Positions 1 to 31,481 of a stretch of DNA of 31,481 nucleotides are shown in pieces. Under the pieces are notes generated by a model. That model was not told where the DNA came from, ran no database searches, and saw only the letters and a list, made by a program, of their open reading frames with translations. The stretch is from positions 1 through 31,481 of the IMG/VR virus record IMGVR_UViG_3300045988_080512. One strand, given 5' to 3'. This DNA comes from a virus. The number at the start of each line of letters is the position of its first letter. Position 1 is the stretch's first letter. Position numbers and translations under genes: made by a program.

Positions 1-11
1 AAATTACTATT

Positions 12-1730
12 ATGAAAACTTATTTAAATAATTTAATCAATGAATTACCTACTAACTGCTTATTTGACAAAGGTAAAGTAGGATGTGGTGGAACTTCAAT
101 GGCTTTAGAGTGTGATAAGCCTTATGTTATATGTGTTCCATTTGTAAGCTTAGTTGAGAATAAACTTGCTCAATATCCTAATGAAAGACGTAAAGAGCCT
201 ATTTTTGGAGTTTATCAAGGTATTACTAAGACAGACATTGAAGCTTATGTATCTTCAGTTAAATGCCCTAAAATCATTGTTACTTATAATTCTCTTTATA
301 AAGTAATAGAAGCAGTAAATCCTAAAGATTATAGCTTATTAATTGATGAATATCATATACTATTTAATCAATATAGTCTTAGAAGAGATGCAATTAAAGA
401 TGTATTAAAGACATATAGTCTATTTAAAGAATATACATTTATGACTGCAACTCCATTAGAAGATGAATTTGTTTTAGATGAATTGTCTAAACTGCCATTA
501 GTAAGACAAGAATGGGATGATGTTATCGAGACTAAAGTTCAGACTGTCAAATGCAAGAATGTAGAAGCTTCCACAATTAAGCTTATAAATGGATTTTTAA
601 GTGGAAATGTTGAAGGTAATGCTTATATATTTGTTAACTCTGTTGACTTTATAAAGAATCTTATTTTAAAGGCTAAACTTACAGCAGATAACACAAGAGT
701 AGTATATTCTAAGAATAATAGAACTAAACTGCCAATTCAGAATTCTTCAGTAAATGATGAACCTAAGAAGATTAATTTGTTGACTTCTACTGTATTTGAA
801 GGTTCTGATATTTATGATGAAAATGGAAGAATTATTGTAGTTAGTGATTCCTCTAAAGCTCAGACTCTTTTAGATATATCTACTTCAATTCAACAGATTG
901 CTGGTAGAATTAGAAATAGTAAATATTTAAATTGGATTACTCATCTTTATTCAGCCACAAGATATGCAGAGATAGATTATGATACATTTAAAAATAATAC
1001 ATTAAAGAATATTGAAGAAACAAAGATTGCAGTTGAATCATATAATCAGCTTCCAGAAGTAGCTCGTAAGAAGATTACAGACTTTACAAGTGACACATAT
1101 ATTCAAATTAATGAGGATTATACCTTTGAATTTGACCCAAATATGGCTAAAGTAGATATATTCAATTTTAAGGTTGCAAGAGGTTTATACTCTGTAAGAG
1201 TTAATCTTACTAATGAATATCTAAAGAATGGCTTTATAAAGGTTGCTGAATGTGAAGATAAATCTATTAAGATAGACCTTGAAGCTCCTAGTAAGTCATT
1301 TCAGGAGCTTATTAAAGATGTAAGAGCTGAATGGGAAACTAAATTTAAAGTTGGAACTCCTATATTAAATGAAGCTCTAATTAAATATCCTTGGTTAAAT
1401 GATGCAATTAATAAACTGGGATTTGAAAGAATGGCAACTTTGGGTTATTGCATTAAAGATATTAAAGAGGAGCTTGTTAAAATATCAGATAAAAATATGC
1501 CAAATAAGGTTGCCAAATTACTTACAAGAGATATTCAGAATGGTATGTTCTACAATTTAGCTTTATTGAAGAATAAGATTGCTGATGTATATAAGACTTT
1601 AGGTATAAAGAAAACTGCAAAGGCAACAGATATTGAACACTATTTTGAAGTTAGAAAATCAACTAAAACTGAAAAGGATGTTAGAAGCAAAGGATACATT
1701 ATTATTAGACCAAGATTCATATTTAAATAG
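12..1730 (+). CDS. SF2 (DExH-type) helicase, early/replication module
   Basis: 572-aa ORF ending in TAG. Helicase motifs are readable: GKVGCGGTS (motif I-like), LLIDEYH (motif II), MTATP (motif III), QQIAGRIRN (motif VI). No in-frame TGA; all 4 Trp are TGG. Confidence 0.7.
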   Translation: MKTYLNNLINELPTNCLFDKGKVGCGGTSMALECDKPYVICVPFVSLVENKLAQYPNERRKEPIFGVYQGITKTDIEAYVSSVKCPKIIVTYNSLYKVIEAVNPKDYSLLIDEYHILFNQYSLRRDAIKDVLKTYSLFKEYTFMTATPLEDEFVLDELSKLPLVRQEWDDVIETKVQTVKCKNVEASTIKLINGFLSGNVEGNAYIFVNSVDFIKNLILKAKLTADNTRVVYSKNNRTKLPIQNSSVNDEPKKINLLTSTVFEGSDIYDENGRIIVVSDSSKAQTLLDISTSIQQIAGRIRNSKYLNWITHLYSATRYAEIDYDTFKNNTLKNIEETKIAVESYNQLPEVARKKITDFTSDTYIQINEDYTFEFDPNMAKVDIFNFKVARGLYSVRVNLTNEYLKNGFIKVAECEDKSIKIDLEAPSKSFQELIKDVRAEWETKFKVGTPILNEALIKYPWLNDAINKLGFERMATLGYCIKDIKEELVKISDKNMPNKVAKLLTRDIQNGMFYNLALLKNKIADVYKTLGIKKTAKATDIEHYFEVRKSTKTEKDVRSKGYIIIRPRFIFK

Positions 1731-1890
1731 AATTGCGGATATTAAAGAAACTCTTAAAAAGTCAGAAGATACTATTAAGGAGTTTGATAAGTGAATGAAT
1801 GAATTTAAAGAGAATTCTAAGAAATTAGGAGATATTATAGATAGAGTATTAGCACAAAGAGATTTTACATTTATTTCAAAATTTGATTAA
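1678..1890 (+). CDS. hypothetical small protein (70 aa if TGA=Trp)
   Basis: ATG 1678 overlaps the helicase 3' end in another frame and runs to TAA 1888-1890 through one TGA at 1792-1794 (...EFDKWMNEFKEN...). Under the standard code only a 31-aa ORF from ATG 1795 remains. Start choice is uncertain. Confidence 0.35.
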
Positions 1891-1892
1891 TT

Positions 1893-2027
1893 ATGGATGA
1901 TTTTTTATTTAAAAAGCTTGAAGAACTAGAATATAGAATAGTTCAATTAGAGAACCAAAACAAAGGGTTAGTTTGGGAAGAAGTAGAAGAAAAACCAGAG
2001 ATTCCTAACGCAACATATATTGACTAA
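1893..2027 (+). CDS. hypothetical small protein (44 aa)
   Basis: ATG lies 2 nt after the previous TAA. Translation: MDDFLFKKLEELEYRIVQLENQNKGLVWEEVEEKPEIPNATYID. Too short for the supplied track; supported only by tight packing. Confidence 0.35.
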   Translation: MDDFLFKKLEELEYRIVQLENQNKGLVWEEVEEKPEIPNATYID

Positions 2028-2028
2028 T

Positions 2029-2169
2029 ATGAAGTACTTTACATATAAATTATGCTTAAATGGAGTAAATTACGTTTATGTAATTCCCGAAAATAGTAAA
2101 TTCTTAGTAGATTTACAAACTGGAGAATTAATACCTAAAGATGAGAAATTATTTGAGATAATGGAATAA
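2029..2169 (+). CDS. hypothetical small protein (46 aa)
   Basis: ATG lies 1 nt after the previous TAA (TAATATG). Translation: MKYFTYKLCLNGVNYVYVIPENSKFLVDLQTGELIPKDEKLFEIME. It is the last plus-strand ORF before the convergent terminator. Confidence 0.35.
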   Translation: MKYFTYKLCLNGVNYVYVIPENSKFLVDLQTGELIPKDEKLFEIME

Positions 2170-2172
2170 ACA

Positions 2173-2199
2173 AAAAGGAGGGTTATTTGCCCTCCTTTT
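2173..2199. terminator. bidirectional rho-independent terminator at the convergent junction
   Basis: Perfect 10-bp stem AAAAGGAGGG / CCCTCCTTTT with loop TTATTTG. A T-run follows on the plus strand (CTTTTTTATT) and an A-run precedes it, which is a T-run on the minus strand. It sits between the last plus-strand ORF (ends 2169) and the end of the minus-strand HNH gene, whose last codons it overlaps. Confidence 0.65.
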
Positions 2200-2521
2200 C
2201 TTTTTTATTAAACCTTTGATAATTACTTACTGCCGAATGTATAGCTTTATGACATACTGAACATAATGTTATCAAATCTTCCAAATGGTCTTGCTCCTCA
2301 TATAAATTGTCATACCTCTTATGATGTACCGATAATGACCTGTTTCCGCCTTCCTCAACGCATCAATTACAAGTTTGGCAGTGGTAGTTATCCCGCAACA
2401 AAACTTGCTCTCTAATCGCCTTAAATTCCTTTGAGCGGATATATCTCTGGTACTTTAAATATTCTTCACTTCTTACTTTCCTCTTAGTCTTATGAAGCAA
2501 TTTACTTGATTTGGAATCCAT
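2183..2521 (-). CDS. HNH endonuclease (112 aa), last gene of the minus-strand block
   Basis: ATG 2519-2521 lies 2 nt after the endolysin TAA; the gene ends at TAA 2183-2185. Motifs: CQTCN-TGA-C ... SVHHKRYDNLYEEQDHLEDLITLCSVCHKAIH (Cys box plus HH...CxxCH). One in-frame TGA at 2363-2365. Absent from the supplied track because TGA splits it. Confidence 0.7.
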
Positions 2522-2523
2522 AA

Positions 2524-2976
2524 TTATATAATAGTAAATTTCTGTCGTCTTTGCATTCCGTCTTTATTCTTTAATCCCAAGTGTATTCAACTTGCTATAC
2601 CATTCTTAGGCTTTTCATATATCAACTGGTCTCAATTTAATTCTTCAATAGCTTCAGCAATCCAACTTTGGAATACTTTCATATTACCATTAATTGGAGA
2701 TATATCTGCTGCATACCCTGTTAAATGAGCAGAAGTTGAAGATCCTCCCACTGCTTTATTAAGCTCCTTATTCCTAAAACCAGAGGAAATCCTGATGCCT
2801 GCATTGCCAAGCTGATTGTCATCACAATACTTTGCCCATCTCTCTCTTATTGGGTCTAAAAGCTTCTCGACCAACTCTATCAGGTGCTCTGTTATACTCT
2901 CATCTGGAGTGTTATTTATATGCTTAATTGAAGCAGTATCAGATCTTGTTAATTCTTCGAGTGTGAAATACTTCAT
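2524..2976 (-). CDS. endolysin, LAS/M15-family zinc peptidoglycan peptidase (150 aa)
   Basis: Track ORF 2632..2976 extended through TGAs at 2632 and 2587 to TAA 2524-2526. Zinc motif SAHLTGYAAD (Hx6D) lies in the listed part. The third ligand His is in ...NWDQLIYEKPKNGIASWIHLG..., downstream of both TGAs. Confidence 0.85.
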
Positions 2977-3134
2977 TATTTATATGAATTATGCAGTTTA
3001 TAAAGATAAATAAAATAGCACACTGCTCCAAATAACGTTAAACTAATAGTAATCCAAAAAGGAATTACTTTAATTAACAAAAATGCAATCATTAATAGTA
3101 CAACTACTATTACATATTTTAACCAATATTTCAT
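2976..3134 (-). CDS. holin-like small membrane protein (52 aa)
   Basis: MKYWLKYVIVVVLLMIAFLLIKVIPFWITISLTLFGAVCYFIYLYKLHNSYK has two hydrophobic segments. Its TAA overlaps the endolysin ATG by 1 nt (TAATG). Its ATG lies 1 nt after the upstream TAA. Too short for the track; function is inferred from position and topology only. Confidence 0.5.
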   Translation of the reverse strand: MKYWLKYVIVVVLLMIAFLLIKVIPFWITISLTLFGAVCYFIYLYKLHNSYK

Positions 3135-3135
3135 A

Positions 3136-3792
3136 TTATATCTTATTTAAAATTATACTTATCTGTATTCCAACTCTTCTTAGATGTACTCAAGTATCAT
3201 AAGGCATAGGTGTATCACAGAATGATAAACCTAAAATACCTATATCTTTATCCTCAGTTTTTAAATAAAATACTGCCACTTCATTTACTCTGTTAGACTT
3301 AAATGCGTAATATAATCTTGGGTCATCTGCTTCTAAACTATCTATATTACCATACCATCCATCATTCTTAGAAAACTCTATAATTGAGGTATAATCAGAT
3401 AATAAGAAATCTTTATAATGGCTACTTACAGGTCTTATTCCTGGCTTTACTTCCTCTGCATTCATTACTCCATAAGTAAATGGAAGTCCTCCTAATCCAG
3501 TAGTTCCATTATGATATTCAATAACTCAAGCTCTATCAGCATTCGTACTTTGAAGCAATTCTTTAAGCTTATATTTAATCTTTAAAGTTGCTTCATTTCT
3601 TGCAATAGTTTTAGTATTATGAGTCTGTTCAATATAGGTTACAACCTTATTATAAACAATAGATGGATTAAGTGTAATAACCATTACATAGGATATAAAT
3701 ATTAATCCAATCCCTGCTTTAAATATCTTTAGTAATCCATATTTATCAACCCATTCTAATACTTTACCAAACCAATTTAATTTATTTTCCAT
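3136..3792 (-). CDS. membrane-anchored hypothetical protein (218 aa)
   Basis: Track ORFs 3526..3810 and 3190..3465 are in the same frame and are joined through TGA 3526 (...NADRAWVIEYHNGTTGLGG...). TGA 3190 is also read through, to TAA 3136-3138. N-terminal TM segment: GIGLIFISYVMVITL. The preferred start, ATG 3790-3792, overlaps the upstream TAA (TAATG); the alternative is ATG 3810. Confidence 0.6.
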
Positions 3793-4217
3793 TACATACT
3801 GTCTTGACATAAACCCAGTGTGTTGTCAACTTGGAAATCAGCTCTAACAAACACTCCGCAGGTAATATCTTTGAACTTTTGATAGAATGGAGTATAAATT
3901 AAAGGATAAGCTATTTCAACTTCTGGATATAGGTTATTAAAACGATTAATTATATTTTGCAGTGCAAGCATACCTGCTGACTGTTCCTCCAATTGGTTGT
4001 TATCAGTCTCATCCCATCTTGATACGAAGTATAGGTTTAAAGAGTAAGTAATAGTATCTTCATCTACACTAAAAGTATTAGGTGTTATATAGAACACATT
4101 ATACTCAATAGTTGGTAAGCTATTTAACTCATAAATATCTTTACTTCCTACAAAATTGATGTTTGGCTCTTCTAATGCACAAGCTTTTAAATTGCTAATT
4201 ATCTCATAGTAGGTCAT
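3792..4217 (-). CDS. hypothetical virion (neck/head-tail joining region) protein
   Basis: 141-aa ORF ending in TAA, with no TGA. Tightly packed after 4220..4909. The call is positional only. Confidence 0.55.
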   Translation of the reverse strand: MTYYEIISNLKACALEEPNINFVGSKDIYELNSLPTIEYNVFYITPNTFSVDEDTITYSLNLYFVSRWDETDNNQLEEQSAGMLALQNIINRFNNLYPEVEIAYPLIYTPFYQKFKDITCGVFVRADFQVDNTLGLCQDSM

Positions 4218-4219
4218 AA

Positions 4220-4909
4220 TTACTTACTCTTTTTATTATTACTTGAAGGGAAATCATAAGCTCTTTGAAGAGGTCCCTCTCCAGGTTTAATGCTCCATCC
4301 CTTACCTCTTGCTCCACCAAGCCAAATATTGCAAGATGAGCTAGAATAAAGATTGGGAAACATATCCTTTAATGGCTTATATGTATAAAGCTCAGGGAAT
4401 TCATTATAATATGTAATTATAAAGTCCTGTAAACGAGTCTTAAAGAAATCCGCCTTATCTCTATAATACTTCTTAATTTGATTTACTTGACTTGCTTCAG
4501 CAGCAATATCTTTCTCATCATCAGTTCTCATAACTCCAAAATTACCAAGCTTATAAGATATAGGAATTACTATCTCGCTAAGTACTTGATAAAGTAAATA
4601 AGGCTGAACATAATAGTCTAATAGCTCTTTATATCTGTAGTTATCAGAATCATCAATAGAATCACTTGGAAGTGGCTCAGGAGGTTCTATTGGATGAACT
4701 GGAGTATGAGGATCAATCCAATTAATACATTTCTTTTGTAATGCTTCCAATAGCTTAGTACCAATAGTTGACTGAAGTTCTACATCTTGGGCACTTGTGA
4801 TGGCTGCTTGTAAATATTTACCCGATATATTGTTATCTAATGTAGAATTTGACTTTATATAGTCTTCTGAAATAAGCAGTACATTTCTATAGTTAAGTTG
4901 TTCCATCAT
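4220..4909 (-). CDS. hypothetical virion (head completion/connector region) protein
   Basis: 229-aa ORF ending in TAA, with no TGA. Its start overlaps the end of the GIY-YIG gene by 17 nt. The call is positional only. Confidence 0.55.
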   Translation of the reverse strand: MMEQLNYRNVLLISEDYIKSNSTLDNNISGKYLQAAITSAQDVELQSTIGTKLLEALQKKCINWIDPHTPVHPIEPPEPLPSDSIDDSDNYRYKELLDYYVQPYLLYQVLSEIVIPISYKLGNFGVMRTDDEKDIAAEASQVNQIKKYYRDKADFFKTRLQDFIITYYNEFPELYTYKPLKDMFPNLYSSSSCNIWLGGARGKGWSIKPGEGPLQRAYDFPSSNNKKSK

Positions 4910-5501
4910 AAATAAATTTATTGTTTTTATAAGGTCTATTTTCTTTTAAAGCTAAATATAATCCAGAACGTTCTCCATTAACTGATTTAACAGCTTCTTT
5001 CATTGAATTATATCTTGCAATAAAATTCCCATTCATATCAAATCTTAATATAGGCTTAACTCTAGTAATTCGTCCTTTGGAAGCATTTCCAATTTTAATA
5101 AGTGTTTCCAAAGTATAGATTCCTTTCTTTCCTTTATTCCAGGGTGTTTTACCTTTTTTAGAATTTGACATTTTTGCTCTACTCTCATTAGAAAAAGAAT
5201 ACCCGTATGTACCTTCTCCTCCTGATGTTATATTGTAACCATTTTCAGGAGTATTTGTTTTATATTTATGTATCAATATCCTTTCTAATGTCTTAGCACA
5301 AGCTTCTGGTAAATTATCTTTAATTATGATATGTTCAAATCCATCTCAGCTATATTTTTGTATCGCTTTATAAAAGTAAGCTTGAGTAGAGTATCCATAT
5401 CCATTTTTTCACCTAGCTTGCACACTTTGTCCAGTAATGCCAAAATATAGCTTATTGTTATACTTATTTATATGGCAATAAACAGTATAATTATTCAACA
5501 T
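4893..5501 (-). CDS. GIY-YIG homing endonuclease with NUMOD3-like and C-terminal DNA-binding region (202 aa)
   Basis: Track ORF 4893..5276 extended upstream through TGAs at 5346 and 5409 to ATG 5499-5501. N-terminus: MLNNYTVYCHINKYNNKLYFGITGQSVQAR-W-KNGYGYSTQAYFYKAIQKYS-W-DGFEH, giving the GIY...YxG...RW...KYxWxxF pattern. GKTPWNKGK is NUMOD3-like. Confidence 0.85.
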
Positions 5502-6582
5502 TTTGTTTGCTATCTTCTTGTCCATTTGGAGTTAAGCTAAAAGGAGTTATAGTTATTGAACCTTTCATTCCAAATATCTTATCAAATGTATCTACTATTT
5601 CGACCTGAATTGGTCTAACTACTGTACGATTATAAAGTTTAAAAGCTTCATTAAATTCTTGTTCGTTGAATCCACTTGAGTAGTTAAGGCCAAAAAGTAC
5701 ACTATTAGCTCTAAATGCGCAGAATATCTGTTCTCTTGTCCTATCAGATAAAGCACTATATTTCTCATCAAAATCATCAGAGTCTAAACGCTCAATAGTA
5801 GTCTTATTTGTTTCATCATCATTATATGAAATAAGAACTCTGCCAGCATTTTGAAATCCTGAGAATTTCTCATTAATATTCATCTCAATCTCTTCTTTAA
5901 CTTCATCTGTAGGCTGTCCATTATTAAAGTTAATGATAAGATTACCCATAAATCCATTATGAAGAGAATTTAGATGGAACTCATTAATATTCTTCTCAGT
6001 TTCGCAAGATAAGATAGCTGCACCATAAACAGGGACTGGATATACTTTTCTTGTTATATAGCCCTTATTATAAACAACGCTTGTAGGATTATTATCTGAA
6101 TAATTAAATTTTGGATATTTGATAGCTTTAATAGACCAAGCAGACCAATCATCAGCATAATAGAATACTTCATTTTTTTCATCAGAACGAATCTTCATAA
6201 AGTCAAGATGATATATTTCTGAAACTCTACCTACCATATCTCTAATTACTTGGATAGCATAACCTCCAAATATCATCTTATCTTTAGATACTTTACGCAT
6301 AATATCCATAATAGTTTCACCTTTCTTATTTACAGTTACTTCAAATCCTGGTGCATTACATATAACATCATTACCAACAATAAAGTCAGCAGTCCCATTA
6401 ATGATAGATTGAAGAGTAGCTACATTTAAGTATAAATCCCATAGATATAATGGATAGCGATTATCTTCACCCCAAGAAATCCAATCAGAACCCCTTTTTC
6501 TCGATTCTACAGGAAGTACTAAATTTGACACTACAACAGGATCAATTGCACTTAATTGTACTTTTGTTTTATTTTCGCTCAT
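5491..6582 (-). CDS. portal protein (HK97/Phage_portal-type, 363 aa)
   Basis: Translation has the portal-family layout (SDWISWGEDNRYPLYLWDLY..., ...YPVPVYGAAI..., ...FSGFQNAGRVLISY..., ...REQIFCAFRANSVLFG...). The preferred start, MSENK at 6580-6582, is 14 nt inside the upstream gene. The track start 6639 would overlap far more. No TGA. Confidence 0.75.
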   Translation of the reverse strand: MSENKTKVQLSAIDPVVVSNLVLPVESRKRGSDWISWGEDNRYPLYLWDLYLNVATLQSIINGTADFIVGNDVICNAPGFEVTVNKKGETIMDIMRKVSKDKMIFGGYAIQVIRDMVGRVSEIYHLDFMKIRSDEKNEVFYYADDWSAWSIKAIKYPKFNYSDNNPTSVVYNKGYITRKVYPVPVYGAAILSCETEKNINEFHLNSLHNGFMGNLIINFNNGQPTDEVKEEIEMNINEKFSGFQNAGRVLISYNDDETNKTTIERLDSDDFDEKYSALSDRTREQIFCAFRANSVLFGLNYSSGFNEQEFNEAFKLYNRTVVRPIQVEIVDTFDKIFGMKGSITITPFSLTPNGQEDSKQNVE

Positions 6583-6961
6583 AAGCCGTATATTTGTTTT
6601 GTTTATCGTATTGGTATTTATTATTCTGATAATCTCCAACTCTTATTAGTCCTGAACTCAATACAGGTATAGGTTTACCAGCAACTAATATCTGTGTTCC
6701 TGTAGTAAGAGTATTTTCATAAGTTACCAGAATAACTGGATTGCCATATAGCTCTGACTGCATAGGATTATTTACATCTACAATTACTTCAAGTTTATTT
6801 GGGTTACTAAACAGAATATACTGATATTCACCATCAGGCATATCATCAGATAATGTAATATCAAACTTATAGTAGATATTTTCAGCATAATTCTGATTTT
6901 CTAAGTTATATACATAAACTTCTTTAGTAATAGTATTCTGCATTAATATTGAATAATTCAT
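6569..6961 (-). CDS. hypothetical protein (130 aa)
   Basis: ORF ending in TAA. The track start at 6970 is a TTG; the first ATG is 6959-6961 (MNYSILMQ...). First gene after the terminator at 7040-7061. Confidence 0.5.
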   Translation of the reverse strand: MNYSILMQNTITKEVYVYNLENQNYAENIYYKFDITLSDDMPDGEYQYILFSNPNKLEVIVDVNNPMQSELYGNPVILVTYENTLTTGTQILVAGKPIPVLSSGLIRVGDYQNNKYQYDKQNKYTAYERK

Positions 6962-7039
6962 ATTTTGCAATAGTTTTACATTAATTTACATATCTTTTTC
7001 TTAAAATATAAACTAATTTACTAATGTATTAAAATAATT

Positions 7040-7061
7040 AAAGGAGACCTAAGCCTCCTTT
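7040..7061 (-). terminator. candidate terminator hairpin after the RBP array
   Basis: AAAGGAG / CTCCTTT 7-bp stem with an 8-nt loop, followed on the minus strand by AATTATTTT. It lies in the 153-nt gap between 7115 (gene end) and 6961 (next start). The U-tract is weak. Confidence 0.4.
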
Positions 7062-7114
7062 AATGTCAAGTTTTTTACTCACTCAAAGTACTAAGAAAAA
7101 ATAAAAACTGACAA

Positions 7115-8086
7115 TTAGTTTGAACTTGCTAAAGTTCAGTTTTTAGATGTGGCTAATGATTTCTGTTCCTCAGTAAGTGCATTATAAACGTTAGTATAAA
7201 AAGTTAAAGTTTTGGTATCCTTTCCAGTTAAATCACTAACATTTGTAATAATATCAGTTACTGATTGACTATTTAGTGCTCTAAAATTTGCTAAATTCAT
7301 ACTTTTATCAGCTCCTTCAACACCCCCAAAATAAGTAACAGTAGTATTAGCAGATGCACATATTGAAATTTTATTTAGATCTTCTGTTAATGTGCAATTA
7401 TTTAATTTAATTTTTCCTACTGTTGTAACACCCTCATTATATGAACTAAAGTAATAATATAAAGATAGTTGTCCATTAATAACTTCAATTTCAGGAACAT
7501 TACTGCTAACAGAATAAAAGAAAAATTGTAAAGATGATACACCAGTATCAACTTCATTTATCACTTTTAAAGTAGTTGGTAAATTAGAAGCATTAAAGAA
7601 TGTTCTTGTTGCATAATTTCAACTAGAGGATGTGGTATTAATTAATTCTAAATTATTTAGTATGCCTTGAAATCCAGAAAATGCGTACGAATCCCCAACA
7701 CTAGTTCTTATATTATCAATATATATATTATATGTGTTTTGGAAGGCATATGATGCGTCATATACTTTAGACAGATCAATATGACTTGATATATCTATTG
7801 TAGATATGAAATTAGTCCCATCAAATCAATGATTTATATTATCTGGAAGAGAATATTCTATATTATTATATTGCTCTTGTGTCATACTAGAATATGCAAA
7901 TGTTAATCCATAATCATTTAAATTAATCTTTCCTCCACCACCTCCAGAAATCTGTCCTATCTTATCTGCATAGCTTCTAAAGGTATCGGAATCTGATACA
8001 GCAACACCTTTAGCTACAATAGCATCTTTAATGGCACTCTTAGTACCTTCAAGATACGTTAATTTATCAGAAATTGTATTTGCCAT
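7115..8086 (-). CDS. LRR/DUF285-like receptor-binding (tail fiber/spike) protein, paralog 3 (323 aa)
   Basis: Track ORFs 7826..8086 and 7136..7564 are in the same frame. They are joined through TGAs 7826 and 7619, and TGA 7136 is read through to TAA 7115-7117. N-terminus: MANTISDKLTYLEGTKSAIKDAIVAKGVAVSDSDTFRSYADKI. C-terminus ...KTLTFYTNVYNALTEEQKSLATSKN-W-TLASSN is homologous to ...KTLTLGATNLAKLSDEQKAIATNKNWILA of 13227..14180. Confidence 0.75.
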
Positions 8087-8087
8087 A

Positions 8088-8609
8088 TTAGATATATTTA
8101 AATTTTACCCCTTTATAAGTGTCTGTTCTTCCTTTAAGACAATCTATAACTCTACTATGAGTATACCCATCTATTGATGTTTCAATTGCATTTTTATATG
8201 TTTTAACTAGTAAATCATTAATAAATAGCCCTACAGGTTTACTAATTTTATCAATACATCTATTTATTCTAGTTCCATATGTATTATTATACTTTGCATC
8301 ACATCATTCTAAATTTTCTACCCTATTATCTGTCTTATTTTCATTTATATGGTTAACATATGGTAGATTGTCAGGATTTGGAATAAATGCTTCTGCTACT
8401 AGTCTGTGAACTTTAATAGCTTTAGGTTTATCTAAGCCAGATACTAGAATTACATAATTATAGCCATATTTATCTATATGCTGTTTTAGCTTTTTATGTA
8501 TTTGTTTTCTGGTTCTTCCAATAGAATCTTTAAAAGTCAATGGGTTACTATATACATCTCCTGTAGAAGATACACTATAGTTAGGATAATTTGTTAATAC
8601 TCTATTCAT
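8088..8609 (-). CDS. HNH homing endonuclease (173 aa)
   Basis: Track ORF 8304..8636 extended through TGA 8304 to TAA 8088-8090. Motif: ...[31 protein letters not shown]... (classic NHIdgnktnNrveNLEW). The preferred start, MNRV at 8607-8609, lies just upstream of the preceding gene's TAG. Confidence 0.85.
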
Positions 8610-9234
8610 TTGGAATTTCACCATTAATTGTATCAAGAGTAGTTGAGATAGTTCCGATTTGTGCCTGTAAAGCTTGAATAGCAGCTTCTAATTCTGAAAC
8701 CTTAGCATTATATACTTCTAATGTTACATAATTAGATAGTTCCGATTTGTCTGCTTTATTTGCATCTAATGTCCCAACTTCCTTATCTAATGCATCAATC
8801 TTTAGTCCATCCTCTTCTTGCTTACTTTCAACAGATGCAAGCTCTTCTTTAGTAGCAAAATCCTCAGTACTTGGAATATCTGACTTGAGAGCATAGTTAG
8901 AAAGATCAATAGATAGATGTAAATCCTCACCCTCTCTATTAAATGACATAGGAGAGTTTACTTGAAATACTTCCATCTTAGATGTTTCTAATTCAGTAAT
9001 ATCATTCTTAATTGGCTCTAACTTAGGTTCAAGTATAACATCCAACTGAGAATTGATTTGCTCATCAATTATTTCAACAGCCTTATCTTCAGAAATGTAA
9101 TTACCTTTAGGTTGAAATCTTTCATCTGCTTCAATCTTAGTATAAGAACCAACAGGAAGCTGAGCTGTCTCAATACCACATTTCTTACTAACATAGAAGG
9201 TCTGAGTATTCTTAGTATTCTTTAATATAATCAT
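8602..9234 (-). CDS. coiled-coil tail fiber protein (210 aa)
   Basis: ORF ending in TAG. It shares segments with the large fiber (YALKSDIP..., [15 protein letters not shown] vs KQEEDGDKIDSLDKE). C-terminal heptad-like stretch: [33 protein letters not shown]. Confidence 0.65.
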
Positions 9235-9236
9235 CG

Positions 9237-9473
9237 TTATTTAACTTTTATTGATTCCTCATACTCTTCTAATGCTTTCTTAGCTGCTTCTTTATATTCA
9301 ATATCTTTATCAAGAGTTATTTCTCTTAGATGCTTTAAATCACAGCTTAAAGGACATATACATTCTTTAAAAGATGAATATTGTTTAATATCTAATTCGT
9401 CCTTATAGTTAGTAAGTAAATAACCTTCTTCTGGTTTTACTATTTGATATTTTTCTTTAATTTCAATTTTCAT
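9237..9473 (-). CDS. small conserved protein, paralog of 13006..13227 (possible fiber assembly factor)
   Basis: 78 aa. EEGYLLTNYKDELDIKQYSSFKECICPLSCDL aligns with DEGYFITSYKEGDDIKEYSASTILYCPLTFDI in the 73-aa ORF. Both lie between an LRR gene and a fiber gene. Function is inferred from position only. Confidence 0.55.
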   Translation of the reverse strand: MKIEIKEKYQIVKPEEGYLLTNYKDELDIKQYSSFKECICPLSCDLKHLREITLDKDIEYKEAAKKALEEYEESIKVK

Positions 9474-9475
9474 AA

Positions 9476-10390
9476 TTAACTATATGATAAAGTTCAACCT
9501 TTTGCTACTGTATTAGCTATTTGATCTTCTGTTAGTGAATCATAAACAGTCTTATTAAATACTATCGCAGGATTTTTACCTGGATCTGTATATAACCCAT
9601 CTATAATATTATTTACTGATTGTGAAGTTAACGATGGCAATCCTCCTAAATGTAAAGTATATGTTCTCATAGTTACTCCTTGCCCAATATTTGTAAATCC
9701 TCCAATATCTGTTAATAGTGTAAAATCTTTATCATTAGTATTACGCTCATCATCGGTTCCAAATAAATCAGTAAATGATGATCAATTACTTGCATCATAT
9801 TGTGGTACAGTTTTTAACCTATAACAGTATCTAAACATTTCATTTACCATAACTTTATTAGTTGTTGTAAATGTTATTTCTGGGGCAGATTCAAGATTAA
9901 TAGAATATCTAAATAAACCATAACAATCTACAGCATTAGATAGATTTAATGGTTCTATAGAAGTTGCTCTAATTCCTGATAAAGCTCCCATCATACGAGT
10001 TTTTCCAGTAAATATAGAAGGCAGTATATATGTTAATTGACTACATCCAGCAAATAAATAATATAGATCTGTATCCGTATTTTCAGATAAATACTTTTCA
10101 GCATCTATAGATGTTACTAAGCTATTTTGTAGAGTTGAGGTAGCTCTAAAAATAGATTTTTTTGGATTACTAGACTCTGGGATAATATACCAACTTGTAA
10201 CATTAGGATTATTACATTCATTAATAATAGTATTTTCACTACCAAAATATTGTCTAGATATTGACTTCCTAAATGCCTCATCTTCAAATTGAATTACTGG
10301 ACAAGGCCAGACTTTGGTACTGCCAACATAAATAGCAGTACCTTGTCTGTCACCTACATAAAATGTTTTTAAATCATCTCTAATATTCAT
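9476..10390 (-). CDS. LRR/DUF285-like receptor-binding protein, paralog 2 (304 aa)
   Basis: Track ORF 9782..10390 extended through TGAs 9782 and 9494 to TAA 9476-9478. Repeats of the type YLFAGCSQLTYI / GLFRYSINLESAPEI / EMFRYCYRLKTVP. C-terminus: ...VYDSLTEDQIANTVAKG-W-TLSYS. Confidence 0.75.
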
Positions 10391-10391
10391 A

Positions 10392-13004
10392 CTATTCTAC
10401 AATTAAATATTGAGTATTTGGATCTTTACTTGAAATAGCATCATATTCAGACTGAGTTACCACAAGAATAGTATGAACTTGTGGTTGAGTTCCACTTCCA
10501 TAAGTAACTGGATTAGAAACACTCTCAATATCTATATTTCCACTACCTAACAAGCTTTCTCCATTAACTGTCTTGATATTTGTTCCGCTAACTAAAGAGT
10601 CTTGTTTATTTCCTAATCCCGCATTTAATTCAGTTTCTGTAACATATTCATCAGGAATAGAAGTTAAAAAGCCACTATCGTTAGTAAGCTCAGATGTCTT
10701 AGTTGGTATACCTAAATCCTCAAGACTCTTATTACCACTAAGTTCAACAGAATTAATCTGAGGTTTATTTGTTAACTGAGTATAGTCAGTAGTCCCTCCA
10801 CCTCCAGATATTTCAAGATTACCTTCTCCTAAAATACTTTCACCATTAATAGTCTTTATATTAGTACCAGAAACTAGTTGCTCTTGATAACTATGATAAC
10901 TAGTATCTGCTGATACTCCAGTTGGAGTAATAGTAGTTTGAACTACAGTATGATTAGCTGTAGTACTTTCAAAATGGAAAGTAGCTTGAATATTTTCTCC
11001 TGAAACAAAACATACTTCTGGAGCTGCTATATCACCATAACCTAGAATATTTACATAATAAAGCTCAAATGGTGTTTTATTAGCTATAGCATTCTTAACA
11101 GCAGCGAAATCTCCAGAAAGATGAGTAGTGGAATTTATAAATAGAAATGGAATATTAGAACCACTTTCAATTTCTATATTACCTTCTCCAAGTAAAGACT
11201 GACTATTGATTGTTTTGATATTAGTTCCACTTACAAGCAAATCTTGCTTAGTAGCCATCTCTTTATCAAGAGAATCAATCTTATCTCCATCTTCTTCTTG
11301 TTTTGTTTTAATAATTGATATATCTGAAGTATTAGTTGCTACTTGAGTAGATAAAGATTCTACTACAGAAGAATCTGCTTTACCTGCAAGTTCTATTTTT
11401 GTTGCATAATCTCCTACAGGCTGTTTAGTAGCAAGCTGCTCATCAACATAAGTCTTATCTGCTTTACCTGCTAAATCTCCAGAAACCTCTGTTTCAGTTA
11501 CAAAGTTAGAATCATTAGTAAGCTCACTAACTTTAGTTGGAATATCACTCTTTAAAGCATAATCTCCTTTATCTTGTTTTGCATCAATCTTACTTTGTAA
11601 AGAAGATCTTAGAGTCTCAATTTCCTCATTAACTGAATCGTTAGTTGCATAATCACCAACTGGTTGGTATCCAGATAAATCTACAGATAACTGAGTCTTA
11701 TCTCCATTAAAAGCTAATGGAGCTTGAGGAGCAAATACTCCTTGTTTTTCCTCAAGTTTGGCATCTACTTCTTCTTTAGTATATCCTTTATTAGTAAGAT
11801 CAACCTCAGTAACTTTAACAGTCATATTACCATTATTTACTAAGATTGCATTAATAACTACTAATACACCATTATCTTGGAAATAATAGCCATATAAATC
11901 AATAGTTTCGGGATGCTCAATAGTTGCAACAGGAATAACTATAATATCACCTTTATATGTAATCTGGCAGAATAAATAGAAGTCCAGATTAGTTCTAATA
12001 AAGTCATAGATATGTTTCTGTCTTACAGGATCATTCTCATCTAAATTAAGTAAGAAATGATTCTCAAAAGCAGAGATTACATTATCTATAATAGATATAT
12101 TCTTTCCTGCTGTAAGCGTTTCCTGTTTTGAAGCTATCTCTTTATTAATAGCTGTATTTAAAGCATCAATTTCAGCTTTGGTATATTTATCTGCTAATTG
12201 TGCATATAGAGGACCATTAACAATACCAGCTTGGTTAGTCTCTGTATTATATATTGGAAGTTCAACTGCTTCTCCAGTTTGATTACCAAATACAGGAGCT
12301 AAAGTAACTTTAGATGGGACTGATTGAATATTAATGGCAGGTACGATTGAAGCTGCTCCAGATAATTCAGTTCCATTTAAAGATGGTTTGTTACGAATAG
12401 TATTATAATCTGCAGAAATAGTATTCTCTTCAATTACTATACCATCACCTTGGTTTAATTTATTCTGTTTAGAATTTAATGCACTTTCAGTAGCTTCTTT
12501 TGTAAGATAATTATCTTCAACTCATTTTTCAGTAGCATATCCATCTAAGCTACTAATAAACCCACTATCATTAGTTAATTGTGAAGTTTTTGTTGGTATC
12601 TCAGATTTATCGGCTTTATTGGCAACTGCATCTGAAATTTCAGTTGTAACCTCTTCTTTAGTTGGATAATCAGCTAATCGTTCAGTTATCTGATTATCAA
12701 TATTTTCAGCACTTGGAATAGTACTCTTTATTTGCTCTAACTCAGAATTAATAGTAACAATATCTTCAGATGACGCTAATCCCAACTCTTCCGAAGTCAT
12801 ATTACCATTTAACTCAATACTATTGATCTCAGGTTTATCCTGAAGATCAAAATAGCTATTAGTAGCTAACTGAGAACCATCCATAACCTTAACTTCATCA
12901 TCCTTGTCAATAACAATAACTTTAGTCACATTTGACTTATCTATTGTTTCGACTTCAAGGATATTAAGATAAGGAAGAATTGTCTTTTCAGTTTCGTTTG
13001 CCAT
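10392..13004 (-). CDS. large tail fiber protein (870 aa)
   Basis: Track ORFs 12522..13004 and 10392..11825 share a frame. The 232 codons between them (11826-12521) contain no stop and no ATG, and the only break is TGA 12522. Ends in TAG. Repeated motifs: NKPxINSxELxGN, TK(T/V)S(E/Q)LTNDS(G/N)F, LVSGTNIKT(I/V)N. Confidence 0.75.
10524..11237 (-). repeat. three in-gene copies of a 24-aa fiber repeat (LVSGTNIKT[IV]N[GS][EQ]S[LI]LG[ES]GN[IL][ED]I)
   Basis: The copies are encoded at 11166..11237, 10806..10877 and 10524..10595 inside the large fiber gene. Read directly from the translation. Confidence 0.7.
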
Positions 13005-13005
13005 A

Positions 13006-13227
13006 TTATTTATTTTTATAAGATTCCTCTTGTTCTTTTAAATATCTTTCATTTGTTTCTGCATCAATAACCCTATAAATAGATATATCAAAGGTTAAAG
13101 GGCAATATAAAATAGTTGATGCACTATACTCTTTAATATCATCACCTTCTTTATATGAGGTAATAAAATATCCTTCATCAGAGTATAACTTTATAAATAT
13201 GCTAGTTTCAATATGTAAATGTTCCAT
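13006..13227 (-). CDS. small conserved protein, paralog of 9237..9473
   Basis: 73 aa, ending in TAA. Its ATG overlaps the upstream TAA (TAATG at 13225-13229). See 9237..9473 for the alignment. Confidence 0.55.
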   Translation of the reverse strand: MEHLHIETSIFIKLYSDEGYFITSYKEGDDIKEYSASTILYCPLTFDISIYRVIDAETNERYLKEQEESYKNK

Positions 13228-14180
13228 TATGCTAATATCCAGTTTTTATTAGTAGCTATTGCTTTCTGTTCATCTGATAATTTTGCCAGATTGGTAGCTC
13301 CTAATGTTAAAGTTTTGCTATTCTCCCCTGTTAAATCAACTAATGCATTAATAACAGACATTAAAGAATCAGTAGTAAGATTGGTACTTGCTGATAGATA
13401 TAATCCTGCTCTAAGCTCACCGTTTACTGTAAGATTAGTAATTCCACTACATTTTGAAAATATAGGATTCATTGAAATTTCTTGAGATGTGTATGATGGA
13501 ATGTTTAATGTTACATCTGTTAATCTAATGCAATCTCCAAACATATTAGTAGTAGTTACTAATTTAGGAGCGTCTAAATTAAGTGTTTTCAGGCTATTAT
13601 ATCCAGGTAAGGTACCTCTGCTAAACATATTAGACCCATCTGTTAATTCAGGCATTGGAATAGTGAATGATGTTAAATCAGCACATTCTGTAAACATATG
13701 TCTGCCATCTTCTAATTTAGGCAATTGCATAGTGAACTCCTTAATTTTTGATCTTTGACATTTATATCTTCCATCAACTAAATTTTCTCAACCTACAACA
13801 TTTGCAGGAACAGACGTTCCAGTAAACCTATATAAATTAACTACAGCTTGCGTAATATCATAAGTTGAAGAAGTTGGCACATTAATAGTAGCTTCAACTT
13901 TCTCCATAACATCATAATCTGGATCAGGTAAAATATCTATTAATCCATTAGATGTAATTGTAATCTCTTTAGTAGCTTGTACTGTAGGAACAACAACATC
14001 AACAGATACATTTACTTTCGACATACCATCATAACCCTCATCTGGAGTTACAACGAACTCAGCATTCTGAGTATATTCTACAGATTTCTCCTGTAATTTA
14101 CATTCTTGAGCAGCTAAAGCTTCAATATCTCTTGAAGTTGTATTCTTTGCTACTTCTGGTGTTGTATATTTAATAGCCAT
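13227..14180 (-). CDS. LRR/DUF285-like receptor-binding protein, paralog 1 (317 aa)
   Basis: Track ORFs 13788..14180 and 13227..13730 share a frame and are joined through TGA 13788 (...PANVVG-W-ENLVDGRYK...). Repeats: HMFTECADLTSFTI / NMFSRGTLPGYNSLKTLNL / NMFGDCIRLTDVTL. C-terminus ...ATNKNWILA has its Trp encoded by TGG. Confidence 0.75.
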
Positions 14181-14226
14181 TTTCTATAAAATATAAATAG
14201 TTAATTATCTGTCCATAAACAAAATA

Positions 14227-14254
14227 AGGGGCAAGTAAATTAATACTCGCCCCT
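14227..14254 (-). terminator. rho-independent terminator after the capsid operon
   Basis: On the minus strand: AGGGGCGAGT-ATTAATTT-ACTTGCCCCT (GC-rich stem, one mismatch) followed by TATTTTGTTT. It lies in the 83-nt gap between 14264 (gene end) and 14180 (next start). Confidence 0.7.
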
Positions 14255-14263
14255 CTTCTGTTG

Positions 14264-14788
14264 TTAAGCACCTACAACACTTTGAATAGCTTCAGCACTC
14301 AACTCATAAGGATATGATTCAGAGTCAGTAGCTAAAGTCAGCGTATAAGCGTTCTGATCACCTTTTGCAGTACCAGTAACACCCGTACCAGCGGAAGCGC
14401 TTACATAGTCATCTTTTCCTAAGAACCAGTATTTGCCATTAGAATCTTCTACAACAACTACAAGTTGTCCAATAGAAAGAGCAGCAATCTCGATTCTTTT
14501 CTTAGTCTCCATCTTTGTAAATACAAGAGCAAGCTCATTACTTACATAGTTGGTTCCTGCAGTTTCGTCAACGTTCAATGTTGAGGTTAGAGAACCAGTA
14601 CCTTTGCGGAATTGGTAATTATACCATTCAGCATCTGCCTCAAGAGTAATAGCTGAGATTTGATTAGTCTCATCATCTACAGTTACACTCTTAACATTAT
14701 CGTACTGAGTAATCCATACCTGTTTGATACCACCAAGCGAAGATTCGCAATCCAGGGTAATACCAGCGATAGTTATTAAACAAGCCAT
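14264..14788 (-). CDS. abundant virion structural protein (possible major tail/tube or head decoration protein, 174 aa)
   Basis: ORF ending in TAA, immediately after the MCP gene and immediately before a strong terminator. It is visibly more G/C-rich than its surroundings and has no TGA. Family not recognised with certainty. Confidence 0.55.
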   Translation of the reverse strand: MACLITIAGITLDCESSLGGIKQVWITQYDNVKSVTVDDETNQISAITLEADAEWYNYQFRKGTGSLTSTLNVDETAGTNYVSNELALVFTKMETKKRIEIAALSIGQLVVVVEDSNGKYWFLGKDDYVSASAGTGVTGTAKGDQNAYTLTLATDSESYPYELSAEAIQSVVGA

Positions 14789-14826
14789 ATAATTTCAATC
14801 TTATTTAAAGTTAAACTCTATTGAAA

Positions 14827-15729
14827 TTAGGCTTTGGCACCAAGAACTACCTCATCAGGGAATGCAACCTGTACGCCAGCGTTAAATTCAATAGCTAATC
14901 TAAATTCGCGGAAATCTTGTGAATACCACAATTCAAACTTCTCTTCATCGTTCATCATATCGCAACCATAGAAGAAGTTCTTATCTAACTGACCAGCAAC
15001 AATCTTATCAGTTCCATTAAGACCATTAACAGCGATTACTTTAACCTGCGAACCAGGAAGCATAATCTCACCATTAAGATTCTCACCACTATAGTGGTAG
15101 TAGTTCTTAGCAACTAACTCCTGGATAAATTTACGGAAAGTATCACTGCCAACTAAGATAGAAGCACCATCCAGAACCTTCTCAGGAATAGCGTTATAAA
15201 CAGCCATAATGTCATCATAAGCAGATGCTCCAGTAATTGTTACATCAACAACACCATCAGCAGCACCAAGGATCTTTAACAGACCATCAAAATACTTCAG
15301 GTTATTTGTTTCAGAAGTAGTATCACCCTGCCAAATAGCAGTCTCAATAGCAGCCTTAACATTCTCAACTACTGCATTTACGAAATCCTCTTCAAAAGGA
15401 AGCGTCTTCTGACCAGCAGCTACTCGTACTTGATACTGAGTCCAGTATTTAAGCATCTCTTTATCACAATATGCCATATTGATCTTAATATTACCAGTAG
15501 CCAGAATTCTCTGAGAAAGAGTCTGAGTTCCAGCTTCATCCCAACCACAAGCTAGGCCATCGCCAAACTGAATAGCAGTTGATAACAGGTTAAGAGCAGC
15601 ACTAGTTTTGATGTCAGTTTGAAGATTGAACAACGAAGCACTCTTAGCCTTTAATACAGCCTCTTTTATCAATGGAAGCCTGCGCTGTTCTACGTAACTA
15701 GTTAAACTCGTCATTACGGGGTTTGCCAT
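14827..15729 (-). CDS. major capsid protein (HK97-fold type, 300 aa)
   Basis: Follows the protease and scaffold genes. The sequence (MANPVMTSLTSYVEQRRLPLIKEAVLKAKS...FELWYSQDFREFRLAIEFNAGVQVAFPDEVV) has the layout of small HK97-like MCPs. Visibly higher G/C than surroundings. 4 Trp, all TGG; no TGA. Confidence 0.75.
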   Translation of the reverse strand: MANPVMTSLTSYVEQRRLPLIKEAVLKAKSASLFNLQTDIKTSAALNLLSTAIQFGDGLACGWDEAGTQTLSQRILATGNIKINMAYCDKEMLKYWTQYQVRVAAGQKTLPFEEDFVNAVVENVKAAIETAIWQGDTTSETNNLKYFDGLLKILGAADGVVDVTITGASAYDDIMAVYNAIPEKVLDGASILVGSDTFRKFIQELVAKNYYHYSGENLNGEIMLPGSQVKVIAVNGLNGTDKIVAGQLDKNFFYGCDMMNDEEKFELWYSQDFREFRLAIEFNAGVQVAFPDEVVLGAKA

Positions 15730-15743
15730 ACTTAAAAATTTTT

Positions 15744-16382
15744 TTAATTGTTATACTTAAATATTTTACCTTTATGCTGTTTATATTTTCCGTTTAATAC
15801 TCTAAGAATAGAGCTTTTACAGTATCCATCTAAAACAGCATTTTTAATTGAAGGATAAGTTTTAATTATATTTCCTTCTAAATCTAGCATAATGATTGAT
15901 TTAGTACCTTTATTTATATGAGATTCAGACATCCTTTTTCTTGTCTCTGAAGTAAACTCTCTATTTATAGCTATATTTTTAAGTCTTTCTGTAGTTTCAG
16001 CATTATATACTCCCGTTTTGTGTTTATTTCAGGGATTACGACCTTTGCAAGATTCTGATATTTTAATAGCTATTTCTGGAGTCATTCCTCCATAACCTCC
16101 TGGTTTAAGATTTAAACATCTCTTATCGGTGTTATAACAATCGCCTATAATATCAGCTTCTCTTAAAGCATTATCTTTTGAAGAATCATTAAATTCAATT
16201 ATAACTTTTCTGTAAGTAACATCTTTAATCTTGCCATATTTACTATAGTAATTAGTAAGAATAGTGCCACTTCCTGCATAGCTATTATTAAATGGATCTT
16301 CATCAGTACTATGCTTGCCTATATAGTAAGTGTTTTCCCATCCAGGCATTAAAGGCTGAATTTCATAAATATAATGGTACAT
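15744..16382 (-). CDS. GIY-YIG homing endonuclease with NUMOD3 repeats (212 aa), inserted between scaffold and MCP
   Basis: Track ORFs 16029..16382 and 15744..15932 share a frame and are joined through TGA 16029 (...CKGRNP-W-NKHKTGVYNAETTERLKNIAINREFTSETRKRMSESHINKG...). N-terminus: YHYIYEI...YYIGKH. Its ATG overlaps the scaffold TAA (TAATG at 16380-16384). Confidence 0.8.
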
Positions 16383-16993
16383 TACTCAAACATTCCTTGG
16401 ATATTTTTAAGCTTTTTATCAATAACAGGATTACCAGTCATTATTGAAGCTTTGCCTTCTATCTGTTCCTCAGCTGAAAATGCAGCACTCATTTTGCTCA
16501 TCTTTTCAACCGTCTTTTCTGTAGCTTCAGATTTACCCTCTAATTCAGCTACTTTCTTAACAAGCTTATCAACAATGTCATAAAGCTCATTAATTTCGCG
16601 ATGAATTGCATCAATTGCATCAGTTACAGTTTCTTTGTCACCATCAGTAGCTACTTCAGGATCAACTGGCTCTTCAGCAGTTTCTACCTTGCGTTTTCCA
16701 CAAGCAGCATCAACTTCTGCTTTAGCTGCTTCTTCTGGATCAACCTCAGCTTTAGGATCAGTTACAGACTCTACTTTACCGTCTTTAACAACAATCGTCT
16801 TTCCATCCTCAGTTACATACTCACCATCCTCAGCAGGTTTGTATTCTCCGTTCTCATCCTGAACATATACATCCATACCAGCGCGTAAGTCTTCATCTGA
16901 ATCCCAAGTAAGTACTGCCTTATCAGTTTTAATATCACTGAACTTTGCAAGCATTTTAGCCAATTCAAGCTTGATTCTTGTGAATTTGCTCAT
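16382..16993 (-). CDS. scaffolding protein (203 aa)
   Basis: Acidic, Lys/Glu-rich, with helical heptad-like stretches (HREINELYDIVDKLVKKVAELEGKSEATEKTVEKM). Lies between the protease and the MCP. No TGA. Confidence 0.6.
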   Translation of the reverse strand: MSKFTRIKLELAKMLAKFSDIKTDKAVLTWDSDEDLRAGMDVYVQDENGEYKPAEDGEYVTEDGKTIVVKDGKVESVTDPKAEVDPEEAAKAEVDAACGKRKVETAEEPVDPEVATDGDKETVTDAIDAIHREINELYDIVDKLVKKVAELEGKSEATEKTVEKMSKMSAAFSAEEQIEGKASIMTGNPVIDKKLKNIQGMFE

Positions 16994-17006
16994 TTAATTA
17001 ATAATT

Positions 17007-17600
17007 TTAATGTTTAACTCTTTTTATCTTCTTAATCATATTAAGGATCTCTTTTATTTCGTCATATTCATCAGACTTTCTCTCTAAAGTAAATAAACCT
17101 TCAATTGAGAACCCTTTAAACTTACCAGCTTTAATTGCATCTCAAATAACTTGATTATCTACTTTATAAGTGGCAAATAAAGAACCATCAGGAACATCCT
17201 GGAATTCAACTGGAGATATTCCTCTATTAATATCCTTTACATAGATTTCTTGTAGAGTAATTCCATTTAAATCAGAATCTTCTAAATGTTCAATATTTAC
17301 ATCTGTAGTTCTCTTATCATACAGCATCTTCTCTGCCATTTTACGAAGAGTTTCCTTATCATACTGTATGTAGTATTCTCCGAGTTTCTCATCTCGTCTG
17401 AAAATTGGAGTATCACTTAACATTAAGCAAGATGTTACTAAATGCTTATCTTCATCCATCGAGAACTTCTGAGAATTACTAAAAGCAACCCAGTTAACTT
17501 GTGTAGCTGGTTTACTTGTTAAAGCAACATATTCTATTCCATCACAATCATCAGTAATCACTGCCTGAAATAATGGAAGATCATTATAAGTAATTTCCAT
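17007..17600 (-). CDS. XkdF-like putative prohead protease (197 aa)
   Basis: Track ORF 17142..17600 extended through TGA 17142 to TAA 17007-17009. The junction reads ...ATYKVDNQVI-W-DAIKAGKFKGFSIEGLF..., the conserved W..ik.G...GfSieG block of the XkdF family as I recall it. Confidence 0.6.
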
Positions 17601-17652
17601 TTTTATTAATATATAGCACTTTATAAATTTGTAATATTTTTAGAATATCTAA

Positions 17653-17702
17653 TGTAACCTTTTTACTCATATTTTGTAGTTAATAAGAATAAAAAAGTTA
17701 CA
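17653..17702 (-). repeat. 50-nt conserved hairpin element, copy B (matches 26581..26630 when read on the minus strand)
   Basis: Minus-strand reading: TGTAACTTTTTTAT-TCTTATTAACTACA-AAATATGAGTAAAAAGGTTACA. The flanks (14 nt and 22 nt) are identical to copy A and the central 14 nt diverge. It lies in the 112-nt gap between 17713 and 17600. Confidence 0.6.
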
Positions 17703-17712
17703 CTAAATATTT

Positions 17713-20481
17713 TTAGAATGAAGCATTAGATTCAGTAACTGCTACCTTAGTTTGAGCTGAAGTAATGTCAGATTCAACAACATAACACTTAACAGGTTCA
17801 TTTAAAAGGTCAGTTTCTTTATCTCCAAGTAAGTTTCGAGTATATTCAACAGGAGCTGTATTTAAAGCAGCTGGTGCTGCCACTGCTGCAGATGCTCCAC
17901 TCACTCCACTTGCACCTGATTCATCTACTTCTCAAATCTTTTTAACATTTGCAATACCTGCAACTACTGCGGCTGCAGCTGCAGCAATACCTAAAGCAGG
18001 ACCTACAATAGGAATTCCTGCCATAGCAGAGTATGCGCTATTTGCTGCTGAATAAGTGTCAATTAAAGCTTGTGCAGTAGCAAATCCTTTTCCAACTTTA
18101 CTCTCTTCTCCCCAAATACTCGCCATACTTCCTGCAATGCTTGAAGCTACAGATAAAGTTCCCTGTAAAGCTTGCTGTCTTGCTTTTTGAAGATTTTGAT
18201 AAGCCTGAGTATTTGCCTGTTCATTAGCTAATTGAGCATCTGATAAGGCCATATTATTCTCAGTAAGAGTTCTTTGAATTTCCTCTTTTTGTTCAGCAGT
18301 TAATTGTTCATTCATTAATTGCTGATTTAATAAGGCATTCTCTTGCTCTATTCTACCTTGAGTTAATGAGAGTAAGTTGTTATTGTATTCAATTTGAGCA
18401 TTGTATTGATTCTCTAAGTCCTCTCTACTCTGATATGTAAATTTATAACCAGTCCCTTCATAATCTCCAGCCAATCCAAATGCTTTCGATATACCTTGAG
18501 TATAAGTAGTCTGAAAGGTCTGCTCTCTTGGCTCTCTCAAATTACTTGTAGAAGATAAATCTCTAATCCTTTTTAATTCAGACTGTAGATCATTCCAAGC
18601 TTTATCTGCATCTTCCTTACGCTTAGCTTCTTCATCAGCTCTAGCTTTATCTCTAATCTTTTTAAGCTCTTCCTGATGCCAAGCTTCTACCTCTTCAATT
18701 CCCCTATTATACTTAATAGCTAATGCTAATAGTCTAATATATTCATCTTCAAGTTCATCTACTGGGTCTTTATCCTCTAATCTCTTTTGAAGCCATTCAT
18801 CAAATTCATTAATTACCTTCTTAGCTTCAGTAGTGTTCTTTGTAATAGTTGGAATATTAAAGAATCCACCATACTTTTTATTAATATCTGCTACATCCTC
18901 AAATAGCTTTCTAAGCCTTTTCTCAATGTCTTTATTTAAATCATCCAACTGTTTATAAGTATTCTCTTTATTTTGCTTTGTATACTCATAAATTGTATTT
19001 GAATAATCTTTTCAGAACATTGCTGTAGCTTTAAAAGCCTGCCAAGCAGATGCCTCTCCAAAGCTTGTATCAGAAATTTGATTCTCCAGTTCAGTACGTT
19101 TGTTTAAATACTCCTCATAAAGTTTAATTGCAGCCTGTTCAATAGCCTGAGCTTTTGCTCTTGCACTTAATGCTTCTACATAATTACCAGTATTATTTAC
19201 AAACGCATCTTCTGCAGTCTTTACATTAGTAATATTTAAACCAGTCTCTTTAATCTTATCTGAATATTGCTCTATAAACTTACGCTTAGCATCTGCAGAA
19301 TCTCCAACCCTTTCGTAAGCTATTTGTAACTCTCTAAAGATAGCTATAGATTTAGAAGCAATCTGATTAGTAGTATCTGTAATAGACTTTCTAAATTCAG
19401 CAGCCTCCTTTTCAGCTGATTTTATTGAGGATATATACTCTATTATCTTATTAATAGCTACTCCAATAGCTGTAGCTAATGCAATTCATACAGTTACATT
19501 ACCAATAGTTTTAAGTGCAGTTTTAACTTTACCTACTCCAGAAGCAGCTTGTTCTGAAGCTTCAGCCATTGCTTTCTGAGCCTCTGCTCCTTTTCGCAAA
19601 GTTGGAATGCCTTTTTCTACATTTTCCTTTAATTCATTAAGATCTACACCTAAACGTTTAGCAGCTTTCTGCATTCTCTCTGCTGGAGTTTCAGTCTCTT
19701 TTGCTGCTTCCTTTAAAAATTCAGCAACTGCAGTAAATGTAGGTTTTACTTCTTCAAAGGACTTTTTTGCAGTTTCTCCTAATTTACCTATAATCGGAAT
19801 CGTATTAGATACACTCTTATTAGTAGCAGATATTTCAGCAGGAGTGCCCATTACTCCTTGAATCATACCTCCTTTAAAATTAATATTGGTGCCTTCTAAA
19901 TCCTTGACTACTTTAGAGATATTACCTAATTCAGTTCCAACATTACCAACAGATGTGCCAATGCCATTAAGCTTAGATGCATCAATCTGATTAAGATTTT
20001 TGGCAGCATTATTCAACCCTGTATTAAATGGAGAGATAAAATCAGTTAATTTCTTAAACCAATTACCTAAAGTAGGCAATTCTTCTAATAAATCTTTTAT
20101 ACCTCCAATACCTTGTACTAATGCAATAGATGACTGTAACTTAACCATTACTTTAGTTAAATCTTCAGATTCTTTCCCAAATAAAGTAATGGCAGCTGTT
20201 GCAGCTCCATATCCACTGGCCAAACCAGTGGATATTTTAGCTACACTTTCAAACCTTTGAGCAGTAGTTCTTGAAGATCTTGCTATCTGCTCATTAATTT
20301 TATTGAATTCTGATTGTCTCTTACCAAGTAATGAAAGAGTTTCATTATATTCCTTAGTACCAATCTCTAAATCATTCAGCGAATTAGTTAATGCATCAAT
20401 ATCTTTCTTTAAAGAGTTTATTGACTTATTACTTGACTTAGTATCAATACTAATAACCTTTTTAATTTCTGTTTGTGCCAT
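17713..20481 (-). CDS. tape-measure-like protein (922 aa)
   Basis: Track ORFs 19486..20481, 17932..18948 and 17713..17904 share one frame. I checked that 18949-19485 has no TAA/TAG. The in-frame TGAs are at 19486, 19012 and 17932. Coiled-coil-rich, with Gly/Ala hydrophobic segments (GLASGYGAATAAITLFG; GIPIVGPALGIAAAAAAVVAGIANV). It could alternatively be an internal/ejection protein. Confidence 0.65.
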
Positions 20482-23400
20482 TAGATTGTAATATTTTTAA
20501 CAGTATCTTCTGTTAGTGTTAAATTCTCTGTATATTTAACTGTTCCTGTAGGTCCATCAGTCACTTCAAATTTAAACTGAACACCTTTTTGAGCATATAT
20601 TCTATAATTTCCATTATCCTGCATATAAGCCACATTCAAGAAGTTATCGTTTTCTGTAAGTATCTGATTTACTCCAGTTGGTATAGTGCCACTTGGAGTT
20701 TCTAATTTGCCTGTAATAAGAACAGCTTTATTTGGGTCTGGAGTTTGAGTAAACATACATTTAGGACCATCTACGCCTCCTTGTTTATAAAGACTAAAGT
20801 AGAAACTTCTTTGGTCATATTTAGTATTCTCATTATAAGTAACTGTTAATTCTGTTTCTCCAGGTTGCCCAGATTCAGGTGTAATGCTTACAATTTCATT
20901 TGGACTATATCCTCCTAATTCTCAAGGAATATTAGAAGTAACTGTAATCTTTTTAGTCCCAGCTTTATAATCTACAACTGGATCTGAATCATCAAATGAT
21001 ATATATTCACCTAGATTTTGAACTCCAGCTAAATAACTATTAATATCTTGAACTTTAATAAATTCACATCTAACTGTAGAATCTGAATTAATATCATAAG
21101 CATCAATCTTATTAAGTATCCAGTAAGAATCTTCAAAATAATAGAACTGTCTAAGTAAATCATACTTAACATCTAAATCATCTAATCTTACAAAGCAGGT
21201 AACTTTTTTAGTATTTACATCAAATTGATCATTATAAAATTCACTTCAGAATCTACTATAAATAGTACTTCCGATATTATAAGTTATATCATCAATATAA
21301 ATCTCTTGTGGTAATCCAAAATCTCAAGAAGCAGTAACATTAGAGGACGAAACGGTATACCTTGTAAATTGAGGTAATACAGTTCTCTTTATAGCAATTT
21401 TATTCCCCCTAATATCTTTCTCACTTTTAGTAGATATATAACACATTTCCTGATCATTTAATATGTTCATTTCTGTAAGATCATCTGTAATTCAATATGT
21501 TACTTCATTTCCTTTTACATCAGTTAAAGGAACATTACCGTTAAAGAATACTAGGGATTGAGAGATATCCTCTAAAGATTCCTCATTACCATCAATTGAG
21601 AAAAATACATTTTTGGCAAATATATCATTACCTGCGATTTTATATCATTCTGTGGTTTTAGAGGGATCTATAAAATTAGCTCCGTATAACTCTTGATCTA
21701 TAGTCTTAAGTTCAGTAGTGCTATTATTAAATAATGTATAGGTAATATTATCATTCATAAATGCAGGAACTACAAGGGAAGAAGAATTGCAAAAATTTCT
21801 AAAATATTTATTTCTCCATCTTGCAGAAACTATATTTTCATATATATTATCACTATACAGTTCAGTTGTTTCAGAATTAAAATTATAACCAGTATTTAAT
21901 CTTTGTTGACCATATAATATAGAATATTCCTTATTGTATTTTTTATAAAAATAAGTTTCTGGACCTTCAGAACTCATTCTATATCACTTCTTATCAAATA
22001 ATATTGGATTTACATTGAAATCTTTAGAATAATCTATTCTCTTACTCCAATCAGAGATTATATTCTTAAAGAAATTATTTCTAGTATATATTCTAATTGT
22101 TTTACTATCAATATCTTTTGTAAAATATAACCCAAATAGTTTTGCATAACTCAATAAGTAATCAGCAGGAGATTGTTCTGTTTTTAATAATAATTTTTTA
22201 GTTAATAATGCATTACTTTGAAGTACCTCTGTAGAAGTAGTAATTTCAATGGGAGAAGTAAGATCTACTATAAGATCTCCTTTTGGAATAGCTTGGTAAT
22301 CCTCTCCTCTTTCTATTACTTCACTTAATAATCCAGTAGGTCTAACACTATTTCCAGTAGATCATACAACATTAAGTTTAATTTTAATTTTATTAATTGG
22401 AATTTTAAAATTTGTAATATTAATAACAAAATCATTAGTTAATGAAGAAGTATCATAAAATACATTATTTTGAAAATACCCAAAATGATTAACCCCATTA
22501 GCTATAGGATTTGAGTAGGTTCCTGAATTTGTAAATCTATGTATTTCAGAAGTATAAATAGTATCATCTACTTCATTAGTAATTGTTAGCCAAACATCAG
22601 CGTATCCTCTATATGCTGAATAAAAAGGAGGAGCAGAGGAGCTAAAATACCTTCTAAATCCAAAAAAATATCTATCCCCAACATTTCCTGCAGTTCGATT
22701 AAACTTTAACTTAAAATAAAAAGTTGTAGAAAGGCTTTTTCTAAATCCAGCCTCACTTAAATCAATTATTCCAGAATCGTAAACAATATCAGGTGATGCA
22801 ATGGATAATTTTAAAGGACTTGATGTAGATTCTCCTTTATTTATACCTACCTGATAATTATATTTACTATCTTCTACTAAAAAGCCAGATTCTGTTACAT
22901 CTGCTTCGTCACTTACTAGATTAGATAATAAAGGTAAAGCTACAAAGGATTTACTTCAATACGGATTATTTCAATTAAAAAATGAAGGATCAAATACTAC
23001 ATCATATCCAGAATTCTCTTTTCTACAGATAGTTTCAATTAACTTACTCAATTTTAAAGCTGGCCTCTGCATATAACTTCTAAGATCTCTCATCTCCCAT
23101 TCTGTATATGCTCTATTTAATTTAGCTAATCCATACCCATTATAAGGTGTATATGTAACTCCTGAATCTGTCTTACTAGTAGGAAATATACTATTTTCAT
23201 TAGTATTTATTAAACAACTTTCATTATCAAAATCTTCATATAAACCATTATATGCTGGAATAAATGTCAAATAATCATATATTTGACTTCCTTCATTCGT
23301 TTTACTTCAGTCAAAACAAGTATTTACAAAATCTTTGTTAATATAAAAATTAAGTTCAGTATCAGCAGGAAGTGTATTTCCATCTTCATCAGTTACAAAG

Positions 23401-23837
23401 TATTGTAAATCAGCAAGAGTCCTAATAGTACCATCTTCTTTATATTTAAGACCATAAAAGAAATCTCCTAATCCTCCATATAAAGTAATATTATAAGTAA
23501 TAATAGCTTGTTTTATAGATATACTATTTAATTGCATATATCCAGATTCAACTAAATAGCCATTATTATAAATTCCAAAATCAACTCGTTTTGAAGGATC
23601 AAAATATACTCCAGAGAAATTACCTTCTTTTATATGGAGAAATCTATCTAATTTATAAATATCTCCAAAAATCTTATTATTATTTTTGGTACCAGGTATA
23701 GAAATCGTCTTACTAAACGAGTTCTTGACTATAGTGGGGTTTTGGAAATCCTCAACTGTATAAGTTATAGGAAGACTAATTCCCTCACTACAGTCAACCT
23801 CTTTATTTGCAATAAATAATTTAATATTCTTTCTCAT
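20481..23837 (-). CDS. very large tail/baseplate-like structural protein (1118 aa)
   Basis: Track ORFs 23307..23873, 22971..23270, 21645..21977 and 20481..20756 all share one frame. I translated every gap and found no TAA/TAG. There are ten in-frame TGAs: 23307, 22971, 22956, 22362, 21984, 21645, 21492, 21324, 21246, 20922. The start, MRKNIKLF at 23835-23837, is 1 nt after the upstream TAA. Its TAA overlaps the next ATG (TAATG). Confidence 0.7.
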
Positions 23838-23838
23838 T

Positions 23839-26019
23839 TTATTTTCTATATTTATCTTGAGAAGCTTCCACATTAATTGTATAATAGAACTTGTTTTTAC
23901 CTTGATTAGTATAAGTTTTATATTCGCAATTTGTATCAGTAATCAATACTGGAGTGATAGTATTATCTTTAAGATTATGCAAATATACTTTAGTACTCTC
24001 AATTAGATTAAACATCTTAGAAGCTTGAATATCATTTAAATAACCAGTATAAAGAACCCAGCTTGAAGTTATAGTATTCAAATACTTATTTCTTGCAAAC
24101 TCTTGTGATGTATTTAATACCTTACGAGTATATGTTTCAGATTTAATCTCATCATTCTTTTTAACATTACCCTCAACAAGTAATGAATCCCATCCTCCTG
24201 CTGAATTAGTATAATATAACACATAATCTTTACCTGTGGTATCTATATCATATCTAATCTGTCTATCACTAATATTTCCGTCTTCTACAAATCCTACTAT
24301 TAAATAGCTCCCACAAGGCCATAGTTTATTGCTTAAATCTTCTGTATATGTATATCCATTAATTCCAGAATTTAAACTAATATCCATAGCAGTTTGTGCT
24401 CCATCTACATAAAAAAATCTATTAACAACTCCCGTTCCAGTTGGTAAAATTCAACTTGCTACTAAATATTGTCTTGGATCAACTAAACCAGTAATAGGAT
24501 CACTTAACATAGTACCTTTAGTCAAATCTCTATCTTTATAACTCCAGTCATTGAAGAAAGTAATTGGTTTTTCATTTCCACTAGATGTCATCAAAGTAAA
24601 TGGTTTCAAATATTCTGGAGATATTATAGTTTTAGAAGTATTAAATATAATACCGTTAGATAGATAATTTTCAGCAACATTATTTAATAAAAACTCTACT
24701 CTATCAGTTTCTGGATATTTATAAGCCTTGCCAGCATATACCATATCCCCTGCATAATCTAAATGATATTCAATAAAATCTGAACTGGTTATCTCATTCC
24801 AAACATAATCTTTCCAAATTGGAGAAATATCAGACTTAACTGATTGGGTAATATTAATAGATAAATTAATAATACTTGAACTATTCTTTATAACAGATAC
24901 TCCAATGGTTGCTTTTCTTGAAGACAATCCTGAATTTTCCGCAATGTTCAAACTAATAGTTGCTACGCCTTGAGAATTTACAGATAACTTCTGTCCACTA
25001 ATCCAACCTACAGGAATGCTAAATACAACATCATCTAAGTTGTTTGAGCCTGTACCAGTTATATTTAATGTAGATGCAGTTCAACTTACTTCATAATTAG
25101 TATTAGGAATCATTAAAGATGTTGCAGCTTGTTTAATTGGAACTGTAGCTTCAAGATTATAACCTCCAGAAGTTGTTGCAGTAACCATTGCACTAAACTC
25201 CAAATTATTAGTAGTTTTATTCTCTGGAACAGTTAATACAAAGTAGTTATCAATAATATCCTTTTTAATATTACTAGCTTGAGGACAGGTAACATTAAAT
25301 GAAGTAATAGTTTCTTCTGTTTTAGTTGTACTTAAATGAAATTCTTCAGTAACAAAAGCAGCTGCTCCATAAGTTCCAGAAGAAGGAGTTACTACTAACT
25401 TTAAATCTTCAGGAGTATTACTCTTTTCAATCTTAAAGCCATAACTATAACTAATAAGTTTATTAGTATCATAATAAGCCCCTAATTGGATAGTTGCAGT
25501 TAAATCAGTATTTCATTGAGTATTAGCTCTTACTGTAACTTTAAACTTAATAGAGCAAGAATCTCAATCCAGAACTTCCATATTAACTAAAGCTGTAGCA
25601 TTAACAACTGCTGCATCTCATTTAATAATATCTGATCTATTTAATATATACTCTACTGTATATTCTCCACCAGTATTTGGTACTTTAATGGTTCCATTAG
25701 CAGGATAATATCCAGGAGCTTTACTATGTAAATTAATTGGTAAATCTTCCCCTAATAAAGCAGTAGTAATACCTCTAGGATAAAAATGAAATACAGTAGA
25801 AGAATCAGTAGTTATTGTTGTGGGAGATAAAAATTGTATTGTACATCCAGAAGTACTAGGCTCTTGTATAGTTACCTCTAAAGGCCCTTCTTCAGTATAA
25901 TCATCTCCCCAAGTCCAATAATCATATTCTCCAGTAATTCCCCATCCAGGATTATTCCATTTAACAGGAAAACTCCTTGATGCGTTATATATTCCTAATT
26001 TACTTGGTATAAATGTCAT
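23839..26019 (-). CDS. large tail-associated structural protein (726 aa)
   Basis: Track ORFs 25618..26019, 24451..24951 and 23839..24387 share one frame. The gaps contain no TAA/TAG. There are five in-frame TGAs: 25618, 25564, 25513, 25081, 24451. Function is inferred from size and position. Confidence 0.6.
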
Positions 26020-26021
26020 TT

Positions 26022-26510
26022 TTAAAAGTCTTTAAATAAATAATAATCTACTTGTCCTTGTAAGTCTTTAGTTATAGCATCATCAAGAAGTTCCATATAA
26101 TTGTTCTCTATATATTCTATAGTATTAGCAAGTGGATGTTTTCCTTGAGTTCCTTGAAGATGTATCTTTCTTCCAATTAAATATGCAAGTTGATCTACAG
26201 TAGGTAACTTGCCATTATAAGGTCTTGGAATTACTGGCTTAGTTTTAATCCAACTCTTTATATCAGATAATGGAGGAAATTTACCAGCAGCTCTGCCTTC
26301 TTCAACATATTCTCAATAATCTAATAAGCTAAAATTAACCTCATATTCTCCATCTTGAGTCTCAACTATATAGTTTAAACTATTACCTAATGCTCCAGTG
26401 TCATCAGATCTGGTTTTAACTAATTCCTGTCTATAAAGAGAAATTATAAGATCTCCTCACTTCCTTAATAGCTCACTTAAATTTGAGAACTTTAATTCTT
26501 GAATATTCAT
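26022..26510 (-). CDS. hypothetical virion protein (162 aa)
   Basis: ATG 26508-26510 to TAA 26022-26024 with TGAs at 26457 and 26313 (...SELLRK-W-GDLII..., ...FSLLDY-W-EYVEEGRAAGKFPPLSDIKSWIKTK...). Absent from the supplied track. Its stop is 2 nt from the next ATG. Confidence 0.55.
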
Positions 26511-26552
26511 TTTTGTTAAAATATATTATTTTATATATTAGTAGCTAATGAA

Positions 26553-26575
26553 AATAGGGAGGTTTACTCCCTATT
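26553..26575 (-). terminator. rho-independent terminator (usable on either strand)
   Basis: Perfect 9-bp stem AATAGGGAG / CTCCCTATT with a 5-nt loop and T-runs on both strands. It lies in the 264-nt non-coding gap between 26775 and 26510. Confidence 0.6.
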
Positions 26576-26580
26576 TTATA

Positions 26581-26630
26581 TGTAACTTTTTTATATTATC
26601 TTAGTACCAAATATGAGTAAAAAGGTTACA
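26581..26630 (+). repeat. 50-nt conserved hairpin element, copy A
   Basis: Plus-strand reading: TGTAACTTTTTTAT-ATTATCTTAGTACC-AAATATGAGTAAAAAGGTTACA. The outer 12 nt pair (TGTAACTTTTTT with AAAAAGGTTACA, one G-T wobble). It has the same flanks as copy B but on the opposite strand. Confidence 0.6.
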
Positions 26631-26774
26631 GTTAATGTTTTCTTTTTCATTCTTCAATCTGTCTATTTTCTTCATTAGCTTTATCTATAACATAGCATAT
26701 AAGATTCAGGAACTCTTTAATCTGCATATCATATATCTGATGTCAATTAAATCTGGTAACTTCACTTACCTTAT

Positions 26775-27416
26775 CTATTCAGATAATTCAGCTTCATTTT
26801 TGAGTAAAAGGATTAATCGTCTCGTCTGTATTAAGCTCTTCAGAAGTTTCCTCCTTTCCAGTTTGTCCCTTGTTTTCCTTAGTCTCTTCTTCATCTCCCT
26901 TTCCGAAGAGTGTAGGGTACTCAGCGTTGATACTTGCAATAAGTTTACAAAAAAAAACATTATGTCTGAAAATATATCTATTGTTAGATGAGTATTTAAG
27001 AATTCTGCCTCATCAATAGGGTCATAATCTTCTCCATACTTCTTTCCATTAGGTAGCAAGAAACAAGCTGCTAGATTAGGCATAAAATCATCATACTGCT
27101 TATAAAAATTCTGAAAGTCAATATATTGACTGGCCGTCATCTTATTAACATTAAAAAAGACTTTATATTCCTTATTGCCAATATTATAAGTAGTTTCTGG
27201 GGTTTTTGGCTTATATGGAGTCTCTATAAATTTAAGATTATTTATAAATTCCTGCAGCTTGTTTACTTCCATATTAGTTATATCTTCTATAGGTATATCA
27301 CTAAGTACGGATACCATAGCTAAATTCATATCTAATTCATTTTCCCAGTCTTTTCGTATTATCTCAAACAGTCTTTTATAATGAGATAAATCCATTTCAT
27401 TCCAATTCTTTATCAT
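26775..27416 (-). CDS. hypothetical protein (213 aa) downstream of terL
   Basis: ORF ending in TAG. Its ATG overlaps the terL TAA (TAATG at 27414-27418). No TGA. No family recognised. Confidence 0.55.
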   Translation of the reverse strand: MIKNWNEMDLSHYKRLFEIIRKDWENELDMNLAMVSVLSDIPIEDITNMEVNKLQEFINNLKFIETPYKPKTPETTYNIGNKEYKVFFNVNKMTASQYIDFQNFYKQYDDFMPNLAACFLLPNGKKYGEDYDPIDEAEFLNTHLTIDIFSDIMFFFVNLLQVSTLSTLHSSEREMKKRLRKTRDKLERRKLLKSLIQTRRLILLLKNEAELSE

Positions 27417-28699
27417 TATTTAATTGCAATATTATAAGTTCCTTTATTTGTATTTAAAGCATCATAAGCTAACATTAAAGATATACAAGTATCATCATTA
27501 AATCCAGATGGAGCATTATAACTAACATTTCCAGTCTTTGGATTATAACTGGCTTCATATAGTCTTAATTCATTTAATAGTTTATCATCCTTTAAAATAC
27601 CAATCTTTTCGTTTTCTAATGCCGCTTGTAGCTTATTTACAATAGCTGCCTTAGACTTATTAGTAGTTAAAAACTTAACTATCCGTAATTTAGGATTCCT
27701 TTTTACAAGAATATCATAAAACACTGAACCTATTGAGTTTTGTTCGACTTGAACTATCTTTATAAATCCCTGATACTCAGTAAATATATTTGTCAGTAAA
27801 TCAACTTGTTCTGTTGGAGTTTTGTCGTTAAAATACTTTATAAAGACCATCTGCCCATTTTCATTTAAAGCTGTAATACAAGTATAGTCTTTACCAGAAC
27901 CAGTAGCCCAGTCAACTCCAATATAGAGATTATGATATTCAGGTTTTTTATCAATTATACAGTTAGCTATATTATTAAATAGGCAACCATCATCATCTGC
28001 AAACTCTCCAAGATATTCAGTTCTAAATTTATTTTTGGAGGTTGTAAGGCGATACATTTCAAGTTTATCCTCACTTAACAGCATAGAAGTATCTTCTAAT
28101 GCTCAATCAAAGGATTGATAATATTTACTAAAATTACCATCAAAGCCTTTTTTAAAGCATTCATAAAAGAATCCTTCTCTAAACCTTGGAGTACTAATTA
28201 TAAGTATTGGAGCATTCCATACATCAGCGATAGGTGTTAAAATTTCGTATACTTCATCTGATATATAAGCTGCTTCGTCAATTACTAATATTCCACTAAC
28301 TGTAAATCCTCGTAATGAATCTTTTTGCTCAGCAGATTTAAATAGTATTTCACTCCCATTAGTAAATTCAATCTCAAGCAAAGATTCATTCTTTTTCTTA
28401 ATAATATCTGTGCCATCTAATGCCTTTACTAACTCTTTAAATATCTTTCTGGAGTTAGTAAGAGTTGGTTCAACAATACAGCTAATACTTCCAGGATAGT
28501 TAATTGAAAATCGTAATAGTTCATTTTCTGCCATAAAGGATTTACCACATTGTCTCTTTGCTTTTACAGTAAATATTTTTCCAGACCTATAAGAGTGCTC
28601 TAAAGCAGTATGTACCTTTAATTGATAGATAAATGGGCTATATCCTTTATATATTTTTGTCATTGTTAATTGGATCTCCAAATTTAAACTGGACTTCAT
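27416..28699 (-). CDS. terL: terminase large subunit
   Basis: Track ORFs 28103..28699 and 27416..28084 share a frame and are joined through TGA 28103 (...YYQSFD-W-ALEDTSMLLSEDK...). Walker A: KAKRQCGKS. Walker B: GILVIDEAAY. Nuclease acidic motifs: LYIGVDWATG and GFNDDTCISLMLA. An alternative start, MTKIY at 28661-28663, would give a shorter overlap with terS. Confidence 0.85.
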
Positions 28700-29096
28700 T
28701 ATTCTGAATAGCTACAATAGTCTCAGGTTGATTTAATCCAAACATACTATTTATAGTCTTAATAATCTCATTTGCAGCTCTAATATCTCCCTTACTAATA
28801 GCAGTATCCAGTAATGATTCCAATCTTGATAATTGTATATGTCTAAGATTTTTTATAAGGTTATCATTCTTTTCAGCAATTATCTTATAAGCTTCTCCAA
28901 TATATCTTGCAGCCGTTGATTGGCTTACATTATATTTACTTTGAAGTTCTTCACTTACTTTATTCCTTGACCATCCTTTGTTAAATAACCTTGCAGCATA
29001 AAGATATTTAGTCTTTACTTCGTCTATTTGTTCCTTTTCTACCTCTGCCTTTTTCGGTCTCCCTACTTTCTTCTTTATTTGCTCCTTCATCCTCAA
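28647..29096 (-). CDS. terS: terminase small subunit (putative)
   Basis: 149 aa, immediately upstream of and overlapping terL. Basic N-terminus (KKKVGRPKKAE) followed by an HTH-like segment (GWSRNKVSEELQSKYNVSQSTAARYIGEAY). The call is by position and architecture. Confidence 0.6.
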   Translation of the reverse strand: MRMKEQIKKKVGRPKKAEVEKEQIDEVKTKYLYAARLFNKGWSRNKVSEELQSKYNVSQSTAARYIGEAYKIIAEKNDNLIKNLRHIQLSRLESLLDTAISKGDIRAANEIIKTINSMFGLNQPETIVAIQNNEVQFKFGDPINNDKNI

Positions 29097-29340
29097 TAGT
29101 TTTTAGTTTTTCAACATATTCAAAGTAGTAAACTCCAAGTCTCTTTATAAGGTTAAGAACACAAGTTCCGCAGTTTATATTCATTTTATATGGCTGCTCT
29201 ATTAGTTCCTCATAAATAGCTCTCATCCTTTCAGTATCTTCTTTTTGGATGTTACGACAATAGTTAGCTCTAACAGCACATTTAAACCTATTATCGAATT
29301 TACTTAAATATTCATACTGTTCTTTTGTTAATTCTTTCAT
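29008..29340 (-). CDS. hypothetical Cys-containing protein (110 aa)
   Basis: ORF ending in TAA, with Cys pairs (FKCAVRANYC, NCGTCV). Its 3' end overlaps the terS ORF by about 89 nt in another frame, so one of the two boundaries is uncertain. Confidence 0.45.
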   Translation of the reverse strand: MKELTKEQYEYLSKFDNRFKCAVRANYCRNIQKEDTERMRAIYEELIEQPYKMNINCGTCVLNLIKRLGVYYFEYVEKLKTIEDEGANKEESRETEKGRGRKGTNRRSKD

Positions 29341-29362
29341 TTTTATTTAAAATATATTATTT

Positions 29363-29689
29363 TTAATCCAAGTATTTATAAACTATATCTATTAGTTTGG
29401 TAATCATATCTTTAATTAGAATCATACAATCCTTTATAACTGGAGTCATAAATGCGATTAAAGCAATATATGCAATCATTAAGAAGCTTAATTGTCCAGT
29501 TACTAAGATATATAGTAAACTTGCCCACCAAGTACAGCATAGAGAACATCCAAATAAAGGTATAGACCAATCAGTGTATTTAACTCCAGGATATAGTTTA
29601 CTTCATACCCATCTATTTGCCTTGTCCATAGCTCCAGATAAATCAATACAGAAGACAAGAATAATAGCTATAAAAAGTATGCTTAACAT
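29363..29689 (-). CDS. hypothetical multi-pass membrane protein (108 aa)
   Basis: ATG 29687-29689 to TAA 29363-29365 with one TGA at 29603. Translation: MLSILFIAIILVFCIDLSGAMDKANRWV-W-SKLYPGVKYTDWSIPLFGCSLCCTWWASLLYILVTGQLSFLMIAYIALIAFMTPVIKD... Hidden in the standard code. It competes with, and I prefer it to, plus-strand track ORF 29397..29711. Confidence 0.5.
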
Positions 29690-29928
29690 AACCTCTCTCT
29701 TATTTGTTTAATAAATCTCTGAATAGTCGTATGACTAATTCCCAGAATCTTCCCAACTTCTCTATAACTTCGATATTCAGCATATAAGATAATTATGGTC
29801 TTATCTGCTCTATTTAATGCTTCTCATTTCGGATAAATTGAAAGTAATCTATCATCCATCTCTGTAAAGGTATCTATTTCAAAGTTATACTCAATTAATA
29901 AATCATCAATATTAATCTTCTGCTTCAT
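29683..29928 (-). CDS. HTH protein resembling sigma-70 region 4 (81 aa)
   Basis: ATG 29926-29928 to TAA 29683-29685 with TGA at 29824. RADKTIIILYAEYRSYREVGKILGISHTTIQRFIKQIRERL has the region-4/LuxR-type HTH pattern. Hidden in the standard code. Confidence 0.5.
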
Positions 29929-30220
29929 TTAACCAATCCTCTAAATTATCCGTTTGTTGTTCTAATGGCTCTTTAAATATTTCATAGTACTTTTTATATT
30001 GGTAATAGTATCTACTATTCTTAGAAAACCAATTATTCTTAAATACTCTTGTAATCCAATACTTCAGCTCATTCTTACTATCTAATGACTGAAGCTTGGA
30101 ATTAGATGTTTCCAGAAGTGCAATCAAACACATCTGGAAACAATCGTCATCCATCCCAAATTTAACCTTTAGTTCTAAGCAGAATTCATAATATTTGGTA
30201 AGTATTTCATTATTCGTCAT
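29912..30220 (-). CDS. protein resembling sigma-70/ECF region 2 (102 aa)
   Basis: DDDCFQMCLIALLET...NELKYWITRVFKNNWFSKNSRYY resembles the region 2 pattern (D..Qe....l......f..Wl..ia.N...d..R). Weak, eye-level similarity only. Confidence 0.4.
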   Translation of the reverse strand: MTNNEILTKYYEFCLELKVKFGMDDDCFQMCLIALLETSNSKLQSLDSKNELKYWITRVFKNNWFSKNSRYYYQYKKYYEIFKEPLEQQTDNLEDWLNEAED

Positions 30221-30638
30221 TTCTTATATAATTACTAAAGTCTATTTCTAATTTAATTGCTTTCTTTAAAGATAACTCTGTTTTTAAAGAGTATTTATAT
30301 TCTCCTCCAAAATCAGTTGTACTTCTTCCATATTTCATTGAATCTTTAATAAAAGCTCTTTTTACATCTTTATAAATATAAACTCCATCATCAAATATAA
30401 TGACTAATATAGAGTTACATTTACTAAGTATATCAAACTTATCCCTGTTTATAATTGTAGTTGGATATTTATCTGATTTAAATCTTCTCCTTTTAACTTC
30501 AATTATATAGTCTATATTATTCCAAGTAAATGTTCCATCATATCTGGAATAATCGTCTTTACATCATTCTATTTCTATATTATATTTATCTTTAAATAGA
30601 TTCTTTATAAAGACTAAACTTCTTATATCTGTTTTCAT
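30210..30638 (-). CDS. PD-(D/E)XK-like nuclease (142 aa)
   Basis: ATG 30636-30638 overlaps the upstream TAA (TAATG); the gene ends at TAA 30210-30212, with TGA at 30564. RYDGTFTWNNIDYIIEVKRR fits D-x13-E-x-K. Hidden in the standard code. Confidence 0.45.
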
Positions 30639-30877
30639 TATCTTACATTATGAATTTTTAAGGTTACATCACAATACTGTTCATATAATTCAGATACTTC
30701 TGAACTTCCAGGATTATACCACATTACAGAGTCTAATTTATGCTGAAGTTCTGCCTGTTCTAATCTAAGCTCAAATGTTTTAGTTTGGTAGTCTCCATAA
30801 GCATTATATACTCTAATACCAGCTATAATAAAGCTAAGTACTAATAATCCAGCTAATATTTTATTTATCTTTTTCAT
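30638..30877 (-). CDS. small signal-anchor membrane protein (79 aa)
   Basis: The track ORF starts at a TTG (30919). The first ATG, 30875-30877, gives MKKINKILAGLLVLSFIIAGIRVYNAY..., a basic N-terminus followed by a TM helix. Confidence 0.5.
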   Translation of the reverse strand: MKKINKILAGLLVLSFIIAGIRVYNAYGDYQTKTFELRLEQAELQHKLDSVMWYNPGSSEVSELYEQYCDVTLKIHNVR

Positions 30878-30888
30878 AATTAAATATA

Positions 30889-31068
30889 TTAGAAAGAAAT
30901 ACCTAAACCAAAAAACCAAGAGGATTTCTTTACCTTTTCATTGGTTTCAATCTCCTTTAATGCCTCATTACATAATTCTTGAGCTTTCTCAATAGAACCA
31001 TCTTCAGTAATCTTACCATCTAATATATCAAGAAAATATTCAAGTGCTTCAATTTGTTTAGTTTTCAT
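30889..31068 (-). CDS. hypothetical small protein (59 aa), first gene of the minus-strand block
   Basis: ATG 31066-31068 to TAA 30889-30891. Translation: MKTKQIEALEYFLDILDGKITEDGSIEKAQELCNEALKEIETNEKVKKSSWFFGLGISF. One codon below the track cutoff. Confidence 0.4.
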   Translation of the reverse strand: MKTKQIEALEYFLDILDGKITEDGSIEKAQELCNEALKEIETNEKVKKSSWFFGLGISF

Positions 31069-31104
31069 AATTTATAAAGTTTAATTGTTAATATTATGTC
31101 TTAC

Positions 31105-31122
31105 TTTCATAGTGCAAATATA
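31105..31122 (-). promoter_or_regulatory. candidate Bacteroidota-type promoter for the minus-strand block (left arm of an 18-bp inverted repeat)
   Basis: The minus strand reads TATATTTGCACTATGAAA. TATATTTG matches the -7 consensus TAnnTTTG. A TTTG lies 20 nt upstream (plus coordinates 31143-31146). The ATG at 31068 is 46 nt downstream. Confidence 0.45.
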
Positions 31123-31189
31123 CAACATTATTTTTAAATCTCCAAATATTTTTGCATTTATTTTTCTTGCATAATTAAAAATTTATTCA

Positions 31190-31207
31190 TATATTTGCAC
31201 TATGAAA
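31190..31207 (+). promoter_or_regulatory. candidate Bacteroidota-type promoter for the plus-strand genes (right arm of the inverted repeat)
   Basis: The plus strand reads TATATTTGCACTATGAAA, identical to the minus-strand reading of 31105-31122. The -33-like element is CTTG, 20 nt upstream. The ATG at 31218 is 20 nt downstream. Confidence 0.45.
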
Positions 31208-31217
31208 ATAATAAACT

Positions 31218-31481
31218 ATGAAAGGGTATATTTATAAAATAACTAATACAATAAATAATAAGTGTTATATTGGTCAAACTAGAACTAATATTAACAAAAG
31301 ATGGAATAAACATAAGTTTGTAAGTACAGATCCAAGTAATAAAGCTTATAATTATCCATTATATAACGCTTTTAGAAAATACGGAATAGATAAGTTTAAA
31401 TGAGAAATATTAGAGGAATTAGATGATAATTTAGAAGATTTAATTATAAAGCTAAATAATCTTGAAATATATTATATATCT
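31218..31481 (+). CDS. GIY-YIG homing endonuclease (partial, runs off the window)
   Basis: MKGYIYKITNTINNKCYIGQTRTNINKRWNKH...YNAFRKYGIDKFK-W-EILEELDDN... The track ORF stops at TGA 31401, but the frame stays open to the window end. The TGA sits at the position before the EILE block. Confidence 0.8.

Follow-up and report, generated by a model that had tools for sequence, protein, structure and literature searches.

A tailed gut phage with TGA as a tryptophan codon and no tRNA, release factor or tRNA synthetase of its own

Introduction

Gut phages that are recoded yet have no detectable suppressor tRNA are known already, and the phage analysed here is not the first of its kind; according to Borges et al., a UCA suppressor is detectable in only 35% of code-4 genomes (10.1101/2021.08.26.457843; Nat Microbiol 2022). 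Opal-recoded crAss-like phages (Crassvirales, zeta/epsilon-like, 155–190 kb) likewise live in the gut and have TGA = Trp; their GC content is about 33%, they are associated with Bacteroidota hosts, and in some of them, too, no TCA suppressor is detectable. Phages of Mycoplasma and Spiroplasma, whose hosts natively use code 4, similarly read TGA as Trp without phage-encoded machinery. These hosts are wall-less, however, whereas the present phage possesses an M15 endolysin gene adjoining a holin-like ORF. Code-25 phages of Absconditabacteria and Gracilibacteria are comparable in their dense in-frame TGAs and in having no suppressor of their own, and they share the code of their host. In contrast, their TGA encodes Gly and occurs in about 90% of the genes, compared to Trp in 51% of the genes here.

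The window, i.e. the whole stretch of 31,481 nt that was analysed (IMGVR_UViG_3300045988_080512), represents nearly the complete genome (roughly 31–32 kb) of a gut phage that is tailed and apparently lytic. A rebuilt complete relative of 31,398 nt is colinear and spans the ends of the window, between which about 0.4 kb is missing. The phage has no integrase gene, and no sequence relatives were found among deposited phage genomes.

Results

Genes were called with TAA and TAG as the only stops (code 4). The minus strand then carries 36 abutting genes between 2183 and 31071, and its longest ORFs with TGA as sense comprise 1130, 922, 870 and 726 residues. The coding density of this gene set is 97.1%. 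A crude greedy ORF caller yielded 70.8% coding sequence for code 11 (43 ORFs, median 142 residues) and 86.5% with TGA as sense (33 ORFs, median 203 residues); this check, which an earlier sequence-only reading had proposed, thus favours TGA as sense in both density and ORF length. In-frame codons amount to 43 TGA (41 on the minus and two on the plus strand) and 75 TGG, and 21 of the 41 genes (51%) contain at least one TGA. Genes terminate with TAA (35) or TAG (four, at 1728, 8602, 10392 and 26775) and in no case with TGA. About half of the phage genes use TGA as a sense codon, and none uses it as a terminator.

On the minus strand, where each position is the plus-strand coordinate p of the codon's first base and the codon occupies p-2 to p, the TGAs lie at 2365, 2589, 2634, 3192, 3528, 5348, 5411, 7138, 7621, 7828, 8306, 9496, 9784, 12524, 13790, 16031, 17144, 17934, 19014, 19488, 20924, 21248, 21326, 21494, 21647, 21986, 22364, 22958, 22973, 23309, 24453, 25083, 25515, 25566, 25620, 26315, 26459, 28105, 29605, 29826 and 30566. 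The plus-strand codons start at 1792 and 31401. The sequence-only reading had counted at least 42 sense TGAs and had named the same four TAG terminators, and both statements are borne out, as are the motifs and coordinates that it quoted. Its merging of ORF fragments via TGA also holds, but the TGA-bearing genes number 21 instead of 20. It had confined the phenomenon to 2183–31481, where TGA is indeed sense, but a plus-strand gene outside this range (1678–1890) carries a TGA as well. The GIY-YIG codon at 31401 is present; its gene, however, is a plus-strand gene that runs off the window end.

It is hardly conceivable that these TGAs are real stops, explained by pseudogenes, assembly errors, occasional read-through or selenocysteine insertion. 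Apart from the standard-code reading itself, nothing speaks for this view, and it is already contradicted: dozens of assemblies, obtained independently and from different samples, show identical frames with identical TGA sites, frames at 30% GC extend over as many as 1130 codons, and essential residues such as His132 of the endolysin are encoded downstream of TGAs. Furthermore, no sequence context common to the 43 sites was found.

In order to assign the residue, codon replacements were compared at homologous sites across about 45 related genomes (independent assemblies). At TGA sites of the window, the relatives carry 487 TGA, 158 TGG, 35 TAT, 8 TTT and 4 GGA codons (TTT and TTC together, n = 12); at TGG sites they show 162 TGA. 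After TGG, the commonest replacements are thus Tyr and then Phe codons, and Gly is negligible. A single site, located in a mobile endonuclease gene, accounts for all four GGA codons. In the HNH_3 gene, the TGA is aligned to the Trp of the I-HmuI motif NLRW (PDB 1U3E), and endolysin variants with as little as 30% identity all retain W130, which is encoded by TGA here. The PWNKG motif contains TGG in the endonuclease at 4893–5525 and TGA in its paralogue at 15744–16382, in agreement with the TGG noted before in the other homing endonuclease; the KGW motif likewise differs between paralogues, being written with either TGA or TGG. Taken together, these comparisons indicate that the genes are written in genetic code 4, with TGA = Trp and not Gly, as previously proposed. 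Code-25 phages do exist, their hosts are walled, and phages and hosts are low in GC. Nevertheless, it is very improbable that TGA encodes glycine and that the phage infects Absconditabacteria or Gracilibacteria; 158 TGG, 35 TAT and 12 TTT/TTC against 4 GGA, and the alignment of TGA with conserved Trp residues of I-HmuI and endolysin, already contradict this assignment.

The TGA-bearing genes include those for terminase, tail proteins, fibres, the endolysin, a regulator and all five homing endonucleases. The endolysin (2524..2976, minus strand; Peptidase_M15_3, Pfam PF08291, E = 2.5e-13) matches the motif of the zinc D-Ala-D-Ala carboxypeptidase 1LBU. Both of its TGAs (2634 and 2589) precede the codon of the metal-binding His132, and W130 stands just before this residue. 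The gene adjoins a hydrophobic, holin-like membrane ORF of 52 residues (2976..3134, minus), which contains no TGA in the window and none in 47 comparisons with relatives. Four homing endonuclease genes are located on the minus strand: HNH (2183..2521; one TGA; Pfam HNH, E = 9e-6), GIY-YIG/NUMOD3 (4893..5525; two TGA, one TGG; Pfam), HNH_3/NUMOD4 (8088..8624; one TGA; Pfam) and a NUMOD-type gene (15744..16382; one TGA). The latter was assigned by its paralogy with 4893–5525 and by sub-threshold Pfam matches to I-HmuI_NUMOD-like (E = 0.0012, 18.8 bits, cut-off 27) and NUMOD3 (E = 0.0073); it is missing from most relatives. The truncated plus-strand GIY-YIG gene (31218..31481, identified from its translation) is extended in relative L007 by about 390 bases, including the 3' flank, and is absent where the junction of relatives is contiguous.

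The structural genes lie on the minus strand. The terminase large subunit (27416..28699; Pfam Terminase_6N and Terminase_6C) contains one TGA, and that of the 50% identical relative L034 contains four. A single TGA is present in the XkdF-type prohead protease (17007..17600; Pfam Peptidase_S78_2, E = 6e-9), at a site occupied by 11 TGA and 5 TGG in relatives. The tape-measure-like protein (17713..20481; 922 residues, three TGA) is open only with TGA as sense. The large tail protein (20481..23873; about 1118–1130 residues) contains ten TGAs; full-length homologues of 1118–1146 residues were called in relatives, among which several sites are polymorphic for TGA and TGG. Another tail protein, also identified from its ORF and relatives, has 726 residues and five TGAs (23839..26019). 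The tail fibre (10392..13004; 870 residues, one TGA) was assigned by similarity to crAss-like fibres: residues 585–723 are 38% identical to one of these, and the C-terminus weakly matches phages cr272_1 and cr273_1. Three paralogues presumably belong to an LRR-type tail or receptor-binding family, namely 7115..8086 (three TGA; C-terminus KNwTLASSN), 9476–10390 (KGwTLSYS) and 13227–14180 (KNWILA, with TGG; Pfam LRR_5 sub-threshold, E = 5e-4, 20.4 bits, cut-off 27.7). The portal gene (5491..6582; Pfam Phage_portal) has no TGA in the window, and Trp sites of relatives show 4 TGA versus 76 TGG. The major capsid gene (14827..15729) was identified by a weak Phage_capsid match and a homologue named 'Major capsid protein [Caudoviricetes sp.]'; it is free of TGA in the window and in all 40 comparisons with relatives.

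On the plus strand, the early gene at 12..1730 (572 residues) has no match in Pfam, PHROG or NCBIfam. Its AlphaFold model (pLDDT 81.5) matches the SF2 helicases UAP56, Mfd, RecQ and HSV-1 UL9, and the predicted fold is that of an ordinary SF2 helicase. All four Trp codons are TGG, and TGA occurs in none of 76 comparisons (20 relatives). A small ORF (1678..1890, plus) has one in-frame TGA at 1792–1794 that is kept in 20 of 20 relatives. A GC-rich hairpin with T/A tracts (2165..2232) separates the convergent gene blocks and is likely a bidirectional terminator; its sole Rfam match, to the terminator-like stem of sraA, is sub-threshold. At the opposite end, two overlapping minus-strand ORFs (29683..30220) resemble a split sigma factor (Pfam Sigma70_r4 and HTH families; weak NCBIfam sigma70-ECF match), with a region-2-like ORF at 29912–30220 and a TGA-bearing region-4 HTH ORF at 29683–29928. 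The third gene of the leftward operon (30210..30638, minus) contains a TGA at codon 25 that is conserved in 27 of 27 relatives, and TGA decoding is therefore needed near the start of this operon.

The use of TGA is uneven. In this 30%-GC window, TGA accounts for 36% of the Trp codons, and other A/G-ending codon pairs are 64–97% A-ending. The genes for helicase, capsid, g14264, holin and portal have TGA at 1 of 18 Trp sites, compared to 70 of 90 in the remaining genes (Fisher 8e-9, for gene groups picked after the data had been seen). Only the SF2 helicase gene, the genes of the most abundant structural proteins and some tiny ORFs are TGA-free throughout.

Neither ARAGORN nor Rfam models at E <= 5 detected a tRNA in the window, and ARAGORN detected none in 35 related loci; the rebuilt 31,398-nt relative has none either. 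Only six intergenic gaps of at least 30 nt exist (38–264 nt), and none of them contains a UCA anticodon-arm hairpin; a repeat located between genes forms a long, simple hairpin. Genes for release factors and tRNA synthetases are likewise missing from the window, the rebuilt relative and the 35 related loci, where the result for relatives is based on precomputed Pfam annotation. The entire family, this phage included, is devoid of genes for tRNAs, release factors and tRNA synthetases. The sequence-only reading had reported the lack of suppressor and release factor for the window; this absence is now firmer because the window is nearly complete and the whole family is alike.

Small TGA-free ORFs with no assigned function are located at 30889–31068, 30638–30877, 1893–2027 and 2029–2168. 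Such ORFs would suit a phage-encoded, unconventional decoder missed by the tools, i.e. an aberrant tRNA or a small protein that reprograms tRNA-Trp(CCA) or blocks RF2. Borges et al. suspect that recoded phages carry noncanonical suppressor tRNAs which escape detection (10.1101/2021.08.26.457843), and according to work cited in 10.64898/2025.12.01.691617, UGA can be read by a tRNA-Trp(CCA) whose anticodon stem has 4 bp. A cryptic decoder is nonetheless distinctly improbable: 97% of the window is coding, its six gaps are devoid of both UCA hairpin and tRNA-model match, the repeated element is that plain hairpin, the large TGA-free protein appears to be an ordinary helicase, and a TGA in the operon's third gene leaves scant room for a timed switch.

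No CRISPR spacer, prophage or relative in GTDB genomes links the phage directly to a host. Roughly three quarters of 57 endolysin homologues in GTDB genomes belong to Bacteroidales or Bacteroidota. The closest (51%) is from an Alistipes MAG, isolates of Bacteroides neonati and Hoylesella marshii are included, and a few stem from MAGs labelled Firmicutes. TGA is a stop in all seven Bacteroidales/Bacteroidota loci checked. A Shine-Dalgarno-like core precedes 2 of 40 gene starts, compared to a background of 10.6%. The homologues and the SD-less starts are no more than phylum-level hints. Furthermore, one sister-lineage contig shares a 1.7-kb tail-fibre segment with TGA-recoded crAss-like phages (89–95% identity), and a second, independent contig shares about 2.8 kb (up to 97%); the partners are roughly 168-kb TGA-recoded phages whose terminase matches only crAss-like phages of Bacteroidota. 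A helicase homologue is present in a Hymenobacter (Bacteroidota) chromosome. The host is probably a walled Bacteroidales bacterium using the standard code. Four indirect lines point to Bacteroidales: SD-less starts, endolysin homologues, crAss-like fibre exchange and the helicase homologue in a Bacteroidota chromosome. The first three, together with the M15_3 endolysin beside a holin-like ORF, lend indirect support to the earlier proposal of a walled host that does not use code 4.

Alternatively, code 4 might be native to the host, which would then belong to a walled gut lineage not yet recognised or resemble the recently described code-4 Eggerthellaceae, and the phage would share its code and need no machinery of its own. 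A family without tRNA or release factor, conserved TGAs in the first genes of both operons and the lack of TGA terminators are compatible with this idea. Against it stand the low share of TGA among Trp codons (36% at 30% GC, with other A-ending codons at 64–97%) and its strong avoidance in specific genes. In addition, endolysin homologues, SD-less starts, fibre exchange and the Hymenobacter helicase point to Bacteroidota, for which no code-4 genome is known. Mycoplasmatales have no peptidoglycan, which an M15 endolysin would require. Walled code-4 gut bacteria with 31–40% GC are now in the literature, which favours a native code-4 host; reports of code 4 are limited to Bacillota, Pseudomonadota, Verrucomicrobiota and Actinomycetota (10.64898/2025.12.01.691617), and the Bacteroidota genomes known so far all use the standard code. 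A native code-4 host is therefore unlikely.

Discussion

The best explanation as a whole, to which we assign a probability of about 0.6, is a code-4 gut phage in a standard-code Bacteroidales host, with the decoder already present in the infected cell. If the host uses the standard code and the phage brings no decoder, UGA would have to be read by a Trp-accepting tRNA that is not phage-encoded and competes with the RF2 of the host. This decoder might be a suppressor encoded by the host or by a resident element, or an altered tRNA-Trp. A resident decoder is preferred over a code switch timed by the phage because TGA is conserved in the third gene of the leftward operon, and because the consistently TGA-free genes are the helicase, tiny ORFs and abundant structural proteins. 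That TGA is used sparingly, and is avoided in the genes for capsid, portal, holin and a putative tail protein, may reflect the cost of imperfect decoding, and recoding may also hold endolysin and tail genes silent in cells unable to suppress UGA.

Some observations fit less well. The gene with ten TGAs demands highly efficient decoding at each codon; leaky reading suits this demand less well than a dedicated tRNA(UCA) or a cell with native code 4 would. TGA occurs without special sequence context. Conserved first-operon TGAs and a lack of switch machinery would also be expected from a phage of a native code-4 host.

Among known recoded phages, the Garnet, Amethyst and Topaz clades of Borges et al. 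comprise small gut phages of standard-code hosts. [quoted passage not shown] Their predicted hosts are Bacteroidetes or Firmicutes, and codes 4, 11 and 15 are mixed. In contrast to these clades, the present phage has no integrase, and its TGAs extend to the third gene of the leftward operon instead of being limited to the late block. A TAG-recoded prophage (L152) in a standard-code host contig, whose gene layout resembles the Garnet prophage, shares only the helicase gene with the phage (46% identity). Opal-recoded crAss-like phages share the 1.7–2.8-kb fibre segment with sister lineages of the phage at 89–97% identity, whereas terminase, portal and capsid of the phage are unrelated to theirs. 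The phage, with a genome one fifth the size of theirs, lacks a tRNA array, and TGA makes up 36% of its Trp codons, compared to about 70% in the crAss-like fibre gene.

Gene structure with TGA as a sense codon

The window has a GC content of 30.4%. If TGA is read as a sense codon, the minus strand contains between positions 2183 and 31071 an unbroken series of 36 genes, which abut or slightly overlap and terminate exclusively in TAA or TAG. The longest of these ORFs comprise 1130, 922, 870, and 726 amino acids; in the standard code, their frames are interrupted by single TGAs. The plus strand contains a convergent block (12-1730, 1678-1890, 1893-2027, and 2029-2168) and, at the far end, a GIY-YIG gene truncated by the window end. 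The coordinates and motifs of the sequence-only reading were found to be right, except that it had assigned this last gene to the wrong strand.

Altogether, 43 TGAs and 75 TGGs are in frame. The TGAs are spread over 21 of the 41 genes, and the frame runs on through them in the genes for the large terminase subunit (TerL), the XkdF protease and the M15 peptidase as well as in HNH and GIY-YIG genes. The stops are TAA (35 genes) and TAG (four genes), never TGA, as had been claimed from the sequence alone. A comparison of coding densities, which had been suggested as a check, gave the same result: a crude greedy ORF caller yielded 70.8% for the standard code (code 11) versus 86.5% with TGA as sense, and with our own code-4 gene set, 97.1% of the window is coding. 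Code 11 truncates or fragments about half of the phage's genes; gene callers should therefore test code 4 on small, non-crAss-like phages, too.

In-frame TAGs seen in relatives at two positions are artefacts. Those at 29611 were caused by a gapped alignment. Those at 23870 point to the true start of the 1130-residue tail gene: codon 2 of the longer form, which begins at 23873, is TAG in 24 relatives, and the start is probably the ATG at 23837.

Gene content and completeness of the genome

By means of Pfam, a large terminase, a portal, an XkdF-type protease, an M15_3 peptidase adjoining a holin-like ORF, and a sigma-region-4 HTH protein were identified; the match of the capsid is weak. The HTH protein belongs to an overlapping pair of small ORFs (29683-30220) that resembles a split sigma factor, with a weak sigma70-ECF region-2 match in ORF 29912-30220 and a clear region-4 HTH in ORF 29683-29928. 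Three LRR-type paralogues (7115-8086, 9476-10390, and 13227-14180), one of which has a sub-threshold Pfam match to BspA-type LRRs, have the motif ...EQK...K(G/N)W(T/I)L in common at their C-termini. Paralogous ORFs of 73-78 residues (9237-9473 and 13006-13227), each located directly upstream of an LRR-type gene, may code for fibre-assembly chaperones.

Pfam further identified homing endonucleases of the HNH (2183-2521), HNH_3 (8088-8624), and GIY-YIG type (4893-5525 and the truncated plus-strand gene 31218-31481), whereas a NUMOD-type enzyme (15744-16382) was assigned from sub-threshold matches and paralogy only. All five genes contain an in-frame TGA and can therefore be functional only where UGA is a sense codon. 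Their presence and insertion sites vary among otherwise colinear relatives.

An intergenic repeat of approximately 59 nt, bordered by TGTAAC...GTTACA, occurs in both orientations (17644-17702 and 7072-7107, plus strand; 26581-26639, minus strand) and also in two related loci (L007, 1-90; L062, 16990-17080). It is located in gaps that gain and lose endonuclease genes. The repeat was considered as an odd tRNA and rejected, as the gene-sense strand of the copy at 17630-17712 forms a simple long hairpin (-28 kcal/mol, z = -8.8) that is not tRNA-like.

In several relatives, the sequence is continuous from window position 1 into approximately position 31212, and colinearity with a rebuilt 31,398-nt relative extends over the entire window. 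Accordingly, the window represents a nearly complete genome; only about 0.4 kb is missing, namely the remainder of the mobile GIY-YIG gene together with the flank on its 3' side. Among the deposited phage genomes of INPHARED, no DNA match was found; terminase matches were below 30% throughout, and the capsid and the 1130-residue tail protein were unmatched. The best TerL matches were those of Thermus, Meiothermus, and Halorubrum phages (24-28%). On the other hand, more than 3,000 capsid homologues exist and the contigs of the family cluster at 29-33 kb, which indicates that the family is widespread.

TGA encodes tryptophan

The meaning of TGA was deduced from a codon comparison with some 45 assemblies of relatives, taken from IMG/VR, ENA, and Logan. 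At positions where the window has TGA, the relatives contain TGA 487 times, TGG 158 times, TAT 35 times, TTT eight times, and GGA four times; conversely, window TGG sites are occupied by TGA 162 times. That TGA interchanges freely with TGG and, next most often, with codons for other aromatic residues argues for Trp and against the two other meanings that TGA could have. If the codon were decoded as Gly (code 25), as in phages of Absconditabacteria or Gracilibacteria, it should occupy Gly positions, but GGA accounts for only four of 720 comparisons, compared to 158 TGGs plus the aromatic codons. If the TGAs were true stops, they should not interchange freely with a Trp codon in related genomes.

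Individual proteins lead to the same assignment. The TGA of the HNH_3 endonuclease corresponds in an alignment to the NLRW-motif Trp of I-HmuI (PDB 1U3E). In the endolysin (2524-2976, minus strand), TGA encodes Trp130, which is invariant in variants as distant as 30% identity and sits two residues ahead of the metal-binding His132; an active enzyme therefore requires read-through. Within the endonucleases, the PWNKG motif is encoded with TGA in one copy and with TGG in another, and so is the KGW(T/I)L motif at the C-terminus of the LRR paralogues. The alignment of TerL was uninformative, as conservation of its Trp199 does not extend to distant standard-code terminases. The TGA/TGG interchange, the Trp of I-HmuI, and Trp130 bear out the earlier proposal that TGA specifies Trp, and frame continuity, Trp positions, terminators, and coding density confirm that the virus is a code-4 phage.

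TGA is used early and avoided in specific genes

TGA accounts for 36% of the Trp codons, whereas in every other pair of A- and G-ending codons 64-97% end in A. This low share suggests that TGA is selected against or recent. Its distribution is uneven: in most genes, TGA was seen at 70 of 90 Trp sites across the family, but at only one of 18 in the genes for the helicase, the capsid, the holin, the portal, and g14264, a putative abundant tail protein (Fisher test, 8e-9, for groups chosen after seeing the data). The 3' context bias at TGA codons was not significant (p = 0.11).

The need to read TGA arises early. In the third gene of the leftward operon, the TGA at codon 25 is conserved in 27 of 27 relatives, and a TGA of the plus-strand operon is conserved in 20 of 20. 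A pattern of standard-code early and recoded late genes does not fit this phage.

These data also bear on the possibility that the host itself uses code 4. In that case, TGA would be used freely, as dictated by the A/T bias and without avoidance in specific genes; the observed share of 36% and the contrast between one of 18 and 70 of 90 sites argue against it. Moreover, code 4 is known only in Bacillota, Pseudomonadota, Verrucomicrobiota, and, recently, Actinomycetota, and no code-4 Bacteroidota are known (10.64898/2025.12.01.691617).

No decoder is encoded by the phage or its relatives

ARAGORN found no tRNA in the window, and Rfam gave no tRNA-like match even at E <= 5. No UCA anticodon-arm hairpin is present in the six intergenic gaps of at least 30 nt (38-264 nt). 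Likewise, no tRNA was detected in 35 related loci (ARAGORN) or in the rebuilt 31,398-nt relative, and the precomputed Pfam annotation of ten relatives lists neither a release factor nor a synthetase. The code-switch machinery that is frequent but not universal in code-4 phages, i.e. tRNA(UCA), RF1, and TrpRS, is thus missing here. As the genome is compact and near-complete, this absence is a firm result; it agrees with the sequence-only reading, which had noted that the window encodes neither a suppressor tRNA nor interference with release factor 2, and extends to the tested relatives.

A cryptic decoding factor encoded by the phage would be an alternative. No large protein other than the 572-residue product of the plus-strand gene 12-1730 is always free of TGA, but this product models as an ordinary SF2 helicase, with structural matches that include UAP56, Mfd, RecQ, and HSV-1 UL9.

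The most likely host is a gut Bacteroidales

No direct link to a host was found: a scan of GTDB genomes by TerL alignment gave no relatives, and the INPHARED collection pointed to no host. Four lines of indirect evidence lead to Bacteroidota, most probably to a gut Bacteroidales. An SD-like core precedes only two of 40 gene starts, compared to a background of 10.6%, and the leaders are rich in A/T and poor in G. Initiation without SD sequences is typical of Bacteroidota. About three quarters of the 57 endolysin homologues in GTDB stem from Bacteroidota, mostly Bacteroidales; the best one, from Alistipes, is 51% identical. Besides Alistipes, they represent Muribaculaceae, Prevotellaceae, Bacteroidaceae, Rikenellaceae, and Tannerellaceae, and include the isolates Bacteroides neonati and Hoylesella marshii. 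TGA is a terminator in all seven endolysin-homologue loci examined. A member of the helicase family, 45% identical, is found in a chromosome of Hymenobacter (Bacteroidota).

The divergent intergenic region 31101-31211 is spanned by a 45-nt inverted repeat that places TATATTTG upstream of both outward-facing genes. TATATTTG fits the Bacteroidetes -7 promoter consensus TAnnTTTG, with copies on both strands of the region. Since the genome as a whole shows no enrichment of TAnnTTTG (41 found, 45.6 expected), the motif was set aside as host evidence.

A further line of evidence is provided by two independent contigs of sister lineages (TerL 75% identical in one and 97% in the other), which share a fibre segment with phages of about 168 kb, such as IMGVR_UViG_3300029720_000001, 3300045988_163797, and 3300045988_159576. 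The segment comprises 1.7 kb at 89-95% identity in contig 105798 and about 2.8 kb at up to 97% in contig 175865 (comparison of L074, 1-1682, and L085, 16163-18926, with L077-L090). For the terminase of the large phages, matches came solely from crAss-like phages of Bacteroides, Flavobacterium, Azobacteroides, and Cellulophaga. A receptor-binding module exchanged so recently implies that the sister lineages and these crAss-like phages share a host; note that the fibre of the window phage itself has only distant similarity to the shared segment. The large phages are TGA-recoded as well, and no tRNA was found in their structural regions. The 148,631-bp contig IMGVR_UViG_3300045988_175865 appears to be a chimera of a crAss-like and a small-phage genome joined at the fibre segment; this origin led us to reject its interpretation as a prophage in a host genome.

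A possible origin of UGA decoding

Of the earlier interpretation, recoding and the lack of a decoder were borne out; a walled, standard-code host we only infer. In the reading with the most support, a code-4 phage would infect a standard-code Bacteroidales host, UGA would be read as Trp by a tRNA that the phage does not encode, and the cost of decoding would be avoided in the most abundant proteins. One gene contains ten TGAs, which speaks against leaky reading and for a dedicated suppression of high efficiency. A more far-reaching possibility is that this autonomous 31-kb family has outsourced its code: it needs UGA as Trp early, has no decoder, and would depend on suppression provided in trans by something resident in its Bacteroidales host. 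We consider this unlikely, with a probability of roughly 15%. The most intriguing candidate for the source would be a suppressor tRNA from the TGA-recoded crAss-like phages that recently traded tail-fibre genes with its sister lineages; the phage would then be a parasite of another phage's code. The literature retrieved by our search does not mention co-infection in connection with decoding. Alternatively, the family might reveal an unrecognised capacity of a gut Bacteroidales lineage to decode UGA.

Most recoded phages have no detectable suppressor tRNA, and the route by which the codon is read is the question that this family can help to answer. It is compact (97% coding), widespread, and tRNA-free, needs TGA from the first operon onward, and avoids it in abundant proteins; in addition, it offers leads to a host and to co-infecting TGA-recoded crAss-like phages.

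Comparison with known recoded phages

Recoding in gut phages is already established: TGA- and TAG-recoded gut phages have been described by Ivanova et al. and Borges et al. (10.1101/2021.08.26.457843), and the window phage is an uncharacterised addition to them. The latter authors (10.1101/2021.08.26.457843) reported the clades Garnet and Amethyst (about 34 kb) and Topaz (about 22 kb) with standard-code hosts among Bacteroidetes and Firmicutes, could detect a UCA suppressor in only 35% of code-4 genomes, and suggested that lysis genes are gated by recoding. The lack of a detected TCA tRNA is likewise on record for opal-recoded zeta crAss-like phages. A TAG-recoded prophage (L152; ENA ERZ28598220, scaffold_71, 77706-99445) adjoins an integrase and standard-code host genes; it has 13 in-frame TAGs in the terminase ORF and three in the portal, and no in-frame stops in the integrase and the helicase homologue. 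The latter, which is 46% identical to the product of 12-1730, is the sole gene in common with the window.

The window phage lacks the TerL, portal, and capsid that define Crassvirales; the crAss-type TerL is a property of the large fibre-sharing phages. With the Garnet and Amethyst clades, compared by description, it agrees in size, habitat, and recoding pattern only. What is distinctive here is the combination of a compact genome free of any decoder, a very early need for TGA, and a concrete tie to TGA-recoded crAss-like phages.

What the first reader, a model, noticed from the sequence alone, without database searches (positions are those of the whole stretch)
2524..2976. Endolysin is catalytically dead unless two TGAs are read through: lysis gated by recoding
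Seen in sequence: the standard-code product (114 aa, 2632..2976) contains the Hx6D half of the zinc site (SAHLTGYAAD) but stops before the second His. The extension through TGA 2632 and TGA 2587 adds WDQLIYEKPKNGIASWIHLGLKNKDGMQRRQKFTII, and the His of WIHLG is in the expected position.

Established knowledge: LAS/M15 peptidases coordinate zinc with His, Asp and His.

Inference: active endolysin can be made only when TGA suppression is operating. This fits the published idea that recoding times lytic functions. The adjacent 52-aa holin-like gene has no TGA (its 2 Trp are TGG), whereas the 218-aa membrane protein upstream has two.
Basis: partly seen in the sequence, partly recalled or inferred. 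Interest (0 to 1): 0.7.

Follow-up and report, generated by a model that had tools for sequence, protein, structure and literature searches.

The report
Endolysin gene in TGA-recoded phage
The two "stop" codons inside this phage's cell-wall-cutting enzyme gene are ordinary tryptophan codons, because the whole 31.5-kb gut phage reads TGA as tryptophan; this is a known phenomenon and not a lysis-specific switch, although how this tRNA-less phage gets TGA decoded is still unexplained.

Summary
The minus-strand ORF 2976..2524 has in-frame TGAs at codons 115 and 130. The 150-aa read-through product is a complete LAS/Peptidase_M15_3 endolysin. The 114-aa standard-code product lacks three core beta-strands and the invariant W130-x-H132.

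TGA is a genome-wide Trp codon here: 44 in-frame TGAs occur in 21 of 41 genes, on both strands, and no gene ends in TGA. In distant relatives that do not use TGA as a sense codon, the aligned residue is mostly Trp. TGA and TGG interchange between related genomes at the same rate as AAA/AAG, GAA/GAG and CAA/CAG.

The endolysin is not enriched in TGA (41% against 36% overall, p=0.35). The holin-like gene has none. TGA avoidance follows expected protein abundance rather than timing: capsid 0/148, scaffold 0/25, against 60-100% in tail fibres and homing endonucleases.

This is a new member of the known class of stop-codon-recoded gut phages (Borges et al.).

One real puzzle remains. The window is probably a complete circular genome, and neither it nor 88 related loci carry a credible suppressor tRNA. 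No release-factor or synthetase domain was found either. The host is most likely a standard-code Bacteroidota bacterium.

The parts
2524..2976 (-). Endolysin gene, 150 aa when TGA is read as Trp (LAS / Peptidase_M15_3 zinc peptidase with no signal peptide or TM segment)
   Evidence: translation. PF08291 at 50.5 bits against a cut-off of 23.2; phrog_894 endolysin, E=4e-29 over residues 1-145. AF2 model of the 85%-identical homologue P0006, which has an identical C-terminus, gives pLDDT 95. The top Foldseek hit is 1LBU (Zn DD-peptidase, prob 1.0), followed by ChiX, LdcB, VanY and hedgehog N-domains.
2632..2634 (-). In-frame TGA, codon 115, read as Trp
   Evidence: homologues have W, F or Y here. 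TGA in the 7 relatives that have Trp at this site; other lineages have Phe.
2587..2589 (-). In-frame TGA, codon 130, the invariant Trp of the W-x-H motif
   Evidence: W130 invariant in 28 homologues. TGA in 20/20 close relatives and TGG in distant standard-code relatives L025 and L026.
2704..2727 (-). H84-x6-D91, the first two zinc ligands
   Evidence: aligns to His154...Asp161 of 1LBU (SRHMYGHAAD). H84 and D91 invariant.
2581..2583 (-). H132, the inferred third zinc ligand, present only in the read-through product
   Evidence: invariant; lies in beta-strand 131-134 of the model. The assignment as a ligand is inferred from the established LAS His/Asp/His site, not measured.
2976..3134 (-). 52-aa holin-like protein with two hydrophobic segments; no TGA
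   Evidence: 0 TGA in 22 Trp codons across 11 relatives. No family match, so the holin function is inferred from size, position and hydrophobicity.
3136..3810 (-). 224-aa membrane-anchored protein upstream of the holin-like gene, with in-frame TGA at codons 95 and 207
   Evidence: codon 207 is TGA in 20/20 relatives, while codon 95 is TGA in only 3/20. No Pfam match.
2183..2521 (-). HNH endonuclease gene immediately downstream of the endolysin, with TGA at codon 53
   Evidence: phrog_119 and phrog_144, HNH endonuclease..
12..1730 (+). 572-aa SF2 helicase-fold protein, the probable replication helicase; TGA-free
   Evidence: AF2 pLDDT 80, with Foldseek hits to DEAD-box, RecQ and Mfd helicases and the HSV-1 origin-binding protein; 0 TGA in 68 Trp codons over 15 relatives.
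14827..15729 (-). Major capsid protein; a late gene that is completely TGA-free
   Evidence: phrog_11320, phrog_1623 and phrog_10. 'MAG TPA: Major capsid protein'; 0 TGA in 148 Trp codons over 37 relatives.
27416..28663 (-). Terminase large subunit, with one in-frame TGA aligned to Trp in relatives that do not use TGA as a sense codon
   Evidence: phrog_2, E=9e-37. TGA aligned to W in L038 and L039; corrected start.
1678..1890 (+). Small + strand ORF with an invariant in-frame TGA at 1792-1794
   Evidence: TGA in 19/19 sequences. The next codon is ATA in 3 of them, so re-initiation there is unlikely.
31069..31217 (.). Divergent intergenic region with 45-nt inverted-repeat arms, each carrying a TAnnTTTG motif (Bacteroidota -7-like)
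   Evidence: I2, 31101-31145 / 31167-31211..

Best explanation
The window is a probably complete, circular ~31.5-kb genome of an uncultivated human-gut tailed phage that uses TGA as a tryptophan codon throughout (genetic code 4).

The gene at 2976..2524 encodes an ordinary 150-aa cytoplasmic LAS-family (Peptidase_M15_3) zinc peptidase endolysin. Two of its four Trp codons happen to be TGA. Both must be decoded to give the C-terminal three beta-strands and the third zinc ligand (H132), so no active enzyme is made wherever TGA means stop.

That dependence is shared with the terminase, the tail, the tail-fibre and regulatory genes and the homing endonucleases. It is a property of the genome, not of the lysis cassette.

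Shown:
- The reading frame, the homology and the LAS fold.
- TGA = Trp.
- Genome-wide use of TGA with synonymous-like turnover.
- No TGA enrichment in the lysis genes.
- Strong TGA avoidance in the proteins expected to be most abundant.
- No credible tRNA gene.

Inferred:
- The host is a standard-code, walled, probably Bacteroidota bacterium.
- TGA is decoded by a suppression-like process that competes with release factor 2 and is less efficient than TGG decoding. Selection therefore keeps TGA out of the capsid, scaffold, portal and replication-helicase genes and tolerates it in low-copy proteins such as the endolysin.
- The agent that makes TGA readable is unknown.
For: Frame, family and fold of the endolysin:
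- establish the reading frame, the family and the fold.
- W130, H132, H84 and D91 are invariant.
- the 127- and 129-aa database homologues are code-11 truncations at the same TGA.

TGA is a Trp codon across the genome:
- coding ORFs lengthen under code 4 only. There are 41 genes, 21 with TGA, 44 TGA against 75 TGG, and stops are 37 TAA, 4 TAG and 0 TGA.
- opposite TGA in distant relatives that do not use TGA as a sense codon, W 13/24, F or Y 4, G 1.
- the codon state differs at 14.8% of conserved Trp sites, against 14.5% for Lys, 13.5% for Glu and 14.5% for Gln.
- no +4 context bias and no positional bias of in-frame TGA.

TGA is not concentrated in lysis genes:
- endolysin TGA share is not enriched (p=0.35).
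-, TGA share of Trp codons: capsid 0/148, putative structural protein at 14264-14788 1/111, scaffold 0/25, helicase 0/68, holin-like 0/22. By contrast, the two tail-fibre-like genes (7115-8086 and 10392-13004) are at 0.76-0.77 and 0.91-0.96, and the homing endonucleases at 0.4-1.0 (0.6 or more in three of the four families).
- TGA is only 36% of Trp codons although other NNA/NNG pairs are 63-98% A.

No decoding machinery is encoded:
- no tRNA in the window by ARAGORN or Rfam, even in the two true intergenic gaps and a third stretch later found to be coding, at E<=10.
- no tRNA in 87 of 88 related loci. The one tRNA found is a tRNA-Leu in a distant high-GC relative.
- no release-factor, synthetase or deaminase domain in the 34 proteins scanned with Pfam.

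The window is probably a whole genome:
- gene order in relatives runs across the window ends.
- related contigs cluster at 29-33.6 kb.
- a 148-kb contig is a tandem concatemer with a ~29.85-kb period.

The host probably uses the standard code:
- there is no Shine-Dalgarno motif upstream of most genes.
- TAnnTTTG motifs lie in the divergent promoter region.
- the nearest standard-code homologues are in Bacteroides phages, a Bacteroidales-type contractile injection locus and Hymenobacter.
- a TAG-recoded prophage carrying a helicase homologue is integrated in a standard-code contig.
- (PMC8629427): a screen of more than 250,000 genomes found UGA->Trp only in Mycoplasmatales, Entomoplasmatales and insect endosymbionts.

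The phenomenon itself is published: bioRxiv 10.1101/2021.08.26.457843; PMC11210395.
Against: - The host was not identified, so the standard-code host is an inference.
- No decoding agent was found, which leaves the mechanism incomplete.
- Within the endolysin the four Trp codon states are frozen across about 20 relatives: TGG at 47 and 105, TGA at 115 and 130. This could hint at site-specific selection, but 31 of 53 Trp columns genome-wide are equally invariant.
- The helicase gene is TGA-free, as the published early-versus-late model predicts. That model is therefore not excluded for that one gene.
- The abundance argument rests on assumed, not measured, expression levels.
- H132 as a zinc ligand rests on family knowledge and a model of an 85%-identical homologue, not on coordinates that I could inspect.
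Confidence: 0.82

Rival explanations
1. The TGAs in the endolysin are a dedicated timing device. Early in infection translation stops at codon 115 or 130 and gives a dead fragment. Active enzyme appears, and lysis begins, only once a code switch operates.
For: - The truncated product is certainly inactive.
- TGA at codon 130 is conserved in 20/20 relatives.
- The published model proposes this for Agate and crAss-like phages.
- The helicase gene is TGA-free.
Against: - The endolysin's TGA share equals the genome average (p=0.35).
- The holin-like gene has no TGA.
- A cytoplasmic endolysin does not set lysis timing in canonical holin-endolysin systems (established knowledge).
- Terminase, tail and regulator genes carry TGAs too.
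- Both transcription directions contain TGA.
- The late capsid gene is TGA-free in 148 of 148 Trp codons.
- TGA and TGG turn over at the neutral synonymous rate.
Confidence: 0.1
2. There is no code switch. The host itself reads TGA as Trp (native code 4), and the phage simply matches it, as Mycoplasma and Spiroplasma phages do.
For: - No suppressor tRNA, release factor or synthetase is encoded in a probably complete genome.
- TGA occurs in every transcription unit.
- No gene ends in TGA.
- Most cultured code-4 phages infect code-4 hosts.
Against: - A peptidoglycan hydrolase implies a walled host, whereas the known UGA->Trp bacteria are wall-less Mollicutes or insect endosymbionts (for the taxa; the lack of a wall is established knowledge).
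- There are no Shine-Dalgarno sites, which Mollicutes and Firmicutes use.
- TGA is only 36% of Trp codons at 30% GC, and it is nearly absent from the genes for abundant proteins. This is unexpected if a cognate tRNA-UCA were present.
- Relatives of the same capsid and helicase families use the standard code or are TAG-recoded, one of them as a prophage in a standard-code contig.
Confidence: 0.1
3. The gene is broken or mis-sequenced, or TGA encodes Gly (code 25) or selenocysteine.
For: In-frame TGA is what a nonsense mutation or a Sec codon looks like. Code-25 phages exist.
Against: - The same TGA recurs in more than 20 independent assemblies, with the downstream frame conserved.
- There are 44 such codons in 21 genes.
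- The residue aligned to TGA is Trp or another aromatic, and Gly only once in 24.
- No SECIS-type element or Sec machinery was seen, and the site is an invariant Trp in standard-code homologues.
Confidence: 0.01

Closest known systems
[quoted passage not shown]
   Same: [quoted passage not shown]
- TGA aligns to Trp and no gene ends in TGA.
- Close relatives use other codes.
- The replication gene is free of the recoded codon.
- Like 65-85% of reported code-4 phages, it has no detectable suppressor tRNA.
   Different: - The TGA-recoded lineages analysed or illustrated in that work (Agate and Jade) are large, about 127 kb or more. Garnet, Amethyst and Topaz are small (22-34 kb), and their illustrated representatives and analysed prophages are TAG-recoded. 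This one is 31.5 kb and TGA-recoded.
- Here the lysis genes are not preferentially recoded.
- The abundant late structural proteins avoid the codon completely.
- Membership of any named clade was not tested.
LAS / MEROPS M15 zinc peptidases: Streptomyces albus Zn DD-peptidase (1LBU), ChiX, LdcB, VanY, and phage M15 endolysins
   Same: - A Pfam PF08291 match.
- H-x6-D aligned to His154/Asp161 of 1LBU.
- An invariant C-terminal His.
- The top Foldseek hits.
   Different: The second motif is W-x-H rather than the H-x-H recalled for classical LAS enzymes (from memory). The bond cleaved is unknown. There is no cell-wall-binding domain.
Mycoplasma and Spiroplasma phages (code 4 matched to the host)
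   Same: TGA = Trp throughout the genome, with no suppressor tRNA needed on the phage.
   Different: Those hosts lack peptidoglycan. This phage carries a peptidoglycan peptidase, lacks Shine-Dalgarno sites, under-uses TGA and has standard-code and TAG-recoded relatives.
TAG-recoded Garnet-type prophages in Prevotella (Borges et al.)
   Same: Small genome size. Locus L040 shows a TAG-recoded prophage with a 46%-identical helicase homologue and a Phage_int_SAM_5 integrase next to tRNA-Thr in a standard-code contig.
   Different: The recoded codon is different (TAG->Gln). That phage is temperate, whereas no integrase is present in this window.

Membership tests
LAS / Peptidase_M15_3 (PF08291) zinc peptidase | Significant match to the family profile | tested here: met
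   50.5 bits against the gathering cut-off of 23.2; phrog_894 endolysin, E=4e-29.
LAS / Peptidase_M15_3 (PF08291) zinc peptidase | First zinc-binding motif, H-x(3-6)-D | tested here: met
   H84-x6-D91 is invariant and aligns to His154...Asp161 of 1LBU.
LAS / Peptidase_M15_3 (PF08291) zinc peptidase | C-terminal His as the third zinc ligand | tested here: met
   H132 is invariant in 28 homologues and is present only if TGA115 and TGA130 are decoded. The ligand geometry itself was not inspected.
LAS / Peptidase_M15_3 (PF08291) zinc peptidase | LAS fold | tested here: met
   The AF2 model of the 85%-identical P0006 has pLDDT 95. Foldseek gives 1LBU at E=7e-5 and prob 1.0, followed by ChiX, LdcB, VanY and hedgehog.
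LAS / Peptidase_M15_3 (PF08291) zinc peptidase | Zinc-dependent peptidoglycan peptidase activity | not testable with these tools
   Needs a zymogram or muropeptide analysis.
Stop-codon-recoded (code 4) phage | In-frame TGA in many conserved genes, with a gain in coding length under code 4 only | tested here: met
   coverage by ORFs of at least 100 aa rises from 0.80 to 0.93; 21 of 41 genes.
Stop-codon-recoded (code 4) phage | TGA aligns to Trp in standard-code homologues | tested here: met
   W 13/24 and G 1/24. for the endolysin W130.
Stop-codon-recoded (code 4) phage | TGA is not used as a terminator | tested here: met
   37 TAA, 4 TAG, 0 TGA.
Stop-codon-recoded (code 4) phage | Phage-encoded suppressor tRNA(UCA) or other code-change machinery (RF1, TrpRS) | tested here: not met
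   tRNA searches; protein domains. The literature reports the same absence for 65-85% of code-4 phages, so this is not an absolute criterion.
Stop-codon-recoded (code 4) phage | The host uses the standard code | not testable with these tools
   Indirect evidence only.
Recoding as a lysis regulator (Borges model) | Lysis genes preferentially use the recoded stop codon relative to the rest of the genome | tested here: not met
   endolysin 27/66 against 297/844, p=0.35; holin-like gene 0/22.
Recoding as a lysis regulator (Borges model) | Early or replication genes are in standard code and late genes are recoded | tested here: inconclusive
   The helicase is at 0/68. However, the same + strand unit has TGAs in two small ORFs, and the late capsid and scaffold genes and the putative structural gene at 14264-14788 are TGA-free or nearly so.

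The most novel reading that the evidence does not exclude
This is a minimal, probably complete 31.5-kb genome of 41 genes. Half of its genes need UGA read as Trp in a standard-code Bacteroidota host, yet it encodes no tRNA, release factor, synthetase or recognisable RNA-modifying enzyme. Decoding would then depend on a new tRNA-independent mechanism. One possibility is a small phage protein that disables or retargets release factor 2 so that host tRNA-Trp(CCA) reads UGA. Another is a protein that alters the host tRNA-Trp anticodon. A third is dependence on a co-resident element that supplies a suppressor. The graded avoidance of TGA in abundant proteins would be the signature of such an inefficient, competitive process.
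Probability: 0.3. Interest if true: 0.8.

Novelty: new member of a known kind. Interest (0 to 1): 0.33.

Why it matters
The finding as stated adds little. It is a textbook consequence of a phage using genetic code 4, a phenomenon already published. It matters mainly for annotation: many database entries for this endolysin family are 104-129-aa truncations, and some are labelled 'putative chitinase' or 'YcbK'.

Three points are worth keeping:
- This is an abundant human-gut phage family. Thousands of capsid homologues were found, and genomes are 29-33 kb.
- It is a small TGA-recoded lineage and has no tRNA at all. This narrows the open question of how recoded phages without suppressor tRNAs decode the stop codon to about 40 genes.
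- The codon's distribution, absent from capsid, scaffold and helicase genes and rich in fibres and selfish endonucleases, points to decoding cost rather than lysis timing as the force shaping where TGA is tolerated. That qualifies the published regulatory model.

Tried and rejected
- **Hidden suppressor tRNA.** I tried ARAGORN in default, circular, intron and lowered-threshold modes. I also ran Rfam on the whole window at E<=1 and on three putative gaps at E<=10. Only noise-level candidates inside coding regions appeared.
- **The 'gap' at 28700-29007.** This turned out to be coding. It holds a TerS-like ORF at 28647-29090 that my first greedy ORF pass dropped.
- **Host flanks from long contigs.** The 193-kb ENA scaffold contains a 100-N join. 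The 148-kb IMG/VR contig proved to be a tandem concatemer with a ~29.85-kb period. Neither gives a host junction.
- **Host from GTDB genomes.** I found only two distant capsid relatives on short binned contigs, assigned to 'Azospirillum sp. CAG:239' and 'Bacteroidaceae'. This is not decisive.
- **Cultured relatives.** There are none; terminase identity in INPHARED is below 30%.
- **Sequence-only alignment of the C-terminus to 1LBU or Pfam.** The local alignments stop after the H-x6-D half. The third ligand therefore rests on invariance plus the fold match.
- **Structure prediction of the window's own 150-aa product.** I used the 85%-identical P0006 instead.
- **Context and position of TGA.** I found no +4 nucleotide bias and no positional bias.
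- **A standard-code + strand early module.** I abandoned this idea in its strong form after finding invariant TGAs in two small + strand ORFs.
Full report
**Observation.** There is a 114-aa segment ending ...IEELN, then TGA at 2634-2632 (codon 115). Fourteen codons follow, then TGA at 2589-2587 (codon 130), twenty more codons, and TAA at 2526-2524. The code-11 ORF list shows 2632..2976 as a 114-aa ORF. The neighbouring claims also hold. The 52-aa ORF 2976..3134 has two TGG and no TGA. The membrane protein 3136..3810 has two in-frame TGAs.

**What the gene encodes.** With TGA read as Trp, the 150-aa product matches Pfam Peptidase_M15_3 at 50.5 bits against a cut-off of 23.2. It also matches PHROG 894 'endolysin' over residues 1-145. 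Its H84-x6-D91 segment aligns to His154...Asp161 of the Streptomyces albus zinc DD-peptidase 1LBU.

A database search returned 761 homologues. In a 28-sequence alignment of 48-96% identity, H84, D91, E121, W130 and H132 are invariant.

The tool would not accept the Trp-substituted window protein. I therefore modelled P0006, which is 85% identical and has an identical C-terminal 36 residues. The model has pLDDT 95. Its core sheet is built from strands 61-65, 89-94, 117-120, 131-134 and 145-148.

Foldseek against the PDB gives 1LBU first (prob 1.0). ChiX, LdcB, VanY and hedgehog N-domains follow, which together make up the LAS fold.

That H132 is the third zinc ligand is inferred from the established His/Asp/His site of LAS enzymes, not measured.

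The database homologues of 127 and 129 aa are not natural short forms. The DNA of related contigs continues in frame through a TGA into wIH or wVH. The 104-aa entries stop just before the position of W105, so they may be truncations of the same kind, but I did not check their DNA.

**TGA is a genome-wide Trp codon.** ORF statistics favour code 4 alone. Total length of ORFs of at least 100 aa rises from 27 to 38 kb. Coverage by such ORFs rises from 0.80 to 0.93, whereas TAG reassignment gains nothing.

I corrected my first ORF pass in three places. These were a TerS-like gene at 28647-29090, the terminase start at 28663 and two small + strand ORFs. After that the genome has 41 genes. Twenty-one of them contain in-frame TGA. 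There are 44 TGA against 75 TGG codons, and the stops are 37 TAA, 4 TAG and no TGA.

In distant relatives that do not use TGA as a sense codon, the residue opposite TGA is Trp in 13 of 24 cases. It is Phe or Tyr in 4 and Gly in 1. This excludes code 25.

I then compared the window with 22 loci from ENA and IMG/VR, 20 of them close relatives. The codon state differs at 14.8% of conserved Trp positions. The matching figures are 14.5% for Lys AAA/AAG, 13.5% for Glu and 14.5% for Gln. TGA and TGG therefore interchange like ordinary synonymous codons.

In-frame TGAs show no +4 nucleotide bias and no positional bias. The real TAA stops, by contrast, are followed by T in 21 of 35 cases.

**Is lysis specially gated?** It is not. 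The endolysin family uses TGA for 27 of 66 Trp codons, against 297 of 844 in all other families (Fisher p=0.35). The holin-like gene has 0 of 22.

Within the endolysin the four Trp codons are frozen across relatives: TGG at 47 and 105, TGA at 115 and 130. However, 31 of 53 well-sampled Trp columns in the genome are equally invariant.

TGA also occurs in many other genes:
- the large terminase;
- the three large tail proteins (10, 5 and 3 TGAs);
- fibre-like proteins;
- the head protease;
- an HTH/sigma-r4-like protein;
- four full-length homing endonucleases;
- two small ORFs on the + strand.

What separates genes is expected abundance:

| Gene | TGA share of Trp codons |
|---|---|
| Major capsid protein | 0/148 |
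| 174-aa putative structural protein (14264-14788; function unassigned) | 1/111 |
| Scaffold | 0/25 |
| Portal | 8-14% |
| SF2 helicase | 0/68 |
| Large tail proteins | 0.32-0.41 |
| Endolysin | 0.41 |
| Fibre-like proteins (7115-8086; 10392-13004) | 0.76-0.77; 0.91-0.96 |
| Homing endonucleases | 0.4-1.0 (0.6 or more in three of four families) |

Overall TGA is 36% of Trp codons, although every other NNA/NNG pair is 63-98% A-ending in this 30%-GC genome. I read this as selection against an inefficiently decoded codon in highly expressed genes. That is an inference, because expression was not measured.

**What the element is.** PHROG and Pfam scans identify the following:
- terminase, portal, XkdF-type protease, capsid and a neck protein;
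- BspA-type LRR fibre-like proteins;
- HNH and GIY-YIG endonucleases;
- an HTH protein.

The 572-aa + strand protein has no Pfam match. Its model (pLDDT 80) has an SF2 helicase fold. Hits include DEAD-box, RecQ and Mfd helicases and the HSV-1 origin-binding protein. It is probably the replication helicase.

In relatives the gene order runs across the window's ends. Related contigs cluster at 29-33.6 kb. A 148-kb IMG/VR contig is a tandem concatemer with a period of about 29.85 kb. The window is thus probably a complete circular genome.

No cultured relative exists in INPHARED; terminase identity is below 30%. The capsid family also contains standard-code members (L038, L078) and TAG-recoded members (L039, L092). 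In addition, a TAG-recoded prophage carrying a 46%-identical helicase homologue sits next to tRNA-Thr in a standard-code contig.

**Host and decoding.** No tRNA is found in the window by ARAGORN, including circular, intron and relaxed modes. Rfam finds none either, even in two true intergenic gaps and a third stretch later shown to be coding, at E<=10.

Of 88 related loci, 87 carry no tRNA. The exception is a tRNA-Leu in a distant high-GC relative. No release-factor, synthetase, deaminase or other translation-related domain was detected in the 34 proteins scanned with Pfam. The three largest tail proteins and four endonuclease genes were not scanned with Pfam.

Several lines suggest a standard-code, walled, probably Bacteroidota host:
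- Most genes lack any Shine-Dalgarno motif.
- The divergent promoter region carries TAnnTTTG motifs in both arms of a 45-nt inverted repeat.
- The nearest standard-code endolysin homologues are in Bacteroides phages and a Bacteroidales-type contractile injection locus.
- A helicase homologue is chromosomal in Hymenobacter.
- A screen of more than 250,000 genomes found UGA->Trp only in Mycoplasmatales, Entomoplasmatales and insect endosymbionts (PMC8629427).
- A peptidoglycan peptidase makes no sense against a wall-less host.

None of this identifies the host directly.

**Comparison with what is known.** Stop-codon recoding in gut phages was described by Borges et al. (bioRxiv 10.1101/2021.08.26.457843). 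They reported in-frame TGA or TAG in structural and lysis genes, the frequent absence of detectable suppressor tRNAs (35% of code-4 genomes have one) and the idea that recoding regulates lysis. Cook et al. found 46 code-4 vOTUs in the UHGV human gut virome catalogue. Across INPHARED and UHGV together, only 15% of the genomes they predicted to use code 4 carried a suppressor tRNA (PMC11210395).

This phage is a further example. It differs in four ways:
- It is small and TGA-recoded. The TGA-recoded lineages that Borges et al. analysed or illustrated (Agate and Jade) are about 127 kb or larger.
- It shows no lysis-gene bias.
- Its abundant late proteins exclude TGA completely.
- It is tRNA-free in a probably complete genome.

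**Verdict.** The claim that the enzyme is dead without TGA decoding is supported. 'Lysis gated by recoding' is not supported as a specific mechanism. The finding is a new member of a known kind and of modest interest. The more interesting residue is the unexplained, apparently tRNA-independent decoding of TGA in a 41-gene genome.

Noticed in passing
window 1678-1890 (+), TGA at 1792-1794: A small + strand ORF just after the helicase gene has an in-frame TGA that is invariant in 19 of 19 related sequences and never TGG. Both halves are conserved at the protein level. The codon after the TGA is ATG in 16 sequences and ATA in 3. It could be a plain Trp codon, or a read-through-dependent small protein in the otherwise TGA-poor replication module.
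   Followed up: partly
window 31218-31481, continuing into 1-27 (+): A 96-aa ORF containing only a GIY-YIG domain (PF01541, E=4e-9) runs across the window's end and start. It has an internal TGA, and its TGA at 13-15 overlaps the helicase ATG. Relatives that are 99-100% identical on both flanks carry about 300 nt of unrelated sequence here, and others carry a T5orf172/MUG113 gene. This looks like a hotspot for mobile endonuclease insertion.
   Followed up: partly
window 2183-2521, 4893-5525, 8088-8624, 15744-16382 (-), plus 31218-31481: A 31.5-kb genome carries five homing-endonuclease-type genes (two HNH, three GIY-YIG or NUMOD). Their presence and position vary between close relatives. Together with the fibre-like genes, they have among the highest TGA shares in the genome: 0.6-1.0 of Trp codons in three families and about 0.4 in the HNH gene at 2183-2521.
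   Followed up: partly
window 17644-17702 and 26581-26639: A ~59-nt element (TGTAAC...GTTACA), 80% complementary between its two copies, sits in opposite orientation in two of the few intergenic regions, upstream of the protease gene and upstream of the neck gene. A copy also lies near the divergent region of a relative (L114 9908-9966). Its function is unknown; it could be a promoter, an operator or a recombination site.
   Followed up: no
window 17600-17633, 26510-26543, 29341-29374: A conserved A/T-rich leader (AATAATATATTTTAA[AC]AAAA followed by ATG, read on the gene strand) lies directly upstream of three minus-strand genes. It contains no Shine-Dalgarno motif. It may be a shared late promoter or 5'-UTR.
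   Followed up: no
window 31101-31145 / 31167-31211: A 45-nt-arm inverted repeat lies between the divergent transcription units. Each arm contains TAtaTTTGCACTATGAAA, which fits the Bacteroidota -7 promoter consensus TAnnTTTG.
   Followed up: partly
L040 (ENA scaffold LEMO22-1_SAMN17215489_METAG-scaffold_71, record 79706-97445): A TAG-recoded prophage is integrated beside tRNA-Thr(CGT), glnA and terC in a standard-code contig of 38% GC. Its terminase has 13 in-frame TAGs and its portal has 3. It also carries a Phage_int_SAM_5 integrase and a 46%-identical homologue of the window's helicase. The same replication module therefore travels with TGA-recoded, TAG-recoded and standard-code phages.
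   Followed up: partly
L078 (IMGVR_UViG_3300029905_000019), L039, L092: Relatives in the capsid family differ in genetic code. L078 (67% capsid identity, 28% GC) appears to use the standard code. L076 and L077 (68% identity) use code 4. L039 and L092 (47-48% identity) look TAG-recoded. This set would be useful for dating the code change.
   Followed up: no
L114, L058 and L112 (IMGVR_UViG_3300045988_175865, 148,631 bp): This 'giant' viral contig is a tandem concatemer of a ~29.85-kb genome, since 2,256 bp are repeated at 100% identity one period apart. The 175-kb and 193-kb contigs that carry the same endolysin are probably similar, and the 193-kb scaffold contains a 100-N join. Contig length in the databases is therefore misleading for this family.
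   Followed up: yes
L001-L004 (ENA contigs of 85-101 kb): A 161-aa homologue of this endolysin (53% identity, standard code) is encoded inside a contractile-injection-system locus (sheath, tube, VgrG-like, PAAR, gp25). The locus is flanked by Mfa-like fimbrial and HU-HIG genes, which is a Bacteroidales-type context.
   Followed up: no
window 28647-29090 against 29008-29340 (-): The TerS-like ORF overlaps the 3' end of the upstream 110-aa ORF by 83 nt in another frame. In relative L027 the homologous upstream ORF was not called. The gene boundaries here are uncertain.
   Followed up: no

Follow-up and report, generated by a model that had tools for sequence, protein, structure and literature searches.

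Organization of the Locus

The window, meaning the whole 31,481-nucleotide stretch of viral DNA analysed here, has a G+C content of 30% and carries 37 genes when these are called with genetic code 4, the minus strand being tiled by genes with small gaps between them. On this strand, positions 14180 to 7115 hold a fibre cassette with three LRR paralogues. Because intrinsic terminators bound both of its ends (upstream at 14226..14255 and downstream at 7037..7064, both on the minus strand, the sequence flanking the latter being kept in the related locus L089), the region looks like one transcription unit.

In the direction of transcription, the cassette starts with LRR paralogue 3 (13227..14180, 317 aa; this and all the following genes lie on the minus strand), which ends in ...LSDEQKAIATNKN followed by TGG (13239-13241), ILA and TAA, and contains one in-frame TGA at codon 131 (13788-13790). 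Then come a small protein of 73 aa (13006..13227), a fibre-like protein of 870 aa with repeats (10392..13004), and LRR paralogue 2 (9476..10390, 304 aa), whose in-frame TGAs are codons 203 (9782-9784) and 299 (9494-9496), the second standing in its end, ...LTEDQIANTVAKG-TGA-TLSYS-TAA. They are followed by a second small protein of 78 aa (9237..9473), a short fibre-like protein of 210 aa (8602..9234), an HNH homing endonuclease (8088..8624; PHROG HNH, E 4e-36) inserted in the cassette, and the BspA-like LRR paralogue 1 (7115..8086, 323 aa). The latter has in-frame TGAs at codons 87 (7826-7828), 156 (7619-7621) and 317 (7136-7138), and ends in ...LTEEQKSLATSKN-TGA-TLASSN-TAA.

The two small proteins are paralogues of each other (38% identity, E 1e-10 by BLASTP), and the two fibre-like proteins have a ...KQEEDG.KID.LDKE... 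stretch in common. Both also match PHROGs, the 870-aa protein matching entries of unknown function; its gene has a single in-frame TGA at codon 161, and its counterpart at one related locus carries the Pfam domain Phage_tail_C. The HNH gene is missing from several relatives. Its own TGA (codon 107, 8304-8306) lies within an NLxW motif and, with the codon masked, aligns with a tryptophan of I-HmuI (PDB 1U3E). The order of the region may be read as a duplicated cassette (LRR, small protein, fibre), then the inserted HNH gene, then the third LRR gene. Each LRR protein has conserved ends on either side of a variable core, and such cores are exchanged between otherwise near-identical genomes.

The Three LRR Proteins

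The first-pass annotation of this DNA described the three paralogues as "LRR/DUF285-like." The kind is right, although the window proteins themselves stay under the Pfam thresholds: paralogue 3 reaches 20.4 bits against LRR_5, for which the cut-off is 27.7, and paralogues 1 and 2 obtain no score. Scans of the three with Pfam, PHROGs and NCBIfam return almost nothing, and no model of these collections matches either the 50-residue N-terminus of paralogue 1 or the C-terminal module ...LT[ED]EQK..A..K[NG]W.L[AS] described below. The three are assigned to the BspA-like LRR solenoids via their homologues (31–45% identity), which carry PF13306, PF03382 and NCBIfam TIGR02167, and via a predicted structure. 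The AlphaFold2 model of P0001, a protein 99% identical to paralogue 1, is a beta-solenoid of repeated short strands (pLDDT 91.7), in which W317 opens the last strand (317-322). When compared by Foldseek to BFVD, this model gives five matches at E<=1e-3, two of which are phage BspA-family LRR proteins (E 3e-4 and 6e-4), the second being a BspA family LRR surface protein of the uncultured phage cr128_1 (TM 0.53). Comparison with PDB structures retrieves only LRR proteins, none of them significant (best E 0.46). BspA-type LRR, DUF285 and PARCEL-repeat surface proteins, annotated also in crAss-like and other gut phages, have their domains in common with the homologues of the window proteins; the window proteins differ in their sub-threshold Pfam scores. 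No publication dealing with the BspA proteins of crAss-like phages turned up in a literature search. For these three tail-associated LRR proteins, a virion-borne role as adhesin or receptor-binding protein is probable.

A Common C-Terminal Module

All three proteins end in a common module of about 70 residues which closes with K-[NG]-W-[TIV]-L-[AS]. With TGA masked, profile matches place it at 7118..7348 in paralogue 1 and at 9479..9706 in paralogue 2; the copy at 13230..13451 in paralogue 3 serves as an internal reference, since its W is encoded by TGG. The coordinates, peptides and codons of the three C-termini given in the first-pass annotation are reproduced exactly, and upon alignment the three codons (TGA 7136-7138, TGA 9494-9496, and TGG 13239-13241) occupy one and the same profile column. 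Once the Trp and everything after it are cut away, the preceding 70 residues of paralogue 1 still match those of the other two significantly by BLASTP (E 7e-8 and 5e-10); paralogues 2 and 3 are linked to each other solely via the profile. The three-module pattern exceeds chance: the two strands of the window together contain 1176 TGA trinucleotides, of which just two are followed by [TI]-L-[AS], and these are the two module TGAs, which are also among the seven preceded by K-[NG].

How far does the similarity extend past TGA? It had been said to continue for 4–6 codons, and the frame is indeed open for 5–6, but demonstrable homology covers only three, namely [TI]-L-[AS]; the last two or three residues are lineage-specific extensions. 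Because a short open stretch is expected by chance at 30% G+C, it is the three conserved residues that carry the weight, together with the TGAs found further upstream in the same genes. The TAA codons do sit where they were reported, just before the next feature: TAA 9476-9478 is 2 nt before the next ATG (9473), and TAA 7115-7117 is about 50 nt ahead of the intrinsic terminator (7064-7037).

Homologues of the module are abundant. When its last 69 aa in paralogue 3 (13230-13436) were searched against 1.84 billion proteins, 3626 representatives were obtained at E<=1e-3. Among the best 147 of these, 144 finish exactly with Trp plus three residues, so that the homologues do not stop before the W; two of the other three have Tyr at this position, and one stops right before it, being cut at the TGA. 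With TGA masked, 143 module copies were scored, their sources being the window itself, 77 viral loci and 11 loci of bacterial genomes. Their W column holds TGG in 101 copies, TGA in 42, and no other codon. Copies in standard-code genomes, bacterial ones included (among them a Bacteroides isolate), have TGG without exception, and the standard-code locus L080 has a genuine TGA stop three codons past its module TGG. Among orthologues, the codon is TGA in 27 and TGG in 12 for paralogue 1, with nothing else, and TGA in 5 and TGG in 9 for paralogue 2. Some orthologous tails are otherwise identical and differ by a single-base TGA/TGG swap; elsewhere the codons past TGA vary synonymously (GCA/GCG, AGT/TCA), and insertions or deletions from the W codon to the stop are absent from all copies.

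The codon of the invariant module Trp drifts between TGA and TGG, across paralogues and orthologues alike, because both are synonymous in the phage, and this drift is the pattern noticed in the first-pass annotation. The latter had further held that the paralogues prove the assignment of TGA without any database. The pattern is real, but alone it is thin and cannot exclude every amino acid: it consists of two TGAs, one TGG, and three shared residues after the codon, and it is the outside data that decide.

The Genetic Code of the Window

The genes of the window are written in genetic code 4, with TGA read as tryptophan and TAA and TAG as the sole terminators. Reading through TGA raises the cover by open reading frames of at least 150 aa from 0.59 to 0.84, while reading through TAG instead gives 0.60. 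The 41 in-frame TGAs are distributed over 19 of the 37 genes (51%), all of which the standard code would fragment. They are evenly spread along the genes, only two falling within the last 12 codons. With TGA counted as Trp, the Trp content is 1.14%, against 0.73% without it. TGA makes up 36% of the Trp codons, the other NNA/NNG pairs being 63–93% A-ending. The code-4 lengths of paralogues 1 and 3 (323 and 317 aa) are those of full-length database homologues. As for the gene ends, 33 TAA and 4 TAG, they are a consequence of gene calling and not evidence in themselves.

The identity of the amino acid is given by what stands opposite the TGAs in homologues. Over about 480 aligned positions there are 284 TGA, 98 TGG, 37 Phe, 7 Tyr and 2 Gly codons. 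In the 87 positions that can be compared to standard-code relatives, TGG is by far the commonest codon (31), with Cys at two and Gly at none; codon 131 of paralogue 3, for instance, is opposite TGG in the standard-code relative L036. This substitution spectrum, TGG and then Phe and Tyr, resembles that of TGG itself. The analysis found no evidence against the reading of TGA as Trp.

Were the near-3′ TGAs real stops, two of the LRR proteins would end in ...SKN and ...AKG, with 5–6 untranslated codons behind them. Brief open stretches behind a stop are to be expected at this G+C content, and a few database gene calls (P0090, P0091, P0093 and P0122) do end there. These proteins in ...SKN are however code-11 calls cut precisely at such a TGA, as is visible in the L089 DNA at one of the cuts (AAC TGA ACT TTA GCG TCA GTA TAA). 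In the same two genes, homology also runs on for hundreds of codons past the TGAs of codons 87, 156 and 203, and the residues past the terminal TGA form the last beta strand of the model. The W column is TGG in 101 of the 143 copies, including all of the standard-code ones, and T-L-A/S is kept past TGA by synonymous changes, with no indels before the stop; these counts and tails already refute termination at TGA, which is left with a negligible probability. Nor would the near-terminal TGAs be sites of regulated readthrough yielding two forms of each protein, a reading that was rejected because the same genes hold TGAs far upstream.

Decoding as glycine (the code 25 of Gracilibacteria, Absconditabacteria and their phages), cysteine or selenocysteine is just as improbable. 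The low G+C and the few Shine-Dalgarno motifs would suit candidate-phyla hosts too, and the three paralogues by themselves are unable to exclude such readings. Yet glycine is found at the mere 2 of about 480 positions counted above and at none of the 87 in standard-code relatives, cysteine at 2 of the 87, and the TGA substitutions mirror those of TGG; two module homologues have Tyr in the W column. Selenocysteine would have to account for 41 TGAs in 19 genes, which is far too many, and Rfam finds no SECIS element in the window. At the level of alignment statistics, these readings are already refuted. The original statement that TGA is Trp rather than a stop, Gly or Sec therefore holds, on the strength of the W column and of the standard-code alignments.

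An Essentially Complete Phage Genome and Its Relatives

The source of the window is an uncultured tailed phage of gut type, whose circularly permuted genome of about 31.5 kb it covers essentially completely. Since it has no terminal repeats that could be found, completeness is judged from its relatives: these bridge the window ends, where the gap is just 400–900 bp, and the related contigs are 29–33 kb long. Terminase, portal, capsid protein, protease and M15 lysin genes are all present. A sister lineage, L036, has 16 proteins in common with the window and uses the standard code, none of its 31 aligned Trp codons being TGA.

Cultured relatives are distant. In the GenBank phage collection, no match is found by megablast with 18 kb of the window (7000-25000), nor by tblastn with the capsid protein or the 69-aa module. 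The terminase matches phages there, those of Thermus among others, only at less than 30% identity and is therefore uninformative on the host. For the portal, cultured relatives are limited to the Nonlabens phages P12024S/L and the Bacteroides phage BS-TP3, at 24–25% identity across 83–90% of the query. These phages, whose hosts are Bacteroidota, are like the window in their portal but otherwise very distant, with no match in capsid protein or DNA. In their records, the genes are annotated at full length.

Decoding of TGA and the Host

ARAGORN detects no tRNA, either in the window or across 33 related code-4 loci, and neither does Rfam in the window at E<=1, where the sole match is a chance-level sRNA. 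Of the two largest gaps, 26511-26774 contains a terminator hairpin when folded, and 1731-2182 shows nothing. Neither a release factor nor a Trp-tRNA synthetase is present in the gene sets scanned, several small genes lying outside the scan. As there is no detectable suppressor tRNA, TGA would have to be decoded by a factor other than a tRNA or by something supplied from outside the genome. TGA is also present in the genes adjoining the divergent intergenic region, a likely promoter region; codon 25 of 30210..30638, for example, is TGA in 14 of 14 relatives. With TGA in the genes nearest this region, a late-infection switch to the new code fits poorly.

Several indirect indications bear on the host. 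The window has a Peptidase_M15_3 match (E 2.5e-13) which also matches PDB 1LBU, a solved peptidoglycan carboxypeptidase; a full-length LRR homologue is found in a Bacteroides congonensis genome; a Shine-Dalgarno motif precedes just 2 of the 37 genes; the cultured portal relatives are phages of Bacteroidota; and TGA is under-used among the Trp codons. Together these indications hint, weakly, at a walled, standard-code host, probably of the Bacteroidota. With such a host the window would be a recoded phage of the published kind, and not the phage of a code-4 bacterium. On the other side, the window shows no enrichment of the Bacteroides promoter motif TAnnTTTG (41 found, 46 expected). The divergent intergenic region does hold two copies of this motif in facing orientation, at 31115-31122 and 31190-31197.

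The host might instead be code 4 itself, belonging to an unrecognised gut lineage, Mollicutes-like or other. The phage would then merely match its host and recoding machinery would be unneeded, in agreement with the lack of a suppressor tRNA throughout the genome and the 33 related loci, with TGAs scattered over almost all transcription units (the genes by the likely promoter region among them), and with the absence of any apparent TGA-free early module. Against it, the M15 peptidoglycan peptidase and a nearby membrane protein imply a host with a cell wall, which the known code-4 Mollicutes lack; TGA makes up barely more than a third of the Trp codons in spite of the dominance of A-ending codons, and is used by only 51% of the genes, where phages matched to a recoded host reach about 90% according to the recoding preprint; the sister lineage L036 is close and uses the standard code; and what few outside links there are lead to Bacteroidota, users of the standard code. 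We consider a code-4 host rather unlikely.

That this family of phages of about 31 kb already translates TGA as Trp when infection begins, without a suppressor tRNA and in a walled standard-code host (probably one of the Bacteroidota), is put forward only tentatively, as a possibility with the odds still against it. If true, decoding would rely on something not yet described for recoded phages. A candidate decoder would be a small phage protein which disables RF2, such that the host tRNA-Trp(CCA) reads UGA; alternatively, a suppressor tRNA might be supplied in trans, from the host strain or from another mobile element. Taken as a whole, the preferred explanation, that of an essentially complete code-4 phage with an LRR fibre cassette of probable adhesin role, TGA/TGG drift in its modules and, as its weakest part, decoding from outside the genome or by a non-tRNA factor, has in our estimate a probability of about 0.9.

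Comparison with Known Recoded Phages

For a contig such as this one, comparison of paralogues offers a clean, database-free means of setting the translation table, and it matters in practice, the public gene calls of some relatives being cut at exactly the module TGA. The window also joins a well-sampled small lineage to the known recoded gut phages, with dozens of near-complete genomes and a standard-code sister, in which TGA/TGG swaps are captured at single-base resolution. Being small, apparently complete and without tRNA, it makes a compact test case for suppressor-free TGA decoding.

In the phages that infect Mollicutes (Mycoplasma, Spiroplasma), code 4 is also the code of the host. The window is like them in its use of TGA as Trp, its low G+C, its small genome and its lack of need for a tRNA, but it differs by having a peptidoglycan peptidase and by using TGA for only about one-third of its Trp codons. 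No Mollicutes phage is among the matches in the GenBank phage collection, whether by megablast (7000-25000) or by protein searches.

TGA-to-Trp recoding in gut phages has already been published (Borges et al., bioRxiv 10.1101/2021.08.26.457843; PMC9523058). In that work, a suppressor tRNA is found in only 35% of code-4 genomes, clades infecting standard-code hosts use TGA in 26–71% of their genes, and small clades of about 34 kb have a one-directional gene order and GC skew (bioRxiv 10.1101/2021.08.26.457843; PMC9523058); phages matched to a recoded host have the codon in about 90% of genes (recoding preprint, bioRxiv 10.1101/2021.08.26.457843). The window differs from these published phages in that no code-change genes are found in it and in that its TGAs are not limited to late genes. 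It is like them in having no detectable suppressor tRNA, as is the case for many of them, in carrying in-frame TGA as Trp in structural and lysis genes, and in combining partial gene usage (51%) with close standard-code relatives.

The Shared C-Terminal Module Within the Window

Three leucine-rich-repeat (LRR, BspA-like) proteins of the window, which has a G+C content of 30% and holds nearly all its long reading frames on the minus strand, end in a shared module of about 70 residues closing on K-[NG]-W-[TIV]-L-[AS]. Translation of these minus-strand genes with TGA read through reproduces the coordinates and peptides listed by the first-pass annotation: 7115..8086 ends in SKN-[TGA 7136-7138]-TLASSN, 9476..10390 in AKG-[TGA 9494-9496]-TLSYS, and 13227..14180 in NKN-[TGG 13239-13241]-ILA. 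In a proper alignment of the three code-4 translations (TGA as Trp), the TGA, TGA and TGG codons share one invariant column, as had been expected. Homology was also said to continue for 4–6 codons past the TGA; the frame does stay open for 5–6 codons, but the homology itself spans only three. In A+T-rich DNA, a brief open stretch past a stop is to be expected. Base composition is not, however, the source of the coincidence between the TGA and TGG tails. Among the 1176 TGA trinucleotides on both strands of the window, only those at 7136 and 9494 precede [TI]-L-[AS], with K-[NG] directly before each. Once the Trp and the tail are removed, the 70 upstream residues of 7115..8086 are still significantly similar to both other paralogues (E 7e-8 and 5e-10). 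What chiefly makes the internal paralogue argument sound is that these genes carry further in-frame TGAs at codons 87, 156, 203, and 131, distant from the gene ends.

Two other internal TGG/TGA paralogue pairs, both in homing endonucleases, agree with that of the LRR module. The NUMOD3 motif P-W-NK has TGG at 5139-5141 (gene 4893..5525) and TGA at 16029-16031 (gene 15744..16382), while the GIY-YIG R-W motif has TGA at 5409-5411 (gene 4893..5525) and TGG at 31302-31304 (plus-strand ORF 31215..end).

The Module in Database Homologues

A profile search of the protein database yielded 377 relatives, nearly all with a C-terminus of the form ...LTEEQK..A..K[NG]W[TIV]L[AS], with zero to three residues beyond it; three end in “...SKN.” Because such proteins may themselves be code-4 translations, the module was checked at the DNA level. 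The window, 77 viral loci and 11 loci from bacterial genomes were translated in all six frames, TGA being rendered as X, and screened with the module profile. Over 143 module copies, the Trp column contains TGG 101 times, TGA 42 times, and no other codon. The loci were then split by code in a cover test using ORFs of at least 150 aa, which placed the window, L001-L028, L032, L033, L042, L058, and L065 in the code-4 group; the standard-code loci include a Bacteroides congonensis isolate genome as well as Acutalibacteraceae and Ruminococcus MAGs. Every standard-code copy has TGG in this column, with two to four codons between it and a stop; in locus L080 that stop is itself TGA.

When the TGG-encoded copy was compared exhaustively with 1.84 billion representative proteins, 3626 of them matched at E<=1e-3. 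Among the best 147 of these, 144 end exactly three residues after the Trp, two have Tyr in its place, and one stops directly ahead of it. The homologues thus do not consistently end before the Trp, since they run past it and the truncated ones are code-11 (standard-code) gene calls. At the end of the truncated protein of locus L089, the DNA reads AAC TGA ACT TTA GCG TCA GTA TAA. For some relatives, public standard-code calls are cut exactly at the module TGA (P0090, P0091, P0093, and P0122, and L089 at 3880-3906), and protein databases therefore contain shortened versions of these proteins.

The Meaning of TGA

Orthologous tails that differ solely at the third base of the Trp codon provide the closest comparison: the L023 tail is TCT AAG AAC TGA ACA TTA GCT TCT GCA TAG, and those of L018 and L027 are identical but for TGG. 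The WSINRVA family offers another such pair. Codons past the TGA vary synonymously (GCA/GCG, or AGT/TCA for Ser), and no copy has an indel between the Trp codon and the stop. In a genome-wide test, the window proteins with TGA masked were aligned to all loci. The codons opposite the window TGAs were TGA (284), TGG (98), Phe (37), Tyr (7), and Gly (2), and the window TGGs face the same spectrum. Against standard-code loci only, TGG accounts for 31/87, Cys for 2 and Gly for none. In addition, a masked codon in an HNH endonuclease falls opposite Trp in the I-HmuI motif NLRW (PDB 1U3E).

The module column, homologue ends, codon spectra, and paralogue pairs together exclude TGA as stop, Gly, Cys or Sec. 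The earlier claim that TGA is decoded as Trp, and not as stop, Gly or Sec, is supported by the two-codon Trp column (TGG and TGA only) and by the 0/87 count for Gly. As firmly as sequence comparison allows, TGA is established as a Trp codon in this genome. Such recoding is already established in gut phages (bioRxiv 10.1101/2021.08.26.457843; PMC9523058), and the window adds one more case.

The LRR Proteins and Their Cassette

The cassette region lies between intrinsic terminators at 14255-14226 and 7064-7037, and an LRR/small protein/fibre cassette is present in duplicate within 7115-14180. Its first unit encodes an LRR protein of 317 aa, a small protein of 73 aa and a fibre of 870 aa; the second encodes 304, 78, and 210 aa counterparts, and is followed by an HNH gene and the 323-aa LRR protein. 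The 73- and 78-aa proteins are paralogous to each other (38% identity, E 1e-10). The HNH gene (8088-8624) is an insert in the cassette and shares 23 nt with the end of the short fibre gene.

An AlphaFold2 model of P0001, a database homologue 99% identical to 7115..8086 (pLDDT 91.7), has a helical N-terminal part and then a row of short strands typical of solenoids. Its C-terminal unit comprises helix 273-282, strand 292-297, helices 298-302 and 306-314, and a final strand 317-322, whose first residue is the module Trp and which would belong to the closing unit of the domain. Foldseek matched phage proteins that carry the name BspA-family leucine-rich-repeat surface protein, a crAss-like phage being the source of one; in the PDB all matches were LRR proteins, none of them significant. 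Homologues carry Pfam LRR_5, DUF285 and PARCEL repeats, and the window proteins themselves score under the family threshold.

Some genomes match the window at 96–100% identity in the flanking genes and yet at only 38–44% in the counterpart of 7115..8086. All three LRR genes are 38–47% identical to those of L016-L027, with neighbouring genes at 96–100%. Conservation is retained in residues 1-50 and in the C-terminal module. The genes are mosaics that look like products of cassette exchange, and this pattern of a variable core with conserved ends amid near-identical flanks suggests that the proteins are exchangeable adhesins or receptor-binding proteins anchored by those ends. The N-terminal 50 residues (7937-8086, codons 1-50 of 7115..8086) are nearly invariant (MANTISDKLTYLEGTKSAIKDAIVAKGV...) and also occur, at 51–65% identity, in L041, L043-L050, L067, and L069, which are much larger standard-code phage contigs of 25–131 kb; this suggests a shared attachment domain.

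Genome Layout

Family scans identified the large terminase (27416-28699), portal (5491-6582), capsid protein (14827-15729), probable scaffold (16382-16993), protease-like protein (17007-17600), a tape-measure-like protein with a long coiled-coil (17713-20481), two large tail proteins (20481-26019), a neck protein (26022-26510), and a Peptidase_M15_3 lysin (2524-2976) for which the solved carboxypeptidase 1LBU is a further match. Within 31.5 kb lie five homing-endonuclease genes, two of the HNH type and three of the GIY-YIG type (2183-2521, 4893-5525, 8088-8624, 15744-16382, and 31215-31481), and several vary between presence and absence among relatives. The gap at 26511-26774 (minus strand, 264 nt) contains a strong terminator hairpin, AUAGGGAGGUUUACUCCCUAU-like and followed by U's (fold z-score -3.5), and may also house an ORF of 33 codons, among them a single in-frame TGA (MQIKEFLNLICYVIDKANEENRQIEEWKRKH).

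Related contigs measure 29–33 kb throughout, and the genes from opposite ends of the window adjoin in L004, L009, L011, L022, and L023, with 400–900 bp between them. From these neighbours and sizes, the window is judged to be a nearly complete, circularly permuted genome. Its right end falls inside a GIY-YIG gene (window ends 1-11 and 31215-31481), and it has no terminal repeat. No close relative was found among deposited phages.

Decoding of TGA and the Host

Neither ARAGORN nor Rfam (E<=1) detects a tRNA in the window, and none was detected in the 33 related code-4 loci, which together span the junction missing from the window; with no detectable tRNA in the complete genome and these loci, no phage-borne TGA suppressor is indicated. 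In published work on recoded phages, a suppressor tRNA was detectable in only 35% of code-4 genomes (bioRxiv 10.1101/2021.08.26.457843; PMC9523058). The gene sets scanned, outside which several small genes fall, include no release factor or synthetase.

TGA accounts for only 36% of Trp codons, against an A-ending share of 63–93% in other NNA/NNG pairs, and is used by 51% of genes; its share in code-4 relatives is 22–47%. It is absent from the capsid protein (four TGG) and portal (five TGG), and one tail protein has 10.

Pointers to the host are indirect. A Shine-Dalgarno-like motif precedes 2/37 genes, leaders being A/T-rich; the portal has relatives only in Nonlabens and Bacteroides phages, and a Bacteroides genome contains a full-length LRR homologue. 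The peptidoglycan peptidase implies a host that would possess a cell wall. The TAnnTTTG motif is not enriched overall in the window. The divergent intergenic region contains two copies of TATATTTGCAC oriented towards each other (31115-31122, minus; 31190-31197, plus).

Could the host itself use code 4? The genes nearest the divergent intergenic region contain TGA, which counts against a late code switch and to that extent favours such a host; codon 25 of gene 30210..30638 is TGA in 14/14 relatives. A code-4 host nevertheless seems unlikely, as partial TGA use combined with a near relative on the standard code matches what has been published for recoded phages of standard-code hosts. That relative is the sister L036 (IMGVR_UViG_3300029905_000019, a 30.1 kb contig), a standard-code genome with TGA at 0/31 aligned Trp codons. 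It and the window have 16 proteins in common, at identities of 67% for the capsid protein and 50% for the portal. The window phage is a compact, tRNA-free case of recoding, whose value also lies in correct annotation, and in its partial TGA use and its close standard-code relative it resembles the published recoded phages of standard-code hosts.
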